Assembly: GCA_964409365.1 (NCBI GenBank)
Contig: CAYPCX010000002.1
Coordinates: 32,984-96,983, forward strand
DNA from: an uncultured Planctomycetia bacterium
Lineage (GTDB): Bacteria > Omnitrophota > Gorgyraeia > Tantalellales > Tantalellaceae
DNA length: 64,000 nucleotides
Direction of reading: 5' to 3'
The position numbers were made by a program, and so were the translations under genes. Positions 1-64,000 of this stretch are shown here, one piece after another (within the stretch, counting starts at the first letter, position 1; the number at the start of each line of letters is the position of its first letter). The notes under the pieces were generated by a model. It saw only the letters and a list, made by a program, of their open reading frames with translations. It was not told where the DNA came from and searched no databases.

Positions 1-3000
1 CTTACCGCGGGCACCCATACCGTGGAGGTCGCCTGGGATAACAGGCATCTGCTTTCGGCGGACAACGAAATAACACTGGAGGGCCTGTATGTAAGGGACG
101 AAAGGGTGGACACGCTTTGCGATCTCGATTCGGACGGAGCGGTCACCGTTAGTGACCTGGTCCTGATGGACAGGGAAAGCCCCGCGGAGGAAGATTCCTT
201 TGAAATAACAGTAGGGACCGTGAGCACGACCACCTATTACGTGACGCGCCTCGCCGACGGACGGTACACGTTCCTCGACGATGATCCGGTCCCCGAGAAC
301 AAACTCCACTATGTCTCTGATGCGTCCGGCAGGACGGTGGAGCTGCATGACGGCAAATACGTGATCCGCCTGGACAGCTCGACCGGCGAGCTCCTCGTTT
401 CAGAACACGTGGCAGCGGACCTTAACATGGATTCCTTTGTGGATCATGCGGATGTCACGGAACTCGTGGATTCCATGGAACTTTATTCCAGGCTGAAATT
501 CGCTGTCGATTTCTCTGGCGCGGCCAGCGCGTGGGACGTCGGCATGGAAGATGGCTCCGTATCCATCACGAAAGACGATTGCCTGGCAGGGAGCCACAAC
601 GGCCGCCTTGAATATGAGTTCGCGGTGACCGAAGGAGCCGATTATATTCTGGGGATCTCGGCGAGGGATCTTGTCGCCGATAACGATGGATACAGGTTCG
701 ATATAGCGGTAACTGTGGACGGCGAGAAGAAGGGGTACCTGAGGATCGAGCAGGACACGCTCCAGTCACAGACGGACGAGATCCTGCTCACGGAGCTGGA
801 TGCCGGCATGCATACTATCGAGTTGGAGTGGACGAACGCGGCGGAACTGGGCGATACGGAGCTCGCGGAGCTTTCAGTGGAGAACGTGTACCTGCGCGAC
901 AGCAGGGCATCCGTTTCGTGCGACCTGAACGGCGACGGTATAGTGGACGGCGCCGATTCCGAAGCTTGGCAGAAAGCAAGGCCCGCTACCGCGGATACCC
1001 GTAAGGTCGTCATGGAGAAAGCCGACGGCAGTACCGAGACGTATTCGGTATTCCTTAACTTCGACGGCACGTTCAAGGTCATAGACGAATCCGGCATTAT
1101 TTATACTATAGATGAGGCCGTGCCTTATTTTATACCGGGCGAGGCTTTTGCCTATACGCTTGCGGATACGGGTCCTGAAGGCGTGGAGGTAAGGGAATAC
1201 GTTCTTGATCTTGAGGGAACGTGCGAAGTGGCGCTGGATGAGACGACCGGCCAGGTATCGATCCGCGAGCGGACCCGGTCGAACGTGAATAAAGACGGGG
1301 AAGTCGACATTACGGATCTCGGGAAGGTGCTCGAGGAGGCCGGAAAAGCTCAAGTCGTGCGTGAGGCTTCCAGATACGTCGAGCTTGGCAATGATTTTAC
1401 GGCACTTTCCGACGGCCGCATCTATACGACCACTCCCGGTGAAGGTGACGACCTGTCGGTGATCTATGACACGGCGGGACTCGCCGCGGGCACCTATGAA
1501 GTAGAACTCTTCCTGGATCCCATCCTGGACGAAACGAACGGCACGATGATACCGTACGGGTTCACGTATGAGTTCGATGTATATAGCGGCAAAGAACAAA
1601 CACAAGGCGCGTTCCTCGGAACCATAGAAGTATCGCCGTTCACGGTCTATGTCGTTGAGGAAGATGAAAGGTCTTTCCTCTCCGGCAAGCTGACGTGCAG
1701 TGTCGATGAGCCGCTTGAGAATATCACCCTTGTTTGCCGACAGTACGTGAATGATATCACTATAAGCCTGCAGAGTGTAGCGGTAAGACGGGCCGATATA
1801 GACCTTGCCGCCGATCTTACCCTGGACGGGATAGTGGATGAAGAAGACATCTTGAAGTGGCATGACCTGGCGCCGAGCGAGAAGGATATCCGCAGGATAG
1901 CGGCGGGGGCCAAGACGTACGTGGTGATAGATAAAGAGAACACGGGCGAGTATATCTTCATCGATGAGGATACGCTCGAAGACGAGGAACCTGTCACGGT
2001 CCATTCCGGATCCGGCGGTAAGCTCGTGGAGCTTGAAGGGATCGAATATGTAGTAACGGAGAACCTTGGAGGCGAGCTGCTTCTCGTGGAGCGCCGCGTT
2101 TCCGACGTGGACATGGACGGTCTTATCACGCAGTATGATGCGACTTTGATGAGGGTGAACAATTTCACCTTCAGCGAAAGAAGGGCCGGTGATGGGTACT
2201 ACACCACGGAAGGGCTTTCGTGGCAGATCGTGGGAGACGGTACGATCTCCAACGTCAATGACGACGAAAGCGCGACTTATAAGTTCGAGCTTCCATCAAC
2301 CGGCCTTTACGATTTTGAAGCGGGCATCCGGGGAGTGGTTGCCGGCCACAGGTTCCTGGTGAGAGTTTTCGACAACGCGGTCTACCTCGGGGATATGGTC
2401 ATTGACATAGAAAGCACTTCAAGCGGGAATGTCGGCGTGCTGGGCGGCATCCAGCTCGGAGCGGGAATTCACGAAATACGGCTTGTCTGGGGCAACGACG
2501 ATGATTTTGAGGATACCGAGACGATAACGATAGAAGATGTAGTCGTGCGCAATACCCGTGAAGACCTGAGGTGCGATATCAACGACGACCGCGTCGTTGA
2601 CGAGGAAGATGTTATCGCCTGGTACGATTCGGCGCTCAGGGAAGGATATGTGAGGAAGGTCCCGATCGTTATAGGGATCACGCCGCATGACTTCCTCGTA
2701 GCTTACTGCGGCGACGGGATCGTAACGGTATATGAAGTGGGTCACGATCCGGTGGTGAGCCATGAAGGCATAGTCGAGCTGTACGGTGAGGAGTTCATGG
2801 CCCTCCCGGCGGATAACGGTGAAGTGGAACTTGCAAGGCGCGAAGCGACAGATACCAACGCCGACGGGACGGTCGATACTTTTGACCTGGCGGAGATCCT
2901 GGAAAGAACAGGGCTTACTTCGGGAGATGACGATTACAGCGGCCGTTTTGACCTGGACGGGGACCTTGACATAGACAGGGACGATATGATCGCCTGGCAG

Positions 3001-6000
3001 AACCTTACGCCGGACACTGCCGGGACCAGTGAGCTGGAGGTCGAGATAGACGGCACGCCGTATGCCTACGGAGTGGTGGAACACGCGGACGGCAGTTTTA
3101 TATTCTATGATCGCGATACCTGCGCTTTCGTGGCGGAAGCCCTGGAAAAGTCGGTCACTCTTGAAGGCAAGGATTTCATCATTCTTACCAGCATCGCGGG
3201 CGGGTTCTCTATAGTGGAAGCCAAGGCGCAGGATATAAACCTTGACGGGACCGTGGATGGAAGGGACAAGGATATCATCCTTTCCAACCTCGGCCTGGAA
3301 GAGGTCGGCGAGCTTTACCGCGCCGATCTCAATAGCGACAATGTCATAGACAGGGAAGACCTCCTCGTGTTCAACGAGCTGGTCCCGGTAGTCGACCGGA
3401 TGCAGCTTGTGAACATGAACGGCGAGGATTTCTATGCCGAATATAATGAGGACGGTAGATTCACTGTGAAGGAGACGGATCTTTCCGAGACTTATACCAG
3501 TGACGAAGATGGTCTTGTCACGATTGGGACCCGGGAATATTTATTCATGACGGTGAGCGGCAGGATAACGGCCGGCGAGGTCTACAGGTGCGATGCCGAT
3601 GCCAACAATATCCTTAACAGCATGGATACGAATACTGTCACGTACGCTTTGGGGTCAGGTCATATCGAACCGGTGGTCATAGGCGAGTGGACGACAGAAT
3701 TTTCAGGGGAGTTCGCCTTTGATATAGACGCCAGTACCTCGGGTTATTACAACGTGGGGCTTGAAATAGCCGCCATGGAAGTGGAAGAAGGGGAAGAGGC
3801 GGAATTCATACCCATGGCCGTCAAGGCCACCCTGGTGCCTTCCGTCGGCGAGGAAAAACTCCTCGGGTATTTTGACGTTCTCCCGAGAGCGGACGCCTCC
3901 GCGCAGGGCAAACTAAGCATCGCGCAGGGCATGTTCACCACCGGCACACAGACGGTAAGGTTCGAATGGACCAATGCCGCGCATATGGACCCGGTGAAGA
4001 TCGAGAAGGTCTTCGTGGAGGATTCAAGATACGCTATAGGCGCGGATCTCAACCAGGACGGTTTCGTGAACGAGGTAGACCAGAGGATACTCCAGACAGA
4101 GAGAACCGCCTCATCCGGCGGGATAGTGGACCTCTATGATCCGACCGTGTCAGATCCCGGTCCGGACGATAAGAACGAATATACGGTGACGACGGATACG
4201 AGAACAGGATCAAGCGGGGATTATACTACCTATATATTCACTGAAGGCGTCTTTTCGACCGAGTCGGATGAGTACGGCCGGGTAACGCTCGGCGCCGGAA
4301 ATTACGAATTCCTCGTGATCGAAAAAGACGGGGAAGTTATCCTTACAAGGCAAACGAGGGAATTCCTCGCCGAGGAAGACGCGCTTGTCTTTGCCTGCGG
4401 GAAGGCCTATCTCTACGATGACGAGACCGGGGTGTTCACCGATGTCGAGACGCCCGGCGATACAAGAGAGGTCACTGACGGCATCGTCGAGCTGGGAGAC
4501 GCTCATATCAAGTATTACGTTATCGAGGAAGCCGGCCAGGTAGTACTCAAAGAGGTCCAGGATACCGGCGCCGTAACGGCGAATGATATCATCCGCATAG
4601 AGGACAGCACGGATTACTTTGAAGATGCCGGCAGTCTCACGATAGGCGGGACCTACACCACGCCGGGTTCGGTGGTCTATGACGTGAGCGAGACGGCGGA
4701 GGGCCAGATAGTGCTGTCGCTGCACGTCGACCGGCACGGGCCCGAAGAGGACAGGTACCTGTTGGTCGAAGGGGAGATCTATCTTGTAGAAGGGAGTGCC
4801 GGAGCATACACTATTACCGCTATTACAGGGGGCCCGGATCCGGTCGTGGATAATGATGCTTCCAAGGTCGCCATAGGCAGCGAAGAATATGACATAGAAA
4901 AACTGGACGCCCAGCGCATCAAACTGACAAGAAGGGTCGACGCGGCAAGGTCCATAGCAGGGCGCATTATAAAGGTGGGCGAGGCGTTGTACACGATAGC
5001 CGCGACCACCGGCGGGGAACATGACTTCGTGAACTTGATGAACAGCTCCGATTTCACCACGAGCGTCCAGCACGAGGTCATGCTCGGCGGGACGATCTAT
5101 CTCGTGGAAAAGGGCGCGGAAGGCGAGCTGGTACTCCGACGGAAGTTCGATTCCGCGGTCGAGGAGGAAGACGCGCGGCTTGTAAGATTCGAGGATCACA
5201 CCTACGAGATCCAGGGTGTTGAAGGAGATTATACGGCCGTTGCCATCCAGGGAGGCGCTTACACCGTCGAGGTGAACAATATCGACAACACCGTGACCTT
5301 TGAGGACGAGACGGAGACCCTCCATGAATTCAGGATAGTGAAGCTCGAGGGAGAAGAAAAACTGGCCCTGGTCGAGGTATCCGCCGAAGCCGCCTCAGAG
5401 GATGCGCGCCTGGTGGATATAGACGGCGAGTATTACCTCTTGGATGAGACGCTCCCCGGAGAGTACACCATATCGGCATACAGCCACGGGGCGCTTGAAC
5501 CCGCGGAAGAGAACGGCCTCTTCATAATAGGAGAAGGTTCCTATGCGACCAGTGTCGATGAGGGCAAGATCATTTTGATAGAAGTGCCGAATGAGGTGGA
5601 AAAGGATGCTGACGCTTTCGTCGTCATCGAGGGTGGTGTCTATACCACGGAAGTGGACGGAGGCGGGGATTTCTCGCTCACGTTCATCGCGGGCGTCGAT
5701 AAGTCACCTGTTATAGATAACGAATACAGCACGGTAACGATGGATTCCGGCGCCGGGAACGTATACAGGATATGGGAAGATCCGGTGACGCTCGAGATAA
5801 ACCTGGAACCATACGTGACATCGAGCACGCCCGAGGAAGAGGAAATAGTCGCCGCCAGTTACGGCGAAGGATATACCGCGCTTTACAAAGCCGAGTTCTC
5901 GACGAACGGCGACGTCCTGTCGTTCGCTCCGGTAATGACCACGGAGGCCACTACCGTCACGTCCGTGCCGGACCTTTCGGTGGAATTCGAGACCCAGATG

Positions 6001-9000
6001 GCAACGATGACGGTCGACGGCACGGAGATCCTGTACGAGATAACGGTGGACGGCGCCTCGGGAGCGGTCACCCTCTCCATGGAACCCGAAAGAAGCACTA
6101 CGACGTATAACCAGAGGATAGAACTGGAGGGCGTGGTCTACGATGTCATCAAGGAAGTCGACGGATACACCATGATCTCGGGAGACAACGTATACACGAC
6201 CGGTTCCTACACCGCGATCACCGTTCTCGGCAAGGATTACGACATATTCACCGATCCGGACACGGAAGATATACGCCTGAGTGAGAAACCGGAAGAAGCG
6301 AGTTCCCAAGTCGGCGAGGTAATGTCGAGCGAGATTACAATAGGAAGCGTCTATACCACTGATACCGACAGCATAACTATAGGGGAAGAGACGTTCACTG
6401 TCGCCCCGGTAAATTTTGGAGCGCTTTCGGCCGAACATACCACCCAGCTCACCCAGAGTATAGGGGATTACGGCTCCGGGCGGGTCAGGGTGGCACTGGA
6501 CAGTTTCGGCAATATTTTTGAATACCTGGACGAGGATCACGACGAGATGGGCCGCGGCCGCGAAACACTGGTCTATCATAAAGAAACGGATACCTATGTT
6601 ACCTACGCCTGGGACGCCGCCCAGGTAACGGTTGACGTGTATTCCGGGGAATACACGAATCAGGGCGAGGACCTCCTGGTGGACGTCACATTGACGGAGC
6701 GGAGGGCGACATACGTCTATGATGGCACATACACGACCAACCTCGACCCTGCCACGAACGGCTGGGTGATAAGGACAGCTGCCGCTTATTCAACGAACGG
6801 CGTGTATACCACACTGGCCCGTGAATATGACGGGACAGGACGTCTCGCGAAAGAGACCAGGCCCGACGAAGACAGGTATTATCTATATCAGTATCACGCT
6901 TCACCAAATGAGTCGGTCGTAAGCGTGATGGAAGAGTATGAGCTCAGCACGGATGAGCTGGTAAGAGAAGAGGAATACCTGACAACGGGTCGGATGACCA
7001 CCAGCACGGCGGGCGGGTTGACCGCGGGATACTATACCACCGGAGCTGGAGCGCTTATCAGGAAGGGTATTTATACCACCGGTGACGTCCGCGAATTCCT
7101 GGAAGAGGATTTTGAGACAAGCTCATCCGGCAGGACGGTCCTGGAATATGACGCCGAATACACTACTTACAGGACATATGAGTGGTCTGGCGATACGGTC
7201 AAGGTAGAGGTGTTCGCCGGGGAATATACCACCGGCCTGTGGGATGAGCTCTGGAACGACGTCGACGAGGCCGAACGTATGACCACGTACATATATGAAC
7301 ACAACAGTAACCAGACGGATACGGACTTGGATACCAACGGCTGGGTCATAGTGAAAGAGGTCGTTTATGACGCCGACGGCAGCACCGTAATGGAATCAAA
7401 GACATTTGACGCGGAAGGGCGCCTTGCCAGGGAAGAGGAAATAGCCGGGGCCCTTTACACGACCTATTCGTATCACCCGACCGGCGGTTACACCACGAGC
7501 AAGAGGGAATACGACAGCGAAACAGGGTTCATCAACAAGTTCTTCCAGTATGACGACCAGGGCCAGATGATCGGTGACTACACGTCCCTGGCCCAGGCGG
7601 ATTACACCAATTACGCGGGATCCGGCAGGCTCATGAGGAGAGTAGTGGATTATGGGGCCATATACGAGTATTACGACGAGGACCATGATGAACTCGGGTT
7701 CGGCAGGGTGATGATCGCGTTCGATCCGGATACGGACACGTACAGGAAGTACAGCTGGAGCACGGACCTTGTCGTGGTGGACGTATACAGCGGGGAATAC
7801 ACCGTTCAGCCGGGAGACGCCGCGGGAGCGGGTATCGTCCTGTCCGAGCGCGTCGCCACATACACCTATTACCATGACCAGGAGAATATCAACCTCGATC
7901 CGGACTCCAATGGCTGGACATTGAAGAGCGCGACGGAATACCAGGCCGGCGGCGTGAGCCTCCAGGCGAAACAGGTCTATGACGCCGAAGGCAGGCTGAC
8001 AGGTCGCGAAGACCTTGCCGCGGGCAAAAAGTACAGCTACGAATATCATACCGAAAGCACGGGCCTGGGGCACACGATCTCGTCCATTAAAGAAAGGTAT
8101 ATTGTTACCGATATCCTTACCGACACGTTCGAGTATAGCGCCTCCGGTAAACTGACGATCCATACGGAAGCCGGTACGGGTGAAGTGGCCGAATATCATC
8201 CGGGATCGGGATTCCTCAAGAGAGAGACTTCGGACGGCAAGGTCTTTGAGTATCTCGAGGAAGATCACGACTCTCAGGGTTACGGGAGGGTGACACTTGT
8301 CTATGATATTGCCGGCGAGACCTATTCCACCTATGACTGGGACGCTGAAACGGTGACGGTAACGGTTTATACGGGCGTATATACGGTCGAAGCGGGAGAC
8401 GGATCGAGGGCCGGCGTGGTAGGATCGCAGAAGGCCGAGCAAAAAGTGTTCGACCACAACGGAGAAATGGTAGACCTTAACGTCCTGAGCAACGGGTGGG
8501 AGCTTGAGGAGAAGACGGCAGAGAACGAGAACGGCTACGCGGTAACTTATTTCTATGACGCGGAAGGAAGGATCGCGAAGAAAGAGATGCTGGACCTCGC
8601 CAGCGGCGCGTATTCCACATACGTCTATCTGTATCACGGATCTCCCGATGAGGTAATGGTGGACTCGGAATACGAGTTCACGTCCATGGAACCGCCGGTC
8701 CTGGAATGTGTCCGCGAATACAGTAACGAAAGAACGTTCATCTTCACCAATGATTCAACGGGTGAGGCGTACACGAGCACGTTCGATAATATGCTTAACA
8801 TAGAGGGCATGCTGTATGACCTGGCGTTCGATGCCGCCAGCGGCATGCTCGAGGTCCGGGAGAAGGGTATCGAGGTCAACGACAGGACATATGAATATGT
8901 TTTTAACGGCGATGACGAGACCTACGTATTCACCGATATCGAAGAAGGCACTTCATACGTGAGCACTGTCTTTACGACCGCGGCCGATTGTTTCGTGAAC

Positions 9001-12000
9001 CTGGCGGACAGCCTTTTCATCATAGAAAGAAATGAAGACATGACGATAGGCCTCAGGGAAAGGACGGTGTCACTGGGTGCGGCTGATTATAATATTTCAC
9101 GGAAAGCCAACGGCGATTACGTTTTCGAGGACAGGGTGGACGGGACGAGGTATACAAGCATCGACGTGGACGGCACGGTGGTCGTCGTGATCGGAGGGAC
9201 CATGTTCGAGGTGCTGACCGATGAGGAAGGCGCCGTGAGCATCAGGCAGCTCCCCAAGGCTGATATAAACGCGGACGGGCTTGTGAACGAAGACGACAGC
9301 GCCGCGCTTTCCGAGATCATTGCGCTGCAGGAGATGATAGATAAGGCCGACATGAGCGGGGACGAGGAAGTGGATTTCGAGGACTGGTCAAGGCTTAATA
9401 CGGTCATAGATGTTTACGAGAACCAGGACGAGATGCTCGAGATCGACCTGGCCAATAAAGAGCTCCTGCAGGACATGGCCAATTATGCCTATAACTCTTA
9501 CCTGCAGAACAAGGCCCTCGAGTTCGATTACAGGGTGAACGAGAGTGACACCAGCTGGCTTAAACAGGTCTATCCGCTGCACGGGGGCGATTTCACCACG
9601 ACCTATCTGGACTACGTGAATAACGGTTATATAGAAGCGCAGGATGTCCAGGACTTCCAGGAAGCCCTGAACTCGCTTGACGTGCTGTTCGATTTCACGC
9701 AGGACGGCGTAACGGACGAAGAGGATATCCAGTGGCTCGAGCTCCTCCTCGAGCTGAAAGATGAGTTTTACGCCTATGAAGCCAAGAACAGCGTTACGAA
9801 CGCCGCCATGTTCCTGCAGAACGCCATGGACGCGGCGGACATAAACAGTGACGGCAGGGTAGATGAAAAAGACCAGGCCATAATACTTAACAGTTACGAT
9901 AATTATCTCCAGAACGACCTTTCCGGTGACGGCGTGGTGAACACGACGGATGTGGACCTGGTCCGCGCGCTGTACGAGACCATATGGCCGGGCGCGTATG
10001 ACGAGAGCGCGCCGCTTATGTGGCCGGATTCGACCTCGCGCAGCGGGGAATCGGTCCTCGCGCGCAGGATCTACGCGTCGAGCTGCCAGATGGACGGTTT
10101 CACCGGGTCCGTGGACAGGAAAGCGGCCCAGGCAGATACGGAAGGCGCTTCGTTAACGTATACGTTCGAGCTGGAAGATACCGATGATTATTTCGTGGGG
10201 CTCTCGGCGAGGAACATAGAGGGCCAGGCCCTGGACGAAGATTTCAGGTATCTGGTCTGGATATACGTTGATGACGTATTTATCGAATCGCTTCTCGTGG
10301 ACTCCTCATCCGACAGGTACGCGGAGAATTCGGTATCCATACCTTTTACCAAAGGCACGCACGAAGTGAAGTTCGTCTTCAAGAACACCTCGGGTATAAG
10401 GCCGGTAGAGGCAAGGGACATTTACGTGAACCGTTCCGGCTTCCAGCTTACCAATTTCGATACCGACCGTGACGGGGAGATAACCGAGCATGACGCGGAG
10501 ACGCTCGAAGCGCTCATTGATACCTATGACATCAGCGGTGATGATGTCGTGGACGATATCGATGTGGATTATGTCAGGGGGCTTGAAGGCAAGACCGATC
10601 TGGACGCAGGGTTCGACGACAGGGTGGATTTCAATAACGATAATGTCATAGACGCGAAAGATACCGCGATCATGGAAGAGGTCATAGACGAGAACGATAC
10701 CAGCAATGATGGCAAGCTCGGCAACAACCTCGACCCGCAGTTCAACGACGTGGACAGGATCCGCGACATAGCCCTTTACTATATGACGGAGAAAGCGTAC
10801 GAGAAGATCTCGGGCAAGTATCTCCTGGACTTCAACGGTGACAGCGAGATAGACCTTCAGGATGCCGATTATTACGTGGACGCGCTGAGCGTCCTGGACC
10901 TCACCGGCGACGGTTACATAACCGACGCGGACAGCGTCATGCTGGGCAAGATAATCACCATGTTCGAGTATGATATCTCCGAGGACGAAGTGGAAAGGGC
11001 CGACATCACCGGCGAGATCACCTTCACCGTCACCGATGGGACAAGCCGGACGGCGATAAACCGCGGCGATGACCTGGTAATAGACGGTATCGATTTCATG
11101 AGCCTGTTCGACGCGGATGAACGCACAGTGGATATTATCGAGACGTTCGACGAAAGCCGGATAACCGACGGTACGGCTGTGAGCCTTAACGGCGAGATCT
11201 ATCTCATCATGGAGGACGAACAGACCGGTCTATTTACGGTAACCGATGGCGAGAAAGAGTACGTCGCGGACGAAGAAGGAGAATTTGAGATAGGGATGCG
11301 CACGTACGTTGTAGGAAGAGACCCGGCAACGCAGGTCGCTTACATCGCGCTTAAAGAGATACGCAGCATACCGGTGGGCAAATACGCGATCGAAGTGGAA
11401 GGCAAAGAATACGTGGTCTCGGCGGACAGCAAACAGGGCGAGTTCATCTTCGATGACGGCCTCAGGCAGTACGCCTCGAATCCCGCGACGGGCAAGGTAA
11501 GGCTGAACGGCCTGTTGTACTCGATAACAGAGGATGAAGAAAATGATACTATTACGCTGGCCAGGGAAGATATTGCCGGCGTTATCAACGGAGGCGTGTG
11601 CGCCGTGGACGGCCAGGAATATCTCTACAGTTTTGATACTACCACTAACGCGCACGTATTCACGGCGGAGGACGGACGCCTGTTCAGAAGCGAAACGGGC
11701 AGCGATGTAGTCCTCCTGGACGGCGTGGCGTTCGAAGTGAACGGGGCGAAGACGGCCCTGACCGAACTCTTTTCCACCGGGAAGATCGCCGACGGCGCCG
11801 TGAAGGTCGGCGCCATAGAATACCTGATCGTCAAGAACGCCGACAATACCTATACCGTAACGGACGGCGCGAAGACTTTTCTGAGCGACGCGCCCGGCGA
11901 AGAAGTAGTGATAGAGGGGTACGCGTATATCATCCTGGAAGACGCCGGGACGGGCCAGATATCGCTCGAGGCGAAAGGCAAAGAGAGCACCGCGCTCGCG

Positions 12001-15000
12001 GACGAGGTAATAGAGGTAGTGGAAGAATACCAGGGCATCAGGACCAGGGGAACGCAGTACAGCGTGACTAGAAATGCACAAGGCCGGTACGAGTTCTCCT
12101 GCGCTTCCAGGACGTATACGAGCTTCAACGAAAGTGGAACGGAGTATATAGACCTGAAAGAGTACCGCTACGTGGTCACTGAGGATGCTTCGGGAGACGT
12201 CCAGCTCGAGTATATCAAGCCCACCCTTGACGGGACTCCGGTAGCTACTTCACTCGAAATGGTCGCCAAGAAGGTAGCCGACGAACTTATCGCCATTGAC
12301 GGAACGGAATACATGATAAAGGTGACCGGTACGAGCGGCGGTTACACGACATACGCGGTCACCAGGGGAGACTGGAGCGGCGAGTTCACCACCACAGCGG
12401 TAATAAACGGAATAAATTATAATATCCAGGAGACCGACGGGAGTATCAAGCTTGTCCTTGAGGCCCCCGAAGTGGACCCGGCATACCTGGCGCTCGAGGT
12501 GCTCAAGCTCGAGAATGGGACCACCTGTTACGTGACGTACGACGGCGCCTACAGCGCACTGGACGCGCCGGACGGGATGCCGCTGGATATGAGCGGATAC
12601 ACGGCAGCGGCCCTTTCCGACGGGAGCGCGAGGGTCCTTTATGTCAAGGATAAGATAGCGGCGGGATATACCACCGAGAGTTCCGCCAACAGCGTAGTCT
12701 CTGTGGGAGGAAGAATATTCGACATATTTACGGACGCCGATGAAAGTATAGACCTCCTGTTGAATGGATGCACCTATGCGGAAGGCATGGGCGTCTATTC
12801 GACCGTCGAGATAGACGGCATCGAGTACGAACTTGTCGAGGGTGCCGAGGGCGAGCTCGCGCTTGTTTCCGTTACGATGAGCTCTTATGATCTCGGCGCG
12901 CAGTGTATCCTGCTTGGAGGAGACCTGTACGCCGTTACGAGGGACGCCGGGACGGGAAATTTCACGGTAGATAACGGTATCGATTCTTACATCAGCCACA
13001 GGCTTAAAGTTCTCGCGGCCAGCGGCGAGCTGGACGGCGAGCCCACGTATTCCGGCGCGGCGCGTACGAACCTGATCAATATCTCCGGCAACACGTACGC
13101 GGTGGAAAGATATCCCGATTCGGACCTCTTCGCGCTCGAGGAGCTCCACCTTGAAAGCGAGCTCATCTTCAGCTCCGGCCAGGTAAAGGTTGACGAGATA
13201 GCTTACCGCGTAAGTTACGACTTTAACAGGGATATCTACACGTTCGAGAACGCGTCGACCGGCGAGGTCTTTGAAAGCGATGACCTGCGCAGGACCGTAA
13301 GGCTTGAGGGAAACGCGCTGTATGACATCTACGTCCACCCGGTCTCAAAAGTTATCACGCTTACGAAGGTGCATACCGCCGAGGCCAGCCCGGACACGCC
13401 GATAGAGGTGAACGGTAAGACTTACATGGTGAGGAAACGCGGCGCCCAAACGTGTAACTTCATCTACATGCCGGACGGCGAGAACGAGGACACCAGTACG
13501 GTCTATTACAGCTACATAATGTTCGGGGAGCACCTTGTGGATATAGACGGCAGGACATATGAAGTGACCGTTACCACCGACGAGACCGAGGGCGAGACCG
13601 TGCGGCTCGACGAAAGGGACGAATATGATTCTTCCCCGATAGTCGCCGGTCAGGGCTCTGTCGAGATAGACGGCAAGGACTATGACGTGGAACTCCTGGC
13701 CCAGGGCGGCTATACGACTTACAAGTTCACTTACGATGACGGGATACATGATCTGAAGGTCTGGTACAGTGACGCCAGATCCGAGGAGGATAGCTGGGCG
13801 CTCCTCCGCATAGATACGGTCCGGTACGAAGTGAGAGAGATAGAGGAAGGCGGGGTCCTCAAGATCAACCTCACCAGGAGCTTCTCCAGCGCGCCGGACG
13901 AGCCGCCGATAAGATTGAGCGGGACGCTTTACAACGTGACCTACGATTACCTCACCGGAAGATACGTGTTCGATAACGGGTATGATCTCTACCAGAGCTC
14001 CGATGAGAGGGACGAGGTGGAGATAGGAGAGACGAGTTACACGATCGCCAGGGATCCCGAGACGAATTCCCTGAAGCTTTCCGAGGTTGATCCGCAGGAT
14101 GTGGAGTTCACCTCCTCCTACACGAGAAGCATGGTCACATTGAAGGACGGCATTACCTATTCCATCCTCCGGACAAGCGACGGTAAGATCAAACTTTCGA
14201 CCACCGGCGCCAGTTACGCAGAGGATACCCAAGGCCGCGTGCAGGTCGAAAACGACCTTTACATGATAAGCGATACCGCGGGCGGGGAGCTCCTTTTCAG
14301 CAGGATCACGGAGAGCGAGACGGTCGAAGGCATGCTCCTGGAGCTCGGGAATTCGTATATTGCCGTCAGGTCGGACGACAACGAGGAAGTGGACGAGGCG
14401 GACATTACCGCCCTCGAAGAAGCCTACCAGAGTTTCAATGCGCTGGATTACAACGGCGACGGCATCCTGGATAAGAGCGACATCGACGCGATGATAAGGG
14501 AGCTCGAGGAAAAACATGCCGAAGTTGCCGATCTTGAGGAGAAAGCGGAGGAAGTGGATGACGTGTACAGGCGCATATATTCTTCGCCGGTATACCGGGA
14601 AGATATTCTCCAGGCCGTGGATTTCGACGGTGACGGATATCCGGACGAGGATGACAGGCTTACCTATGAAGACACGATAGAGAAGTTCAACCTGATGGAC
14701 CTGAACGCGCTTGAAAGGCCGGAAATGGAGGTCATGGAAACGGACACCGAAACGACCATTTACGGCAAAGATTATGATGTAAGCTATGACGGTGTGGAAG
14801 AGAAGTTCATCCTCGAGCGCAAAGATGGCGGCTACAGCACCGAGGTCTCGAACGGCGACAGCGTAGTGTTCGAAGAAACGCAGATAAGCTACACGGCCGC
14901 AGTAGGTGACTATACCACAGATGAGGGGACCATAAAGAGACTTATCCTTACCAGGGATACCGCTTTTGTGGCCGCGGGATATACTACCTCCAGTCCGGCG

Positions 15001-18000
15001 AACATCGTTATCCACGGCAGTTCTTACACGGTGGAAGCGACGTCGCGCGGGATGATCGAAGGGGAAGAAAGGTTCAAGTATACCTTTGAAGCGGCCGGCG
15101 GCGAGACATATGTCAGCGAAATGCCCGGGCTTATACCCAAGGTGTGGATAGAAGGCCTGACGTTCGATATAACGCTCAACAGAGCCGAAGAAAAACTCGA
15201 GCTTGACGAAACGAACATTACCGACACCGGCGAATACCTGACCGCGGCGAGCATTCGTTCCATACTGTCGAGGCTCATGCTCGAGGTCAAGGCCGATGTT
15301 GCAGGGCCGGCCGGTTCCACGGAGCCCGACGGCACGCTCGATGTAGAGGATATAAAACGCCTCAAGATAGACCTGATGGACCTGAACCAGGACGGGATAA
15401 AGGACAACCGCGACCTGGACCTGGCCTGGACGCTCATAGATTTCAACCGGGACCTGGTGACGAAATACGATTACAACCCGAACGGCAAGCTGGACGAAGA
15501 AGACATCAATTCCTTTAATGTGCTTCGCGGCGGGTCCACGGGGCTGGACCTGGATCTCAACAACGACGGCAGGACTGACGATCTCGATGCCAAATATCTT
15601 ACCCAGATCGTCACCGTGGAGCTTGTGAAACAGCACACCTTCGCCCGGGTCGACCGCGATTTCAACGGGATCATAGAAGAGGACGAGGAAGAGGACGAGC
15701 GGACAATGCTGGAGAACCTCTTCACCATATCTTCGGCCGATCTGGACTCGGACGGTGTGATCGACAAAGAAGACCTGGACAGTTTCGACCAGATCAGGAC
15801 GTTCATAGACGATATCATGGGTATATACGGGACCCAGACCGTTGTCGCGGCCGACATCAATGAAGATCACCTGGTGGATTACAGGGATGTCTCGCTCCTG
15901 GACCAGGCTATAAGGTCTTACGCGGACATAAGCGGTGATTACTCCGTGACGATCAAAGACGATTATATACTCCAGGCCATAGTCCAGCCGGATTCTTCAG
16001 GTGTTACGGAACTTCCGCTGTACGGGATAAAGATCATCGACCTCGCGCAATATATTCTCCCGGAAAGCGCGAAAGAGAAAGCCGATCTTGATAACAACGG
16101 GACGATAAACTACGCCGATTTCGAAGCGTGGTCGCAGTTCGATATGAACGAGATACGGGATACCTACAGCGCCGCCGGGAGTTTTGACGACCTGGAAGGT
16201 TTCAGCACGAAAGACGGGACCATCACCACGAACGAAAAGAGCGGCTCGTTCTCGTATAATATCGTGCCGCAGGTATCCGGCGTATACCACCTGGCGATAA
16301 AGGCTTCCAGCAGCGCGCTTACCGTGCTTGATTTCAGTGTGTACGTCGACGGTGAATACCATTCTTCCTTCAGCCTGGGCACCTCATCGAGCATGGCCAC
16401 GGAAGGTTACGTCCAGATCGAATTTGACGGCGACGCCACCGAACATGAGGTCATGTTCATGATGTCCAACCCCAGCACCAGGGACATGTCGGTCAGTATC
16501 GAAGAGTTCATACTTACCGAACCGGTCCCGACGGCTTACGATATAAACGGTGATTACCGGTACACCACCGAAGACGGACAGGTGATACAGAGGATGATCG
16601 CCGCGCAGGTGTTCATAAACGAGTGCGATATAAATTCTGACGGCGAGGTCGACGTTGACGACCTTACCGCGCTTGACCCGAACGGGGACGGTTACATAAC
16701 CGGCAGTGAAGCCGATTTCGACGCGGACGGTAATGGAAGTGTCAGCCAGGCGGAGGCGCGCAGGGACGCCGACCGTGACGGGGATATCGATGATGAGGAC
16801 CTTGAGCTTCTGGGGCACATGCTTGAGACGATAGATTTCATATCGCGTTCGGACGTTAACGGAGATTCCTTTATTGACGCCAAAGACCTCAGTTCGCTCC
16901 GCCAGAGCATGGACGTGCTGGATTCCTCCGAGAGAAGGGCCCTTACCGTGGACCTGGCGGAAGGGATAGCGGATGAATTCCACACGGTGAGCAGGGATGA
17001 ACTTGCAAGGAGCGACCTGAACGGCGACGCTCTCGTGGATTCAAGGGACCTCGGCATGATAAGGCTTTACGTGGAAGAAGGTCTAATAGATACGATAATC
17101 GATCAAGATATACCTCTCCTTGAAGGAGCTTCTCTAGAGATGAGCGTGGGCGATACTACGTATGATACCGGCGATATCATCAGGATACTGGCGGCTCTCG
17201 ACGGGTTGGAAGAGAAGGACGGCGAACTCTACAAGTTCCTCCTGAAAGAAGAGGGCTTCGACCAACCGAGCCTGCCCGACTGGACCGCGGGATCCGGGGA
17301 CTGGAGTATAACCGATTCCAGGTGCTCCCAGCTTGAGGAGGGCACATCGAGCGCCAGGATCGTTTACGAAGGCGCGCTCGAGGCGGAAGATTTCATCCTG
17401 GAAACGCAGGTCAGGCTCAAGAGGACCAAAGCGAAGGTAACCGGCGGAGCCGGGATCATGTTCCATTTCCAGGACGAGGATAACTATTACGAGTGCGTCC
17501 TGAATCCCAAGCTGCAGCGCGTAGAGTTCCGCAAGGTGGTGGACGGAGGAGAACCGGCAACGATAGCGTACAGGAGGCTGGAGACCACTTCGATAGGAAG
17601 GCTGGATACTTCCGGCGCGTCCTGGTACGACCTTAAGGTGGAAGCGAATGGCCGGGAATATACTTTCTATCTCAACGGCGAGGAGATGTTCACCGCTGCC
17701 AGTTCCACGTTCACGGGCGGCAAGGCGGGTCTTGTGTGCGCCCCCGGACAGAAGGCCGATTTTGACGATTTTGTGCTGGGTACCGGCAGCACTCTCAAGG
17801 AGATGCTGAGGGATGCGACGCTGGAGGAAGACCTTGACGTCGACGGCGTAGTGGACGCGTGGGATTACGCGATACTGAACGCCCTCGATGACCTGCAGGC
17901 GGAGTCCTCTGTCGAGGTGGTCCGGGCGATGGCCAGGATAAGCCGCGGGGACGTCAGCGGGGATAATAACGTGAACGAGGCGGACAGAAAGGCTTTTGAT

Positions 18001-21000
18001 ATCGACCAGGACGATACCTCTGACCAGGAGGATGTCTTCATAGTGGAAGAAGCGGCGAGGATGGGAAGCGAATATCTCAGGTTCGATATCGCTGATCTCG
18101 ATCAGGACGGACAGGTGACGGAAGATGACGAGACACTGCTTGACGAGATGCTGGCCAACATGGTCGATATCAACGCCGACGGCGTGTTCGATGAAGACGA
18201 CCTCGATCTTTTCGAGTCGATCGATGAATACATGGACCTCGATTTCAGCGATTCCTGGGCCCAGCGTTCGGACGTCAACGGCGACGGTTTCGTGGACATG
18301 CAGGACGCGGACGCGATCGAATATGCCATTGAATACAGGGCGAGGACAAAGGACATAATCTTGAGCATAATGGACGAGATCGTTACTAACCTTGCCAGGC
18401 CGTACTCCGATCCGCAGTCCCTCGTTACGCCTGACGACTTCGCGAAAGCGGACGTCAATAATGACGGCAAGGTCGACGGCGCCGATATTGCCGATATCCA
18501 GGGCAAGATGGATTTTGTCAATGCGTCAAGCGATCCGGAACTGGCTTACACGATGATCGATATCTACAAGTACGACATGAACGGGGATACCGTGTTCTCC
18601 GAAGAAGACGTTACCATGCTGGAGAACGTAGAAGAAAGGGTAGAAGACGGCAGGGTGCTGACGGCGCAGGATTACGCGAAATACGACCTGGACGCGGACG
18701 GGTCGATCGACGCGGACGATCGCGCTATTGCCGGTAACGCCCAGGCATATTACATCGACGTGGATGCGTCCGGCAAGGTAGACCTGCGCGACAGGGACTG
18801 CGTAATACAGACGGTCTACAAGAATTCTCTCGGGGTGACCGGGTCCATGATAAGACGATGCGACGTGAACTCGAACGGCCGGATAAACAGCGACGACCTT
18901 GACCTCCTGACCGAAGCCCTGAGCGCCAAGACGGTGATGGACTCGGACGGCGACGGCACGCTCGAGGCCGGGGAGATCAATGACATGCGCGACCTCATCA
19001 CGGGTTTTGTCGAAGGTTATATAGCGGACAAAGATGCGATCGCTTCGGCGGACATGAATTCGGACGGCCTGGTGGACAAGCTTGATACGGCATATCTGGA
19101 ACAACAGATAGCCGATCTCAAGGTCGAGATGATAGAGATGGAAGGCAGGATAGCCAACGCGCCGGTCGCCATGCTGGAAGCGCGGCTCGAAGCGGTGGAC
19201 GTCAACGGCGACGGCAGGAGGACACAGGAAGACCTGGACCACATAGCCGCCATAATAGAGTATCTGGATCACCAGGCCCAGGACCAGATCACGGAACAAT
19301 TGATCCTCGCGGCAGACGCTAACCAGGACGGCAAAGTGGACGATGCCGACATGGAACTCATGGACATGCATTTCGACCCGGCTTACGTCAACATGCTTGA
19401 CCTGGACTCGGACGGTTTCATCACCAGCGACGATTTCAGCACGTTCGAAGGTATAAGGCAGGCGATGACGGACGGCGACATACCCGGCATAGACCAGTTC
19501 GAGAAGTATGACCTCAACGCCGACGGGACCGTGGATATACAGGACGTGGATACCGTCAAGGGTGCTTACATGGGCCGCGTGGATATAGACAATGATTTCG
19601 TCATTAACGACAAATCTTCCGATAACGGCGGTCCGGACGATGACACCACGGACAAAGAGCTTCTCGAGGACCTTGTCAGGATGCAGGACCTCGTGGACGA
19701 AATGAACGCGCTCACCTCGGGTGATGACCCGCTGAGCGTCAGGCAGGTCCTGATAAACAGGGACCTTGCCGATAACAGGCAGGCCGGGATCAACCGTTTC
19801 ATGATAGCCGCCGAGCTTGATTCCAGCGGTGACGGTAAGATCACGTCCGACGATATCGATATCTTCGCCAACAGCCTGGAGCAACAGGATAATTCCTATT
19901 ATGACATCAATAATGACGGCATCTTTAATTCCCAGGACGTCTTCCTCATCGAAGAGATATTCACGGAGATAAACAACTACCAGATCCATGAAAGGCCGAG
20001 CATTCTCGAAGACCAGCCGTGTGTTTACGGCCGGACGATACTCCAGCCGGTGGAGTACGATATCCGGGACATAACGAACGACCTGGTGGTGGACGAGGCC
20101 GACCTCGAGGCCCTGCAGGAAGCGAGGGACCGGATGATGTCGTTCACCGAGGACCAGCTGGTGAGACAGGAAGACGCCGAAAGGATCGTCAAGTTCCGCG
20201 CGCTCAACATGCCGATAACGCTGGAAGACGTGTACAGGTCGAACCTGGTCACGGCGAACGACGATGATGAGAGCCTGAGGATAGGAGACGTCATAGGCAT
20301 CCAGCATCCGGGTGAGTCCACCGTGGACATGACCGAAGAAGAAGAGCAGAAGAAATGGATCGAGTTCTCCCAGGCCGGCTATATCGTCAGAACGATGAAG
20401 CTGCCGCTGGGCCAGGATCCCAAGAGGCCCCGGATAGAGAACGACCTGTACTCCCACGCCGAAGAGATCGGTGGAGGCGATCCCGATCCGGAACCGGTAC
20501 AGCCCGGCTATGAGAATATATTCGACGGCAGAGGCTTCGGCCCGTATCTCACGACGGCCGGTTATACCCAGACAGCCGAAGGCGTGATCAACTGGTACGG
20601 CTACCCGATAGTAATAGACGTCGACGAATTCGTAGTACCAAGTGATACGGACGAGGACGGCCTGGTGAACGCGAAAGACATCTTCTACATAGACACTGCC
20701 ATGGATAACGTGGAACTCGGCGAGTTCCTCTCGCTGTGGCAGCTCACCATGAGCGATATAAACAGGGACGGGGTGTTCGACGCGGGCGATGACGACGCCA
20801 TGAGACTGGTGCTGGATAACGCGGTGGACATTAACGGTGACCTGATGATAACCGAGGACGACATACAGACCGTCTACAGCCAGAGAGAAAAGATCCTCGA
20901 GGCCAAGGATGTGAAGGCAAAGATAGAGACGCTGGATGAGATGCTCGCAAGCGGCAGTTATACCACGCCGGAAGCCAAGGCCCAGCTTGAAGAGATCATC

Positions 21001-24000
21001 GATTACCTCGGCCTCCAGACGATGGAAGGGAACGTGGCAAGTTCGTTCGACGCCAAACTCGAGCTCCTGACCAAGGTCCTCAAAGAGGAGATCTTTACCC
21101 CGGACGTGGCAATGGCCACGCGGCAGGAACTCCTCGAGGAAATGGTGGAGAAACTCGGCATAGTGCCGGAGAGGGCGCCCAATTACGCGGGTGTCTCGCT
21201 TGAGGATTCACAAAAGTCCTGGCTAGAGGGAGAACTGGGCGAGCTTTTCAGCTTCGGCCAGCTCGACAAGAACTCGGACGGAAAGATAACCCAGGCGGAA
21301 CTCCTCCAGACCCTTGCCGGTATATTCGACTTCGAACAGCTGGACGCCGACGGCGACGGCGTGACGACCCAGAGCGAGATCGACGACATGGCGCAGGTCA
21401 TACGCGATATCCTGGAGACGAGCACTCTCTCGAGCGCCGACCTGGAAAGCGCCGATATAAACGAGGACGGCGTGGTGAACGGTTTTGACCGGGATCTCCT
21501 GGAAACGGTGATAGAACACAGCTTCGACGTCAACCAGGATACCGTGATCGATGAGGATGACATGAAGGACTGGCTGAGGATCTACGATTATATGGGGTAC
21601 AGCCTGGAGGAGGACGAAGAGGCCGGTATATGGCATCTCGTCGATCTGGAGAACGCGGACATAGACGGAGACGGTCTCATAGAAGGCGGATGGTATCTTG
21701 ACGAGGTCGCGGCGTGTGAAGAGAACCCGGCGGGATATGAGTTCGCCGAATGGGACCAGGACCGTTATCCCGAGGCCTGGTCGGACAGGACGGCGTATCT
21801 GGATAACATGCTCGAGGTCCAGGACCACCTGAACGTCCTTGACTTCGACCTTGACGGCGTGTTTGACCAGTCCGACGTGAGGGCGGTAACGGACCTCATG
21901 CTGTTCATCGAGAACAGCACCATAGAACGGGATATGGAGAACCGGAACGTCGCGGACCTCCCCAACGATTATGACCTCCTGAACGAGAGCTTTCTCGGCA
22001 GGGACGGCGTGGTCAACGATATCGATATCGCCACGTTCCTGGAGGTCACCGACCCGGCCAGGCACGCCGACGTCAACAGGAGCGGCCAGGTGACCGACAG
22101 GGATGTCAACCGCATAAGGGAGATCATGGATTTCGATTCTATCAGGGACGAGTGGGAGGACTGGAACGCCTCGTACACGGAAGAGGACCCCTACTGGATA
22201 AACACGAACCTCACCGACAGGATCATACACGTGGAAAACAGGCATTTCAGGATAACGTATGAAGCGATCTCGGGCATATATATCTTTGAACCTTTCTATG
22301 TCCTGGAAAGCGAAGTGCCGGATGAACCTGAGGACAACATTCTCAGCGACCCGGAGGCCGGCACGGTAACGATAATGGGCAAGGACCTGGAGGGCAACTA
22401 CACCGAAGAATACGTGTATAGCATCGAGGTCGATCCGGAGACCGGAAAGCTCACCCTGATCAGAGGGACAAGGGAAGCCGCGGAACAGAGCGCGCTCCGC
22501 GCTTACATGGAGAGAGCCGATCTTACCGGCGACGGCAAGGTGAACTATTTTGACAAGAACGTTCTCCAGGACGTGAGGGATAAAGCCGCCTCCGCCGGTA
22601 TTACGCAGATGGACCAGCAGATGCTGGACACGGTAAAAGAGGTATTCGCCCTGGTGAACGCCTGGACGGTCACGCTGGAGAAAGAAAAATGGGTGAGCGA
22701 GAACGTATATGACCAGGTGATCACCATGGAGGGCAAGAAGCTGGGGATCGAGATAGTGACCGGGGACAATACCACCAGCTATGTCTTCTATGATATAGAC
22801 GGCGGCAACAGGGCCTACCAGGCCGATATGGACGAGATGACGGTGCATATAGGCAGCGTGGTCTACCTTATCATACCCAACGAGGCGACCGGCGATATCC
22901 AGCTCAGAAAGCTCTACATCAACAGCTATGAAGTCGGTGACTGCGCGATCACCGTGGAAGGAAGGGACTTTGTCGTCACTAAAGACGAGACGAGCGGGAT
23001 ATACGAGTTCAGGGAGGGCACCAGGATATATGAGAGTCAGCACATAGAAGAGAAGGATTACGTGATAATAAACGGCGCGCCGTGGGAGATAGTGGAGACC
23101 GGTTCGGGCGAGGTCAGCCTCTTCAAGAAAGCGGAACAGGCTACCAGCACGCCCGTTTCCGAGGACCTGCAGGTGATCGTCCTTTACAGCAACCTTTATA
23201 CGACGAATAAAGTATACACGGTCGACGATTCCGATCCCGACATGCTGGTCTTCTCGAACGCCGAAGCGACCTACGTGACGCTTAAAGGCGAAGATACCGT
23301 GGTCATCGAAGGCACGCTCTACGATGTGGATTACGATGCCGCCACGGGCGAGGTCACCCTTACCGAGGTGCTTTTCGGCGACTTCGACGGCGACTATTCA
23401 GTGACGGCCGAAGAACAAGCCATGCTCAGCTCAGCCATAGGCGCGTACACGACCGGCGTGCTCGAAGCCGGCGGCGCGGCGTCCCTGTACGTGGATATAT
23501 ACGGCGTCCGTTACGACATCATCGTCGAAGAGGACGGGTCCATAACGCTTGCCGAACGCATTATCCGGTCCAGCTTCGTCGACACGATAAAGGTCGGCAC
23601 GACCACCTACAAGGTCACCACAGAGACCCTGACGGAATCCGAAGAAGGCGACAGGTTCGACCACGACGTGCTCGTGTTCACCGAAGTATCCCTGGTGGAG
23701 ACCGAATTCTCCTCGCGGACGGGAAGCTATACGACATACGTGATACAAGAAGGAGGCTATACCACCAGCGACTACGACATGGAAGAGGTGACCATCGGCG
23801 GTCAGACTTACGGGATAAGATGGCTTGCCGAAGGCGGCATAGAACTTTTCGATACCGGCACCGAGGATGCCGTAAGTTCCGCCGGTGATTTCCTGATATT
23901 GGAACTTACCTCTACGACGGATGAAAATGACGCTTTTGCCACCAGCCGCTGGCTGGGAGACGGAAAACTGGATATCAGCGGCCTGTACCCGTCGGATACG

Positions 24001-27000
24001 CGTTTCGGCATGTCGACGATCCTTGCCAGCAAGGACGGCGATACTTACGTCTTCGCCCTGAACGCGGAACTGGACGAAGCGGCGCTCGAGGATATCCGGG
24101 TGGAAGGCGGATATTCCGATACGGGCACCTGGGATGACATCAAGCAGGTGCTCATGGACGAGTTCAAGCGCACTACCTATTATTACAGCGATACCAGGAC
24201 GGACACGGTAGAGATCGGCGGGATATTGTACGATATAGACGAGATAGGGGAAGAGATAAGGCTTACCGCCAGGGAAGTGATCGCCGGTGAGGCGGGTACG
24301 GGAAGTATTGAGCTTGCCTGCGTGGAAGAAGCGGGAGAGTACGTTTTCTACGGGCCCGTAGGAGTTAGCGGAAGCGCCCAGACCATCCGGCAGGATGAGG
24401 ACGGGACAGTGGTGTTCGGCAATTACCAGCGCTACCAGGTCAACGAGATACCCATGGGCGCTTATACCACGGTCACGCTCAGCCAGCTTTCCAGGACGGC
24501 AGGGGTGACCGCGCCCAAGGAGATAATAGAGGTATACGGCGTCAATTACAAGGTCACGGATAACGGCGACGGAACTTATACTTTCACGGACGGCACTTAT
24601 CTTTACACCAGTGACGCCACGACCCAGACGGTGAGACTGGGCGAGATGCTTTTGACGACAGCGGAACGATATGAAAGCGGCATGACGGAGGAAGAGCTCG
24701 AGGACGTCAGGGGAGTGCTGTATGACATATCCTTTGACGCGGAGAGTAATATAGTCCTTACCAAGCACGCCGAGGAGATAGGCGCCGCGCAGGTGTTCGA
24801 GGTCGCGGGAGAGATCTTCGCCGTTACCACCGATTACAAGGGCGACAAGACGATAATGACGTACCCGGCCGGTGTCGTCGTGGCTGAACTCGCGCTGGAG
24901 GAAGACATCCTGGCCCTCGGTGACAGGACGTACGATGTTACCAGGGACGCGGGCGGCAAGATCAGCCTCCAGTGGAATACCATACAGTCCGTGGATATCG
25001 AACTCGTCAAGGTTGCCGGCGTGAGATATTGCGTGAAAGAGACGGCCGATCCCGAACACCTCTACGAGTTCGATTACATGGGAGAGGTAACGGCCAGTTA
25101 TTCGACGGCCGAAGGCCATAAAGTGGACCTGGGCAGCGGGGCGAACATCCTTACTTACGACATTTTTATCGACCAGGAGAGCGGCCGCCTGCGTCTTATA
25201 GAGGATTACATGGAAGGGACCACGGCGACCGGCGCTTTTATCACCTTTGACGGAAAGACGGATCCTTATGATGTGGGAATAACCGGGACCACCATAACCA
25301 TTACTGACGGCGAGAATACCGTAGTGATCGAAAAAGCATCTGCCGATTTTACGAATCTGGTCATAACGCTGGTAGTGGATGACAGCGGTACGGAGGAAAG
25401 GGACTATTACGTTATCTACGATCCGGGCGACGAAGAAGTGGAAGAGAGCATATCGCTGAGCGCTTATACCACGACGGGAACGAACGACTTCCTGGCCTCC
25501 GGGATGAAACAGATCGTGAACCTGGGCGGCATATGGTACAGCATAGTGGAAGAAGACGACGGGTCATACAGTTTCGCGTGGACAGGGTCCGATGATGTCG
25601 ACCATGTGCAGAACGCTTTTCTCGATGATGGCGAAGTGACCCTTGACGAAAACGTTATCTTCACGCTCGAGGCGGATTACACGACCGGAGCCCTTACCCT
25701 TACCCAGAGGGATTATCTGACCAGCCGCGATGTATCGCTCTACCCGGTCGAAGGCGTCCTCGCGAGCAGGATAGTCGAGATAGGCGGTGTCGAGTACGTG
25801 CTTGAATACGAGGTCAAGCAGGAATGGTCGGATGACATCAGGGACCCGGCGAGCGACGTATACGAATATTCGGCGCCGTACGGTTTCACGTACCGCAGTG
25901 GAGCCGCCACTACTTCGGGATACATCACCGTGCCGTATTTCACCCTGACGAGCGTCGAAGACGGCGTGACCTACGAGAACAGGGTGGTCACGACGGGATA
26001 TGCCCCGACGCCCGTTTCGGAAGAGTCAATTCCATACGTGGATTCATCGAGGGAAGAAAGCCGCTTCATAATAGACCTTCCGGAGATGTCCATCGGGCTT
26101 GAAGGTTATCCGGAACTTTACGCGCCGGCGCTTGAGGTGGTCGACACCCAGACAGGCGAAAAGAAGCTGTTCTATATATCCGAGAGGTCCAGGGAGGAGG
26201 GCGTCAATTCTTATTACCTGTATTCCGACGGCGAGTATTACGCCTTCAATGCGTACGGCGACGATCAGGAAGAGAACGCCGATCTTCTGACCGTGATAGA
26301 CCTTAACGGGACCGATATCGAGATAGAGATCAATGACGCGGTGGACCCGGACGGGGCGGTGGAGGGCGCGCACGGGTATATCAGCCAGACATGGTCATCC
26401 GCCACCAGGGCGCGCCATTTTCCGGAACCCCTTACCATCGATGTGGACGGCGACGGCGAGTATGATGAAGGGGACGGAGATGAGTTCACCGACATGAACG
26501 GCAACGGCGTATGGGACGAGTATGATATGTATGGCGGCCGTTACACCGTTAACTTTATCGATAAAGTTCCGCTCAATGTCGTGACCGGCCGCCAGGCGGA
26601 GCTGGTCGAGTGCCAGGTGGACTGGGAGAACGACGAGCTTGTCTATGCCGGCGGCGAACATCAGGTCCGGCAGGAGATCGAGATCGACGGCCTCAGGTAT
26701 TACGTGTATCCGGAGGGCGATACCCTGAAGATCGACGCGCTGCACCTCGAGAGCGTGGCCGTGGAAGGTAACCGCCAGGCGCTCATACTGGGCACGAAGG
26801 AATACGGGACCGAGATCGACGTGGACAGCGCTTACGGCCTGAACTACGCCGCGTCGGAAGAAGATGACGGCAGCGTGGTCTTCACCGACGGTTTCAACTC
26901 ATACACCAGCGATCCGCTGACCGGGACCGTCGATATCCTCGGGAGGACATTCCGGGTGATACAGGACGGGACCCCGGATATGCCAGGATGGACGTGCCGC

Positions 27001-30000
27001 CTTGTAGAGGCCCACCCGGTAAGCCTGAAGGCGGGTACGGGCGTTATCAAGGTCGTCCAGACCGACAAGGAATACACCGTAACACGCCTTTCCGACGGCA
27101 CCTACGAGCTTGAGGACGGCGATACGGGGACGAAATACACCAGCTACAAGAGCGTGGAAGTGGACGAAAGGATCTTCAGGATAACCGAGAGCGCCGAAGG
27201 CGTTATAACCCTTGAAGAAGAGAAAGAGGCGAGGCCGCCGCTCAACGCGGTGGAGATAATAGGCACGATCGTCGGTATCGCTGCCAGGGACAGCAGCGCT
27301 TCGAGCGCGGCGGACAGTTTCGCCAATTCCCTCATCAACATGTTCACCGACCTCTATGATGCCGATATATATTCCTGCATGGAAGAGGATCTTTACGGTG
27401 TCACGGACGAGGCGAGGGACATGGTCCTCAGGATAAGGTTCGACGGCGAGTACGTGATGGCGGTCTTTGACGGCACATACGGCAAGGCGGAGTTCGAGGA
27501 AAGGGTGAAAACGGAGGTAAGTGCGAAGTTCAACTTCGACAAGGCGCTCCTGGACGATCCCGGCGAGACAGAATACACCGTGGAATGGCTGAACATAACG
27601 GACGTGGAAGCGGACTTTGACGATCTCGCCGAACCGAAGCCGGCTTCTTTCATATGGCCCAACACCGAGGCGGCGTGGCTCGCGGCGAGGGCCGAGAAAT
27701 GGGAAGAAGTGGACGGCATAGATTACTCCGATCTGGGCGACGGAGCGGTATATATACTTGGAAGCGAGCCTGTTACCGGGATCGAAGACGTGTATACGGG
27801 ATTGAGAGTGGTCCGCGGCGATGAGTACGGCCTGTATGAGACGGAATACGTCCACAACCAGAGCGACGGGTATTCCAACGAGTGGATCAAGGAATTCGAC
27901 GCCCTGGTAAGGAGCACGCGGTACACGCTGCCCGATTACAGTGACGCGTTCGGCTACGACGTTTCGGAACGCATTTACGCTTACGTGAACGAACTGGAAA
28001 AAGCGTTCGAACCGGTCTCCAGCGGGGAAGACCGCGACTATATCGATGACGGGGATCTTGCCGCGGCCGAAAGGGTCATTTCTTCCTACAGGCCGGACGG
28101 TTTCCGTATCGCCGGCAAGGATTTCGACCTGGTACAGGACGAGACGGGCCAGTACCAGCTTATCGAGAAGCATACGTTCTCCAGCCATGTCGAGCGCGGC
28201 GAGGACTTCCTGGGCAGCGAGGACGAGAACATCGTGACAAAGCTGGAGTTCGAGGACCAGTATTCCGTGCCGCATGAGATCTATTATTTCACGCCGGCGT
28301 TCGAAGAGGACCAGACCAATATTATCAATGGCATCATCATGACCTACGGTATAAACCCGGGAGACATCACGACCACGCATTATACCCTTACCTATTTAAG
28401 GACCGGCAGCGGCGCCGAACATACCGAGCTGGTCGGGGATATACAGTACCTGGACGGAGGGGAGATCCTTGGCGAGAAGTTCGTCGTGGACGGTAAGAGG
28501 CACGATATCGAGGAAGACGCCAACGGTGTGATAGAAGTGGCATATGACGTTTCCGCGGAAGATATCATAGTCAGGATAGAGTTCACCACCGAGAGCGGCG
28601 ACCAGGAAGTGTTCGGCATATTCGACGGCACCTTCGATAAGGACGCGTATATCGAATACCTTAAGGCCGGGATAGCGGCCGAGTACACGGTGACCGGGGT
28701 CTTCACGACCACGACATACAGCCTCAAGGACCTGAGGGAGGCCTTCATAGCGAACGAGGACGGGGATCTGGTGACAGCCCTGGGATACGATAACTACGGC
28801 CTGGACGGCGAGACCTTCAAGATCGGCCAGGACAGGTACAGGGTGTTCGCTAATTCCTGCAACGCCGATAAAGAGGACATCCTGATCATTCGTGAGAAAT
28901 ACAACGAGACCACCGAAGGATATGATTCATTCGACTACAGCGTATCTACGGCCGCCGACAACATCCTGAAGATATCCGGGACGATGTACACCGCCGTGCA
29001 TACGACCGATCCGTTGCACCCGCAGCCCGGCCACGAGGAATGGGAGACGTATTATTACGAGATCTACGATGAAGAAGGGGTCATGGCGGCCTGGACCGAA
29101 CCCGTCGAGGTCGAAACGGACGTATGGGAGTGGCGTCTCACCATGCACGGCAAGACGTATGACGTCGAAATAGATGAGGCGAGGGACGGTATCATCCTGA
29201 GCGAGCGGACCAAGACGAGCGAGCCGGTCGTGGTGGACCTTTACGAGAGCACTTACGGCGGCGATGATGACGATACGGATGACGTGGAGATAAAGAGTTT
29301 TTGCGGCTTAAAGGCGGAAATGATGATGGTCGGGTTCACGCCGTCGCCGGGAGAGAATCCGGGAGCCTTCTGGTGGTTCGTGGAGGTGGAGCGCAAGTAC
29401 GAGATCACCGAACAGGGCGAGACTGAACCCAGGTACGGCAAGGTAGTAACACAGGATTCCGGAGACCTCGCGGGCCATGGCGTTATCCCGGAATACCTTA
29501 ACACCGTCAAGATCAAGGTCGGCGCGAACAAGTACGTCCCGCATGATATCTTTATCGAGGACCTTGGTGACGGCGAGCCGGGCAGGTTCTACGTGGCTTA
29601 CGATACGGCCTATACAACCGAGATAAACGATCCGGAAGCAGCAACATACATGACCGTTGAATTCACCGAGGATATGACGGTGACCATAGACGGAGCCAGG
29701 TACAAGGGCATCAAGCATTATGATGTGGCAGGGGATCTGGTGAGCGTTTCCCTGAGCAGGATCACCGAAGAGATCACCGTCCATGACGGCCTTCAGGTCG
29801 AAGGCCAGTATCTCTTCCAGGGACATATCGACGGAACTTACAGGGTAGACGTGGGCTCCGGGCAAGAGGTCGTGGACACGAGAGATTTCGGATTGAGCTA
29901 TCACCCCGAGGTTTATGAGACCGACCCCGCCGCCAACACTGTTGTTCTGGACGATGGCAAGGTATACGAGGTAGCGATAGATCCCGCGGATCCCTCCCAG

Positions 30001-33000
30001 GCGAAGCTCATCCATACCAATATCAATAGCTACGCCGCGCCTTCGGTGATACTGGGCGATGTGTTCTATATCATCGAAGGTCCCGACGGGAACGGCCATT
30101 ACACGGTCCGGGAGGCGTTCAAGGAGGCGCCCGAAAAACAAGTCAGTTACACCTACACGACAGATACGGAATGCGTGGAGATAGGCGAGGCCCTCTTCAA
30201 GGTAAGCGAAGAGACGGCGCCCTCGACGGGCAGGGAATGGTTCGTCCTTGAGAAGATGGAAGTTACAACCTTCCTGAAGGACGAGGACCAGATGATCGTG
30301 GGCCTTGAGGGGGACAGGTTCTATACCGTCCAGGCCGTGGGGAGCGTGCACGCCTTCCAGAACCTCTACGGCGAAGAGGGTACCGAACTTTATTATTCCG
30401 CGATGGAAGCTGAAAAAGAGATCGTGTACTTCGCCGCCGGAGAGATGTTCGAAGTGGCCGAGGACAGCCAGACCGGCAGGCTCCAGCTTATTCCGGTATA
30501 TATCGAGCATTCTTTCAAGGGAGAAAAAGCGATAATAAACGACCGGTATTACACCGTTACGAAGGAGACCCAGGGGTCTGCCGAAAGGTACACGTTCGAT
30601 GACGGTGTTACCCAGACCAGTTCCGACTGGGCCGAGCTGGACGTTTCCAATATCTACCGTTCGGTTATGGAGCTGGACGCCGTTACATATGATATGGTCG
30701 TCGAAGCCGACGGGACGATCAACCTCTCCGGCAGGACCACGGAAGCGTCCGGTGCTTACATCATAGAGGTGAACGGCGCGCAGTACGTGGTCAGCGAGGC
30801 ACAAAGTGCCGACGGGTATAAGGCATGCAGGCTTTTTGACGGGACCACCTGGTATACCGCCGACCCGCCGACTAGCACCATCAGGCTGGCCGACGACGTG
30901 CTGTACAGGGTGACCAGGGACCCGGAGACGGAAGAAGTGATTTTAAGCGACGCTTACGTGGAAAGCCATGACGTCCAGGCGGTCGAGATAAACGGGAAGA
31001 TATACCTGGCATACGAATCTTTTGACGACGACAGCCACGCTTACAAGTTCTATGACGGCTACGGCGCCTACGCCAGCGCGCGCGACACGTTCGGTTTCTA
31101 CCGTGACGGCGAGAGCCTCTTCAGTAATTACGCGTTCTACGAAGAAGTGGACAGGGACAACTTCGAGGAATACGAGAAAGAGGACATCTTCGGCGGCCAG
31201 GACAAGTTCAGCCATAACGAGATAAATTACCGCATCGATATCCCGAGCGCGGGCGTGTATGACATAGGGCTTTTTGCCAGGACGTATAACAGCACGCTGG
31301 CGCCTACGCTGAACGGCCTGGACATGGGTTATGAGTTCACGGTCAAGGTCGACGGCGTAGAGAAAGGATCGTTCCTGGTTAGGGCCACTTCCGAAACCCT
31401 TACCATGGGAAGTATGCCCGTCTATCTCGGCGAGGGAGAACACGACCTGAATATGGTCTGGAATATTCCCGAGTGGTACGCTTCCGCGGACGTCAAGGGA
31501 GACCTGACCCTCGAGGTAAAGGACATATTCGTATCGGAAGGGGAACTGGACGTCTATGACCTGGACGGTGACCTGGACGTTGACGATGACGATCTGGCCA
31601 TACTGGTCACCAACATAGGAAGTACCGCGAAGACAAGCGACGACAGGGAAGAGAAGGCGTTCGAACTTAAAGGTAAATATTATTACTATTATTATAGCGC
31701 GCCCGGTGACGAATACATCATCTCCGACGGGGAGGCCTTATACGCGGTATATACGACCGCCGGAGGCAATATGGTAGACCTGGACAGCGGCCAGTTCAAG
31801 GTGACCGTTAACGAAGCGGAAGGGACGCTGGAACTCGAAGAGGGCACTGCATACACCATCTCCCAGGCGGACCAGGTCATAGAGTGTAACGGCGTCCAGT
31901 ACCTTGTGTTCTGGGAGGGCAGCGACGTAAAGCTCAAGTGGGACGGCGGCGACCAGACCTATGGGTCAACATCCGGCCCGCCGTGGATCGAAATAATACT
32001 GGACGGGATCCCCTATACGTTCAAGACCAACCAGACGGACAAAAAGGTCGAGCTTGAAGAGATCATCATAGAGGCCATGCCGGTATACGAGGAATATATG
32101 GTGGAAGTGGCCAACAAGATATACGTGGTCGCCTTTGACGGGAATACCATGAGGTTTATAGATGCCAACGGCACGGTAACGCCGACCGACCTGGACGAGG
32201 TGACCGCGCCTGATGGGACGGTATCCAAGGTGGGAGAAGTGTTCCTGGCGGGCATGTTCTACAGCATAACGGTCACAGGGGACGACCAGATCGCGCTCGC
32301 CGAGCTCGGCGTGCCGGTCAAGTCCGAACCGGCCCAATCGACCCGCAGGATAACCCTGGGAGACGAGTACATGGTCCTCGATAACGGCGACGGCACTTAT
32401 ACCTTCGGCAAGCTTGCCGATACCGAAGTGTTCACATCCTCTTACACCACGGGCATGGTCGAGATCGTCGAGGGCGAACACACCACTACATATTATGTCT
32501 TTGAAAACCCGGCAGACGGGACCATAGCGCTCTTTAGAGATCCTCTCATGCACAGCATCGACCAGGGGCAGGAAGGCACGATAAGCGTCGTGTTCGATTC
32601 CTACGAAGCGTTCTACGATATAGATCAGTGGGACGCGGGCGGCGGCGATATGAGATACCGCTTCACGGATATAACCGACGGCGAAAAGGTATGGGTGGAG
32701 GACGCCGACGGCACCGTAACTATCGAGGGGATAACTTACGGCATAGTCCTCGAGGGAAGCCGGATGATACTCGAGCAGAAACCCATAACCAGCGACCCGT
32801 TCGAATACAGGATAGTCTACGCGATAGGACTGAGGAATTATGACGCCGCCACCACCGACATTATCGCGGACGATTTCAACTATGCCGCGTTTGACGCTTC
32901 GAGATGGGAAACCTTTGTTTCCATACCCGAATGGTCGATGGAAGAGAAATATTATGTTGACGATATAGTTTCCAAGGATGGTGTCGATTATATCTGTACG

Positions 33001-36000
33001 AGCACTCATACTTATCACCCCGATTACGTGCCGGGGACCGGATCGAACTGGATTTCGAGGTGGTCGGTATTTGATGGTTCCATGGACACCTGGGAAGTGA
33101 CGGACCGCATGCTGAAGAAGGAGAACGAGCACGGCAACGACAAGAGGGCCATTTTCACGGAAAGTGAAACGGGCATCGAAGCGAGCGGCAGCCAGGAAAG
33201 CTCCTCGATAAGCGTAAAGGTGAAGATCGACGACGTCGCGGACGCGCAGGCAGATATCTATGCGGGTTACGTGAACGATTCGGATGACGTAAACGACTAT
33301 GGCAGCGCGTTCTATCAGATGAGGGTAGGCAAGGATGATATACTCACGATCTACCGCAAAAATGAGAATGAACTGGAAGAGCTCATCTCCGTTAACGTCC
33401 TCTCCGGGTTCGGCATAGACATAGAACCGGACGAGTGGCACGAATATACCTTCGGCGCGTGGGAGGACGAGCAGGGAGTTATCATAAAAGCCTTTATCGA
33501 CGGCGAGAAGATAATCGAACTTGCCGATCATACCGATAGGGCGATAAGGGGCGGCAAGGCCGGCGTGGGATGCCCGGCCGGCGGCAGCGTGCGGTTCGAC
33601 GAAGTAAGAGTGAACGCCGTCATGCCGGCCGTCGTGGCGTTCTATGAGATAACCGAGACGGAAGAAGGCAAGTATCTTTTGAGCGACGGCATGTATCCGC
33701 CCGTAGAATCGGAATATGACGGCCAGTACACGACGTTCACGACACACAGGACTATAGAGCTTGAAGGCGCCGAGTACAAGATCGTGTATGACGGCGATAA
33801 CGGCACATACGCTCTTTATGACGGGGCCTCCACGGATCCCGTCGCGGAAGACCTCGTCCTCACGGCCAGCGGCGCGTATACCACCGGGATAAACGGGATA
33901 GTTTACAGGGTGATCGGGACCGATGCCGATGATTTCCGGCTCGAAAGCGTGGAAGAGACGGTCGGAGAGAGCGTTACGGGGAAAGTCCTCAGGTTCGGGA
34001 GTGAATACTACAGGGTCACGGAAACGCAGCTCGACCGCGCCCCGGCTGAATTCACGGAAATAGAAGAAGATGCCGTGCTTATACCCGATGCTGACTACAC
34101 AGATACGGGGAACACCACCTGGTACAGCGTCTATACGACCGGCGGCGGCGAATATGAATTCAAGGCGTATAACGGGACCACATATACGGACACGGACGAC
34201 GACAAGGAAATAATTATCGCGGGCGTCACGTATCTGATAGACGACACGACCGATCCCGGCAGGATAATACTGACCGAAAAGTACACGACGGCTTCCGCTG
34301 TGGAAGCGGCAGACCTTGACAATGACGGCGATATAGACGCGGACGATGAAAGCGTGATCCTGACGGCGATAACCGATGGTGTTTATGACTGGATGGCCGA
34401 CCTGGACGAAGACGGCGACGTGGACCTGGCGGATCTCATCGCCTTCCGCGGGTGGAGGTTCGATACGGCTCAGGTAACAAGCGTCAGTTTCGAAGACAAC
34501 GAATACTACATGGCCAAGCTCGGAGAGGACACGTACGTACTCGGCGACTTTACGACCGGCGAGGTCACGGCGAGCAGTCTCGGCGCGGACGGAAAACCTT
34601 TCGTGGAATTCGCCGGCCTCAGGTGGCTGATAGAGGACGACGGTACGGTGGGCGCGCTCGGCACGACAAGTATTGAAGAGGACATACGCCTTTTCAGGGT
34701 CGACAGCGGCGAGAAGGTAATAGGAAGCGCGACCTTGAACGACAACACGTTCGTATACAGGGAGAAAGAATATTATATTACGGGTACCGGCATCGAAGAT
34801 ATAGCCCTTAACGCGGATTACACCTGCATGAGCTTTGGTAACAGTTCGTATGATAATATCGAGTGCGGCGACGCCGAAGGTTTTAATGCGGACGCGTTCA
34901 CGCTTTCAGTCATGGTATATCATACGAGCGGAACCAGCACTTATGATCCCATAGTTTCGAGAGGCAGGTACGATGCCGGTAGTTTTGCCGTTAACGTGAT
35001 AAATGAAACGGATACATTAAGGATATTCAGGAATGGCAACAAAGTAGCGGAAGCCTGGGATCCTGTCCTTGAACTGGCCAGGGATCAGTGGAATCATGTC
35101 GTGATAAAGTACGAGAACGGTAATATCACGGCGTACGTGAACGGAGAGTCTGAAAGAGCCGCGGGATTCGACATATACGAGAATACAAGTCAGGATGTTT
35201 ACCTCGGGAAGTGGATAGCGAGCGTGTACGGTGGTTATTGGTACAACGGTTATCTCGACGAGTTCGCCTTCTTTGACAGGGCGCTATCAGAGACGGAGAT
35301 ACAGGCCCTTGTGGATGCCGGTCCGGAAGGGAACGAAGAGGGTATTGTCGCTTATTACTCGTTCGATGCTGGCGACGCGAAAGACGACTCCGGCAACGGG
35401 AACGACGGAAGCATGGAATATAGCGTTGCCCCGGCGGTCCAGCCCAGGATCAGCGCGGAAACCGCCGCGCCGGTCATTGAATTCGACGGCGATCTTTACG
35501 AAGCGGTCTGGTCGGGATGGGACTGGTCGCTCGCGAATGGTTTTGAGGCGATAGAATTCGGTTTTGAAGACCGCACCGAGATCGCGGGAATAGAGTATTA
35601 TCTTGAGGATGTCGGGCTCGAGAGCATGAGCCTTGCCGGACCGGTCTCCTCGAGCAGGCACCTCAGGGAGTGCGAGGTCGTGTATGAATATACCACTATC
35701 GGCAGTGACGGAATCCTCATAGCCAGGGCGAAAGCTTCCGTCCTTGACGCGGACACGGACGTCGTGATAATCGGCCAGAGTATCGCGGTAAAGACGGCGG
35801 CCGAGAATACCGACATTACCGACCGTTTCGACGACGGCGACCTTAATGGCTGGACGTTCTCGGGCGGCGGCACCTGGGAGGTCAAGGATAACCACATGTT
35901 CCGTTCGGACAGGGCGTATAATGACGGTGACACGCAGGAGACCCCCGAAGTAAGGGCGATATACACATCAAGCGGCACAGAGCCGTCCGCTTCCGGCGAC

Positions 36001-39000
36001 AACACCAACTCATCCATAAGCGCGCGCGTCAACCTTTATGAGTGGTATATAGATACGGCTTCTTACTGGAATACCGGCGACGATTTCAGCGGTGATGCCG
36101 CGGTCGATCTCTACGTGCGTTACCAGGACGCGGACAACTTCTACAGGATGAGGCTGGGCGACCAGGACACGCTGGAGATCGGGAAGTCAACCGGTGGTGA
36201 ATACACGACTCTGGCAATTGTGAACGTCAACACCGGATTCGGCATAAACATCGTCAGGGACAACTGGTACCGCTTTGCTTTCGTCTGCGACGGGGATACA
36301 GGAGAACTGGCGGCATATATAGATGGAGTAGAGGTCCTGAGCTTCACGGATGCGGTGGGCGCCTATACGACCGGCGCGGCAGGAGTGGGCTGTGCCGAGA
36401 ACGTGAGGGCATATTTTGACGACGTGACTTTCGGCACTGCGACAGTAGAAAATATCACTTATTATACCGTGGAAATGGACGGCGGGAACTTTGTCTTCGA
36501 TGGCGGGATATATCCGCCGATAATCGTAGCGCCGGACGGAGTATATACGACCTACAGGACGATAGAACTGGAAGGCGCTGAATATAAGGTGGTCTACAAC
36601 GACGTATCCGGTAAATATGACCTCTATGACGGTGTGTACACTACTGCCGCGGCATCCGGGCTTGAACCGACGGCCGAGGGTACTTATACGACCGGGATCG
36701 GCGGCGTCGTTTACAAGGTATTCGGCACCTGCGCGGACGACATCTATCTGGAGAGCGTGACCGGGGTCGTTACCCAGGATGTAGATGAGAGGGTTATCGA
36801 TCTTGACGGGGAGCGTTTTATGGTCACCGAGACGCTTATACAGAACAGGAGCGCGCTCGATCCGGCAAGATCGGAGGACGACTACGTGATAATAAGGTCC
36901 GGCGACGAAGGGACCACAAAAGGACAGATCTTGTTCAACGATTTCGACGACGCGGCGGATACCCTGGAAGAGTTCGAATTCCACAGTCAATATTACCCGG
37001 ACAGCAGCGAATGGACGATCGAGGAAGGCTCTTTTAAGATACCGTATCAAAGCGGCGTGAAAAAGGCTATCTGCAGGTTCGTCAGTGATGCTTCGGGGGT
37101 CATGATGCCGCAGCTGAAGGATTGCGCCGTAACGGCCGAAGTCGAATCGTGCAACAGCTATAAAGGAATAGATCTCTACTTGCGGTACCGGGATGATGAT
37201 AATTTCTACCGTTTAACTCTTAACGAAGAGACCGATATCGTGAAGATAGAACGCGCCTCGAGCGGCGTGTATTCAACTCTGGCAGAGGTCAATGTTAATA
37301 CAGAGTTCAGCCTGGACCTCCTGGAAGACCAGTGGTATGAGATAAGTTTTGTGGCCTGGGGAAACAGGCTTACGGGGTATATCGACAGCATGGAGGTCAT
37401 AAGTGTCGTTGACGATTCCGCGGCCAGGATAGAAGAGGGTTACGCGGGCGTCGGCGGCCGTTCAAATACCGAGTTGTATTTCGACGATCTCGAAGTGGAA
37501 GAAGTGCTGGATTTCGAACGCGCCTATTACAAGGTCGAGAAGGTGAGTGACCAGTATGTGTTCACCGAGGCGGTCACCGGGGCCGTTTACACGAGCGACA
37601 CCTGCGGCACGTACACGACGTCCGTTGATATAGACGGAGCGACGTACGAGGTCGAATGGACGGCTGAGGATGATGTGATAATGACGGCCGCGTACAGCAC
37701 TCTTGCCGACCTCGATTCGGACGGTGATATAGACGCCGATGATGAAACTGTCATCAATGACGCCCTGGCCACGGGCGTGTACACCGCGGCCGCGGATATC
37801 ACCGGCGACGGCCGTATTGACGATAATGACCTCGCGATATTCCTTTCATACAGGTTCTCTACGACGCAGGTCGCCATGTACTCGGTCACGGGTGATAATG
37901 GCGTGGATGATTATTTCGTGTCCCGGGCGGCCGAAGGCGGATATTTCTTTGAAAAGGTAGAAGGGGATACCGAAGCGTTCCTCGGCGACTCAGCCGGCAA
38001 ACTGATGAAAGACCCGGACGGGGCGTTATATATCGCTGCCAGGTACACTACAAGCGATGATTTCCTCGATATGAGGGTGTTCGATATGGAGGAAGACACG
38101 AGGATATATCATTTTAACGACGGCACGGGAGAGATAGGCGCCGAATCGATAGCGAGGTCCTTTATACATGACGGAAAGGTCTACAGGGTCATCGGTACGG
38201 AGCTGGATGATGTTGCCCTTGTATGCGAGGGCGTCCAAGGCACTGAGGTCACTGCCCCGGCGGTCCTTTACAACGGCGATATCTATGAGAGAGCGGAGTG
38301 GGCCACGGTGACGGATAGTTTCGAAGCCGGGACCGATAGTTGGGATATTACCTGCAACGCGTCGGAGCCCTATACTACTTCCTGCAATGATACGGTCATC
38401 CTGGGCGGATACGAGAAGTTCAACTATGATGATACCGTCACCAAGACCTTCACGGGCGACCTGCTGCAGGATGCGGTTACCATAACGTTCGATTACTACT
38501 TTATCGATTCCTGGAGTGATTATGATGCTTACCTGGAAATAAACGGCGAAAGGGTGTGGGAACAATCGCATGATCACGACTTGCGATCCCGCACCGACGG
38601 TAATACGGAAGGCGGCCTGCTCGAAAAAATAGAGCCTGTCGGCAGCAGCAGCTATGACGACTACGTGGGGCACTTTGAAGTGGTCTATGACAATACCGGA
38701 GGGCCGGATACGCTCGCGCTCACGTTCGGGACAGGCGGAGGTTCAAGCACTTATTGGGGTATCGATAACGTGAAAGTCCAGCCCAGATACGAGCTGGGCC
38801 TTGTCTCCGGCGAGGAGATTATCGGGTTCGACTCCGAGGATAATACGACCATCGGCGGGTATACTTACCACTATTCGACCACTGGACCGGAAGATGTGTT
38901 CGTGGAAGGCCCGGTCTCGGGCAGCACGCACGTGGCATCCAAAGAAAAGGAATACCAGCTTTCAGGCACAGGCATATCGGACCTCGTGCTTACAGAGATC

Positions 39001-42000
39001 ACGGACGAGAAATTCTGCGACATTAACGGGGACTATTCGGTTAACGGCGCGGACGAGGGCATTATTACGGACGCCATCTCTACCGCTACTTATACCTCCG
39101 TAGCCGACCTTGATGGCGACCTTGACGTTGACAATGAGGATTATTTTATATTCAAGGCCCAGCTGGCGTCCGCGAACGCGGTATCCCGCCTTATAGAACT
39201 TGACGGCGTGGAATACTATATTTCCGAGAGGGACGAGGGTACCTATATGCTTACCCCGGCGGACGGCGAGGAAGTTACAGTAATAAGCCGGCATGACAGC
39301 GGGCTTTCGGGTGACCAGACCGTCTTTTCCGGCCTTCGCGGCGTAGATCATATCGTCACGGAAGCTGACGGTCTTGACGACGTTACGGTCGCGGAAGAAA
39401 TGACAGCCGATCTTGACGGCGACGATGACCTGGACGCGCAGGACTGGGCGATCATGGAGAACGCCCTCGGATCGGTCCGTCGTTCGGTAGCCGATGGGAT
39501 CGAAGCCGCCGCGAGCAAAGACTGGAACACGGACGTATACGCCGGCGACGCCCTCGCGATGCACGCTCTGGCCGGTGACAGCGATAACTGGCTGGAATAC
39601 GAGTTCGATATACTGCACGAGGGTGCGTTCGATATCCGCATACAGGTAAAGAACGGTTCGCCTTATAACGACCTCCCCGCCGGGTACCAGTACGCGTTCG
39701 ATCTTTATCTTGACGGCGCCCAGGAGAAAGCGGGTACGATATACGTTGACGGCGACAACGAAAGTTATTGCGAAGGCACCATAAGCATGGCGGACCTGGC
39801 GGAAGGGACGCACACTTTAAGGTTCGTGTGGGCGAACTCGGGAAGCGCTCAAATCCTCGGCCTCAAACACTGGGCCCAGCCGCGGGCAAGTTTCAAGAAG
39901 GTCTCGGTCATCTCCACCAATTATGACCAGCGCGCCGACCTGAACGATGACGGTGTGGTAGATGCCGAGGACCTTGATATCTTCATGAGCTCTTACGGAG
40001 ACACATCCCTCGCCCAGAGGCTTAATATAGGCGGCAGGGGGTATTACGTCCTGGAATCCCGCCTCACCGGAGGGTACGTTTTCTATGAGAGAGACGGCCG
40101 CAGGACCGAAACGGGCGAAAACGGCAAGGTAGTGCTTGACGGTGTCGAATACACGGTGAAGACGGAACAGGGCGTGATATCGCTGGAAGTGAGGGCCGAC
40201 ATCGACGGTGACGGGACGGTGGACGAGGACGACGAGGTCATACTGGAACTCGCGGCGGGTTCGACCGCGCCGTTCGAGCTCCTGGGGACCGAATACAGCG
40301 GTCTGGCTTCCGGCGCCAGGTCCGACCACATGAGCTTCGACGGCGTCGATGATCATATAACCGCGCCAGTGGTGCCCACATCCAGTATAACACTGGCGGC
40401 ATGGGCTAACATTGATCCTGCAGAAACGTTGGGAGAGATTGCCGGCTGGTCGAACATATACGTGAATTACGGTTTCTCATTACGCGTCGACGGAGACGAA
40501 CTCATCGCGAACGCCTCACAGAGCGATACTACTTATTTTCGCGATAACGTAAGGTATGACATCTCGGACCTTAAAGGCGAATGGGCGTATTATGCGATGA
40601 CATGGGAATACCTCGGCGGCGGTACGGCCGGAGACTATCCCATAAGAGTGAGCCTTTACGTGAACGGGGAACTTGTGGCTTTCGCTACGGGTTCCGACAC
40701 CGAGATCATGCCCCGCGGCGACACGGGGAGTTACGCGTTCAGAATAGGCTCTTCCGCATATTATTCGGGGACTTATTACAGGCCGTTCAAGGGTCTGGTC
40801 GACGATGTGTCCCTCTGGGACGAGGCCCTGACGGGAGGAGAGATACGGGAAGTGATGAGTTCCGGTCCCGAAGGCGGCGAGGAGGGCCTTGTCGCTTATT
40901 ATTCGTTCAATGACGGCACCGCCGTGAACAATACCGGTGACTATACGACCGACGGGACGATGGTCAATGACGTTGCGTATGTGACGGAGCCGGATTATCT
41001 ATGGCAAGAGGATACGATGGAAGGCATACTTTATGCCAGTTCAATCCCCGTAAGCGGCAACGTTTACCGGTTGACTTATGAATTCGACGACGTATACGGC
41101 CGCGGCAATTATAACATCGGCCTCGACGTCAGGACGCACGCGGCCGACACGGTGCCGCTCCCGGGTTTTGAGGGGTACAGATTTCTCGTGACGATCGACG
41201 GGGAAGACGCGGGGCTTATCGAAGTACCGCCGGACCGCATGACGTACCGTTCGGGCAGCGTGAACGCGGATCTTGAAGACGGTGACCACACGGTGACGTT
41301 CACCTGGCTTAATCCCGAGGAAGGCCTTGCCATCGATATCGGCAGGGTGTTCGTGGCAGATACCTGTTACGTGGAGGAGGCGGACATAAACTTCGATGGA
41401 GCGGTCAATTCGGAAGATATCCGCCTTTTCGGATCGCACAGGATAAAGGGCGAGCTTACCCAGACCATAGAGCTTGATACGAAGACCTACCGCGCGACGG
41501 TGGATCCGGCAAGCGGCATGGTAGTGCTTACCGACAGCGAGGGCACGAGGTATACGAACGCGGCCTCGAGAGAACCCGGAACGGCCCTCAGCTTTGACGG
41601 TTTCGAGGACCACCTGGAGGCATCCGGAGAAGTGTTGGACGGCCTGGAAGACTTCACCATCGCCGAACGCATAAAACTGGCGCAGGCGGCGAACGAAAGA
41701 AGCTGTATAATAAGCGGCCGTTACGGCGATACGGCCGAAGACGGGGAACTGCGCATAGTTTATGATTCACACGAGAATCGCTGGGAAGCGAACATAGACG
41801 GCGAAGTATATTTGTTCGGCGCCGATGATTCCATCGAGGATTCCGAATGGCACGCGATAGCCGTCACACGCGAGTATTCGACCCTTACCCTGTATATAGA
41901 CGGAGAACTGATAAGTACGGTAGAGGCGAACAGGAATACCATAAGGACCGCCGAGGACGGCTTCATGATCGGCGCGGGACAGTATCCGTCGGGTACCGCG

Positions 42001-45000
42001 GGGTGGTTCGATTCTCTGGAATCGTTCAAGGGCGAAATGGACGACATTTCCGTCTGGGGGAGGGCCCTTACCCAGGCGGAGGTACGCGAACTGTACAAAG
42101 GCGATCCGGCATCGACGATAGACGGCCCGGACGGTTTTGACAGGTATTGCCGCGCGTGGTGGGAACTTGACGAAGGCATGGGCGCCGAGTTCATGGACAG
42201 CACAGCGAACGACCGGGACGGGACCGTATCCGGCGCCGCGTGGAAAGAGGCCGCGTACGGATATGAAGATCCCGAATACGGCCGGGTCAAGGATACCATA
42301 GACATACCGCTGGTCTCGGATCCCGATACGGCAGTTTCTTACGTGGTAGCCGTCGATCCGGAGACCTCGGTGATAACCCTGGTGGAAAAGAGTATCTACG
42401 ACCTCAACGCCGACGGCAGTTTTGATACGGCTGACAGCGATATAATGAGGGACGCCATGGTCGCGGCGCTTCTGGAGAAGGACGCCAACGACATAAAGAG
42501 CGTATCCACGACAGAGTACACATGGGATTTCAACGGTGACGACACCATCTCCAGCGACGGTTTCGCCCTGCCGGCGCAGAACATGCCGTACGTGGAATAT
42601 CTGCTTAATGTGGATGAGGATGACGAATACCATGTAGGCCTTTCCTTCCGCAACGATACCCCGTATTCGAAGGCGAACAACTGGACACTGCCGTGGGGTT
42701 CCGATGTAGAGAACTGGGAGATATTCTCAGGGCACTTCCGGAATGACCTGACGGCGGCGGTATATACGACCACCGGCGGGGATATCTCGGGCAGCATGAA
42801 GATGGACATGACCGGTACGGATCCGTGCCTTTTCTATACCCGTTATTACGCCGCCTCGGAAGATCCGGATTACAGGCAGGGCTGGGCGGACGGTACGAAC
42901 GCGGCAGTCAACATGGATACGACCGGTTTCGTCGAGATCTGCTATAGATATGAGGGTGATTATACGCCCGATACGGCCGTTATATCCTGGAGCAGGCAGG
43001 CAAAGGCCTGGGACGAGAAGGACGACCTGCCGTTCGAGCTCGAGTTCGACGTAACTGGAGTGAAAAAACCGGAGGGTGAATACAAGACAGTACTCCTGGA
43101 CATGAGCTCGGTCGAAGGGTGGACCGGTAATATGCAGGCTTTCCGTTTCGATCCGGTTGAAGAAGCCGGGATCGATTCCGGTACGGTCGAGATAAAATAT
43201 ATAGCTTTCAAGGAAACGGCGGAAGGTGATCCCGTCGCGTTCTGGGGCGACTCACCGGGTATCGAGGCGCAGGACGAGCTCAAGCTCAGGGTCTTCGTGG
43301 ACGGTGAAGGATATGATGACTTCTACTGCGGCAATATAAGCGTTCCCTGGAAATCCACGGAAGAATCCGTCGATTATTACAGCGACGCGCTCGAGATACC
43401 GCTTACCCAGGGCGTGTACACGGTAAGATTCCAGTGGGCCAATGACTACGGCGAGGAGACAACTCTCCGCGTGGAGAGGATGTTCCTTACCAACATGACC
43501 AGCACGGCCGCTGATTTTAACGGCGATTACGTCGCGGACGATGAAGATCACGACCAGATGACGGAGAACCTCGGCATGAACGTCGCCGAGGGCACGCTGC
43601 AGCTCGAGGACGACCTCTACGAGATCACCAAGGTGGAAGAAGCGCCCGGCATGTTCATCTATGAACTGAGAAGATTCACGGATGAGGCCGAGCTTGCCGT
43701 GAGCGATCCCGGCCAGCGCACCGTCCGGATAGCGGGGACGAACTATAACCTCTTTGTCGATAAGATAGAGGAAAGCATCACTCTCGCGAGTTCCGGGCTT
43801 TTGAGCATGCCGGTAGCGGACGGCGAGATCGCCTTCAAGGGAGGCGAATATGCCTATGAATTTATCGAGGATGGTCTTCTGAAGTTCATAGAGACCGCAC
43901 CGGCGGCTACGGCTGTTACGGTCCAGCATCCGAGCTGGAGCAGCGAGATAACCGTGGGAGGCCAGACCTACGGTGTTATCGAGACGGCCGGCGGCAAGGT
44001 CACGCTGATACCCGCGGAAAGGGAGGAGATAGTGTTCTCGGCGGTGTCCGATCCCGCCGGCGGGACGGAATTCCTGCAGAACAATACGCCGGTCGAGCCC
44101 CAGGAGACGGAATTATGCATGATAAACGGGGTAGAAGTCGCTTCCTCCGAGTGGACCACGAAGGCGGGTATTAACATCGTTACCGTGGACAAGGATACGG
44201 GTGAACGGGAATTCACCAGCTGGGAGACCGACCTGGAGGCCAATGTCCAGGCGATGACGGTGTATTTGAGGAACCATGCCCAGGGGACTATCGTGATAGC
44301 TTCCAAGGGCGGCAGCAAGGTAGGCGCTCTTAACGAGGATGCCTTCCTCGCGCTGGAGAGCGCCGGCAGCGCGCATATCAGGGATGTTGTCAGCGGTTCC
44401 ACCTGGAGCATGGTCGGGTATATCGGCGCTTCGGAGGGCAGCGTGACCGAGGAATTCGATTCTTTAGGCGCCTCGGATTCGACCAGCAACGAGGTCGTAT
44501 ACATAAAGGACGGCCCGCACCCGACGAGCTACTTGAGCAACACGAAGATTGCCATTAGCGGCACGGAGTATGAAGTAGCCCATGACGACAGCGGGCTGCT
44601 CCGACTTGATATAAGGAAGGAATACGAGAGTTTTATCGAAGAACTTACGGGAGGCTACACCACGCACAAGGTCGAGATAGACGGCGCCGAATACACGATA
44701 ACCCAGGACGAAGAAGGAAGGCCGTCCTTGTACAGCGAGGGAGAAGTCATAACCGAGGAAGGCAGGAAGACGGTCGTCGCCGGCGGAAAAATATATTCGG
44801 TGACTTCCGTAGAACCCTCCGAAGGAGAACTGCTCACGCCGGAACAGGAAGGTAAACTGCGGCTTTACAGCGCGATATCATCCGAGTTCACCTCGGCCTT
44901 CATGATGGGCGGCGTCGAGATCACGCCCGCTGATGCGGTAATGGAACCGACGCGCCTCGAATTGGACGGCTACGTGCCTTTCGTCCAGGAAAAGTGCGTG

Positions 45001-48000
45001 GATTTCGATGGCACCAATGATTATATCGATTGCGACAACATAATGAACGGTTTTACCGATTTCTCCATCAGCCTGTGGCTAAAAACGGATCAGAATACCA
45101 ATTACGGGACATCATATGGGCATCAGGCTCCTCCGATAATCGGCACTGAGATGGGGTCCGGGAATACGGAAGACTTTGTCCTTACGAATTATGACGGAAA
45201 ACTGGTCTGGTATGACGAATTGGGTGAGACCTATAACACCTACGATACCGGCGTGTTTATCGCCGATAACCAGTGGCATCATGTCGCCGTGGTAAGGTCC
45301 GGTTCGACTATTACTTTCTACGTGGATGCCGAAGAAGCCGGTCAGTGCGCCACAGGGACGGATGACGTGGAAAATGACGCCGTCAGCATAGGGGGCAGAT
45401 GGTGGGATGGTTATGACTGGAAGCATTTCGACGGCATGATCGATGAAGTAGCCATTTTTGATACTGCCCTGGCGGAAGAAGATGTCGAGGCACTTTTGAG
45501 CTACAAGATTGAAGGAAATGAAAGTAACCTCACCGCTTATTATTCGTTCGATGACCATACGGCCGAAGACAGCTCGGTTAACGGTAACGATGGAACGATA
45601 CTGGGAGATACATATGACAGCGAGACGAAGTGGGTGGACGAGACCGGCCTGTATCTGTATACCACTGATGAACGCGAGCACATTTCCGTGCCTTACCAGG
45701 CCGTGGAAGGCCTCTCCGATTTTACTTATTCCATAAGGGTAAAAGCCGGGGGACTTGAAGAAGGGATATTCCTCCTGGATACCGAAGGAACGGACGCCCT
45801 TACGGTCTACTATGACACTTCCACCGAAGAGTGGTGCGTGAAGATAGGGAACGATCTTTACAAACTCCAGGATGATTCGCTGACAGATATGGGCTGGCAC
45901 ATGGTCACGGTGACGCGCGAATACTCGACGCTCGCGTTGTATGTCGATGGGGCCGAGATCGAGACGATCGAGGGTATAACCGAGGCCCAGATAAGCGTAT
46001 ACACAACGGACGCGTGCATAGGGCCGGGACTGGTAAAGATCGATACTGTGGCTAAAGTGGACAAGGAAGGTTTTGCCGGGATTAAGGCCGGTTTCCGCGA
46101 TATATCCGTCTGGGAAAGGGCGCTTGACGGGGCGGAAGTTTCCGCGCTGTATACGAGCGAGCCCGCTTCAATAACGGGTTACGGCGACGACTGCCGCGCG
46201 TGGTGGGCGGTCGATGAGGGTACGGGCGCGCAGGTACTTGATGCGACGGACAATTCTTATGACGGAGCATTCGAGCTGGGCGCCTGGGCGATCCAGGGCG
46301 AAGTGAAGTGCGGCCATGACGGGGTGTTCACGAACGAAACGGCGCTCTGGGCTCCGGAAGACGGCGTTAATATGGCCTATATCCCGCCGGCCGGTGACAT
46401 CGAATTCTCGACCTGGGATACGAGCTATACCACGAACGCCGGCGCGATGGCGGACTATCTGGAAGGGATATACTCCACCGGCATGCGGGAAGGCGCGGTA
46501 CTCCTGGTCTCGATACAGGGGACGACCGCCGCTACCGGCCTCACCGAGGACGCTTTGGCGGCGCTTGAGGCTTTCGGTTCCCTGGAGATAAGGAAAGTTT
46601 CAGCGAGCGACAGGTGGAGCATGGCCGTTCTCGTGGAAGAAGTATCCGAAGACGGGACGATCACGGTAAGCGCTGTGCAGGAAGACCGCAGTGATACGGC
46701 CGGTGCGTCAAGCCACAGCCTGGCGTGTCTCGACGAGGACGACTCTCTCGGCGGGATATACGGCAGGAAGATGACGATCGACGGGGACGTCTACAGGATC
46801 ATTTCTGACGGAAGCGGCGCCATGATGATGGAAAGGAGCGAGAAGGTCTTCATCCTGAGCGACGGCACGGAAGAATTCATGACCGGCCCGAACGGCATCA
46901 TAACGCTCGGGGACAAGGATTATTTCGTGATCGAGGACGAGTCCGGGATCTACCTGAAGCCGGTCCATGTTGCCGACCTGGACAGGGACGGCGACCTGGA
47001 CAGGGAGGATATCGATCTTATGGACAGCCACATGGGATCCGCCCTTATCGAAAGAAAGGCAGCGGCCGACTCCGCGTTCCGCTACCTCTTTGACTCGATG
47101 GAATCGGGTGGTGAACTGTATGCCACGAGCCTGGCAGAGAACCCGTATATAGAAGGCTTGTATACCAATTCGTCCGCTTCTTCAGGGGATATACTGGCGG
47201 GTATAAAGCTCAAGGGATATTCCGGATATGATGTGCCGGAAGAGGGCTATAAATTCGATGTAGACATAAAAGGCCCGGATGATAGCGTGCATCGTAACGT
47301 CGGACAGATAACCGTGTTCGCCGGAGAGGACTATTACGGTGAGGCGTCGATCCTCCTGGAGGATATGCCGATAGGCGAATATTATGTCAGGTTCACGTGG
47401 GTGGACCAGGAAGAAGGCACGGCAGTGCAGGTAAAGGAATATTTCTTCGAAGATGACAAATACCTGAAGGCGGCCGATCTCAACAGTGACGGAAAGATAG
47501 ACGTTGAGGACAAGATGATCATGCACGAGAGTGCCGGTGACAGCGTACGGTTCGCGACACTGGATATAGATGAAGAGCTTTGCTATGTGACATATGAGTT
47601 TTCCGATAATCAGTACCACTTCTACTACATGGATGAGGAATACATCAGCGACGAGAGCAACCGGTTCGTGGTCCTGCCGGGCAGGGCGGAAGGTGAGAAT
47701 ATCATTTACAGCATTGCCGTGGGCGAGCCTGACGAGGCAGGACGCCTCCAGATACAGCTTACCCAGGTGCTCTGGGGCGACATGAACTCGGACGGCGTCC
47801 TGGATCCCGTGGGTGACAGGGTAGCGAAGATAGCCGAATATCTCTGGGATAACAGGGATAGCGCCATATCGCTGGATGAAGTAAGGCTCATGATAGACGC
47901 CATGAACGTAACGGCCGATGAACTGCGTGCCGCCAATATCTATTATGACAAGGATATCGACGGTAACGACCTGGTGGATTCGGAAGACGCGGGGCTGCTT

Positions 48001-51000
48001 GAGACCATGAAACGCTTCGTCGCGGACGTCCTGGCCTATCCGGAGAGGGTCGATTATATCCCAGTTGACGCGAACGTCCTGGTAGATGCCGATGGCGAGG
48101 TCAAGATATATGACGCCGCGGACGACAAACTCTGGAAGAAGTTCCTGCCTGACGGGCGCGTGTTCCGGTACGACAAGGACGGCCACCTGGACGAGATGAC
48201 GGACAGGACGGGAAACCTGATATACTGCCACCATGACGAGGAGGACCAGACCACGGTCACGGTCGATATCACGAACGATATTACAAAGTCTTATGACCAG
48301 CAGGGCAGGCTCGTTGAGGTGATCAGCGAAGAAGGCGAGTTGACCTACGATTATACTACAGTCGGCCAGACGATCATCCAGCATGAGACGAGGCTCGAAA
48401 GCACGTACACCACCCGAGGATTCGACTGTATGAGTTTTGATGAAGACGTTGAGCAGGTCCTGATAGAGGGCGACTCAAGCCTTAATGCCTCGGAAGCGTT
48501 CACCGTATCGGCATGGTTCAACTGGTCGGGTGGGTCAAGCTGGGAGAATATTATTGCCAGAGGCGACAGGGAAACGGGCGGGTTCACTGTTCATATAAAT
48601 ACCACCTATAATAAACTGTATGTTCAGAGAGACAACGGCTTGAGCAGTTTTTATGTCGATGTCGAGATCGAGGTGGGCGAGTGGTACCATGTCACGGTCG
48701 TAAAGGAGTCGGACGATAATGTGCATGTGTACCTGTACGATGCTTCTACGGATACCACCGCGACTGCGGACAACACCGGTTTTGATGTGGGGATCGCTTC
48801 GGACCTGAACCTCTCGATCGGGAACTGGGAATATAATTACCCATCCAGTTCTTTCCATGGATATATCGATGAGGTTGCGTTCTTTGACCGCGCCTTGGAC
48901 GCTACAGAAGCCCAGGAGCTTAAAGGAACCAAACTGAACGGCACCGAAGACGGGCTTGTCGCCTGCTATTCGTTCGACGACGGCACGGCCAAAGACATTA
49001 CGGGGAACGGCCGCGACGGTTTCGCTACTTCTACTTTCGTCCAGATGCACGAGGTCTCGGACGATGCGATCGAATTCTCGGCAATAATTCCCGAGGAAAG
49101 GAAAGCCGTGCGAGAGTTCGCGTCCGACGATCACCGGCTTATCAAGGATTATCTGGCCGGGGACCTGGGCTCTTACAGGGAATATGAGTATTACGCTTCC
49201 GGGGATTTCGGGGGCATGGTCGAGAAGATCACTTACGATTCCGGATATTACGAGACTTATGAATATTACGGCGCGTCCAGCCTGTTCGAAAACGAGATAA
49301 AGACCGTGACTTACAATACGCTGGCGGAGTCCGATTATCTTACTTTCGACGGAACGGATGATTACATCGATTGCGGTGATATAGCCGATTTTCATGACAT
49401 CGAGTACGGTACGGTAGAGACCTGGATCAAGGGGGTAAACGGGACCGTCTTCGATTTCGGTAACGGTATGGAAAGTAGCGCTGACAGGTTGAAGCTGGAC
49501 GTTTCGAGTTCTGAGGTGGAATTCTACCTCCATAGCGGGAATTCGACGGCATGCCCGGTCACGCTGGACCCGGACGAGTGGTATCACGTGGCCGTGGTGT
49601 GGAGTAGTACCGGCATGGAACTTTATATTGACGGCCTGCTGGCGGCGACGGATGACTTTTCGAACGGCCTGGATTACGACTACACCAACTTCCTGATCGG
49701 GGCAAATACTTTTGACGAATATTGTACCGGCTCTATCGACGAGGTCGCTGTTTATGATCACGCCCTGACGGGAGATGAAATAAGGCAGCATTATTCTGAC
49801 GGCCTGGAGGGGACTGAGACGGGTCTGGTAGCGTTCTACGCGTTCCAGGACGGGGAAGTTACCGATGGTTCCGGTAACGGCAAGGATGGCGTGAAGTATG
49901 GGACCACCACTGGTCTGGACAGGGAAGTCCAGGGCGAATACACGGAAGTGGAAGCGTCCGAAAACTATTCCTATTCTGCCGAAACACGCAGGCTTATCAA
50001 GGTAGAAGAAAAGGACTCCGAAGGCGCTGTCACCGCCGTCCATGATTATTCCTACGTGAGGAACTCTGACGGTGAACGTCTCGAGAAGGTCCTGGATATG
50101 GACGGGACGCTCCTTATCGTCGAGGAAGACACTTCCGGGGAAGAGGCGGTCTATATTTTCAGGACACCCGAGCTGACGATAGGAAGCGGAAAGATAGGGG
50201 ATACGTTCCTCTTTAGCGGCAAAGAATACAGGATAACGGGGACAGGCCTGGATGATATCGGTTTGTGGGAACTCGGCCTCAAGTTTGACGGCGCGGATGA
50301 TTATATCGGCTTGAGTTCCTATCTCAGCTGCGAGGAGTGGGAAGAGGTTACCCTCAGCACGTGGGCCTTTATCGATCCGTCGGAAACGGATGCCGAGATC
50401 CTCGGCTGGATGTATGGCGACAATATAGATGATTACGGATTATCTCTCAAGATCGTAGAAGACAATGCGGATGGGAGAACCTACCTGCGTGTGAGGGGGT
50501 CGGCCGACAACAGGACATGGTTCTATGAGAACGTATATTACGATATCACGGACCTTAAGGGCCAGTGGGCGCATTACGCCGTGACATGGAAGAATCTCGG
50601 TGAGGATGCCGAAACAGGCGATTACTTCGTAGAAGTAAAGCTTTACGTGAACGGCGAGGCGGTCGCATCCGGTGTGAATCTCGAGAATTATCCCGATCCG
50701 TTCTGGAACAGCTACAGGAGGTTCAGCATAGGCGGGTGTTATAGCGGCTCGGTCACAAGGGTGCTTAACGGCGCGATGCGTGACGCGTCCGTATGGAGCA
50801 GCGCGCTCAGTGAGGAGGATATGGCTGATATCTATTCCGGTGCGCTCGTTTCGAGTATAAACGGTTATGCCGAGGATTGCGAGGGCTGGTGGCGTCTTGA
50901 AGAAGCTTCCGGAACTGTAGCGGAAGACCAGACCCTCAATGACAGGGACGGTACCATTAACGGAGGAGCATGGGGCAACGTCAGGTCTTCTTACAGTACC

Positions 51001-54000
51001 GCGCCTGTTGTGTTATGTGAAGATGAGATAAGGGTCCTGGGGAGTGAAGAGGATAACAAGCTCTTCAGGGTAGAAGAGCTGAGCGGCGAGAAGCTGACCA
51101 TATCTTCCGCGACGGCAACATATAACCAGACCGGTTACGATATATCCGAAACCCTTGACGGCATCAAGGATAGCGCGGATAACGGCTGGGCCGTAGACGG
51201 CCACTGCGGCCAGTCGGCCATGTTTACGTTCGACGGCCTGCCGGCGGTGGATACCGTGGTCCTTACGCAGACTACCGGCGATGACCTCAAAGACTTCGAA
51301 CTTTATTACACCGTGGATGAAGACCCGTCGTTAACGGACAGCATATGGGTAAGCGTGGAAAACCTTACAGTTCAGAACCTGGGCAGCGGTTTCTATGTTG
51401 ACGGGGATCACAGGGTGCTCGTGGAAGGGGCCGGATCTGACGAATATGAACTCGTGTTCGATTCGGTGAAGATGACGGCCCTCAAGATACAGGTCAATGA
51501 CACAATGGATGCGGACCATAACTTCGTCCTTTCGGAAGTAGAAGTATTTGGCAGCACGTTTGAACGCATTTACGCCGAAGAAGCAAGAGTAGAAATAGGC
51601 GCTGAATACATACCCGCTTCGGAATTTGTTATAGCCGCCGAAGACGAATATACGACAGCCGCCGGACAGGAAGGGACCACCGAGTTCGTCTTCCAGGCGA
51701 CCAGGGAGAGAATAGAGAACGAGATACCGGAGCAGATAGTAAGCGTCCTCGCGTATACGATAGAGGGCACCCTTGAAGATGTTGAGGTTTCCGGCGGGAA
51801 ACTGAAGATCATGGGCCACGATGTGATCGCGCCCGCGGAAATCTATCTTGATGATGAACTGACCAGCCTGGCCGGGCTCGAAAGCGCGTTGCTTGACGCG
51901 GAGGGAGAAGGACTCCTGATAAGGACGGCGACGGACATTAATATCATGGAGGTCCAGGACGGGTGGCAGATAACCGGCGATGAAATAAGGCTCTATACCT
52001 CACCGGTCAACGCGGTATATGCGGTCGATGGAAAACTGGTCAGCGTAGATTATGCGAATGGAACGATTACCGTAGGGTCTGAAGAAATATCGATCTATGA
52101 TACCAGGCCCACCGCGGACTTCTCGACCGGAGGCGACGCGCCGTTCTACGTCCAGGGAGAGACTGTTTACGGCGATAGTTTCTACGCCCTGCAGTCCGGG
52201 GATATCTCCGACGGGGAAAGAAGCGTGCTGGAAAGGGTAGTGACGTTCGACGAAGATGTGGAGATAAGCTTCTACTGGAAGGTGTCCTCGGAATATACAA
52301 GTTATACCCTCTCAGGGAATCTTGATAGTGTGGATTATACCGCCGGCACTCTGGTAGCGGGAGGGGAAGAGGTCCGGCTTTATGATCCCGTTCCCGGTGC
52401 TGATTACTCCACCGGCGGGGACGCGGCTTTCTTCGTCCAGCCGGAAACAGCTTCCGACGATGGTAATTATTTTGCTCTCAAATCCGGGCCGATCTCTGAC
52501 GGCGAGACCAGTATTATCGAAAAAGTGATAACGCTCGAGCAGGACGGCGAGGTCAGCTTTGATTGGAAGGCCTCAACGGAAAGTCCTCAGCATGCGCTCA
52601 CTGGCAAGCTGGACGATGTGGATTATACGGAAGGGACTATCACTATCGCCGGAGAGAAAGTCCTGCTTTACGATCCTACGGTCGGAACTGATTACTCCAC
52701 CGGCGGGAACGCGGCTTTCTTCATCCAGCCGGAGACGGTCTATGATGACGGCGAATCACTCTTCGCCCTCCAGGCCGGGGATATAACCCATGACGAGATC
52801 AGCGCGGTCGAGAAGGTCTTCACGCTCGATAACGACGGCGAGATCAGCTTTTACTGGAAAGCCTCCTCTGAGGAGACCAAAGACCTTTTCCGATTCCTGG
52901 TAAATGACACTGAGTATACCACTATCTCAGGTGATAGCGGATGGCAGCAGGTGACAAAGACCCTTACCGCCGGCACGTATACGGTCAGGTGGGAATACAC
53001 GAAGGATGCCGATGATACCGGTGCGACATACAAAGACACGGCCTGGCTCGATAATGTCGTGATCAGGGCCGAGGCGGAAGAACTCGACGATTTCGAGGCC
53101 GTCGGAGACGGTACGGGCGGGTGGCACATGAATCATGTCTATCCCAATTACGTACCGCCCTACACGATGACCGCTAATGATACGACCATACTTGGCGGGT
53201 ATTACAAGTTCGGCCAAGGCGCATGCGCTGTTAAGGAATTCACCGGTGTCCCGCAGGGTGAGGTCACCATAAGCTTTGATTATTATTTCATCGATAACTG
53301 GTCGAGTGATGACGGCATCCTGTACGTGAACGGCGAGGAAGTGTGGAGATTGACGCACACCTATGACAGCGATGTCGGAGGCGATGACGAAGAGGACGGC
53401 CTGCTCACGGAGATAGATCAGGTCGGCAGGACCGGCACCAGTTACAGGGACTGGGTAGGTAACTTTGAGATCGTCTATAACAATACGAGCGGATCGGATA
53501 CACTGAAGTTAGCTTTTACTTCCACCACGGACTCCGCGAGCGGTTACACCGAATCGTTCGGTATGGATAACGTCAAGATAGAGATGATAAAGCCGGTCCA
53601 TGAAGAAGCGTTCGAACCCGAAGGCGGCTGCCCTGTGATCGTGATGGACGAAGTGACCGTTTCGGCGGCAGCGCTCGCGGGGGCGGATTGCGAACTCGAC
53701 GCAAGCGGAGAAAATATCGTCTGGACCCCCGAAGGATGGACGTTGAAAGGGGATACTGTGGATTTTGTCTCCCCGTCGGCCGCCATGGAAGTCGAGATCT
53801 TCGGGGCCCTTACTGATGTGGATACCGGTAATGCCGTATTGACCATCGGCGCTTATACTGTGTACGCGCCGGAGGCGGTCCTTCTTGACGGAGAGACAGT
53901 GACCCTTGCCGATCTTGATAATATGCTCCAGGACCCGGATCATGCGGTCAAATTCGATATTCGCACGCTCGCGACTGTTGAAGGAGAGTATACCGATACA

Positions 54001-57000
54001 GGCATATTGTTCACGGGGAATTCGGTAGAGCTTAACCTTATCAAACTCGGAGATGCTGACCGGTTCAGTTTTTACGTCGGAGATACCCTGGTAGATGAGA
54101 TCTACGGCGAGACGGACTGGACGGAAGCCACTCACGCGCTCACAGCCGGTACGTACACGCTGAGGTGGGAATATGCGAAAGATGACCTCTGGTCGCGGGG
54201 TGACGACACCGTGTGGATGGATGATCTCCGGGTCGACCTGAACGCTGAAGAATTCTATGATTTCGAGACAGGGGCTGATCTTGACGAGTGGTTTACTGAT
54301 GGTGCTTATTATGACACGACGCAGTATACCACGAGTGCTGACGGCACTACTATCCTGGGCGGATATAATAAATTCGGGCAAGGAGCGACGGCTTCCACGG
54401 TCCTGACCGACGTACCACAGGGCGAGATTACTATAACCTTTGATTATTATTTCATAGATAGATGGGACGGCGCCGATGATGAGGGATTTCTGAAGATAAA
54501 CGGCCAGGAAGTATGGTCGCTGGCGCATAAATATGATAACTCCCTGGCGGAAGAATCCGGGCTGCTTCAGGAGATCATTCCCCAATGCGGCAATTACGTC
54601 TATGTCACCAATTCAACTTACCGGGACTGGGTAGGGAGCTTCGAGGTCGTATATGATAATACGGGCGGCCCGGATACTCTCGTGCTCACTTTCGGTTCCA
54701 CATTGGAGGAGGGCGCCGCCGGTACGGCTGAATCATGGGGTATAGATAAGGTGAAGGTCGAGATGGCAAGGCCGGTCCATGAAGACGTCTTTGAACCGGC
54801 CGGCGGCTGTCCGGAGATAACACTGGACGGCGTGTCGATCTCACCCGCTGAGCTTGACCCGGCAGAGCACCTGATCGGCGGCGACGGCGAAGGCGTAATA
54901 TGGACTTCCGACGGGTGGGTTTCGGAAGATGATACATTAGGATTCCTGACGTTGCCGGCTACCGTTACGGCCGTTTACACGACGCTATACTCGACGGAAG
55001 TCACGTATGGCCCAAGCAGCGTGGCGGTCACCGATCCGCTCGCTCTGGGACTTGACGAGCCGGCTTTTGTCCAGGACAGCTGCCTGGATTTCAACGGTGC
55101 GTCTGAATATGTCTCGACGCCTGTTAACATCGACCAGGACACCGGGTCTTCGGGGGCCACCTTTGAAGCATGGGTATATCCGAAGAGCGCGGTGAGCGGC
55201 GCTCATTACGTGATGAGCACCGAAAACGGCGGATACGACTGGTCCCTGTTGAGCATTAGCGGGAACTGGTATGTGTTAACCGGCACCGTCATGCAGAGTA
55301 CAGGTGTCTCTGTTGATGTCGGCCAATGGCAGCATATAGCGGCAGTGTTCGACCCCGTCGGCGGAAAGGTCCATTTCTACAAGAACGGCGTGGAGGCCGC
55401 TAATTCCTGGGCCATAGGTTATGATTCAAGTGCCACATCTGTGACCATAGGCGGCCAGAAAACTGTTGCCAACTTCTTTGACGGCCGTATCGCTGAAGCG
55501 GCCATCTTCGATAGACCTTTGACGGAGGAAGAGATCCAGGCGCGCCTGGACGCGAATTCCAAGCTTACCGGTACGGAAGAGGGTCTTTTGGCCTACTATT
55601 CGTTCGACGACGGGACCGCGCTGGACTCTTCCGGCAGCGGCAACGACGGGACGATAAAAGGTGCCACGCCCATGGAAGCAACAGACCTTTATTTCCTGAA
55701 TCCCGACAGGGAATATGTCGCCGTGCCTTACGGGACCATAGACGGTCTTTCCGATTTCGCGCTGAACTTCCGCGTTAAAGCCGAGGAACTGGAGAACGAT
55801 ATTTATCTCATCGACAGCGACGGGACGGACCCGCTTGCCGTCTATTACGATGTCTCGGAAGACGAATGGTGCACGGAGATCGGCGGCAATCTCTACCAGG
55901 CGCAGGACGATTCCATCAGGGATATGGATTGGCACATGGTGACGGTCACCCGGTCCGGGGACGAGCTTTCGGTATATATAGACGGGGCAGGTATCTACAC
56001 GACCACCGCCGTTACGACTACGGTAGACGTTGACACGACAGACCCGTCTATCGGCCTTGGCCTGGAAGGGCTTTTGCGCGACATATCCGTCTGGGAGAGG
56101 GCCCTCACGGAAGTGGAGGTCGGCGCGATGTACACGACAACGCCCGTATCCGGAATAACGGGCTATGGCGGTAACTGCCGTGCATGGTGGGGGATCGACG
56201 AAGGTACGGGGACAGCGGTACTGGATAAGACCACGAACGCGAATGACGGCGCGATACACGGAGCCGGGTGGGTGGAGACGTCCGATATCTACTTTAACGG
56301 CGAAGAGGTTGCGTACGACGATCTTTACGACAACCTGGCGCAGCTTCTGGGTTCCTCCGATGAAGGCCTGCAGGTAGGATCCGGGGATATAACCGGCGGC
56401 GGGATCGTAGAAGGCGCTGTCCGGTTTTATTCCGCTCCGCTGCTCTCGCCATCCGCGCCGGATATCTCCGGCACACTTACCGGCGTGGATACTACCGGCG
56501 GCATTTTGACCATCGGCTCTTACACGGTATACGCGCCGGGGGAAATACGGCTTGACGGTCAGGAAATAAGCCTTGCCGACCTTGAAAATGTGCTTCAGGA
56601 CCCGGATCATGCGAGCAAATTCGATATACGCACGCTTGCCACGCTGGAAGGGGAATACACCGATACCGGTATATTGTTCGCCGGGGATTTGGTGGAGCTC
56701 CGCACCGTCAAGTTCGGGGATAACGATACGTTCGCTTTCTACGTGGATGATGCCCTGATAGACGAGATATACGGCGAGGTCGACTGGACGGACGTCACAC
56801 ACGCGCTGCCGGCCGGGACCTACACGTTGAGGTGGGAATACAGTAAGGACGTCCTGTGGTCGGAAGGCGATGACGCGGCCTGGATAGACGGCCTTGACTT
56901 CAAGTCATCCGAAAGAATAATCGATGATTTCGAGGCCGGTTCCGAGGGGTGGTTCAATGAGCAGCAGGGTACGGTCCCGGCCACTACCGAGTGCAACTTT

Positions 57001-60000
57001 ACGACCATCCTGGGCGGGGTCGGCGTACTTGACTACAATGACACTGTTAGCAAGACCTTCACGGGTATCCCGCAGGGCGAAGTTATCATAAGCTTTGATT
57101 ATTATTTCTTCGAAAGATGGATAAATGACGCGAGCCGGTTCAGCAGCGCGTACCTGAAGGTGGACGGCGAGACGGTATGGGCACAGGAACACGATTATCA
57201 CAGTGATGAAGAAGGGCAGCTGGAAGAACTGTTCGCAAGTCCTTACTATGGTGCCCTCAGCTATAACGACTGGGTAGGGCATTTCGAAGTCGTTTATGAC
57301 AATTCCGCGGGGAGCGACGCGCTTACACTCGAGTTCGGTGTGATACCGTTCATGAACGAGGAGGACTGGGGTATCGATAATGTGTGTATAGAGGCAGTGT
57401 ATTCGACCGGTGACCTGGCCGAACCCCGGGAATATATCCCGGTCATGCTGGACGGCGCGTATACTTCACCGGCCGCTCTTGAAGGGTCGAATTGCGTGCT
57501 TGAAGAGGAAGTGGCGGTCAGCCTGATGCCTGATGCCTGGCAGGTAGAAGATGAGATGATCTCCTTCAATACGCTGCGTGGCGGAGCGATCGATTCCATT
57601 TATACCACCTTGAGCTCTACAAGCGTGGCTTTCGGCGCGGAAGAAATAACTGTTCTTGATCCGCTGGTACCTGGGGGATCCGAGGGATTCCAGGTAAGCG
57701 GCGATGCCGCTTTTCTAATGCAGTCGGACGAGGCCTGCGTGGGGGATCATGCCGCTAAGACGGGAGCTATCTCGCACGGTGAGGCGAGCATACTGGAGAC
57801 AACAGTTAATACGGGCAAATACACCGGCACGGCGGGTTTCTGGTGGAAGGTCTCTTCCGAGGCGAACGACAAGTTCAAGTTCTATATAGACGACGAGTTG
57901 CAGGGCGAGATCTCCGGTGAGATAGACTGGAAATACACGACAGCGACGCTTTCCCCGGGCGAGCATACGCTTAAGTGGGAATATTCAAAGGACGGGAGCA
58001 CCTCCGCCGGCGATGACACGGCCTGGCTGGATGAGGTGACCGTTACTAAGGATATAATAGAGTTCGATGATTTCCAGACCGGCGCCTATACGAATAACTG
58101 GGATATCGGTATCATGTATGGAGGCGTGACCGCGCCATACACAACGGACGTTGTCGGAGAGACCATCCTGGGCGGGTATAACAAGTTTGGAAAGGACGCA
58201 ACCGCCGTCAGGACGATAACGAATGCGCCGAAAGAAGCGATCACCATAAGTTTTGATTATTATTTTATCGATAATTGGTACACCGATGAAGCCATATTGG
58301 AGATAAACGGTGAAGTGGTATGGAGTCTATCGCATACCTATAACAGCAGCGATGGCGGTGACTACGAGGAAGACGGCCTACTTCAGGAGATCGGAGTTAA
58401 TGGTGACTCTGTCGGCTATTCCGGGACCAGTTATAGAGACTGGGTAGGGCATTTTGAGATCGTTTATGACAATACCGGCGGAGCGGATATGTTGGAGCTT
58501 GAATTCCGCTCTACGTTGGATGATAGCGGGATAAACTACAGCGAGTCATGGGGTGTAGACAACGTGCGGATGGAGATATTGGATCATCTCCTGATGCATG
58601 ATGATTTCACGCCGGAAAATCAGGTAACTATCTATTTTGACGATGAAGAAATAACGTATGATGAACTCGCCGGTAAATTGGCGCAGCTCCAGGCCGCGGG
58701 AATGGATTTTGAGGTGCATTCCGGGGACATTGCGGACGATGAACATGAGGATGGCATCATATGGTTCCGGACCGTGGACCCGTCGGTGACGGAAATAGAT
58801 GTTTCGGGCGCGCTCGAGAGCGTCAATTTCGGCGGAGGAGAGCTCGTCATAGGTGTTTACACGGTAACGGCGCCTGCGATCATTCGCCTGGACGGCCAGG
58901 AGGTGACCCTTGTGGCGCTTGAAGACGCATTCCAGCTCGGCGAGGTAACGGGTATATTCGAGATACGGACGCTCGCGACCTGTGGCGGAGAAGAAACAGG
59001 CGGCCAGATCACGTTCGCGGACAATATGGTTGAGCTTTACCGTGTCTATGACAAGGCGCACCGCCAGCTGACAGGCGGCGTGGAGGCCCTTAATGCGGCT
59101 ACAGGCACCATAACTATTGATGGAATGGAAATAGAACTGCCTGAGGTTCTTACCTTTAATGGAAAGACGATGAATGCCGGAGAGTTCATAGCGGCGTGCG
59201 AAGAGGTCCTGACCGGTCTGGCGTTCGAGGCCGTGCAGGCCCGCGGCATAACCGAGGACTTTGAAGACGGAACGCTTGATAGTTGGAGTATACGCGGCAC
59301 GAATTCGGAATGGGAAGTAGCAAACGGTACCCTGGTCCAGACATACCTCACCGATACGAGTGGCCAAGAGGATATCTATGAAAAGAGGGCTATTTTCACG
59401 GACAGTGCCATTCCGGAAAGAGAGGACGCGGTGTCCTCGATAAGCGCGCGAGTCAATCCTTACAGATGGCATGTTTATAACGATGACAACGGCACTGCCC
59501 AGGCGGATATCTACGCTTGCTACCAGGATGAGGATAATTACTACCGGATGAGGTTCGGTGAAGATGATATGGTCTATGTGCAGCAAATGAGCGACGGCGA
59601 ACTCATGACGCTTGCGTCCTGTGATGTAAATGCCGGTTTCGGGATCGATATCCAAAGAGATTCCTGGCGCGAATACTCTTTCAGCGTGTTCGGGGACACG
59701 GTCAAAGCGTATATAGACGGAGAACTGGTGCTTGAATACAGCGGGGCCGAAGTCGACAACACGCCGCATGTACTGGCTGATGCCCTTGTAGGCGTCGGGT
59801 GTCCCGGAAATAACCAGGTCTGGTTCGATGATATCAGTATAAGTGAGACGGTGGGTATGGAGGTAAAGCCGCTCTACGCTTATGACGCGATAAAAACCGC
59901 CGAAGGATGGGAACTGGAGCAGGGTTCGTTCGGGGTGTACACCGTCCTGGAACAGAATTATGTGACGGGTCTGGTCCAGGGTGTTGACGCTTCCGCCCGG

Positions 60001-63000
60001 AAGTTCACGATAGCCGGCGAGACTTGTGAGCTTACGGATATGTCTTTTGCGACGCTCGAACTTTCGGATTATACCACCGGCGGTGACTCGGCGTTCTTTG
60101 TCGACGGAAATCTCTCAGAGGGCTTCAGCCTGCGTTCGGGCGATATTGCCGATGGGGAAAGCTCATTTGTGCAGACGACCGTCACCCTGGACGAGGCGAA
60201 GGAACTCACGTTCGACTGGCTTGTGGATTCCGAGGCGGGGGATCTGATGAATTTCTACCTGGACAATATGGTCACGCCGGCGGCCACGACTTCGGGGCTG
60301 AACTATTACGAGGCCGAAAGCAATTTTGAGGCCGGCGCTGAGGGATGGGATATCACCTTCTCCGGCACCGAACCGGACGATACGTCATTCTGTAACGGGA
60401 CGTATATCCTGGGCGGGGACGAGAACTTCAACTACGGTGAAAAGGCCAGCAAGACGTTTACGGGCCTCCCGCAATCCATGGTCACCATCAGTTTTGATTT
60501 TTATTTCATCGATAACTGGGACGGGGGAACGCCGACAAGTGGCGACACGGCGTACCTGAAGGTAAATGAAGAAGTAGAGTGGTCGCAGCCGCATAAGTAC
60601 GACGCCAGCGCCCCTGGCGAAAGCGACCTGCTGGAAAGCGGTTCACTGCGAGAAATTTCCAATATCTTGACGCTTGGCGCGACTTACAGGGATTGGGTAG
60701 GGCACTTTGAGATCGTCTATGACAATACCGGAGGGTCCGATACGCTGGAGCTTGAGTTCTATACAGGCACGAACCTTAATAGCGAGCGCTGGGGCGTGGA
60801 TAACGTGAGAATAAGTTCCGCCTGGACGACCGAGACTTATCATCTCTCGGCCGGGGAACATACCTTGAGGTGGGAATATACCAAAGACGGGGCCGGTTCC
60901 GACGGCCTGGACGCGGCATGGGTAGATAAAATAGCGGTATCCGACATTCAGGTGGATCTCGACGGGACGAACGATCATGTGGATATCCCGGACCTGGGCC
61001 TTTCGGACGGCTTCACGATCGGTATATCGGCGAAGACGGGCTTTACCGACCCGTCCGCCGGAGACAGAACGATCCTCCATGCCAGCGAGGTTTCAGGCCA
61101 GAATGAAATAACGCTCAAATGGGATGAAAATGAGGAAGGCCTTGTCCTTACCGGCTGGGATTCTTCCGCGAGCGCGAGTTACGATATTACCACGGAGATC
61201 GGCTATGACGTGACCGGATGGAACGATTACGTCATCACCTATGACTGCACAACCGTAAGGATATATTTTAACGGTGATATCGTAGCCTGCGAAGACATCG
61301 GCCTTGATGTCTCGACCGTCGGCAGCTGGCTGGTAGGGAAATACACCACAGACACGGAATACTTTGTGGGCTCAATAGATGAAATGTTCGCTTTTGACCG
61401 CGTATTGACCTCCGGCGAGATAAAGAACCTCCACAACGGCAAGAAACCGTCGGAGATCGAGAATTACGGCACTGACTGCCACGGCTGGTGGGCTTTTGAT
61501 GAAAATACCGGGACCGACCTGGATGACAAGACCTCCGGTGGCAATGATGGCATTATTAATGACGCGACCTGGTCAATGAGCGTTGCAAAGGTCGATGATT
61601 TCACGCCGGCGGACTATATCAGTGTTACCGTTGACGGGTATGAATGCTCGTATCGTGAGTTCGAGGATCTCTTCGGCCAGAGCGCGGACGGCCTGACCGC
61701 GTTATACCTTGAGGAAGTCGAACGGGCCAAGGTCGGCTGGAGCCTTACGGAGAGGGTCGTGGAGTTCGTGACGGCCGGTCCGGAAGACCTCATATCCGGA
61801 GCCCTGGAAGAGATAGATACGGATGACGGGAAGATAACCATCGGCGGCATAGAATTCATCGCGCCCAGCGAGGTGTATGTGGATTACCAGCTGATGAGCC
61901 TTGAGGACCTGGAGGATAAGCTCGGCCAGGCGCAGTATTCACTCTTCACCATAAGCACGCTGGCAAGCTGCGAATATACGACGGTCTCCCAGGGAGTATA
62001 CGAGTTCACGGATGACAGGATAGACCTTTATACGGTCGCGCCGTTCGGTCCGTCCGGGCTTGTCGAAGACCCGAGCGCGTTCACGGAAGTGACCATCAAG
62101 TGCGACGAGGTCATAAGCGTTACCGGTATCTATTCCGACCAGGCGACCTATACGGTGGAGGTCAATGATACGACGGGTATGGTCGAAATAAAAGAGGACG
62201 GCGACCTCATCGTTTCCGGCGACATACCCGAGCAGGACTTCCTGCTCCTGGATGACAAAGGTCGGGAGATGATGACCGTGACGATCGACTACAAGGACAT
62301 AGTCGATGCCGTCCATACGGTGTACCTGCCGGCAGGCGGCTTTACCACGGAAGTCGCGATAAAAGAAGGCCAGATCCTCTCCGCGACCAACCTGCCCGCG
62401 GGTTACAATGTGGAATTCAACGATATATCCGGATTCTTACAGCTCCTGTACGGGGACGCGGTCATAGTTGAAAGCAAGGTGCCCACGCTGCTTCCGTATG
62501 TAAGCGAAGAAGACATGGTGGTCCTGGAGACCTCCATACTCGAGGAAGCCGCCTTTGACGTTACCCCGGACGATGACCGCGATTCGGTATACACGATCAA
62601 TAATACCTTCTCCGACGGTGTGCTTGACCGCACTTACGCGCCTTATTTCGACGGGGAATATACGATAGACGTAGCCGACCTTACGGGTGACGAAAGGTGC
62701 GACCAGCAGGACGTGGACTACCTGGAGATGCTGGCGGACGCCTGTTTGCGCATGAGAGCGGACCTTACCGGGGACAGCAGGGTGGACCAGGCGGATGTCG
62801 ACTGCTGGGACGTCAGCCCGTTCAACTGGAAAGATATAGACGGCGACGGCGAGATCAACAGCGAAGACTATACAGAACTTGTCAGGCTCGTCGCGGAGAG
62901 CGCGGCGATCTACTTCCAGGCGGACGTGAACAGGGACGGCGTAATAGACGCTGAGGATGAAGCAGATTTTCTCACTTACATCGCTGATAAGGAAAAACTC

Positions 63001-64000
63001 GCCGAGGTCGAGGCCGGCGACATGATGATCTATTACGAGACGTCCGGCGGTTTCAGGACCGAGACGCACGCGGCGGACTTGGCAGGGCTTTACACTACCG
63101 CGGGCTGGAAGTTCGAAGATGACAGCCTCTTGCTGGATAAGACACCCGAAGAGGACATCACCGGTCAGGCCTTCAGTTTCGAGATAGACGCCGATACGGA
63201 AGGCCTGTATGAATTGGCCGTATCCGTGCGCAATCCTTATCCGTTCGTTGAAAGCGGCAACGTGATCGAGCTCAACGTATACGTGAACGGCGAATACAAC
63301 GCTTACGGGAACCTTGATGTGGATAACTTTGCGGAAAACTTCCAGAAAATAATCACTGATATATACCTTAACGAGGGAACGAATACGGTCACCATCATGG
63401 TCTGGGATCTGAACGGCGACGGCGACCGTATGGTAGAGGGTGAGCTGCCGGCGGTTATGCCGTCCGGGTACGGCGTGGGCCTGGAGATAGAGAAGATCTA
63501 TCTTGAAAAAGGATACAACCCGGCGCTCGACTTCAACGCGGATAACGTGATAACGGCCGACGAGATGCAGAAGTTCTTTGACGAAGAATACGTGGAAAGG
63601 CCCGCGACGGCGATACAGAGCACGCCCAGCAGCGAAAAGTGGGTGATCGTGGGCGGTGTCGCTTACGCCGTGGGAGAATATACCGATCATATAGAGTTCA
63701 TTTACGGCGCTGCTTCTTACACCACCGACAATACCGGCGGGATCGTTACCCTCGAAGACGGTATCCAGTACGAGGTAACGACCGAGAACGGCGAGGTTAT
63801 CGTCACTGAAGTGCAGGAGCTCATAACCGTGGCGGAAGACACGAGATACCTGACGATAGACGGCACCCGGTATATCGCGGAAGAGACGGAAGCAGAAGGC
63901 GTGATAAAACTGACGGGCGGCGGCGATGTCATAACGAGCGAAGAAGCCTACAAGATAACCGTTGAAGGGACCCGTTACGATATCGTGTTCGCCGGGGAAT
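1..64000 (+). CDS. Single ultra-giant ORF, partial at both ends, encoding at least 21,333 aa of a modular acidic Ca2+-binding carbohydrate-binding/adhesin-like mega-protein
   Basis: Frame 1 translated by hand across the window with 0 stop codons. Every 60-nt line begins a codon. The ORF track has no frame-1 entries, consistent with a frame open to both edges. Codon usage is coding-like (GC-rich 3rd positions) and recognisable protein domain motifs occur throughout. Confidence 0.96.
607..978 (+). other. CBM6/CBM35-like β-sandwich module ('LEYEFAV..GADYILGISARD...LDAGMHTIELEWTNA...VENVYLRD') plus dockerin-type Ca loop (DLNGDGIVDGADSEAW)
   Basis: Motif layout Y-x-F-x-(V/L)...G-x-Y-x-L-x-I-x-A-R ... 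(V)DG ... L-x-A-G-x-H-T-(I/L)-x-(L/F)-x-W-x-N matches the CBM6/35 topology. The loop follows the DxNxDGxxDxxD dockerin/EF-hand pattern. Confidence 0.4.
2272..2637 (+). other. CBM6/35-like module ('ATYKFELPSTGLYDFEAGIRG...GAGIHEIRLVWGND') plus dockerin-type loop (DINDDRVVDEEDVIAW)
   Basis: Same motif skeleton as the module at 607-900, with a Ca-loop immediately downstream. Confidence 0.4.
2851..3009 (+). other. Canonical two-segment dockerin-like domain (DTNADGTVDTFDLAEIL ... DLDGDLDIDRDDMIAWQNL)
   Basis: Two DxNxDGxxDxxD loops, each followed by an amphipathic helix and spaced about 30 aa apart, as in type-I dockerins. Confidence 0.55.
3229..3384 (+). other. Canonical two-segment dockerin-like domain (DINLDGTVDGRDKDIILSNLG ... 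DLNSDNVIDREDLLVFNEL)
   Basis: Duplicated 22-residue Ca-loop plus helix segment, the classic dockerin architecture. Confidence 0.55.
3709..4101 (+). other. CBM6/35-like module ('FAFDIDASTSGYYNVGLEIAA...TGTQTVRFEWTNAAH...KVFVED') plus dockerin-type loop (DLNQDGFVNEVD)
   Basis: Motif skeleton as above. Confidence 0.4.
4201..6480 (+). repeat. Tract of degenerate β-hairpin repeats of roughly 24 aa (consensus about Φ-x-Φ-x-G-x-x-Y-x-Φ-x-x-D-x-x-T/E-G-x-Φ-x-L)
   Basis: Examples: VTLGAGNYEFLVIEKDGEVILTR, VMLGGTIYLVEKGAEGELVLRR, VDIDGEYYLLDETLPGEYTISAY, VVIEGGVYTTEVDGGGDFSLTF. Confidence 0.5.
6481..8680 (+). repeat. YD/Rhs-like tandem repeat block: about 4 diverged units of 170-210 aa
   Basis: Recurring 'FEYLDEDHD..G.GR...Y...TDTY..Y.W....V.V.VY.GEYT' and 'LD...NGW.....Y....YDAEGRL' motifs. 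Units begin near nt 6520, 7140, 7660 and 8245. The YD dipeptide hairpins are typical of RHS_repeat. Confidence 0.5.
10153..10518 (+). other. CBM6/35-like module ('LTYTFELEDTDDYFVGLSARN...TKGTHEVKFVFKNTSG...DIYVNR') plus dockerin-type loop (DTDRDGEITEHDAETLEALI)
   Basis: Motif skeleton as above. Confidence 0.4.
10981..14340 (+). repeat. Second long tract of the β-hairpin repeat of roughly 24 aa
   Basis: For example VSLNGEIYLIMEDEQTGLFTVTDG, VRLNGLLYSITEDEENDTITLAR, VEIDGIEYELVEGAEGELALVSV, VDIDGRTYEVTVTTDETEGETVRL, IRLSGTLYNVTYDYLTGRYVFDNG. Confidence 0.5.
16249..16620 (+). other. CBM6/35-like module ('FSYNIVPQVSGVYHLAIKASSSALTV...DATEHEVMFMMSNP') plus Ca loop (DINGDYRYTTEDGQVIQRMI), embedded in the dockerin array
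   Basis: Motif skeleton as above. Confidence 0.35.
17281..17781 (+). other. DUF1080-like (3-keto-disaccharide hydrolase family, LamG-like jelly-roll) domain #1, inserted in the dockerin array
   Basis: 'WTAGSGDWSITD...EAEDFILETQVRL...GGAGIMFHFQDEDNYYECVL...WYDLKVEANGREYTFYLNGEEMF...TGGKAGLVC...ADFDDFVLG' follows the DUF1080 motif order. Confidence 0.5.
20880..21180 (+). other. Predicted α-helical/coiled segment within the Ca-loop array
   Basis: 'QREKILEAKDVKAKIETLDEMLASGSYTTPEAKAQLEEIIDYLGLQTMEGNVASSFDAKLELLTKVLKEEIF...RQELLEEMVEKLG' is heptad-like, E/K/L-rich and lacks loops. Confidence 0.3.
21268..21381 (+). other. Canonical EF-hand pair (DKNSDGKITQAE ... DADGDGVTTQSE)
   Basis: 12-residue loops with D1, N/D3, D5, G6, hydrophobic 8 and E12, which is the textbook EF-hand consensus. 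This differs from the dockerin-type loops elsewhere, which carry D at position 12. Confidence 0.55.
22681..26040 (+). repeat. Third long tract of the β-hairpin repeat
   Basis: For example VVIEGTLYDVDYDAATGEVTLTEV (23290s), VEIGGILYDIDEIGEEIRLTAR (24210s), VRGVLYDISFDAESNIVLTKH (24700s), VEIGGVEYVLEYEVKQEW (25780s). Confidence 0.45.
28381..31110 (+). repeat. Fourth tract of β-hairpin repeats with interspersed unclassified segments
   Basis: For example LDGETFKIGQDRYRVFANS, VILGDVFYIIEGPDGNGHYTVREA, VVEADGTINLSGRTTEASGAYIIEVNGAQYVVSEA, LADDVLYRVTRDPETEEVILSDA. Confidence 0.4.
31219..31623 (+). other. CBM6/35-like module ('EINYRIDIPSAGVYDIGLFARTYNS...GEGEHDLNMVWNIPEW') plus dockerin-type loop (DLDGDLDVDDDDLAILVTNIG)
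   Basis: Motif skeleton as above. Confidence 0.4.
32929..33078 (+). other. CBM5/12-like (chitin-binding-type) small domain
   Basis: 'EWSMEEKYYVDDIVSKDGVDYICTSTHTYHPDYVPGTGSNWISRWSVF' matches the CBM5/12 pattern W...Y..GD.V...G..Y.C...H.....W.P......W. Confidence 0.4.
33085..33615 (+). other. DUF1080-like jelly-roll domain #2
   Basis: '...DIYAGYVNDSDDVNDYGSAFYQMRVGKDDILTIYRK...GFGIDIEPDEWHEYTFGAW...IKAFIDGEKIIEL...GGKAGVGCPAGGSVRFDEVRVN' is homologous to the motif order at 17281-17781. Confidence 0.45.
34819..35421 (+). other. LamG_3-type (Concanavalin A-like lectin/glucanase) domain #1
   Basis: Ends in the signature 'FAFFDRALSETEIQALV...EGIVAYYSFDAGDAKDDSGNGNDGSM'. Confidence 0.5.
35821..36435 (+). 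other. DUF1080-like jelly-roll domain #3
   Basis: 'DLYVRYQDADNFYRMRLGDQDTLEIGKSTGGEYTTLAIVNVNTGFGINIVRDNWYRFAFVCDGDTGELAAYIDGVEVLSF...GAAGVGCAENVRAYFDDVTFG'. Confidence 0.45.
36931..37500 (+). other. DUF1080-like jelly-roll domain #4
   Basis: 'DLYLRYRDDDNFYRLTLNEETDIVKIERASSGVYSTLAEVNVNTEFSLDLLEDQWYEISFVAWGNRLTGYIDSMEVISV...GYAGVGGRSNTELYFDDLEV' is a paralogue of domain #3. Confidence 0.45.
38341..38784 (+). other. 'TILGGY/FDYYFID' β-sandwich module, copy 1 (unclassified family)
   Basis: 'TVILGGYEKFNYDDTVTKTFTGDLLQDAVTITFDYYFIDSWSDYDAYLEINGERVWEQSHDHD...YDDYVGHFEVVYDNTGGPDTLALTFG...YWGIDNVKV'. Six paralogous copies occur in the window. Confidence 0.35.
39589..40011 (+). other. CBM6/35-like module ('WLEYEFDILHEGAFDIRIQVKNGS...LAEGTHTLRFVWANSGS') plus dockerin-type loop (DLNDDGVVDAEDLDIFMSSYG)
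   Basis: Motif skeleton as above. Confidence 0.4.
40327..40980 (+). other. LamG_3-type domain #2
   Basis: 'MSFDGVDDHITAPV...ITLAAWANI...VDDVSLWDEALTGGEIREVMSSG...EGLVAYYSFNDGTAVNNTGDY'. Confidence 0.5.
41065..41436 (+). other. CBM6/35-like module ('YRLTYEFDDVYGRGNYNIGLDVRTHA...LEDGDHTVTFTWLNPEEG') plus dockerin-type loop (DINFDGAVNSEDIRLFGS)
   Basis: Motif skeleton as above. Confidence 0.4.
41584..42243 (+). other. LamG_3-type domain #3
   Basis: 'LSFDGFEDHLEAS...HAIAVTREYSTLTLYIDGEL...MDDISVWGRALTQAEVRELY...CRAWWELDEGMGAEFMDSTANDRDGTVSGAAW'. Confidence 0.45.
43276..43575 (+). other. CBM6/35-like module ('LKLRVFVDGEGYDDFYCGNISVPW...LTQGVYTVRFQWANDYGEE') plus Ca loop (DFNGDYVADDEDHDQM)
   Basis: Motif skeleton as above. 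Confidence 0.35.
44116..44439 (+). other. GG-type lectin / ILEI (FAM3)-like domain #1
   Basis: 'GINIVTVDKDTGEREFTSWETDLEANVQAMTVYLRNHAQGTIVIASKGGSKVGALNEDAFLALESAGSAHIRDVVSGSTWSMVGYIGAS' parallels the FAM3/ILEI core (G-L-N-I-A-L-V-N...TG...FDM.....FL...P.GALVLVAS.DD......A...LGS...R.SW.FIGAK). Confidence 0.5.
44995..45609 (+). other. LamG_3-type domain #4
   Basis: 'VDFDGTNDYIDCDNIMNGFTDFSISLWLKT...WHHVAVVRSGSTITFYVD...IDEVAIFDTALAEEDVEALLS...LTAYYSFDDHTAEDSSVNGNDGTILG'. Confidence 0.5.
45640..46290 (+). other. LamG_3-type domain #5
   Basis: '...HISVPYQAVEGLSDFTYSIRVKAG...WHMVTVTREYSTLALYVDGAE...FRDISVWERALDGAEVSALY...CRAWWAVDEGTGAQVLDATDNSYDGAFELGAWA'. Confidence 0.45.
46321..46656 (+). other. 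GG-type lectin / ILEI (FAM3)-like domain #2
   Basis: 'EDGVNMAYIPPAGDIEFSTWDTSYTTNAGAMADYLEGIYSTGMREGAVLLVSIQGTTAATGLTEDALAALEAFGSLEIRKVSASDRWSMAVLVEEV' has the same core as domain #1. Confidence 0.45.
47248..47544 (+). other. CBM6/35-like module ('YKFDVDIKGPDDSVHRNVGQITVFAG...MPIGEYYVRFTWVDQEEG') plus dockerin-type loop (DLNSDGKIDVEDKMIMHESAG)
   Basis: Motif skeleton as above. Confidence 0.4.
48091..48420 (+). repeat. Short YD-repeat cluster
   Basis: 'DGEVKIYDAADDKLWKKFLPDGRVFRYDKDGHLDEMTDRTGNLIYCHHDEEDQTTVTVDITNDITKSYDQQGRLVEVISEEGELTYDYT' carries YD/GRL hairpins typical of RHS_repeat. Confidence 0.45.
48427..49032 (+). other. LamG_3-type domain #6
   Basis: 'MSFDEDVEQVLIEGDSSLNASEAFTVSAWFNW...WYHVTVVKESDDNVHVYLYD...IDEVAFFDRALDATEAQELKG...GLVACYSFDDGTAKDITGNGRDGFAT'. 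Confidence 0.5.
49336..49902 (+). other. LamG_3-type domain #7
   Basis: 'YLTFDGTDDYIDCGDIADFHDIEYGTVETWIKG...WYHVAVVWSSTGMELYIDGLL...IDEVAVYDHALTGDEIRQHYSDG...GLVAFYAFQDGEVTDGSGNGKDGVKYG'. Confidence 0.5.
50272..50976 (+). other. LamG_3-type domain #8
   Basis: 'LGLKFDGADDYIGLSS...LSTWAFIDP...WAHYAVTWKNLGEDAETGDYFVEVKLYVNGEAVA...MRDASVWSSALSEEDMADIYSG...CEGWWRLEEASGTVAEDQTLNDRDGTINGGAWG'. Confidence 0.45.
51016..51555 (+). other. Discoidin / F5/8 type C (CBM32/NPCBM-like) domain
   Basis: 'ISSATATYNQTGYDISETLDGIKDSADNGWAVDG.CGQSAMFTFDGLPAVDTVVLTQ...DLKDFELYYTVDEDPSLTDSIWVSV...ALKIQVNDTMDADHNFVLSEVEVFGS' follows the F5_F8_type_C motif order (ASS...DG...T.W...Q...VDL..V..V.L.Q...F.I.YS.DG..W...........RYVRL......E.EV.G). 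Confidence 0.5.
52114..53070 (+). repeat. 'WEY-KD' jelly-roll module W0, preceded by three tandem ~96-aa (~288-nt) copies of its N-terminal half
   Basis: The half-units begin at 52114, 52399 and 52687, each '(A/T)D(F/Y)STGG(D/N)A(P/A)F(Y/F)(V/I)Q...(F/L)(Y/F)AL(Q/K)(S/A)G(D/P)I(S/T)(D/H)(G/D)E...E(R/K)V(V/I/F)T(F/L)(D/E)...(V/I)SF(Y/D)WK(V/A)S(S/T)E'. They are followed at 52875-53070 by the C-half '...LTAGTYTVRWEYTKDADDTGATYKDTAWLDNVVIRA'. The H2/H3 nt identity is about 90% over the first ~45 nt. Confidence 0.5.
53101..53586 (+). other. 'TILGGY/FDYYFID' module, copy 2
   Basis: 'TTILGGYYKFGQGACAVKEFTGVPQGEVTISFDYYFIDNWSSDDGILYVNGEEVWRLTHTYDSD...YRDWVGNFEIVYNNTSGSDTLKLAFTS...SFGMDNVKIE'. Confidence 0.35.
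53839..54237 (+). other. 'LTIGxYTVYAP ... WEY-KD' module W1
   Basis: 'LTIGAYTVYAPEAVLLDGETVTLADLDNMLQDPDHAVKFDIRTLATVEGEYTDTGILF...FSFYVGDTLVDEIYGETDWTEATHALTAGTYTLRWEYAKDDLWSRGDDTVWMDDLRVD'. About 80% nt identity to 56506-56901. Confidence 0.4.
54250..54765 (+). other. 'TILGGY/FDYYFID' module, copy 3
   Basis: 'TTILGGYNKFGQGATASTVLTDVPQGEITITFDYYFIDRWDGADDEGFLKINGQEVWSLAHKYDN...YRDWVGSFEVVYDNTGGPDTLVLTFGS...SWGIDKVKVE'. Confidence 0.35.
55081..55662 (+). other. LamG_3-type domain #9
   Basis: 'CLDFNGASEYVSTPV...TFEAWVYPKS...WQHIAAVFDPVGGKVHFYKNG...IAEAAIFDRPLTEEEIQARLDANS...GLLAYYSFDDGTALDSSGSGNDGTIKG'. Confidence 0.5.
55708..56271 (+). other. LamG_3-type domain #10 (paralogue of #5)
   Basis: 'REYVAVPYGTIDGLSDFALNFRVKAEE...WHMVTVTRSGDELSVYIDG...LRDISVWERALTEVEVGAMY...CRAWWGIDEGTGTAVLDKTTNANDGAIHGAGW'. 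Confidence 0.45.
56506..56901 (+). other. 'LTIGxYTVYAP ... WEY-KD' module W2
   Basis: 'LTIGSYTVYAPGEIRLDGQEISLADLENVLQDPDHASKFDIRTLATLEGEYTDTGILF...FAFYVDDALIDEIYGEVDWTDVTHALPAGTYTLRWEYSKDVLWSEGDDAAWIDGLDF'. Confidence 0.4.
56917..57393 (+). other. 'TILGGY/FDYYFID' module, copy 4
   Basis: 'TTILGGVGVLDYNDTVSKTFTGIPQGEVIISFDYYFFERWINDASRFSSAYLKVDGETVWAQEHDYHSD...YNDWVGHFEVVYDNSAGSDALTLEFG...DWGIDNVCIE'. Confidence 0.35.
57685..58050 (+). other. 'WEY-KD' module W3 (complete, contiguous)
   Basis: 'GFQVSGDAAFLMQSDEACVGDHAAKTGAISHGEASILETTV...GFWWKVSSEANDKFKFYIDDELQGEISGEIDWKYTTATLSPGEHTLKWEYSKDGSTSAGDDTAWLDEVTV'. Confidence 0.4.
58054..58581 (+). other. 'TILGGY/FDYYFID' module, copy 5
   Basis: 'ETILGGYNKFGKDATAVRTITNAPKEAITISFDYYFIDNWYTDEAILEINGEVVWSLSHTYNSSDGGDYEEDGLLQEI...YRDWVGHFEIVYDNTGGADMLELEFRS...SWGVDNVRMEI'. 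Confidence 0.35.
59254..59847 (+). other. DUF1080-like jelly-roll domain #5
   Basis: 'EDFEDGTLDSWSIRGTNSEWEVANGTLVQ...DIYACYQDEDNYYRMRFGEDDMVYVQQMSDGELMTLASCDVNAGFGIDIQRDSWREYSFSVFGDTVKAYIDGELVLEY...VGVGCPGNNQVWFDDISIS'. Confidence 0.45.
60061..60945 (+). other. 'WEY-KD' module W4, split by a nested insertion of 'TILGGY/FDYYFID' copy 6 (60322-60819)
   Basis: N-half 60061-60300: 'LSDYTTGGDSAFFVDGNLSEGFSLRSGDIADGESSFVQTTVTLDEAKELTFDWLVDSEAGDLMNFYLDNMV'. Then the full T-module: 'TYILGGDENFNYGEKASKTFTGLPQSMVTISFDFYFIDNWDGG...YRDWVGHFEIVYDNTGGSDTLELEFYTG...RWGVDNVRISS'. Then the C-half 60820-60945: 'AWTTETYHLSAGEHTLRWEYTKDGAGSDGLDAAWVDKIAV'. Confidence 0.4.
60946..61572 (+). other. LamG_3-type domain #11
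   Basis: 'IQVDLDGTNDHVDIPDLGLSDGFTIGISAKTG...WNDYVITYDCTTVRIYFNGDIV...IDEMFAFDRVLTSGEIKNLHNG...CHGWWAFDENTGTDLDDKTSGGNDGIINDATW'. Confidence 0.5.
63172..63591 (+). other. CBM6/35-like module ('FSFEIDADTEGLYELAVSVRNPYPF...LNEGTNTVTIMVWDLNGDGD...IYLEK') plus Ca loop (DFNADNVITADEMQKFFDEEY)
   Basis: Motif skeleton as above. Confidence 0.4.

Follow-up and report, generated by a model that had tools for sequence, protein, structure and literature searches.

The 64,000-nt stretch of DNA analyzed here (the window) is most probably an inner part of one genuine gene encoding a Dockerin-type giant of Omnitrophota as described by West-Roberts et al. (2023), poor in transmembrane (TM) segments and rich in lectin modules, a reading that we put at roughly two chances in three. 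The best functional reading of its product is a surface or extracellular attachment fiber, which agrees with an earlier interpretation made from the DNA alone (the sequence-only reading) and matches the published view of the closest class of proteins. All features described below lie on the plus strand, and nucleotide positions are counted from the first letter of the window.

The fragment spans 1..63999 (21,333 codons), as established by translation, codon statistics, and Pfam/NCBIfam searches. Translation of frame +1 yielded no TAA, TAG, or TGA codon, compared to approximately 920 in-frame stops expected from the base composition (P of no stops ~1e-408), and the other five frames carry 119-1,134 stops each. 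As all three stop codons are absent from the frame, there is no need to invoke a reassigned genetic code. Pfam domains occur in frame +1 along the entire window, and comparison of paralogous modules gave dN/dS values of 0.13-0.24 at dS 1.3-2.7. The giant ORF is unbroken and evolves under purifying selection. No start codon, stop codon, signal peptide, or neighboring gene was found inside the 64 kb. The sequence-only reading was therefore right that the window is one ORF of at least 21,333 codons with neither start nor stop and that the gene's termini and neighbors lie beyond it. An Rfam search found no RNA genes or ribozymes within the ORF. We also considered an antisense gene in frame -2, which has 119 stops and open runs of up to 979 codons, and rejected it as a codon-usage shadow, because those 119 stops correspond exactly to 21 TTA, 13 CTA, and 85 TCA sense codons.

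The protein is strongly modular and repetitive, and Dockerin-type genes have been noted for repeat-driven assembly fragmentation (West-Roberts et al.; 10.1101/2023.11.21.568195), so we weighed whether the ORF could be an assembly chimera, in which repeated modules belonging to several shorter genes or strains were concatenated or wrongly joined. We consider such an artefact extremely improbable. Identity between DNA repeats in the window does not rise above 84% (over 76 nt) or 76% (over 300 nt), and TRF detected two trivial arrays only; a mis-join is implausible because no repeat is similar enough to give an assembler a substrate for it. The repeats at 52-61 kb, which had been flagged as a threat to the assembly, do not bear out that concern, as their copies match over 300 nt at most, with identities of only 70-84%. 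GC content, GC skew, and codon-position statistics (GC3 0.64-0.74; purine at position 1 ~0.71) are even along the window, and the frame is held for 64 kb without a stop, where random joins would break it two times in three. Furthermore, the order of modules over aa 11,628-19,420 is matched independently by P0031, a protein from another MAG (see below).

The window product has a mass of 2.36 MDa, a pI of ~4.05, and a net charge of ~-2,976, and its residues are 20.3% D+E but only 6.3% K+R, in line with the earlier description of a strongly acidic polypeptide. A self-HMM census identified 100 module instances that account for 64.8% of residues: 30 copies of HP210 (a new double beta-barrel unit of ~190 aa), 23 dockerin/EF-hand modules, 12 copies of CBMdoc (a CBM-like unit with a terminal dockerin loop), 11 copies of LamG_3, a two-part beta-sandwich super-module (7 bsand110 and 6 A1 copies), 5 copies of DUF1080 (PF06439; above cutoff in several tiles), 2 of ILEI (44-47 bits), and 4 YD-like repeats. 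Pfam and the census thus agree with the sequence-only reading that lectin/CBM-like beta-sandwich modules of extracellular type form a mosaic with Ca2+ loops. That reading had also recognized no enzymatic core, and we likewise found no catalytic domain window-wide with either Pfam (44 overlapping tiles, E <= 0.01) or NCBIfam, the latter giving no match above its cutoffs. A PDB sequence search with aa 1-15,000 returned chance-level matches only, with no enzyme among them. The remaining 35% of residues could hide a divergent enzyme.

At the beginning of the window, the self-HMM census places four CBMdoc units of ~170 aa each (aa 169-346, 457-642, 732-891, and 1209-1374) and one dockerin module (aa 1078-1126) within 505..4122. 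HP210 units follow in tandem. A short-motif HMM for this Y-rich hairpin material lacked power (13 matches) and was replaced by a 190-aa HP210 profile, which delimits four arrays: five units at 3952..6471 (aa 1318-2157); six detected units at 11026..15258 (aa 3676-5086), which at ~1,400 aa is the longest; six units at 22570..27261 (aa 7524-9087); and five units at 29635..32577 (aa 9879-10859), in which the census places an embedded CBMdoc (aa 10388-10555). For the third array, neither Pfam nor NCBIfam returned a family, and a word-indexed search gave no homologue. An AlphaFold2 model of a single unit (aa 3676-3868; pLDDT 81) contains 17 strands arranged as two small meander beta-barrels and has no significant match in the PDB. 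For a single unit, the structure model, the PDB comparison, and hhalign led us to reject an RHS/YD shell or a beta-helix.

YD repeats had been proposed as a general component of the protein. What stands of this claim is the signature itself: four tandem 191-aa, Y/T-rich repeats at 6439..8751 (aa 2147-2917; self-comparison and self-HMM census) carry a YDAEGRL motif resembling YDxxGRL, and the later copies are 33-41% identical to the first. They are, however, confined to ~770 aa. RHS_repeat (PF05593) scores 20.6 bits at best, short of its cutoff of 22, and does so in a single region; a profile of the four repeats finds no RHS, Tc, or teneurin match in the PDB at E <= 1; and the Pfam tiles of the window contain no RHS core or toxin domain. 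The repeats are also missing from the relatives compared (P0031, P0079, and P0046). HP210 is the commoner Y-rich hairpin material and by hhalign is unrelated to them. From their signature, the YD-like repeats may still be distant relations of RHS/YD-repeat proteins.

The hyper-acidic, dockerin-dense region at 15652..22572 (aa 5218-7524; composition, Pfam, motif count, and self-HMM census) has more than half of the window's dockerin/EF-hand modules (14 of 23) together with one DUF1080-like module (aa 5753-5926) and one CBMdoc, and Asp rises to 16.4% in aa 6001-7000. Across the window, motif counting identified 50 dockerin/EF-type loops compared to 0.5 expected (64 with the loosest pattern), within 23 dockerin-like modules, and the hundreds of Ca2+ loops claimed previously are thus an overestimate. 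The RTX-type motif GGxGxD is absent (0 versus 1.8 expected). Each of the 12 CBMdoc units closes with a conserved ADLNxDGxVDxED loop. Profile comparison gave weak matches between the sandwich part of CBMdoc and beta-sandwich regions of 3wnl and 2wz8 (E 0.005-0.013), both of which we take to be CBM35.

These modules raise the alternative of an enzyme-recruiting scaffold, a cellulosome-like platform whose 23 dockerin-like modules would bind cohesin-bearing hydrolases or a cohesin-bearing anchor while the lectin/CBM modules target the substrate, either polysaccharide or the wall of a prey cell. Of 22 non-overlapping tiles, 10 have Dockerin_1 above the Pfam threshold, with scores of up to 99 bits and 4-7 stretches per 1,000 aa, and the 12-copy CBMdoc profile matches the cellulosomal dockerin 2y3n_B, solved in a dockerin-cohesin complex, through its C-terminal loop (E 7.6e-8). 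CBM-like and LamG/DUF1080 modules commonly accompany glycoside hydrolases, and West-Roberts et al. propose processing of polymers at the cell surface (10.1101/2023.11.21.568195). We nonetheless regard a scaffold as unlikely. No Pfam tile of the 21,333 aa contains a cohesin or a glycoside-hydrolase catalytic domain, and much of what is counted as "dockerin" consists of single or split EF-type loops beside beta-sandwiches, not of canonical duplicated modules. Seymour et al. term such modules non-cellulosomal dockerins and read the LamG_3- and dockerin-bearing giant ORFs of Omnitrophota as adhesins (PMC10066038).

The lectin-rich region at 33040..50826 (aa 11014-16942; Pfam and self-HMM census) contains 8 LamG_3, 3 DUF1080-like (PF06439), 2 ILEI, 4 CBMdoc, 1 A1, 5 dockerin, and 6 HP210 modules. 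Within it lies the block best conserved relative to P0031, at 42256..44100 (aa 14086-14700; BLASTP and MAFFT), where 615 aa are 51% identical by BLASTP and 53% by MAFFT. This block holds an invariant SKANNWTLPWGSD motif and matches no Pfam family except for a flanking dockerin loop. Further downstream, the super-module region at 52129..60864 (aa 17377-20288; repeat analysis, self-HMM census, AlphaFold2, and Foldseek) comprises 7 bsand110 (~110-aa beta-sandwich), 5 A1 (~185 aa), 2 LamG_3, and 1 DUF1080-like module; a sixth A1 copy is located at aa 12763-12940. The internal repeats at 52-61 kb correspond to this region. The AlphaFold2 model of the super-module has a pLDDT of 63 (73-87 in the A1 part), and in Foldseek it matches CBM and gingipain cleaved-adhesin beta-sandwiches. 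The last part of the window, 60961..63999 (aa 20321-21333; Pfam and self-HMM census), contains LamG_3 (20321-20475), dockerin (20945-20992), and CBMdoc (21029-21214) modules and an HP210 unit that crosses the window end.

An exhaustive HMMER search of 1.84 billion representative proteins found three extended relatives only. Two are partial NCBI proteins, MFC1643850.1 (P0031; 7,122 aa) and MGB2601658.1 (P0079; 2,790 aa), both named LamG-like jellyroll fold domain-containing protein [Candidatus Omnitrophota bacterium] and both filling their contigs; the third, P0046, is a JGI protein. P0031 is collinear with 34882..58260 of the window, to which it aligns in 10 ordered HSPs totaling 4,069 columns, at 37.7% identity on average. 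P0079, which contains LamG_3, DUF1080, and Dockerin_1, is 37% identical over 956 columns. A1 was the best-matched stretch in P0031 and P0079 only. HP210, A1, and CBMdoc are present in these relatives and in 0 of 185 other proteins compared, and the relatives are equally acidic (17-18% D+E). All three are short, contig-limited fragments that each match part of the C-terminal half of the window, with nothing matching aa 1-11,400. The divergence from them lies at about the genus-to-family level or deeper.

Other searches returned little. An exact 52-mer taken from the first part of the window had no match among viral contigs, and the N-terminal 800 aa had none in genome (GTDB representative) and metagenome collections. 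A degenerate A1-motif pattern that occurs 4 times in the window and not at all in shuffles had none in JGI metagenomes or viral contigs. The word-indexed protein search found nothing for aa 8001-9000 or A1 and generic LamG only for aa 16001-17000; we discount these negatives because the exhaustive HMMER search later found real relatives. A second scan of GTDB representative genomes, with the alignment of the best-conserved block, was also negative, but the automatically chosen patterns were dockerin loops only and the result is weak.

Our assignment of the gene to Omnitrophota is putative: it follows the naming of two NCBI MAG proteins, 31-51% identical to the window, which itself contains no marker gene. 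A protein of like kind could instead come from another PVC phylum, from Clostridia, or from an archaeal or eukaryotic symbiont, with the Omnitrophota label coincidental or mis-binned. The distance of the labeled relatives leaves room for such an origin, as do the unreliable binning of single-ORF contigs of 8-21 kb, the occurrence of large dockerin-bearing proteins in Clostridia too, and the negatives from GTDB representative genomes, the second of them weak. We judge another lineage to be quite improbable, as the three extended relatives among 1.84 billion proteins include two independent deposits, both labeled Omnitrophota, and it is from this phylum that a TM-free giant combining dockerin, DUF1080, ILEI, and LamG_3 has been described. 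The acidity of the product also prompted us to consider a haloarchaeal origin. This candidate was rejected: AGG makes up 49% of Arg and ATA 47% of Ile codons, a usage that is presumably unlike that of haloarchaea, and the extended relatives are all bacterial.

The absence of membrane segments bears on what the rest of the gene may encode. A hydropathy scan of the 21,333 aa found no TM-like segment; the highest 19-residue Kyte-Doolittle value is 1.56 (<1.6), and that peak includes charged residues. With both gene ends beyond the window, the fragment might be the extracellular passenger of a mixed, Archaeovorin-like multifunctional giant, with enzymatic and multi-TM regions located just beyond the 64 kb, in which case to call the entire gene a pure adhesion fiber would be wrong. 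TM helices or a signal peptide are found in 98.6% of Omnitrophota proteins of at least 30 kaa, many of which are multi-enzyme. Dockerin-type proteins whose C-termini are complete bear TM and SecA-like regions, and some have C39 peptidase and GNAT domains (10.1101/2023.11.21.568195). Against this arrangement, which we hold to be somewhat doubtful, a run of 21,333 aa free of TM segments and enzymes contrasts with approximately one TM per 370-1,000 aa in Archaeovorin-type giants, and dockerin domains are reported to be absent from Archaeovorins (10.1101/2023.11.21.568195).

Taking the attachment-fiber reading, we propose the following mechanism. The polypeptide would be exported and tethered by parts of the protein beyond the window, export and tethering both being assumed here; in described relatives the tether is a C-terminal TM region with SecA-like domains. 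Outside the cell, it would form a sub-micrometer, highly negative, beads-on-a-string fiber or coat. The ~50 dockerin/EF loops are predicted to bind Ca2+ and so to stiffen the junctions between modules, and charge repulsion would keep the fiber extended. The 30 HP210 copies would act as small double beta-barrel spacers. As their folds suggest, the varied lectin/CBM modules could provide multivalent, broad-specificity binding to glycans of another cell's envelope, that of a host or prey. Polysaccharide degradation, if any, would fall to parts of the gene beyond the window, to neighboring genes, or to partners docked on the dockerin modules.

The window gene opens no new category, as such rare genes have already been described in Omnitrophota. 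The giant genes of these tiny, host-dependent, probably predatory bacteria are among the largest in biology, and how their products are made, exported, and used is barely understood; among them, none are rarer or more poorly assembled than those of the dockerin/lectin-type class. To this class the window adds 64 kb of unbroken, apparently well-assembled sequence, which is here resolved into modules and shown to be under purifying selection, along with a data point on the secretion of a multi-megadalton, TM-free, highly charged polypeptide. Several modules that fold with confidence but belong to no curated family lend themselves to tests of glycan and Ca2+ binding. More speculatively, the full gene could reach at least 30-60 kaa and consist almost entirely of TM- and enzyme-free hyper-acidic fiber from an Omnitrophota-related lineage without a close sequenced relative, constituting a distinct subclass (LamG/HP210-type, lacking TSP3 and discoidin). 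It would be built largely from HP210 (the double mini-barrel), the A1 sandwich, and the 615-aa SKANNWTLPWGSD block, modules for which neither a curated family nor a solved structural homologue exists. We consider this rather unlikely; if true, no known adhesin of the purely beads-on-a-string kind would be longer.

The sequence-only reading held that the ORF exceeds almost every described bacterial protein. This view is outdated, and the size of the ORF is no longer exceptional, because a 2026 study catalogs 3,650 proteins that reach 10 kaa or more, 348 of which reach 30 kaa or more, the longest being 147,155 aa (10.64898/2026.06.07.730766). In that study, long Omnitrophota proteins carry up to 36 copies of PF13385 and up to 15 dockerins. 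West-Roberts et al. define giant proteins as those of at least 30,000 aa and large proteins as those of at least 10,000 aa (10.1101/2023.11.21.568195), which places the window, at 21,333 aa or more, in their large class.

Several known systems share parts of this architecture. Giant Ca2+-dependent repeat adhesins of the RTX/BIg kind include LapA, SiiE, and MpIBP. Like the window product, these are long acidic strings of Ca2+-binding beta-sandwiches that present ligand-binding domains far from the cell so that it can attach to other cells or to surfaces, and the 36,805-aa and ~25,000-aa proteins of Chlorobium chlorochromatii are similar in principle. The families differ, however: the window has no GGxGxD motif and no Big, Cadherin, VCBS, haemagglutinin, or fibronectin Pfam domain, and its modules are far more diverse, RTX adhesins being made of tandem repeats that are nearly identical. 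Cellulosomal proteins and scaffoldins of Clostridia share type I dockerin loops above the Pfam threshold, the profile similarity to 2y3n_B, and CBM-like companions; the window, in contrast, combines dozens of dockerin-like elements, often single loops, on one polypeptide that lacks cohesins and glycoside hydrolases. The Archaeovorin type protein (39,678 aa, from Ca. Velamenicoccus archaeovorus LiM), for which a role at the host/prey interface has been proposed and peptides support expression, resembles the window as a giant single ORF from what is probably the same phylum. Its class otherwise differs, with dozens of TM helices, glycosyl transferases/hydrolases, methyltransferases, NUDIX domains, and HEAT repeats, none of which occurs in the window, and without dockerins.

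The closest counterparts are the Dockerin-type giants, such as CAILPI010000004_73, a likeness judged by published description. West-Roberts et al. had three such proteins of 30 kaa or longer, none of them complete (10.1101/2023.11.21.568195). Features given for the class are a C-terminal TM anchor followed by SecA-like domains, a T2SS-like locus upstream, and pilZ downstream. The class is also typified by TSP3 repeats, discoidin, and GNAT domains (10.1101/2023.11.21.568195); in contrast, the Pfam tiles of the window show no TSP3 (PF18884), discoidin (PF00754; F5_F8_type_C), GNAT, C39, or SecA-like domains. The HP210 unit is modeled, as a single unit, as a pair of mini-barrels, whereas the Dockerin-type paper describes an antiparallel beta-helix tubule of ~1,500 aa. 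The published giants are mostly TM-free, carry dockerin/EF-hand repeats, DUF1080, and ILEI, and contain ~200-aa CBM35-like barrels linked by dockerin-like helices, for which a role in attachment has been proposed (10.1101/2023.11.21.568195). The window shares with them a very large ORF, many Dockerin_1/EF-hand elements, DUF1080 (PF06439), and ILEI, as well as a very long TM-free stretch, a sequence that is mostly unannotated, and a predicted function in attachment; its sandwiches of ~170-200 aa with dockerin-type joints are putatively CBM-like.

Translation of the + strand in frame 1 gave 21,333 sense codons uninterrupted by TAA, TAG, or TGA, which bears out the sequence-only reading that a single open frame crosses the whole window. 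Because about 920 stops would be expected in this frame with the window's base composition, the probability of finding none is about 1e-408; the five remaining frames contain between 119 and 1,134. GC content (0.53–0.57), GC skew, GC3 (0.64–0.74), and codon-position-1 purine bias are flat across the 64 kb, Pfam recognizes protein domains in frame 1 from end to end, and a reassigned genetic code is unnecessary. No RNA elements were found inside the ORF with Rfam.

We rejected an antisense gene in − strand frame 2, the exact antisense register, where open runs reach 979 codons. Its 119 stops correspond exactly to the 21 TTA, 13 CTA, and 85 TCA sense codons of frame 1, so this frame is a codon-usage shadow rather than a gene. 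We note that ORF callers could output spurious long antisense "genes" from these runs. Codon usage over window positions 1–63999 (+) is unusual at 55% GC, with AGG providing 49% of Arg codons, ATA providing 47% of Ile codons, and CGA, CTA, and TTA at about 1% each, a bias that could aid binning of the contig to a genome.

The most similar DNA repeat copies anywhere in the window share 84% identity over 76 nt and 76% over 300 nt, and Tandem Repeats Finder detected two trivial arrays only. Copies this diverged dispel the earlier worry that repeats at 52–61 kb had compromised the assembly. Further, the module order over aa 11,628–19,420 is reproduced independently in a protein from another assembly (P0031, NCBI MFC1643850.1). 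Against both observations, an assembly artifact is a very remote prospect, and we conclude that the giant ORF is not an assembly or repeat artifact. Most of the paralogous module pairs tested are 49–59% identical at the amino-acid level, and two are 37–42% identical. With dS of 1.3–2.7, synonymous sites are near saturation, and dN/dS is 0.13–0.24, so the modules were duplicated long ago and are evolving under purifying selection.

The protein encoded by the window has a mass of 2.36 MDa, a pI of about 4.05, and a net charge of about −2,976 (D 10.8%, E 9.5%, K 2.8%, R 3.5%, C 0.5%). Hydropathy in 19-residue windows revealed no TM-range segment over the 21,333 aa (the maximum, 1.56, falls on a segment with charged residues). 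A Pfam scan of fully overlapping 1,000-aa tiles returned binding-type or Ca2+-type families only: Dockerin_1 and EF-hand, Laminin_G_3/LamG/pentaxin (ConA-like lectin fold), the likewise ConA-like PF06439 (DUF1080), the GH59 C-terminal lectin domain, ILEI, and, sub-threshold, CBM_5_12. These tiles showed no catalytic, cohesin, TSP3, discoidin, GNAT, peptidase, or SecA domain; NCBIfam added no further family above cutoffs in the window, and a sequence search of aa 1–15,000 against solved structures gave chance-level matches only. The dockerins could in principle recruit enzymes to a cellulosome-like scaffold, but with neither cohesin nor catalytic domain in the tiles, we consider this unlikely.

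For a module census, we started profile HMMs from seed copies and refined them by repeated searches of the window protein itself, identifying 100 module instances that cover 64.8% of residues. HP210, a unit of ~190 aa modeled as a double β-barrel, occurs in 30 copies (5,641 aa summed), with arrays at aa 1318–2157, 3676–5086, 7524–9087, and 9879–10859. Of 23 dockerin-like copies, 14 fall within a hyper-acidic stretch, aa 5218–7524 (nt 15652–22572), in which Asp peaks at 16.4% over aa 6001–7000. The remainder comprises 12 copies of CBMdoc (a ~170-aa sandwich with a conserved ADLNxDGxVDxED loop at its end), 11 of LamG_3, seven of bsand110 (a ~110-aa sandwich), six of A1 (a ~185-aa sandwich mostly paired with bsand110 as a super-module), five DUF1080-like modules, four YD-like repeats, and two ILEI copies. 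Where hundreds of Ca2+ loops had been claimed, there are about 50 dockerin/EF loops. Met is enriched in aa 6001–7000, at 36 per 1,000 aa compared to 6–24 elsewhere.

The predicted structure of the bsand110–A1 super-module consists of two β-sandwiches (pLDDT 63, A1 mostly 73–87). In Foldseek, it matched sandwiches of the carbohydrate-binding or adhesin type, including Bacteroides SGBP-B, the Lys-gingipain K1/K3 cleaved-adhesin domains (target-normalized TM 0.5–0.6), CBM6-type and porphyran-binding CBMs, and Vip3 CBM-like domains. The C-terminal loop of the CBMdoc profile matches the 2y3n_B dockerin in the PDB (E 7.6e-8), and the profile weakly matches (E 0.005–0.013) β-sandwich regions of 3wnl and 2wz8, which we take to be CBM35 modules. 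The bsand110 copies lie at aa 17377–20136 (nt 52129–60408). Because no Pfam or NCBIfam model covers it at the thresholds used, bsand110 is a candidate new domain family. It explains nearly all of the >10,000 public proteins matching the super-module profile at E ≤ 1e-3, and its carriers include surface proteins with peptidase C10 or FKBP.

The four YD-like repeats (191 aa each; aa 2147–2917, nt 6439–8751) carry a clear YDAEGRL-type motif, resembling the YDxxGRL signature, and score at best 20.6 bits against the Pfam RHS_repeat cutoff of 22. Confined to this one stretch and below cutoff, they are not the general component proposed from sequence alone. Their profile matched no solved RHS, Tc, or teneurin protein, they are unrelated to HP210, and the known relatives lack them. 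They may correspond to the RHS-like β-helix "tubule" described in Omnitrophota giants.

Searches of viral contigs, GTDB representative genomes, and JGI metagenomes did not recover the source contig. Word-indexed protein searches found nothing for two lineage-specific regions, window positions 24001–27000 and the A1 copies (e.g., 53074–53622), and only generic LamG proteins of 0.6–1.7 kaa for a LamG-rich region. Clear relatives did emerge afterwards from an exhaustive HMMER search, so such blanks should not be taken as "orphan" status for fast-evolving repeat proteins. In that search, the super-module profile was run against 1.84 billion representatives and gave 10,072 matches, nearly all through the common bsand110 alone, in many unrelated surface proteins. 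Among the matches listed, A1 was the best-matched stretch in two proteins only, P0031 (7,122 aa, 21.4-kb contig) and P0079 (NCBI MGB2601658.1; 2,790 aa, 8.4-kb contig).

P0031 is collinear with the window protein over 10 ordered HSPs (4,069 columns, mean identity 37.7%). The best-conserved block, 615 aa at aa 14086–14700 (nt 42256–44100), is 51–53% identical, shares the invariant 13-mer SKANNWTLPWGSD, and is without a family assignment. For P0079, the alignment spans 956 columns at 37% identity; the JGI fragment P0046 aligns over 1,443 columns at 35%. A1, HP210, and CBMdoc are present in P0031 and/or P0079 and in 0/185 other proteins compared; P0079 has the window's Pfam kit (LamG_3, DUF1080, Dockerin_1), and all three relatives are similarly acidic (17–18% D+E). 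By sequence comparison, these shared features therefore place the window in a family whose known members are giant-gene fragments in Omnitrophota MAGs, and we put the probability of the phylum Omnitrophota, an indirect assignment, at roughly 0.8. Both P0031 and P0079 are recorded as [quoted passage not shown]; an origin of the window in another phylum appears quite improbable.

Set beside the continuity, selection, module content, lack of TM and enzyme signatures, and family relationship established for the window, the most likely picture is that of an exported, cell-tethered, sub-micrometer fiber or coat. Assuming 3–4 nm for each of about 100 or more modules, we estimate that the window part would extend to roughly 0.3–0.5 μm. 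Ca2+ at the dockerin/EF loops would stiffen the junctions, the extreme negative charge would hold the chain extended and hydrated, and at least five distinct lectin/CBM-type module families could bind glycans multivalently on the envelope of a putative partner cell. Tentatively, the window may cover only the passenger portion of a mixed giant whose enzymes and TM regions lie outside it, a reading compatible with the others. The sequence-only interpretation was broadly right as to nature and function, but wrong in its Ca2+ loop counts, in YD repeats as a general component, and in the exceptional size it assigned to the product.

The window offers 64 kb of well-assembled sequence, a rarity, from the least-understood giant bacterial gene class, and several of its modules are without a curated family; the giant-protein phenomenon itself has already been described. 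A long-protein catalog lists 3,650 proteins of ≥10 kaa and 348 of ≥30 kaa, with a maximum of 147,155 aa, so size does not set this product apart; it also reports up to 36 copies of PF13385, dockerins in 21 proteins, protein repeats that for the most part can no longer be recognized in the DNA, and sequence clusters of which about 80% are singletons (Nielsen & Lui, 10.64898/2026.06.07.730766). In Omnitrophota, giant ORFs that carry laminin_G_3 domains and non-cellulosomal dockerins have been interpreted as adhesins (Seymour et al., PMC10066038). West-Roberts et al. (10.1101/2023.11.21.568195) distinguish two groups of Omnitrophota giants, the multi-enzyme, TM-rich "Archaeovorins" and the less common "Dockerin-type" proteins. 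Members of the second group combine dockerin/EF-hand and TSP3 repeats with discoidin, DUF1080, ILEI, and GNAT domains, link ~200-aa CBM35-like barrels by dockerin-like helices, and are TM-free over most of their length, with a TM region and SecA-like domains at the C-terminus; their proposed role is attaching to and processing host or prey surface polymers.

The window resembles the published Omnitrophota giants in its dockerins, DUF1080, ILEI, LamG_3, TM-free run, CBM-plus-dockerin units, diverged repeats, and near-orphan sequence. Unlike Dockerin-type giants, it shows no TSP3, discoidin, or GNAT domains. On this match, and with that difference, the window is a further example of a described kind of giant protein and not categorically new, possibly representing a LamG/HP210-rich sub-type.

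Follow-up and report, generated by a model that had tools for sequence, protein, structure and literature searches.

Recurrent CBM6/CBM35-like β-sandwich modules fused to dockerin-type calcium loops in a giant acidic protein of probable Omnitrophota origin

We find that the stretch of DNA analyzed here (64,000 nt, the window) repeats a module of ~140 aa in 13 copies, 12 of them complete and the remaining one truncated where the window begins, and that in every copy the module runs almost directly into a 12-residue calcium loop of the dockerin/EF-hand type. The reading we consider probable, if far from certain, is that the window is an internal stretch of a giant, extremely acidic, calcium-binding, extracellular Dockerin-type protein of Omnitrophota, in which a jelly-roll of the CBM6/CBM35/CBM36 class recurs together with a Ca2+ loop-helix; from these parts we infer a fibre-like, glycan-binding mode of action.

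Frame +1 contains 0 stops over the 64,000 nt (the other five frames contain 119-1134), and the window is a single open frame of 21,333 aa. All of the start points that a first-pass annotation of this DNA had listed for the repeat fall in this frame, without a stop. Long open reading frames on the minus strand were dismissed as by-products of the codon composition of a single-frame acidic gene. The encoded protein consists of D 10.8% and E 9.5% (Asp+Glu 20%), K 2.8% and R 3.5%, and Pfam identifies in it Dockerin_1, EF-hand (EF-hand_7), Laminin_G_3, 3keto-disac_hyd (DUF1080), ILEI and a GH59 C-terminal lectin domain. The protein contains 84 loop-like calcium motifs, whereas its shuffles give 7.0 (maximum 12). 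The copies of the module were located with a module-only profile, with the calcium loop left out. Features are listed below by nucleotide position and strand, with the profile positions of the module in amino acids, its E-value in the leave-one-out search (LOO) and its identity to named orthologs.

1-64000, +: uninterrupted open reading frame (stop count), internal fragment of a giant acidic protein running off both window ends
1-192, +: copy 0, C-terminal part of the module nt 1-117 (aa 1-39, cut), calcium loop and helix nt 121-192 DLDSDGAVTVSD; module-loop gap 1 aa; E 6.3e-4 with the module-only HMM, 8.8e-12 with the loop-including HMM
418-993, +: copy 1, upstream calcium loop-helix nt 418-489, β-sandwich module nt 496-921 (aa 166-307), downstream calcium loop-helix nt 922-993
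1282-1884, +: copy 2, the most diverged, upstream loop nt 1282-1353, module nt 1336-1812 (aa 446-604), downstream loop nt 1813-1884; LOO E 6e-07; P0007 670-781, 37%
2104-2646, +: copy 3, upstream loop nt 2104-2175, module nt 2173-2574 (aa 725-858), downstream loop nt 2575-2646; LOO E 4.9e-13; P0007 1059-1178, 48%
3583-4116, +: copy 4, degenerate upstream loop nt 3592-3663, module nt 3583-4041 (aa 1195-1347), downstream loop nt 4045-4116; LOO E 3.3e-17; P0007 1640-1821, 33%
9916-10530, +: copy 5, upstream loop nt 9916-9987 (the later loop of the adjoining pair aa 3280/3306), module nt 10039-10452 (aa 3347-3484), downstream loop nt 10459-10530 (first of the pair aa 3487/3510); LOO E 4.3e-17; P0056 59%, P0054 52%
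16084-16611, +: copy 6, upstream loop nt 16084-16155, module nt 16156-16536 (aa 5386-5512), downstream loop nt 16540-16611 (first of the contiguous pair aa 5514/5543); LOO E 1.3e-10; P0031 37%
31102-31629, +: copy 7, no upstream loop, module nt 31102-31557 (aa 10368-10519), downstream loop nt 31558-31629; LOO E 4.4e-20; P0065 56%, P0067 53%, loop kept in both
39409-40008, +: copy 8, upstream loop nt 39409-39480, module nt 39475-39936 (aa 13159-13312), downstream loop nt 39937-40008; LOO E 1.4e-20; P0002 2634-2786, 62%
40948-41454, +: copy 9, no upstream loop, module nt 40948-41379 (aa 13650-13793), downstream loop nt 41383-41454; LOO E 6.1e-19; P0002 3138-3242, 61%
43075-43584, +: copy 10, no upstream loop, module nt 43075-43512 (aa 14359-14504), its N-terminus carrying a long elaboration, downstream loop nt 43513-43584; LOO E 7.5e-12; P0014 55%, P0002 56%
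46975-47547, +: copy 11, upstream loop nt 46975-47046, module nt 47035-47475 (aa 15679-15825), downstream loop nt 47476-47547; LOO E 1.3e-08; P0002 5087-5230, 55%
62923-63600, +: copy 12, upstream loop nt 62923-62994 (third loop in the run aa 20921/20945/20975, with Pfam Dockerin_1 at aa 20945-20986), module nt 63058-63522 (aa 21020-21174), downstream loop nt 63529-63600; LOO E 2.4e-13; P0108 57%
184-408, +: ~65-aa β-rich spacer between calcium loops, copy a
994-1272, 1885-2094, 2647-2841, 3022-3222, 3397-3582, 39178-39399 and 40009-40188, +: further spacer copies

The first-pass annotation had named 12 of these 13 copies, missing copy 2, and two of its starts (nt 43276 and 47248) lie mid-module. 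Absent from its description is the ~65-aa β element that separates successive units in the N-terminal array. A loop-spacer-loop HMM recovers seven of the eight spacers at E 1e-35 to 1e-43 and the eighth (nt 39178-39399, within the match aa 13035-13159) at E 1.9e-12, and it finds weaker copies elsewhere in the protein; searches of Pfam and of PDB sequences give nothing significant for the spacer, the top match being bulb-type lectin 1bwu at E 0.05.

The fold of the module was predicted from alignments made up of window sequences. The AF2 model of the unit (pLDDT 77.5, pTM 0.73) consists of a helix (13-24), eight strands and a second helix (181-190), each helix beginning near loop position 10 as in F-hand/dockerin segments. 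Its sandwich is the β-jelly-roll (galactose-binding-domain-like fold) of CBM6 and CBM35, and the structural matches of this helix-sandwich-helix model are of CBM35 class. In a larger model covering aa 600-978 (loop, spacer, loop, module, loop, spacer, loop; pLDDT 66.7, pTM 0.39), the sandwich strands of copy 3 are recovered and the spacer is predicted to be all-β. At the level of sequence the relation is more distant. Searched with the Pfam models, the modules give CBM_6 (PF03422) at E 0.1 and CBM_35 (PF16990) at E 0.13, one member each and both sub-threshold, and no match to CBM_4_9; whole-protein Pfam scans place neither CBM_6 nor CBM_35 on the modules, none of which reaches a Pfam gathering score for CBM6 or CBM35 directly, and neither Pfam nor CAZy has an entry for the family. 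A profile of the window modules only matches P0006, P0019, P0020 and P0016 at E 1e-53 to 1e-32, and the matched residues in these proteins score 36-64 bits on CBM_6, above its cut-off of 28.9, so that the CBM_6 link of the window modules is transitive only. Compared with PDB sequences, the module profile finds Chi-CBM35 2vzp as its best match (E 0.005), followed by the CBM6 2cdo (0.009) and CBM6E 8j3x (0.024). Taken together, the predicted jelly-roll, the match to 2vzp and the transitive link support the CBM6/CBM35-like β-sandwich that had been proposed from the sequence, and the hmmscan comparison proposed with it gives a divided answer, negative for the modules themselves and positive for their relatives.

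Do these sandwiches carry a binding site? The signatures of CBM6/35 sites are an aromatic (Trp) in region A and an invariant Asn in region C (PMC9843283). In the marginal HMM alignment to 2vzp, the Asn of the W-x-N motif falls <=2 residues from the CBM35 Asn, and a loop Tyr of the family adjoins the Trp-rich loop. This Asn is present in eight of the 12 complete copies, with two more ambiguous, and the candidate loop aromatic in seven (5 Tyr, 2 Phe). The first-pass annotation had wished to see the ligand-site aromatics inspected; as placed by that marginal alignment, a candidate aromatic is lacking in 5/12 copies. In several copies both candidate residues are kept across orthologs of different genomes, for example in the groups of aa 13159, 13650 and 3347, and some copies may retain residues corresponding to the binding-site Asn and aromatic of CBM6/35; copies without them probably serve only as spacers.

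The last point can be extended to all copies: the β-sandwiches could be structural spacers like Ig/BIg repeats that bind no sugar, with the calcium loops serving only to drive folding after export and to stiffen a long stalk, and ligands taken up at the LamG, DUF1080 and lectin-like domains. We judge this rather unlikely, while giving it real weight. The tentative site residues are indeed missing from several copies (the aromatic in 5/12 copies, the Asn in 2-4/12), the most conserved positions of the module lie in the β-strands, i.e. its core, the extreme acidity of the protein and its 84 calcium-loop motifs fit a calcium-rigidified fibre, and BT0996-C shows that a module of CBM6/35 fold may do without the canonical signatures. 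Against a purely structural role stand the several copies that hold on to both candidate residues from ortholog to ortholog, and the surroundings of the wider module family, which adjoins the glycan-active domains CHB_HEX_C_1, GDSL esterase and CE2_N and scores as CBM_6 or CBM60.

We turn now to the calcium loops. In 13/13 copies the module is followed, after a gap of 0-2 residues, by a loop D-x-[DNT]-x-D...[DE]; the first-pass annotation had claimed a loop within about 15 residues of each copy, and the loop is there every time with a tighter spacing. Asp1 and Asp5 are kept in 13/13 of these loops, Asp/Asn at position 3 in 12/13 and Asp/Glu at position 12 in 13/13 (Asp in 11 of 12 aligned copies, Glu in the remaining one), in line with the dockerin loop, whose ligands stand at positions 1, 3, 5, 9 and 12 ahead of an F-hand helix. 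An upstream calcium loop-helix, a feature overlooked by the first-pass annotation, is present in 9/12 complete modules. Because the downstream loop is an orphan in three copies, and because two further copies have a complete dockerin pair on either side, the picture of a sandwich nested in a dockerin is not uniform.

Elsewhere in the protein the dockerin character is clear. In module-free regions the paired loops lie 31-33 aa apart, as is canonical for dockerins, and contiguous pairs at 23-40 aa reach the Pfam Dockerin_1 cut-off, with 114.9 bits over seven stretches in aa 5157-7370 and 35.7 bits at aa 3087-3133. A short run of D loops at aa 5543-5605 is spaced at 15-16 aa. Each module of the N-terminal array has one segment behind it, the next one being 87-120 aa away or across a module, and the module-attached loops do not form a tandem two-segment dockerin domain at the Pfam cut-off of 22.9 bits. 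Splices that join the flanking loops by removing the module cover positions 2-49..56 of the Dockerin_1 model (57 positions) and score 14.8-23.8 bits, one splice of five (copy 8, 23.8 bits) reaching the cut-off. This excision is not discriminating, since spacer-excised splices and natural contiguous pairs likewise give 15-24 bits. A position-specific scoring matrix for first versus second dockerin halves was correct for 12/22 and 15/22 in leave-one-out, near chance, and could not assign the module-flanking loops. The matches elsewhere in the protein and the nearly full-model alignment of the excised loops bear out that these are calcium loops of dockerin/EF-hand type.

Genuine Dockerin_1 matches (those at aa 5157-7370 and aa 3087, and another at aa 20945) raise the question of a cellulosome-like assembly, in which the dockerin-type segments bind cohesins on other proteins, the giant protein thereby recruiting or joining a multi-enzyme complex, and the CBM-like modules target polysaccharide, as in clostridial CBM6/35-dockerin enzymes. 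The CBM35 2wz8 does stem from a dockerin-bearing cellulosomal protein, and the distant relative P0016 has a weak cohesin match (20.6 bits, cut-off 24.1). We nevertheless hold such an assembly to be improbable. No cohesin domain (PF00963) is found in the 21,333 aa at E <= 0.01. Type I dockerins require the two-segment form for cohesin binding, and the loops attached to modules are mostly single half-sites; dozens of dockerin-like sites interleaved with β domains in one polypeptide look architectural. The published models, too, put the helices beside the barrel in one chain (West-Roberts et al., 2023).

For the loops a different use is conceivable, though less likely than not: module and calcium loop(s) would make up one composite domain in which the dockerin is repurposed, its half-sites clasping a nested CBM-like sandwich instead of a cohesin in trans, and in three copies a single half-site would dock on the sandwich. 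Such a unit would be a Ca2+-switchable rigid rung of a micrometre-scale, lectin-studded fibre with which ultra-small Omnitrophota grip prey or host. This proposal extends an AF2-based suggestion of West-Roberts et al. (2023).

The recurrence of the module is statistically secure. Every held-out module is recovered by the profile of the other eleven at 15.8-63.1 bits (E 1.7e-21 to 6e-07), compared with <=10.2 bits for the best of 500 composition-preserving shuffles per module. The claim of at least 13 copies of module plus loop is thereby confirmed, and the profile scores, on whose significance that claim had been allowed to stand or fall, exceed those of the shuffles. Pairwise identity in the alignment is 14-26% and the best BLAST matches between paralogs reach 25-33%, against an identity of about 20-30% as first estimated. 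Identities this low in a compositionally extreme protein might suggest that the recurrence is a by-product of a biased Asp/Glu/Gly/Thr/Val-rich composition and not homology, which the shuffle control, the hundreds of external homologs and the consistent predicted fold refute to the point where we give it practically no credence. At the DNA level, blastn finds nothing between modules beyond patches of 25-27 nt, and a recent duplication of DNA is rejected. Because collinear orthologs in Omnitrophota giant-protein fragments share 33-62% identity, compared with 25-33% between paralogs, and because the copies have no DNA similarity, the duplications are old, and the earlier description of them as ancient and maintained stands.

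Where else does the unit occur? An exhaustive search of representative proteins with the window-only profile returns 752 at E <= 1e-3. The top matches are partial giant proteins of Candidatus Omnitrophota that carry the module+loop unit (P0001, in 8/8 copies, P0002-4, P0007 and others), and all named close homologs, the collinear ones at 33-62% identity, are proteins of Candidatus Omnitrophota MAGs. No related loci were found in the genome or metagenome contig collections.

Drawing on these features, we return to the reading of the window as part of a calcium-binding extracellular protein and outline how it might work. The last strand of each ~140-residue jelly-roll leads, over 0-2 residues, into the dockerin/EF-hand-type 12-residue Ca2+ loop and its helix, and in 9/12 complete copies the sandwich sits between two dockerin half-sites. 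After export, Ca2+ would fill the loops and stiffen the junctions, and the stiffened junctions would yield a long fibre with rung-like structure. Multivalent glycan-binding sites would be presented by the sandwiches and by the LamG, DUF1080, ILEI and lectin-like domains, and these sites could attach the cell to the envelope of prey or host. The function that this outline suggests, judged from sequence, is that of a calcium-stiffened, glycan-binding adhesin. Few known proteins are as long as the giant proteins of Omnitrophota, and the unannotated unit that recurs most in them is here defined at the sequence level: a profile of the module, its invariant junction of 0-2 residues to the calcium loop, and an upstream loop that is optional make such regions annotatable. 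Small expressible constructs such as aa 137-332 suit tests of calcium dependence and glycan specificity, and if the modules bind cell-wall glycans of prey, they are a pointer to the attachment target of Omnitrophota.

Among known systems, the RTX adhesins (MpIBP, LapA/LapF) are calcium-rigidified giant repeat adhesins of Gram-negative bacteria and share with this protein great length, acidity and β-sandwich repeats, as well as features predicted for it: secretion, Ca2+ at the junctions and ligand-binding domains for attachment. They differ in the fold of the repeat, which is BIg there and a CBM-like jelly-roll here, and in the calcium sites, which are inter-domain acidic clusters or RTX nonapeptides there and EF-hand/dockerin loops here; the window shows no sign of RTX or T1SS. 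With type I dockerins (PF00404) the protein shares the D-x-[DN]-x-D...D/E loop of 12 residues with a helix behind it, and contiguous pairs that score as dockerins. A canonical dockerin, however, is one contiguous C-terminal domain of ~60-70 aa that occurs once per enzyme and binds cohesin, whereas the half-sites here are single or split by a 140-aa sandwich and number dozens per chain, in a window without a detected cohesin. Compared with CBM35, CBM6 and CBM36 (2w46, 2vzp, 4qb1, 2wz8; 8j3x, 2cdo, 1uxz; 1ux7, 7ay3), the modules have the strand-level motifs aG.Y.l....N, V.G and L.aG.h.i.f in common, but they lie below every Pfam CBM cut-off, share 8-22% identity with solved CBMs, have by marginal alignment Tyr/Phe (7/12 copies) in place of the signature region-A Trp, and are fused without a linker to a calcium loop-helix that canonical CBMs lack.

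The closest likeness is to the 'Dockerin-type giant proteins' of Omnitrophota, described as repeating CBM35-like/dockerin-like subunits in which dockerin-like helices lie on either side of the barrel in a single chain (West-Roberts et al., 2023, bioRxiv 10.1101/2023.11.21.568195, Fig. 6, CAILPI010000004_73). Just as in those proteins, the window is part of a giant open reading frame rich in dockerin/EF-hand calcium sites, with DUF1080, ILEI and LamG; its unannotated repeating β modules find their best structural match in CBM35 and are joined by dockerin-like helices, with loops on both sides in 9/12 modules; and its nearest homologs are Omnitrophota MAG proteins. The best external identities of the window modules are 33-62%, and CAILPI010000004_73 may be the same protein or a relative. 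The published type also has bacterial thrombospondin type 3 (TSP3) repeats and a C-terminal membrane anchor with SecA-like and C39 domains (West-Roberts et al., 2023); Pfam detects neither TSP3 nor SecA and C39 domains in the window, which is an internal fragment of a gene whose remainder may still carry them. The published repeats are barrels of ~200 aa given without a sequence profile (West-Roberts et al., 2023, bioRxiv 10.1101/2023.11.21.568195), whereas the module here is ~140 aa, with an invariant downstream loop (13/13, gap 0-2 aa), an optional upstream loop (9/12) and three copies with a single orphan loop. The repeating CBM35-like/dockerin architecture is already described in the 2023 preprint, and the present result, which is no new kind of system, confirms and refines it.

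Frame +1 is open throughout, with no stop codon over 64,000 nt (the other five frames carry 119-1134 each). What the window encodes is accordingly an interior piece, 21,333 aa long, of a single giant protein that exceeds both window ends. Its composition is extremely acidic, with D 10.8%, E 9.5%, K 2.8% and R 3.5%. Every 4-kb bin has a positive GC skew (+0.08 to +0.15) and a positive AT skew (+0.05 to +0.21): purines predominate along the whole coding strand, in keeping with a single long gene in which Asp, Glu and Gly codons abound. The minus strand carries 36 ORFs of 150-841 aa (for example nt 13345-15870, 18526-20457 and 21223-23043), and minus frame 2 has just 119 stops in 21,333 codons; we do not count these ORFs as evidence of genes, the simplest account being a by-product of GAN/GNN-rich codon usage in the acidic plus-strand gene. 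A Pfam scan of the giant protein, run on five overlapping pieces, matched EF-hand models and the domains listed here, and returned no CBM_6, CBM_35 or CBM_4_9 at E <= 0.01.

Pfam domains of the giant protein
aa 3087-3133, +, Dockerin_1
aa 5157-7370 (nt 15469-22110), +, Dockerin_1, 114.9 bits, 7 stretches
aa 20945-20986, +, Dockerin_1
aa ~11,600-19,000, +, many Laminin_G_3 domains
nt 17257-17709, +, 3keto-disac_hyd (DUF1080)
nt 35821-36387, +, 3keto-disac_hyd (DUF1080)
nt 59251-59841, +, 3keto-disac_hyd (DUF1080)
nt 37267-37503, +, GH59 C-terminal lectin domain
nt 44167-44430, +, ILEI

The ILEI, GH59 C-terminal lectin and DUF1080 domains are glycan-related and lie scattered among CBM-like modules. 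The dockerin array at nt 15469-22110 consists of densely packed canonical two-segment dockerins (~30 loop motifs) and is much more orderly than the loops attached to modules.

The first-pass annotation had proposed that one module skeleton recurs in at least 13 copies, and this observation is confirmed: its start points all fall in frame +1 with the skeleton present, and a module-only profile, with the Ca loop left out, recovers 12 complete copies and the C-terminal end of a thirteenth, including one (aa 446-604, nt 1336-1812) absent from the earlier list.

Module copies (module-only profile) and collinear orthologs in the homologous proteins P0007 and P0002
aa 1-39, +, C-terminal end only
aa 166-307, +, complete; P0007 400-530
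aa 446-604, +, complete; P0007 670-781
aa 725-858, +, complete; P0007 1059-1178
aa 1195-1347, +, complete; P0007 1640-1821
aa 3347-3484, +, complete
aa 5386-5512, +, complete
aa 10368-10519, +, complete
aa 13159-13312, +, complete; P0002 2634
aa 13650-13793, +, complete; P0002 3138
aa 14359-14504, +, complete; P0002 3802
aa 15679-15825, +, complete; P0002 5087
aa 21020-21174, +, complete

Scored against a profile of the other eleven, each complete module reaches E 1.7e-21 to 6e-07 (15.8-63.1 bits), against at most 10.2 bits for the best of 500 shuffles per module; the repeat is statistically significant. A six-tyrosine run (KGKYYYYYYSAPGDEY) lies at nt 31678-31695 (aa 10560-10565), ~40 residues downstream of the module at aa 10368-10519.

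Coupling to calcium loops proves tighter than the "within about 15 residues" originally estimated: in 13/13 copies a 12-residue loop begins 0-2 residues past the module end, with Asp at positions 1 and 5 and Asp/Glu at 12 in every copy; position 3 is Asp/Asn in 12/13. The giant protein contains 84 matches to a loose loop motif, where shuffles contain 7.0 (maximum 12). In nine of 12 complete modules a second loop-helix lies just upstream (aa 140, 428, 702, 1198, 3306, 5362, 13137, 15659 and 20975), and the N-terminal 1,400 aa read L-M-L-s-L-M-L-s-L-M-L-s-LL-s-LL-s-L-M-L (L, loop-helix; M, module; s, spacer). Canonical dockerin loops are spaced 31-33 aa apart. Loop pairs with no intervening module have this same spacing, which favours the reading of a module inserted between two dockerin halves; splicing and PSSM tests gave no discrimination on loop pairing, and a larger model, of aa 600-978, reached pTM 0.39. 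Flanking loops are not uniform: after modules aa 3347 and 5386 come complete contiguous loop pairs (3487/3510; 5514/5543), and modules aa 10368, 13650 and 14359 carry one downstream loop each, unpaired in either direction, and this loop is conserved in their orthologs. The invariant core is thus the two-part unit of module and downstream loop; an upstream half-site often accompanies it. At nt 16627-16815 (aa 5543-5605) four D-x-D-x-D-G loops lie 15-16 residues apart (DINSDGEVDVDD..DPNGDGYITGSEADFDADGNGSV..DADRDGDIDDED), a thrombospondin-type-3-like spacing unlike that of dockerins, with no Pfam match to TSP3.

The spacer is an all-β element of ~65 aa with the consensus I..YYV....DG.Y.F.D.D...G..VEL.G.E...L....G.....E, and weaker copies are spread over the whole giant protein. 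Against Pfam and PDB sequences it gave nothing significant (best, bulb-type lectin 1bwu, E 0.05); it may be related to the β-hairpin-based structures reported for Omnitrophota giant proteins.

Spacer copies (~65 aa, all-β)
nt 184-408, +, between Ca loops
nt 994-1272, +, between Ca loops
nt 1885-2094, +, between Ca loops
nt 2647-2841, +, between Ca loops
nt 3022-3222, +, between Ca loops
nt 3397-3582, +, between Ca loops
nt 39178-39399, +, between Ca loops
nt 40009-40188, +, between Ca loops

For aa 137-332, AlphaFold2 with an alignment of the 12 paralogs only gives a model (mean pLDDT 77.5, pTM 0.73) that contains a helix (13-24), a poorly defined linker (28-48), eight β-strands and a second helix (181-190), both helices beginning near loop position 10 as in EF-hand/dockerin (F-hand) segments. 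Its fold matches are CBM35 4qb1, 2vzp and 2wz8, CBM36 1ux7, and CBM6 2cdo and 1uxz, and Foldseek returns CBM35-, CBM36-, CBM6-, CBM4- and CBM16-containing chains at E about 1e-5, so that prediction and structure search agree on the CBM-like β-sandwich suggested in the first-pass annotation. Pfam on isolated modules was not significant (CBM_6 E 0.1, CBM_35 E 0.13, one member each), and CBM35 2wz8 ranks first among PDB sequences for the window-only profile (only E 0.1). An exhaustive search of 1.84 billion protein representatives with that profile matched 752 proteins at E <= 1e-3, of which 174 reach E <= 1e-10, whereas a word-indexed search found none of the family, a null that does not mean absence of relatives. 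In a subgroup without the Ca loop (P0005, P0006, P0016, P0019, P0020 and others, E 1e-56 to 1e-32) the same residues match Pfam CBM_6 at 36-64 bits (cut-off 28.9), and also CBM60, which connects the modules to the CBM6 clan transitively and at significant scores. With a profile of 47 family sequences, the top PDB sequences are Chi-CBM35 2vzp (E 0.005), CBM6 2cdo (0.009) and CBM6E 8j3x (0.024). Together, the model matches, transitive link and profile matches support a CBM6/CBM35-class fold and superfamily, with no specific CAZy family assigned.

CBM6/35 sites are conserved above all in a Trp of region A and an Asn of region C, the latter invariant (PMC9843283). In a marginal alignment to 2vzp, the family's conserved W-x-N Asn just past the penultimate strand falls <=2 residues from the CBM35 Asn and the family's loop Tyr (Y-x-x-G) adjoins the Trp-rich loop, a correspondence we infer from alignment, not superposition. 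The Asn is present in 8/12 complete copies (2 more ambiguous); an aromatic residue occurs in 7/12 (5 Tyr, 2 Phe) and is missing in the rest. Both residues are kept in orthologs of modules aa 13159, 13650 and 3347; the Asn has been lost from the aa 10368 ortholog group, and the aromatic is absent from the aa 166 group. By this pattern, sugar binding would be possible in some copies and improbable in others.

The duplication had been read as ancient and maintained, and judged by divergence it is: window paralogs share 25-33% identity at best and no DNA similarity, and every module pairs with an ortholog of its own (33-62% identity), in collinear order, so the duplications predate the divergence of these lineages. 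The sole clear DNA-level internal repeat in the window (nt 52096-58489; 65-74% identity over 330-490 nt) lies inside the Laminin_G_3 array and reflects duplications much younger than those of the CBM-like modules. The named close relatives (among them MGB2630434, MFC1643850, MDD5421826, MBF0216762 and MFA6609733) are all partial, often contig-filling giant proteins of Candidatus Omnitrophota MAGs. The top 150 matches contain 251 modules with enough flanking sequence on either side, and 69 of these carry the downstream loop; in the homolog P0001 it is found in 8/8 modules.

With these refinements the earlier interpretation is supported. Most likely, the giant protein would be exported, Ca2+ would then fill many loops and stiffen the junctions between β domains to give an extended fibre, and the CBM-like sandwiches, with the LamG, DUF1080, ILEI and lectin-like domains, would make multivalent, low-affinity glycan contacts serving adhesion to another cell's envelope. 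That the modules are purely structural spacers we consider unlikely; a cellulosome-type cohesin-dockerin assembly is less probable still, no cohesin being found in the window by Pfam at E <= 0.01. A compositional artefact is refuted by the leave-one-out scores against shuffles.

This kind of protein is already described, at structure-prediction level. In Omnitrophota, 'Dockerin-type giant proteins' have been defined that combine EF-hand/dockerin repeats with DUF1080 and ILEI, and their AlphaFold models show unannotated repeating β barrels, closest to CBM35 and flanked by dockerin-like helices (West-Roberts et al. 2023, bioRxiv 10.1101/2023.11.21.568195); a dockerin-bearing class is also listed among Omnitrophota long proteins in a 2026 preprint. 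The window is alike in domain content, unit architecture and relatives, and its ILEI/GH59 lectin/DUF1080 set is the same as that of the 2023 preprint. To these descriptions we add a definition of the unit at the level of sequence, with what is invariant in it, how its copies vary and how old it is in evolutionary terms.

Follow-up and report, generated by a model that had tools for sequence, protein, structure and literature searches.

A double-hairpin repeat in a fragment of a giant Omnitrophota protein and its possible role as a scaffold

Gene context and domain content

The analysed window, a 64-kb stretch of DNA, consists of a single stop-free frame (+1) of 21,333 codons (63,999 nt) that is open at both ends. 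All listed ORFs of the window run antisense to this frame. No gene ends, signal peptide or anchor were found for the window protein, which is a fragment open at both ends. Profile scans identify Dockerin_1, EF-hand, DUF1080 and Laminin_G_3 domains, and the repeat units described below are surrounded by lectin-like modules (LamG, DUF1080, CBM_5_12 and a GH59 lectin domain). The D-x-[DN]-x-[DN]-G calcium-loop motif is found 45 times in the protein, where 0.9 occurrences would be expected, and the protein's composition is 20.3% D+E and 6.3% K+R. The window is an internal piece of a very acidic, calcium-loop-rich giant surface protein of Candidatus Omnitrophota.

Colinear orthologues share 43-52% identity with the window protein and are all partial proteins from Omnitrophota MAGs; one orthologous fragment (P0006) aligns colinearly over 4,758 aa. 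In GTDB genomes, two Omnitrophota MAG loci were found. Because its domains are those listed for Dockerin-type giants and its orthologues are from Omnitrophota, the gene belongs among the 'Dockerin-type giant proteins' described as a class by West-Roberts et al. 2023 (bioRxiv 10.1101/2023.11.21.568195). Members of this class typically carry dockerin, EF-hand, DUF1080 and TSP3 domains. TSP3 sets the window apart from this list, as domain scans of the window gave no match to Pfam TSP3 repeats; a loose TSP3-like motif, D-x-D-x-D-G-x-x-D, occurs 12 times. An initial annotation of the window had overlooked that its entire length is one gene of an already described class, that of the Omnitrophota Dockerin-type giants.

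Definition and copy number of the repeat unit

The repeat unit spans about 58 residues, with the consensus VEVDGKEYTVTEDADGTYTFTDGDEGEVYTSDEGTGTVEIGGVTYDITEDAEGEITLT. It comprises two three-stranded β-hairpin halves, with the patterns V-x-V-x-G-x-x-Y-x-V-x-x-D-x-x-G-x-Y-x-F (N-terminal) and V-x-I-x-G-x-x-Y-x-I-x-x-D-x-x-G-x-I-x-L (C-terminal), and a joining loop with a short Y-T-S strand, giving seven strands per unit. One tyrosine is near-invariant. An iterated profile settled first at 71 copies of a 49-aa core and finally at 78 copies of the 58-aa unit (domain E < 0.01), compared with 0-1 matches in control proteins that had been reversed or locally shuffled (60-aa window) with composition kept. 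The hairpin halves add up to 119, of which 54 are N-terminal and 65 C-terminal. The core motif in its strict form is found 52 times (2.0 ± 1.3 in shuffles), and a 21-column weight matrix gives 56 matches against about 1 in controls. The repeat is real. The extreme composition of the protein and the low identity among paralogous units (22% mean, 40% maximum) might suggest that there is no true repeat and that the motif is a by-product of sequence rich in D/E/G/T/V/Y. However, this reading is refuted by the reversed and shuffled controls, and the same profile finds units in non-acidic orthologues (for example P0001, E = 2.7e-106), making it practically out of the question.

Units follow one another at a median spacing of 73 aa, and hand segmentation of aa 3701-4766 gave units of 66-101 aa. 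The units account for 19% of the window protein, and the full extent of the arrays in which they lie for about 28%. Besides four long arrays (7-15 units), there are small clusters and isolated units placed among dockerin, CBM-like, LamG and DUF1080 modules (Table 1). Tandem Repeats Finder detected only two arrays of about two copies in the window (27- and 21-nt periods) and none at the unit period of about 220 nt. Since the paralogous units are so divergent and are not repeated at the DNA level, and since the orthologues are colinear, the arrays are ancient.

The motif described in the initial annotation does exist, far above chance, and both of its example peptides are encoded in frame +1 where they were implied to be (VEIDGIEYELVEGAEGELALVSV, aa 4269-4291, nt 12805-12873; VVIEGTLYDVDYDAATGEVTLTEV, aa 7767-7790, nt 23299-23370). 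With about 21 aa, it corresponds to one three-stranded half of the unit. The proposed period of 24 residues has no peak in the BLOSUM autocorrelation, which shows only weak peaks at 35/36/70 and 61-76, and the estimate of hundreds of copies was too high. The tracts listed there hold 54 of the 78 units; the other 24 lie outside them (for example at nt 217-3567, 8734-9237, 26842-27216, 37516-41532 and 63643-63915), and in the tract 28381-31110 the profile detects none before nt 28969. The pentapeptide G-x-Y-T-T, said to occur more than 35 times and to mark the family, was counted 31 times (38 as G-x-Y-[ST]-[ST]) against 0.8 expected. It is not repeat-specific, with 15 of the 31 inside units and six in a different, YD-like region.

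Table 1 Features of the window protein and positions of the repeat units (tracts are those of the initial annotation)
Feature	Position (nt)	Strand	Residues (aa)	Evidence and remarks
Stop-free frame, internal fragment of Omnitrophota Dockerin-type giant protein gene	1..63999	+		No stop in frame +1; colinear Omnitrophota orthologues; dockerin, LamG, DUF1080 domains
Single unit, right after CBM-like module and dockerin loop	217..393	+	73-131	Unit profile
Single unit	1897..2085	+	633-695	Unit profile
Group, 3 units, between dockerin-type modules	2671..3567	+	891-1189	Unit profile; absent from initial list
Array, 11 units	4171..6405	+	1391-2135	Unit profile, best unit E 1.7e-11; tract 4201-6480
Group, 3 units, immediately before dockerin aa 3087-3133	8734..9237	+	2912-3079	Unit profile; absent from initial list
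Array, 15 units, most regular	11179..14349	+	3727-4783	Unit profile; best unit nt 11389-11559, E 1.7e-17
AlphaFold2-modelled segment, ~8 units	11347..13140	+	3783-4380	All-β, pLDDT 81.5, pTM 0.68
2 units	14884..15204	+	4962-5068	Unit profile
Array, 13 units	22225..25812	+	7409-8604	Unit profile; tract 22681-26040
2 units	26842..27216	+	8948-9072	Unit profile
Array, 7 units	28969..31080	+	9657-10360	Unit profile; inside tract 28381-31110
Group, 4 units	31663..32757	+	10555-10919	Unit profile
Group, 3 units	33640..34653	+	11214-11551	Unit profile
Single unit	36442..36627	+	12148-12209	Unit profile
Single unit	37516..37680	+	12506-12560	Unit profile
Single unit	39076..39255	+	13026-13085	Unit profile
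Single unit	40024..40188	+	13342-13396	Unit profile
Half unit, C-terminal hairpin only	41452..41532	+	13818-13844	Unit profile
3 units	43507..44010	+	14503-14670	Unit profile
Single unit	44548..44733	+	14850-14911	Unit profile
Single unit	46774..46947	+	15592-15649	Unit profile
Single unit	47566..47721	+	15856-15907	Unit profile
2 overlapping units, window end	63643..63915	+	21215-21305	Unit profile

Distribution and sequence relatives

Searching 1.84 billion representative proteins with the unit profile gave 108 matches at E ≤ 1e-3, 46 of them at E ≤ 1e-10. Among the best 20 of the 108 representatives, 17 are incomplete proteins of Candidatus Omnitrophota whose names read hypothetical, dockerin or LamG, and 3 have no taxon. 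Bona fide members of the repeat are almost confined to Omnitrophota giant proteins. No recurring Pfam or NCBIfam family was found among 40 units scanned singly, and the four tracts match no family of either database at E ≤ 10, in line with their initial description as unclassified; judged by these scans, the repeat is missing from both. Its separation from YD/Rhs and choline-binding repeats is likewise borne out at the sequence level, with hhalign assigning a probability of 0.1% to the comparison with E. coli RhsA and of 0.13% to that with the choline-binding lysin Cpl-1. No Listeria-Bacteroides, RHS_repeat or CW_binding_1 model appeared in any scan.

The only PDB sequence matches of the unit profile are few and weak; most of them involve TcdA and proteins with cell-wall-binding repeats (4nbx, 4nby, 2g7c; E 0.005-0.08), dextransucrase 3tto is also among them, and they align V-x-I-D-G-x-x-Y-Y-F hairpins. 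The units may be carbohydrate- or cell-wall-binding repeats, like the choline-binding and CROP hairpins of pneumococcal lysins and clostridial toxins, in which case the conserved tyrosines of adjacent hairpins would together offer a large number of low-affinity glycan sites, through which adhesion to prey would be multivalent. The near-invariant tyrosine and the lectin-like neighbouring modules fit this function, TcdB is present among the Foldseek matches, and CW_binding_1 (PF01473) and CROP repeats also form hairpins with G-x-x-Y-x-hydrophobic strands, in tandem arrays of surface proteins. However, the PDB matches are below significance, Pfam CW_binding_1 was never matched even at E ≤ 10, and the hhalign probability against Cpl-1 was 0.13%. 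The units repeat every 35/73 aa and not every 20 or so, neither the conserved G-W nor the aromatic pairs of CW_binding_1 are present in them, and their tyrosines lie within an alternating apolar pattern, as expected of buried core residues. We consider a glycan-binding function unlikely, if worth weighing.

Predicted structure of the arrays

AlphaFold2 confidently predicts the arrays to be all-β, and the seven strands of each unit are those of its models. The model of a 598-aa segment contains 61 strands and no helix (scores in Table 1), and a three-unit model reached a pLDDT of 86. The models agree with the β-hairpins of the initial annotation, whereas a β-roll, which it also suggested, can be excluded, given strands arranged as antiparallel hairpins and a window free of the GGxGxD motif. 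The units may be read, as was further proposed, as β-solenoid spacers.

A different arrangement would be one of independent small β domains, strung like beads on a flexible tether with no higher-order structure. Many units are single between other modules, pLDDT in the three-unit model falls to 76 and 54 at unit boundaries, inter-unit covariation is without signal and Foldseek yields no well-superposing solved superstructure. In the 598-aa model, however, the linkers are also predicted as strands, and the pTM of 0.68 together with pLDDT values that stay at 81-94 across unit boundaries over the model's first two-thirds argues for defined inter-unit packing. The dips in the short model fall on poorly aligned linker columns of a paralogue-rich alignment, and we regard the bead arrangement as distinctly improbable. 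AlphaFold may over-predict regular β structures in repeats. Because covariation within units and between neighbouring units shows no signal above column-shuffled noise, the support for packing comes from AlphaFold only.

The best PDB neighbours of the 598-aa model in Foldseek are a teneurin-like protein (9ifo, E = 1.7e-8), T6SS Rhs cores and teneurins (to 3e-5). The arrays could be YD/Rhs repeats that have diverged strongly and enclose a cargo or toxin in a closed shell, in the manner of Rhs effectors, Tc toxins and teneurins. Like the units, YD/Rhs repeats (PF05593, TIGR01643; Rhs effectors, TcB/TcC, teneurins) are degenerate β-hairpins, about 20 residues in length, that feature a conserved Tyr together with an acidic residue and a turn Gly; both build extended antiparallel sheets within surface or secreted proteins of very large size. 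The window protein has a degenerate YD-like region (aa 2276-2852, four Y/F-D-x-x-G-R-[LI] motifs) and sub-threshold RHS_repeat and TIGR01643 matches, and the preprint compares its own β-helix to Rhs (bioRxiv 10.1101/2023.11.21.568195). However, the Foldseek matches rest on the local structural alphabet, with a TM-score of about 0.1 and an rmsd above 30 Å to Rhs shells. As TM-scores across both models are only 0.07-0.19, the likeness to Rhs shells is local, grading into generic β-propeller matches. RHS_repeat and YD_repeat_2x match no units at E ≤ 10, in keeping with the RhsA result. The YDxxGRL signature is absent from the units, which have a turn 2-3 residues longer (Y-x-V-x-x-D-x-x-G compared with Y-x-Y-D-x-x-G-R-L in YD repeats) and are arranged as double units of 58 aa that recur about every 73 aa. 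The core-end protease motif PxxxxDPxGL does not occur in the window, and dockerin and lectin modules interrupt the arrays, leaving no single shell of 700-1000 aa. A closed Rhs-type shell is very unlikely.

The top Foldseek neighbour of the three-unit model is the OspA-type single-layer β-sheet 3aum, which is not significant (E = 6e-3; TM 0.17). OspA and the unit are both elongated antiparallel meanders, but OspA is non-repetitive and both faces of its central sheet are polar, in contrast to the unit, where each strand would have an apolar face.

Proposed role and relation to a predicted β-helix

We propose, with a probability of roughly 0.6, that the window is a fragment of a giant Omnitrophota protein in which the motif is half of a double-hairpin unit of about 58 residues and the arrays are rigid scaffolds between binding modules. 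The alternating hydrophobic/polar pattern would provide one apolar face per strand and, because every strand would have such a face, the hairpins may pack into a continuous, rigid, multi-layer antiparallel β structure. The arrays would act as stiff scaffold or stalk segments that space and present calcium-dependent dockerin and lectin-like binding modules. Through these modules the cell, which is small and probably a predator or episymbiont, may attach to its partner.

A novel 'antiparallel beta-helix' has been predicted in the Dockerin-type giant CAILPI010000004_73 (Fig. 5B of bioRxiv 10.1101/2023.11.21.568195), and our arrays are probably the sequence basis of these regions. As the preprint gives neither a motif or unit nor residue ranges or a family distribution, this identity is one that we infer. 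The preprint reports a hollow tubule; the window arrays may be rods, ribbons or hollow tubules. The two proteins share their phylum and class (dockerin, EF-hand, DUF1080 and lectin-like modules; >20,000 aa), and in both of them antiparallel hairpins make up unannotated all-β stretches some 1,000-1,500 aa long, which in either case have been called Rhs-like yet novel.

The double-hairpin repeat unit

Frame +1 of the + strand is free of stop codons over 63,999 nt (21,333 codons) and open at both ends of the window. The ORFs in a mechanically compiled list all lie antisense to this frame, and the stop-free stretches of the opposite strand, of at most 979 codons, are shadows of the giant + frame. 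The encoded protein contains an ancient double-hairpin repeat that is absent from Pfam and NCBIfam. A profile seeded on one apparent 70-aa unit and iterated on the window protein settled on a 49-aa core present 71 times; once extended at its N-terminus, the core became a 58-aa unit, of which 78 copies have a domain E-value below 0.01. Reversed and locally shuffled versions of the protein yielded 0-1 matches. The unit consensus, VEVDGKEYTVTEDADGTYTFTDGDEGEVYTSDEGTGTVEIGGVTYDITEDAEGEITLT, shows an internal duplication (VEVDGKEYTVTEDADGTYTF versus VEIGGVTYDITEDAEGEITL). The N-terminal half is present in 54 of the 78 units and the C-terminal half in 65, giving 119 hairpin motifs in total. Tyr is the sole nearly invariant residue, Trp is not conserved, and apolar and polar residues alternate within each strand of the consensus.

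The initial annotation had described hundreds of copies of a β-hairpin repeat of roughly 24 residues. Its motif corresponds to one half of the duplicated unit, both of its example peptides are in frame, and the strict motif core is strongly enriched (52 occurrences versus 2.0 in shuffles), but the period and the copy number have to be revised. BLOSUM autocorrelation across the repeat tracts has no peak at 24 residues, its only peaks being weak and at 35/36/70 and 61-76; the median spacing from unit to unit is 73 aa, and that between hairpins is ~35 aa. No clean autocorrelation period emerges because linker lengths vary, and profiles were therefore used. For the half unit, a 21-column HMM gave just 9 domains and was replaced by an ungapped weight matrix of the same width, with 56 matches versus ~1 in shuffles. 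The four main tracts first delineated do hold arrays; 24 units lie outside the tracts listed. Beyond the four arrays, units occur in smaller groups and as ten singletons, one of which is a half unit. The pentapeptide G-x-Y-T-T, proposed as a signature of the repeat with more than 35 occurrences, was found 31 times in the window protein (0.8 expected). It is a poor marker of the units, which contain 15 of the 31, at G-x-Y-T-F or Y-T-S positions; six others lie in a separate region of four modules.

Features of the window protein and their coordinates
Feature	Position (aa)	Position (nt)	Strand	Basis
Array, 11 units		4171-6405	+	unit profile
Array, 15 units		11179-14349	+	unit profile
Array, 13 units		22225-25812	+	unit profile
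Array, 7 units		28969-31080	+	unit profile
Example peptides of the initial annotation	4269-4291; 7767-7790
Window start, end of beta-sandwich module	1-60	1-180
Four-module region	2137-2912	6409-8736
Y/F-D-x-x-G-R-[LI] of the four modules	2276; 2469; 2660; 2852
Dockerin_1, examples	3087-3133; 6252-6307			Pfam
Segment of the long structure model	3783-4380			AlphaFold2
Conserved stretch within an array	4000-4024	11998-12072
Highest density of calcium-loop motifs	4800-7300
CBM_5_12, weak and sub-cut-off	10977-11014			Pfam
C-terminal half	11600-20500	34800-61500
Example of a stretch without annotation	16600-18300

Comparison with known repeat families

Pfam and NCBIfam gave nothing meaningful in the four repeat tracts at E≤10, and no family recurred when 40 units were scanned singly, in agreement with the repeat having been called unclassified. 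YD/Rhs repeats carry Y-D-x-x-G-R-L once per ~20-aa repeat, and their hairpins build a single continuous antiparallel sheet, wound into a hollow shell that is closed; the Rhs core terminates in the autoproteolytic PxxxxDPxGL motif, behind which an encapsulated toxin domain follows. The units differ in lacking both this signature and any sequence match to the family models. Neither RHS_repeat (PF05593) nor YD_repeat_2x (TIGR01643) matched the four tracts or the 40 single units at E≤10, and in hhalign the probability of a match between unit profile A1 and E. coli RhsA was 0.1%. Y-D-x-x-G-R-L itself has just five matches in the 21,333-aa protein; four lie outside the units, in the four-module region. 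The core-end motif (DPxG[LW]) does not occur within the window, which stops short of the gene's actual C-terminus.

Cell-wall and choline-binding repeats have a ~20-residue period with a conserved G-W and paired aromatic residues. The hairpin spacing of ~35 aa, the period of ~73 aa and the lack of a conserved Trp set the units apart from CW_binding_1 repeats and CROPs. CW_binding_1 (PF01473) was absent at E≤10 from the four tracts and the single units, and the hhalign probability for the phage Cp-1 choline-binding lysin Cpl-1 was 0.13%. Searched with the profile, the complete set of PDB sequences yielded sub-threshold matches only (E 0.003-0.08): a designed protein, fragments of TcdA and of cell-wall-binding repeats (TcdA CROP E 0.005-0.08), and a dextransucrase, the alignments covering V-x-I-D-G-x-x-Y-Y-F hairpins. 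That the units are themselves lectin-like binding repeats is a less well supported reading than a structural role. The Listeria-Bacteroides repeat (PF09479, Flg_new) was found neither in Pfam scans of the window nor in those of single units. The repeat had been judged distinct from all three families by eye, and these comparisons bear that judgement out at the sequence level.

The suggestion of a β-roll does not hold. RTX beta-rolls consist of tandem GGxGxDxUx nonapeptides in a parallel roll, whereas the strands predicted here form antiparallel hairpins, and the RTX motif GG.G.D (PF00353) occurs 0 times in the window against 1.4 expected.

The four-module region carries a different repeat. Each of its ~192-aa modules contains one canonical Y/F-D-x-x-G-R-[LI] and an E-Y-L-D-E-D-H-D-E-x-G-x-G-R stretch. 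RHS_repeat (E 0.4) and TIGR01643 (E 0.48) both stay below threshold there, and the region may be a degenerate YD/Rhs-like one.

Predicted structure of the arrays

The long AlphaFold2 model, calculated from a 13-row alignment of orthologous segments, is all-beta, with 61 strands and no helices (mean pLDDT 81.5, pTM 0.68). A three-unit model (38 rows; pLDDT 86, pTM 0.55) has seven strands per unit. In a Foldseek comparison with the PDB, the long model retrieved the teneurin-like structure 9ifo (E 1.7e-8), T6SS Rhs cores, teneurins and TcdB at the top of the list. These neighbours speak for the arrays being a diverged Rhs shell, one of the less well supported readings; the TM-scores to them are just 0.07-0.13, and the list continues into beta-propellers. 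The three-unit model had no match below E 1e-3, OspA and RhsA coming first with TM-scores of at most 0.19, and a structure comparison with BFVD returned no match.

A beta-propeller, considered for the matches to DDB1 and BT4663, was rejected because their TM-scores are 0.13 or less. Mean-field DCA on 421 units gave apparent hairpin registers and a shared core, which were discarded as column-shuffled controls scored equally high; couplings between neighbouring units were at noise level.

The alternation of apolar and polar residues in the strands would suit packed layers, not a lone exposed sheet. In the reading with the best support, the unit arrays form rigid antiparallel beta scaffolds; flexible bead domains are less well supported.

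Distribution and conservation

When 1.84 billion representative proteins were scanned in full with the unit profile in HMMER, 108 passed a cut-off of E≤1e-3, of which 46 also reached ≤1e-10 and 14 reached ≤1e-30; many of the matched proteins have lengths of 2,000-7,800 aa. A family-wide alignment comprises about 730 units. Among 20 high-ranking matches looked up, 17 are 'partial' Candidatus Omnitrophota MAG proteins and three have no taxon name; nearly all take up an entire contig, and those with a name are annotated as hypothetical, dockerin or LamG proteins. In local BLAST the matches are colinear with defined parts of the window protein at 43-52% identity, for example P0006 (52% over 4,758 aa), P0021 and P0038 (both 48%), P0005 (47%) and P0016 (45%). 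A three-row alignment search of GTDB genomes led to two Omnitrophota MAG loci, L001 and L002, both long open frames.

Paralogous units share a mean identity of 22%, and Tandem Repeats Finder detected only two short DNA arrays of ~2 copies (27- and 21-nt periods) and none with the ~220-nt period of the unit in the window. The colinear orthologues together with the two Omnitrophota loci indicate that the units have been kept in place across species and that the arrays are old and under selection.

Genuine members were found almost only in Omnitrophota, besides a few metagenome fragments and one Microgenomates-binned fragment that look genuine. Matches in Oscillospiraceae (MucBP proteins), Magnetobacterium (a BACON protein) and the SpaA-rich ENA metagenome protein P0086 are weaker and were rejected as members, being single-hairpin cross-matches to these known domains. 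Scans of genomes, metagenomes, viral contigs and plasmids with single proteins gave no match. A word-indexed protein search with aa 3661-4780, aa 7561-8680 and the unit alignment was also empty, although the collection searched does contain orthologues of 43-52% identity over thousands of residues; a prefilter of 8,000 candidates therefore seems to saturate on this composition.

Within one array, the conserved stretch A-D-E-V-I-E-V-V-E-E-Y-Q-G-I-R-T-R-G-x-Q-Y stands in place of a unit's usual first strands. It is near-invariant among close orthologues and much more conserved than its flanks, and it is still recognisable in distant orthologues such as P0001, P0011, P0020 and P0054. At L002:3578-3717 (JADGBR010000015.1), the long frame shifts from frame 0 to frame 1 in a ~140-nt overlap; the cause is a frameshift in the assembly or else a gene boundary that falls within the giant gene.

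Relation to the Dockerin-type giant proteins

To our knowledge, Omnitrophota encode the longest predicted proteins known, most of whose length is unannotated. The Dockerin-type giants reportedly have a length of at least 30,000 aa; for the window protein, 21,333 aa is a lower bound, as both ends are open. As described, the class carries dockerin, EF-hand, TSP3, DUF1080 and lectin-like domains, and in one member AlphaFold predicted 'antiparallel beta-helix' tubules of ~1,500 aa that were likened to Rhs repeats (West-Roberts et al. 2023, 10.1101/2023.11.21.568195). Next to such genes, the same work reports a type II secretion-like locus. A later preprint lists a dockerin-bearing class and defers structure prediction of the unannotated fraction (2026, 10.64898/2026.06.07.730766). 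Hairpin-repeat arrays in giant surface proteins are known, and the class is already in preprints, neither of which defines a sequence repeat. The window protein fits the class in its Candidatus Omnitrophota orthologues and its dockerin, EF-hand, DUF1080 and lectin-like modules. It differs from their description in that TSP3 (PF18884) has no Pfam match in the window part of the gene, where the loose TSP3-like pattern D-x-D-x-D-G-x-x-D occurs 12 times. The unit arrays are probably the sequence behind the beta-helix regions of the 2023 preprint.

Pfam placed Dockerin_1 at at least ten sites, EF-hand pairs, 3keto-disac_hyd (DUF1080) at three sites, at least 11 Laminin_G_3 domains, most of them beyond aa 11,600, and two ILEI domains; the CBM_5_12 and GH59-type lectin matches are weak. 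Taken over the window, the protein is extremely acidic (D 10.8%, E 9.5%, K 2.8%, R 3.5%; D+E 20.3% versus K+R 6.3%), and calcium loops of the form D-x-[DN]-x-[DN]-G-x-[IVL] occur 45 times against 0.9 expected. The acidity and the calcium loops suggest heavy calcium binding or a saline habitat. As rigid scaffolds, the arrays would space and present the calcium-dependent and lectin-like binding modules of a giant adhesion or predation protein.

A more far-reaching reading, which we consider rather unlikely, is that the units make up the 'tubule' predicted for Omnitrophota giant proteins, a hollow and long antiparallel beta-helix formed by one chain. Such a superstructure would lack a solved counterpart, appears to be nearly confined to Omnitrophota and to have long been conserved position by position, and might serve predation as a conduit or as a piercing stalk instead of being a passive spacer. 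If true, it would add a new beta architecture and give a handle on how the very small Omnitrophota cells attach to partners or attack them; should the arrays be no more than stiff spacers, their definition is useful as annotation but not surprising. What is new here is the unit consensus, profile, copy count and distribution (~100 of 1.84 billion proteins) for a recurrent unannotated giant-protein sequence. With its precise definition, the unit makes the region searchable and could be proposed as a family, and pieces of 3-8 units lend themselves to expression and to determining their structure.

The C-terminal half, which bears LamG, ILEI and DUF1080 domains and a weak GH59-type lectin match, differs in character: units are sparse and long stretches are free of any annotation. 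The weak CBM_5_12 match lies immediately upstream of this half. At its other end, the window opens on the final part of a beta-sandwich module (...HTVEVAWDNRHLL...LYVRD). Behind this CBM-like module come a calcium loop of the dockerin type and, after it, a repeat unit, an order also seen in the orthologues P0019, P0012, P0032 and P0001. Here and at similar sites, the arrangement resembles the CBM35-like/dockerin 'ladder' reported for Dockerin-type giants (West-Roberts et al. 2023, 10.1101/2023.11.21.568195).

Follow-up and report, generated by a model that had tools for sequence, protein, structure and literature searches.

Two diverged GG/ILEI domains enclose a LamG pair in a Dockerin-type giant protein of the kind described from Candidatus Omnitrophota

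The locus raises the question of whether two short segments of a very long reading frame, at nt 44116-44439 and 46321-46656, belong to the GG/ILEI (FAM3-like) family, and what such domains might do on either side of a LamG pair. A preliminary description had proposed the family from sequence motifs, had suggested a check with the ILEI profile and a structural comparison with FAM3B/C and the POMGnT1 stem, and had taken the duplication to strengthen a role of the protein in glycan recognition.

The window, which is the whole 64-kb stretch of DNA analysed, was subjected to a frame scan. On the plus strand, frame 0 contained no stop over 21,333 codons, and the other two frames contained more than 1,000 stops each; the frame is open across nt 44116-46656. 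The product is acidic (D 10.8%, E 9.5%), and all Pfam domains of the window fall in frame 0. Pfam scans (E <= 0.01) across the full 21,333 residues detected Dockerin_1 (up to 107 bits, 7 stretches), EF-hand_7, PF06439 (DUF1080) and PF15711 (ILEI); the families found were lectin-like, dockerin/EF-hand and ConA-like, with no catalytic family among them. The features that bear on the question, with the two domains named GG1 and GG2, are as follows.

1..63999, plus strand: gene fragment for a giant acidic multi-domain protein of extracellular type (stop-free frame; both ends cut by the window)
43921..44025, plus strand: conserved lead-in, VQHPSW...GQTYGVIETAGGKVTLIPAEREE, running straight into GG1 (68.6% identity with the Omnitrophota orthologue P0001)
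44026..44460, plus strand: GG1, a complete GG/ILEI (FAM3-like) domain, aa 14676-14820 (PF15711, AF2 model, Foldseek)
44167-44430, plus strand: Pfam core of GG1 (PF15711)
44461..45006, plus strand: spacer of ~180 aa with the short hairpin-like repeats ISGTEYEV, IDGAEYTI and AGGKIYSV (sequence)
45007..45483, plus strand: LamG_3 (concanavalin-A-like), 8th LamG-like domain of the window (PF13385; custom HMM, 183 bits)
45661..46137, plus strand: LamG_3, 9th LamG-like domain of the window (custom LamG HMM, 93.9 bits; one of six PF13385 stretches)
46192..46290, plus strand: motif resembling a LamG_3 leader, CRAWWAVDEGTGAQVLDATDNSYDGAFELGAWA, leading into GG2 and overlapping its N-terminal strands (kept in the orthologues P0001 and P0007)
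46255..46659, plus strand: GG2, a second, more divergent GG/ILEI domain, aa 15419-15553 (PF15711, BLASTP against GG1, profiles)
46363-46623, plus strand: Pfam core of GG2 (PF15711)

The cassette is ordered GG1, 180-aa hairpin spacer, LamG_3, LamG_3, GG2, and the window holds exactly two GG copies. The lead-in is the cassette piece best conserved with P0001 and contributes invariant columns to the alignment. The spacer, which is 41% identical to that of P0001, had no Pfam match; the motif [IVLM]xGxxYx[IVLFAM] occurred 55 times across the window versus 5.6 in shuffles. PF13385 scored 361.5 bits over nt 40000-49998, exceeding the family cut-off, in six stretches, of which the best (aa 15003-15162, or 1670-1829 of the query starting at nt 40000) covered profile positions 1-150 of 151. 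The LamG pair had been located correctly between the GG copies, and its members, counted as the fourth and fifth, come 8th and 9th among the window's 16 LamG-like domains, a mere difference of numbering. The start at nt 44116 does fall within GG1, although the full domain begins ~90 nt upstream, at nt 44026.

Membership of the family was examined at the sequence level. GG1 contains GINIVTVDKDTGEREFTSWETD...YLRN...TIVIASKGG...AFLALESAGSAHIRDVVSGSTWSMVG, and GG2 contains GVNMAYIPPAGDIEFSTWDTS...YLEG...AVLLVSIQG...ALAALEAFGSLEIRKVSASDRWSMAV. Against PF15711, which has a curated cut-off of 27 bits, GG1 scored 48.3 bits (E 1.5e-12), above the cut-off, and GG2 alone scored 25.6 bits (E 1.8e-5), 1.4 bits below it; in a scan of 3,333 aa the two scored 61.8 bits jointly. 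BLASTP aligned GG1 with GG2 at 33% identity over 93 residues (E 1e-13), well beyond chance. We also used a profile (A2) of 35 sequences, comprising the GG domains of the window and 33 homologues. All 35 of these aligned domains matched PF15711 (best E 1.2e-30), and the profile retrieved FAM3B (E 1e-22), the POMGnT1 stem (4e-21), FAM3C (5e-21), FAM3A (3e-20) and TMEM2 (4e-19) from the PDB, with no match below E 0.09 beyond GG-fold chains. It scored GG2 at 86.4 bits, and a profile of GG2 orthologues only, without help from GG1, matched FAM3B (E 9e-5) and FAM3C (E 0.012). The homology of GG2 to GG1 and the match of its orthologue profile to FAM3B uphold its membership despite the score below the cut-off.

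Eight columns are nearly invariant over the 35 domains (G48, N50, G59, A106, E111, G114, S115 and W127), and neither GG1 nor GG2 lacks any of them. Both copies also carry the core motifs in order: the G-x-N strand, F/W-D/E-T, a hydrophobic strand, A-x-x-A-L-E-x-x-G-S, and x-x-W before the last strand. The presence and order of the motifs agree with the pattern given in the preliminary description, and three details need correction: the first motif reads G-(I/V)-N rather than G-(L/I)-N, TG holds for GG1 but is AG in GG2, and the site written as F(D/E)(T/M) is F-(T/S)-(S/T)-W-(E/D)-T.

The MSA-based AF2 model of GG1 had a pLDDT of 95.1 and a pTM of 0.89, and the two extra N-terminal strands from nt 44026 were modelled confidently. 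In a Foldseek search of the PDB with this model, the best 21 matches were all POMGnT1 stem, FAM3A/B/C or TMEM2 (TM 0.63-0.74), and the first match outside the GG fold had an E value of 0.68. GG1 is thus predicted to share with FAM3B/C and the POMGnT1 stem a beta-beta-alpha fold in three layers. A link of the fold to phage hinge proteins, which had been stated beforehand, was borne out by BFVD, where the model matched gp35 hinge connectors, tail fibres and receptor-binding proteins. A PHROG match to a long-tail-fibre proximal connector was weak (E 0.0023). The proposed profile check places both segments in the GG/ILEI family, and the structural check places GG1 there.

The closest relatives of the window protein were all proteins of Candidatus Omnitrophota MAGs, at ~48-56% identity. 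Searches of genome and metagenome collections did not retrieve the window sequence itself, and from these relatives an Omnitrophota origin is probable. P0001, from one of these MAGs, aligns collinearly with the window at 3,028 positions (47.9% identity) and shows the identical GG-LamG-LamG-GG order; GG1 is 53% identical between the two, versus 28-41% for the LamG domains. The collinearity and the higher identity of GG1 suggest that the cassette is under selection. With at least 21,333 codons (both ends cut), dockerin/EF-hand repeats, DUF1080 and ILEI, the protein has the characters of the Dockerin-type class. We regard it as practically certain that the locus encodes two diverged copies of the GG/ILEI domain (PF15711), arranged as GG1-spacer-LamG_3-LamG_3-GG2 in one giant open reading frame, within a Dockerin-type giant surface protein as described from Candidatus Omnitrophota. 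The ILEI domain in such proteins is already found by standard annotation: two of the relatives bear the NCBI name "interleukin-like EMT inducer domain-containing protein", and ILEI is listed among the domains of the "Dockerin-type" Omnitrophota giant proteins by West-Roberts et al. 2023 (bioRxiv 10.1101/2023.11.21.568195), in one sentence that describes neither the cassette nor the loss of sugar-contact residues. The fold is relatively uncommon in bacterial annotations, as had been noted, but these records and other prokaryotic surface proteins limit that statement.

Whether the fold implies glycan binding depends on the sugar-contact residues. The case for sugar binding in the literature rests on the GlcNAc-binding triad of POMGnT1, Arg129/Asp179/Arg207 (PMC9802357; PMC9437275). 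With the POMGnT1 positions checked against the 5ggj sequence, the triad was found to correspond to A/G/G in GG1 and D/G/S in GG2, all three residues being replaced in both copies. It was absent in all eight Omnitrophota relatives examined, and R/D/R was kept exactly in 16 of the 35 aligned homologous domains. The loss of the triad in Omnitrophota GG domains is a new point. It weakens the case for reading glycan binding from the fold. Judged by these residues, POMGnT1-style binding by GG1 and GG2 is unlikely, and the replacements point either to a different ligand bound through a remodelled site or to structural or protein-contact modules. Three features distinguish these domains: an invariant Trp, specific to the subgroup, five residues ahead of G-I-N and adjoining the former Arg129 position; a conserved Lys ahead of the former Asp179 position in Omnitrophota GG domains; and, in GG1-type domains, a Cys-containing insertion, ~16 residues long, between strands 2 and 3. 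It is conceivable, though we consider it doubtful, that the GG domains of Omnitrophota giant proteins form a distinct subgroup in which the ancestral R/D/R site was lost and remodelled by the Trp, the Lys and the insertion, and that the cassette is a recognition unit for prey or host surfaces. If so, its specificity would be a new one, for instance towards polymers of archaeal or bacterial envelopes.

Several other explanations were weighed. The GG domains could be structural or protein-protein contact modules that stiffen the fibre, space its parts or let it bend, in the way that gp35 works at the hinge of the long tail fibre of T4; ligand recognition would then fall to the LamG/ConA-like domains. 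FAM3C dimerises (PDB 5lc4), and this, the triad loss in both copies and the Omnitrophota relatives, and the gp35 and proximal-connector matches would all fit such a role. GG1 is, however, the most conserved of the compared domains, which fits a specific interaction surface (protein contact being equally possible), the invariant Trp near the former Arg129 could make a new sugar-stacking site, and the GG domains of phage receptor-binding proteins are interpreted as CBMs (PMC9437275). On balance we consider purely structural or contact modules rather unlikely, but a serious alternative.

Far less probable is an accessory role of the GG domains in an enzyme that degrades glycans and has its catalytic part beyond the window. 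The precedents would be CEMIP/TMEM2, in which GG accompanies G8 and pectate-lyase-like repeats, and POMGnT1, in which it accompanies a glycosyltransferase. TMEM2 is among both the sequence and the structure matches, catalytic domains occur beside GG in other prokaryotic carriers (a C25 peptidase in P0014 and GH2 in P0077), and cell-wall processing has been proposed for the giant proteins by West-Roberts et al. (10.1101/2023.11.21.568195). The 21,333 residues nevertheless yielded neither a catalytic Pfam family nor, in the Pfam scans, a G8 or PbH1 domain, and any catalytic domain would lie thousands of residues from the cassette. That the resemblance reflects chance or a generic alpha/beta domain has a negligible probability. 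A single-sequence search with GG1 matched the PDB weakly (FAM3A, E 0.015; FAM3B, E 0.067), AF2 given the single sequence produced a poor model (pLDDT 41.5), and GG2 alone falls short of the Pfam cut-off; against this, the 35-sequence profile and the MSA-based model matched GG-fold families exclusively, every homologous domain matched PF15711, and the GG2-only profile reached FAM3B. Chance or generic resemblance was ruled out by these PF15711, PDB profile, Foldseek and GG2-only matches.

We therefore favour the reading, with a probability of roughly 0.6 for the whole, of a GG/ILEI cassette in a Dockerin-type giant protein that serves as the recognition unit of an adhesin and would bind any ligand in a mode other than that of POMGnT1. 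The protein, whose gene extends past both ends of the window, would be an extracellular, calcium-stabilised adhesin, rich in dockerin/EF-hand-like loops and in beta-sandwich domains of the ConA-like kind, and the GG-LamG-LamG-GG cassette would act as one non-catalytic ligand-recognition unit along the fibre. This putative role may be likened to that of the GG fold in phage tail-fibre and receptor-binding proteins. For the adhesin and its recognition unit as a working model, which we infer, the odds appear about even.

The POMGnT1 stem was the best structural match to GG1 (TM 0.74, E 1.6e-7) and has the same order of strands and helices, including the two N-terminal strands, at ~20% identity; POMGnT1 carries a glycosyltransferase after its GG domain, whereas the window domains do not. 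The stem domain structures (PDB 5ggf, 5ggj and 5ggl) are reportedly those of Kuwabara et al. 2016. The animal FAM3A/B/C proteins (ILEI, PANDER) share PF15711 with the window domains (TM 0.63-0.74 to the GG1 model). They are secreted and small, consist of a single domain, and have conserved disulfides as well as the R/D/R residues (PMC9802357 for the residues); the window domain, unlike these, sits as a module inside a protein of at least 21,333 aa, has one Cys and lacks the triad. Phage gp35 hinge connectors and the GG-fold CBMs of receptor-binding and Tal proteins matched in BFVD with TM 0.53-0.74 at 9-16% identity (the weak PHROG match being to PHROG 1154), and in the phage proteins, as presumably in the window protein, the GG modules are part of a long fibrous attachment device. 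CBM_1 of a streptococcal phage Tal retains the Arg and the Asp, which the window domains do not (PMC9437275).

Other prokaryotic carriers of PF15711 include two-GG C25-peptidase proteins, proteins with 5-6 tandem GG domains and a GH2/CBM30/BNR protein. As in the window, GG serves these secreted multi-domain proteins as an accessory module; the carriers, at 25-34% identity with GG1, mostly retain the RGHN...KDEGS...RDSW motifs that contain the triad, have no flanking LamG pairs and are not giant proteins. The nearest counterparts are the Dockerin-type relatives from Omnitrophota MAGs (MGB2630434.1, MDD3089405.1 and MGD2278886.1). TSP3 and discoidin repeats are also listed for this class (10.1101/2023.11.21.568195); neither TSP3 nor discoidin (F5_F8_type_C) was detected across the window in Pfam scans at E <= 0.01, and both may lie beyond it. 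Further marks of the class are a C-terminal transmembrane anchor and SecA-like region and a T2SS-like locus upstream of the gene; these would lie outside the window, which covers neither end of the gene nor its neighbours. What the window protein has in common with the Dockerin-type proteins is the combination of Dockerin_1/EF-hand loops, DUF1080 (PF06439), ILEI and many ConA-like/LamG domains.

The forward strand of the window contained one reading frame of 21,333 codons (nt 1-63999) with no stop, truncated by both window ends, and each of the remaining two forward frames contained more than 1,000 stops in the 64-kb window. This frame was the one read in the preliminary description and was stop-free over its GG region (nt 44116-46656). 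The uninterrupted forward frame across the whole window indicates that the GG domains are contained in a fragment of a giant gene, the product of which is strongly acidic (10.8% Asp and 9.5% Glu). Minus-strand ORFs beneath the GG region (43968-44504, 45112-45900 and 46708-47031) were rejected as shadow ORFs because every domain match fell in the forward frame, itself free of stops over all 64 kb. The minus-strand ORFs of 100-840 aa called by the ORF finder across the window were all shadow ORFs.

Both segments of this frame proposed as GG domains were matched by the Pfam ILEI model (PF15711, cut-off 27 bits), with GG1 above the cut-off and a score of 61.8 bits for the two stretches combined. 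An iterative HMM seeded with the best LamG_3 stretch detected 16 LamG-like domains in the window, and two of them, LamG-8 and LamG-9 by rank, lie between GG1 and GG2. The conserved cassette thus has a LamG_3 pair enclosed by two GG-fold domains.

Cassette and neighboring pieces, with identity to P0001, a partial protein of 5,387 aa from a Candidatus Omnitrophota MAG
nt 43921-44025, + strand: lead-in before GG1; 68.6% identity
nt 44026-44460, + strand: GG1; PF15711 48.3 bits, E 1.5e-12; 53% identity
between GG1 and LamG-8: spacer; 41% identity
nt 45007-45483, + strand: LamG-8, between GG1 and GG2, from the iterated LamG HMM; 28% identity
nt 45661-46137, + strand: LamG-9, between GG1 and GG2, from the iterated LamG HMM; 41.5% identity
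nt 46192-46290, + strand: LamG_3-leader-like motif CRAWWAVDEGTG...NSYDGAFELGAWA, after LamG-9
nt 46255-46659, + strand: GG2; PF15711 25.6 bits, E 1.8e-5; 41.5% identity

The proposed architecture of a GG pair flanking two LamG domains was therefore correct by PF15711 and LamG HMM mapping; the LamG pair was rightly placed between the GG copies, and only its numbering there, as the fourth and fifth of its kind, differs from ours. The motifs quoted in the preliminary description were found in both segments with small corrections, namely G-(I/V)-N instead of G-(L/I)-N, F-(T/S)-(S/T)-W-(E/D)-T, and, in the second copy, AG in place of TG. BLASTP aligned the GG1 and GG2 segments with each other (E 1e-13, 33% identity over 93 residues). 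HMMs built from both copies, and later from 35 homologues, detected exactly two GG copies in the 21,333 residues; no third or degenerate copy was found in the window by two HMMs run with --max, the next scores being only -3.5 and -3.0 bits. A far sub-threshold NCBIfam match to TafC over LamG-8 only (36 bits vs a cut-off of 410) was disregarded.

Searched against the PDB as a single sequence, GG1 gave weak matches to FAM3A/B/C (E 0.015-0.5). The top hit of that search, 5zza_P ("Uncharacterized protein", E 0.006), was treated as a chance match because it was absent from the later profile search. Among 1.84 billion representatives searched exhaustively by profile, 122 proteins reached E <= 1e-3, and the best domain from 33 of these was aligned with GG1 and GG2 to give a 35-sequence alignment (A2), every member of which matched PF15711 (best E 1.2e-30). 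The A2 profile matched FAM3B (1e-22), the POMGnT1 stem (4e-21), FAM3C (5e-21), FAM3A (3e-20) and TMEM2 (4e-19) in the PDB, with no further match below E 0.09. Independently of GG1, a profile of GG2 and its two orthologues only matched FAM3B (9e-5) and FAM3C (0.012). A word-indexed protein search returned no match for GG1 alone or for the 35-sequence alignment, and with the 1,000-aa cassette it was dominated by unrelated LamG proteins. An exact 42-mer of GG1 was absent from the genome and metagenome contig collections searched, and tblastn upheld none of the matches in genome and metagenome contigs to a degenerate pattern from the alignment of the cassette region with its orthologues (A3).

Structure prediction for GG1 with AlphaFold2 was unusable from the single sequence (pLDDT 41.5) and gave a pLDDT of 95.1 and a pTM of 0.89 with the A2 alignment. 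Foldseek of the latter model against the PDB returned 21 matches at E <= 1.8e-5 (TM 0.63-0.74; next match E 0.68), all 21 of which were the POMGnT1 stem, FAM3A, FAM3B, FAM3C or TMEM2, and thus included the FAM3 and POMGnT1 stem structures to which the fold had been likened. Given these significant sequence and structure matches to GG/ILEI, the fold assignment stands, and it is extremely improbable that the resemblance arose by chance. On domain identity and arrangement, the preliminary description was borne out by PF15711, the profile searches, Foldseek and the LamG mapping.

The closest GG relatives (P0001, P0003, P0004, P0007, P0012 and P0033) were all Candidatus Omnitrophota MAG proteins at NCBI, where two of them are already listed as "interleukin-like EMT inducer domain-containing protein." P0001 was collinear with window residues 12991-15983 (47.9% identity over 3,028 positions) and had the identical GG-spacer-LamG-LamG-GG order. 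The segment identities to P0001 indicate that the cassette is conserved, with GG1 as its best-conserved globular domain. Conservation between distant Omnitrophota giant proteins, GG1 foremost, marks the cassette as a functional unit. No other piece of the cassette was as conserved as the lead-in directly 5' of GG1 (VQHPSW...GQTYGVIETAGGKVTLIPAEREE), which had many invariant columns over three orthologues and no Pfam match within nt 43921-44025, and which may be structurally coupled to GG1.

The LamG_3-leader-like motif at nt 46192-46290 ran on directly into GG2 instead of a LamG body, and in P0004 (aa ~1430-1660) a whole LamG domain separated the conserved lead-in/N-terminal strands from the GG core. 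The arrangement is suggestive of domain insertion or shuffling at the LamG-leader/GG2 junction. A short hairpin-like motif, [IVLM]xGxxYx[IVLFAM], filled the spacers without annotation on either side of the GG domains; it occurred 55 times in the window vs 5.6 times on average after shuffling (for example, at aa 14652, 14852, 14893 and 15593; nt ~43954, 44554, 44677 and 46777).

Pfam scans over the window detected Dockerin_1 (up to 107 bits, seven stretches), EF-hand, many LamG_3/pentaxin-type matches and the two ILEI domains, together with the following.

Other domain matches in the giant protein
~nt 32929-33042 (aa 10977-11014), + strand: weak CBM_5_12, E 0.0036
~nt 37267-37503 (aa 12423-12501), + strand: GH59 C-terminal lectin domain, 33.6 bits
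aa ~5753-5903, 11941-12129 and 19751-19947, + strand: PF06439 (formerly DUF1080; 3-keto-disaccharide-hydrolase-like), Pfam, several sites

Within ~nt 14446-21843 (aa 4816-7281) lay 27 of the 51 DxDxDG-type calcium-loop motifs of the window, a dense run coinciding with the Dockerin_1 and EF-hand matches. The protein hosting the cassette is giant, acidic and rich in calcium loops, and the Pfam scans found no catalytic family in the 21,333 residues encoded by the window. Judged by its domain content and, for the phylum, by Candidatus Omnitrophota relatives of about 48-56% identity, it is most likely a Dockerin-type giant protein of Omnitrophota. This class was defined by West-Roberts et al. (bioRxiv 10.1101/2023.11.21.568195), who expressly name both DUF1080 and "the ILEI domain" in its domain set and propose attachment to host or prey surfaces. 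A 2026 preprint recovered the dockerin class again, with ILEI unmentioned there.

The β-GlcNAc contacts of POMGnT1 are Arg129, Asp179 and Arg207; this triad is conserved in FAM3 proteins and the carbohydrate-binding Fam3L2 domain, whereas Asp179 and Arg207 are unconserved in the non-binding Fam3L1 domain (PMC9802357). A phage Tal CBM of the GG fold retains the Arg and Asp (PMC9437275). We aligned the POMGnT1 stem sequence (100% identical to PDB 5ggj) with the 35 A2 domains and located the triad positions in the motifs RG(I/H)N, KDEGS and RD(S/T)W. R/D/R was exact in 16 of the 35 domains; the corresponding residues were A/G/G in GG1 and D/G/S in GG2, and the eight aligned Omnitrophota relatives likewise all lacked the triad. 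The duplication of the fold around the LamG pair had been taken to strengthen a glycan-recognition interpretation, but this loss leaves POMGnT1-like GlcNAc binding unsupported, and "GG-type lectin" is unfit as a functional annotation for these proteins without a test. In the Omnitrophota subgroup, a Trp located five residues ahead of G-(I/V)-N was invariant and a Lys preceding the former Asp position was mostly conserved, and in GG1-type copies a Cys-containing insertion of ~16 residues separated strands 2 and 3. Neither the invariant Trp nor the insertion was present in POMGnT1 or other bacterial GG domains.

We put at about 0.5 the probability that the GG domains bind a ligand through a non-canonical site, for which the subgroup's own conserved residues would be candidates. 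A purely structural or protein-contact role, with which the loss of the triad is also compatible, appears somewhat unlikely. Service as an accessory to a catalytic domain outside the window would fit the truncated frame and the company that GG domains keep elsewhere, and is nonetheless very improbable, no catalytic family having been found over so long a stretch. Among unrelated prokaryotic carriers, which included P0014 and P0002, a family of ~1,900 aa (P0014 type) joined two ILEI domains to a C25 (gingipain-like) peptidase, with CARDB and a FlgD_ig-like C-terminus; others were proteins with five to six tandem ILEI domains, one GH2/CBM30/BNR protein and one PKD/NHL/LamG/dockerin protein. This variety indicates that secreted prokaryotic proteins use the GG fold as an established accessory module, so that its description as uncommon in bacterial annotations holds in relative, not absolute, terms.

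The domain itself is already known, being found by a routine Pfam scan, named in close homologues and present in the literature for the protein class; what is newly added is the conservation of the cassette and the absence of the canonical sugar-binding residues, and nothing more. The cassette would be of interest to the biology of ultra-small bacteria with an episymbiotic or predatory life only if a new ligand specificity for prey or host attachment were demonstrated. The giant protein is putatively an extracellular adhesin of an Omnitrophota cell. Against BFVD, the GG1 model matched phage receptor-binding proteins, tail fibers, gp35 hinge connectors and ILEI-named viral proteins, and a PHROGs search gave a weak match to a phage long-tail-fiber proximal connector (E 0.0023). 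By analogy with the GG modules of phage adhesion devices, the cassette could act as a single unit of the fiber for ligand recognition or contact.
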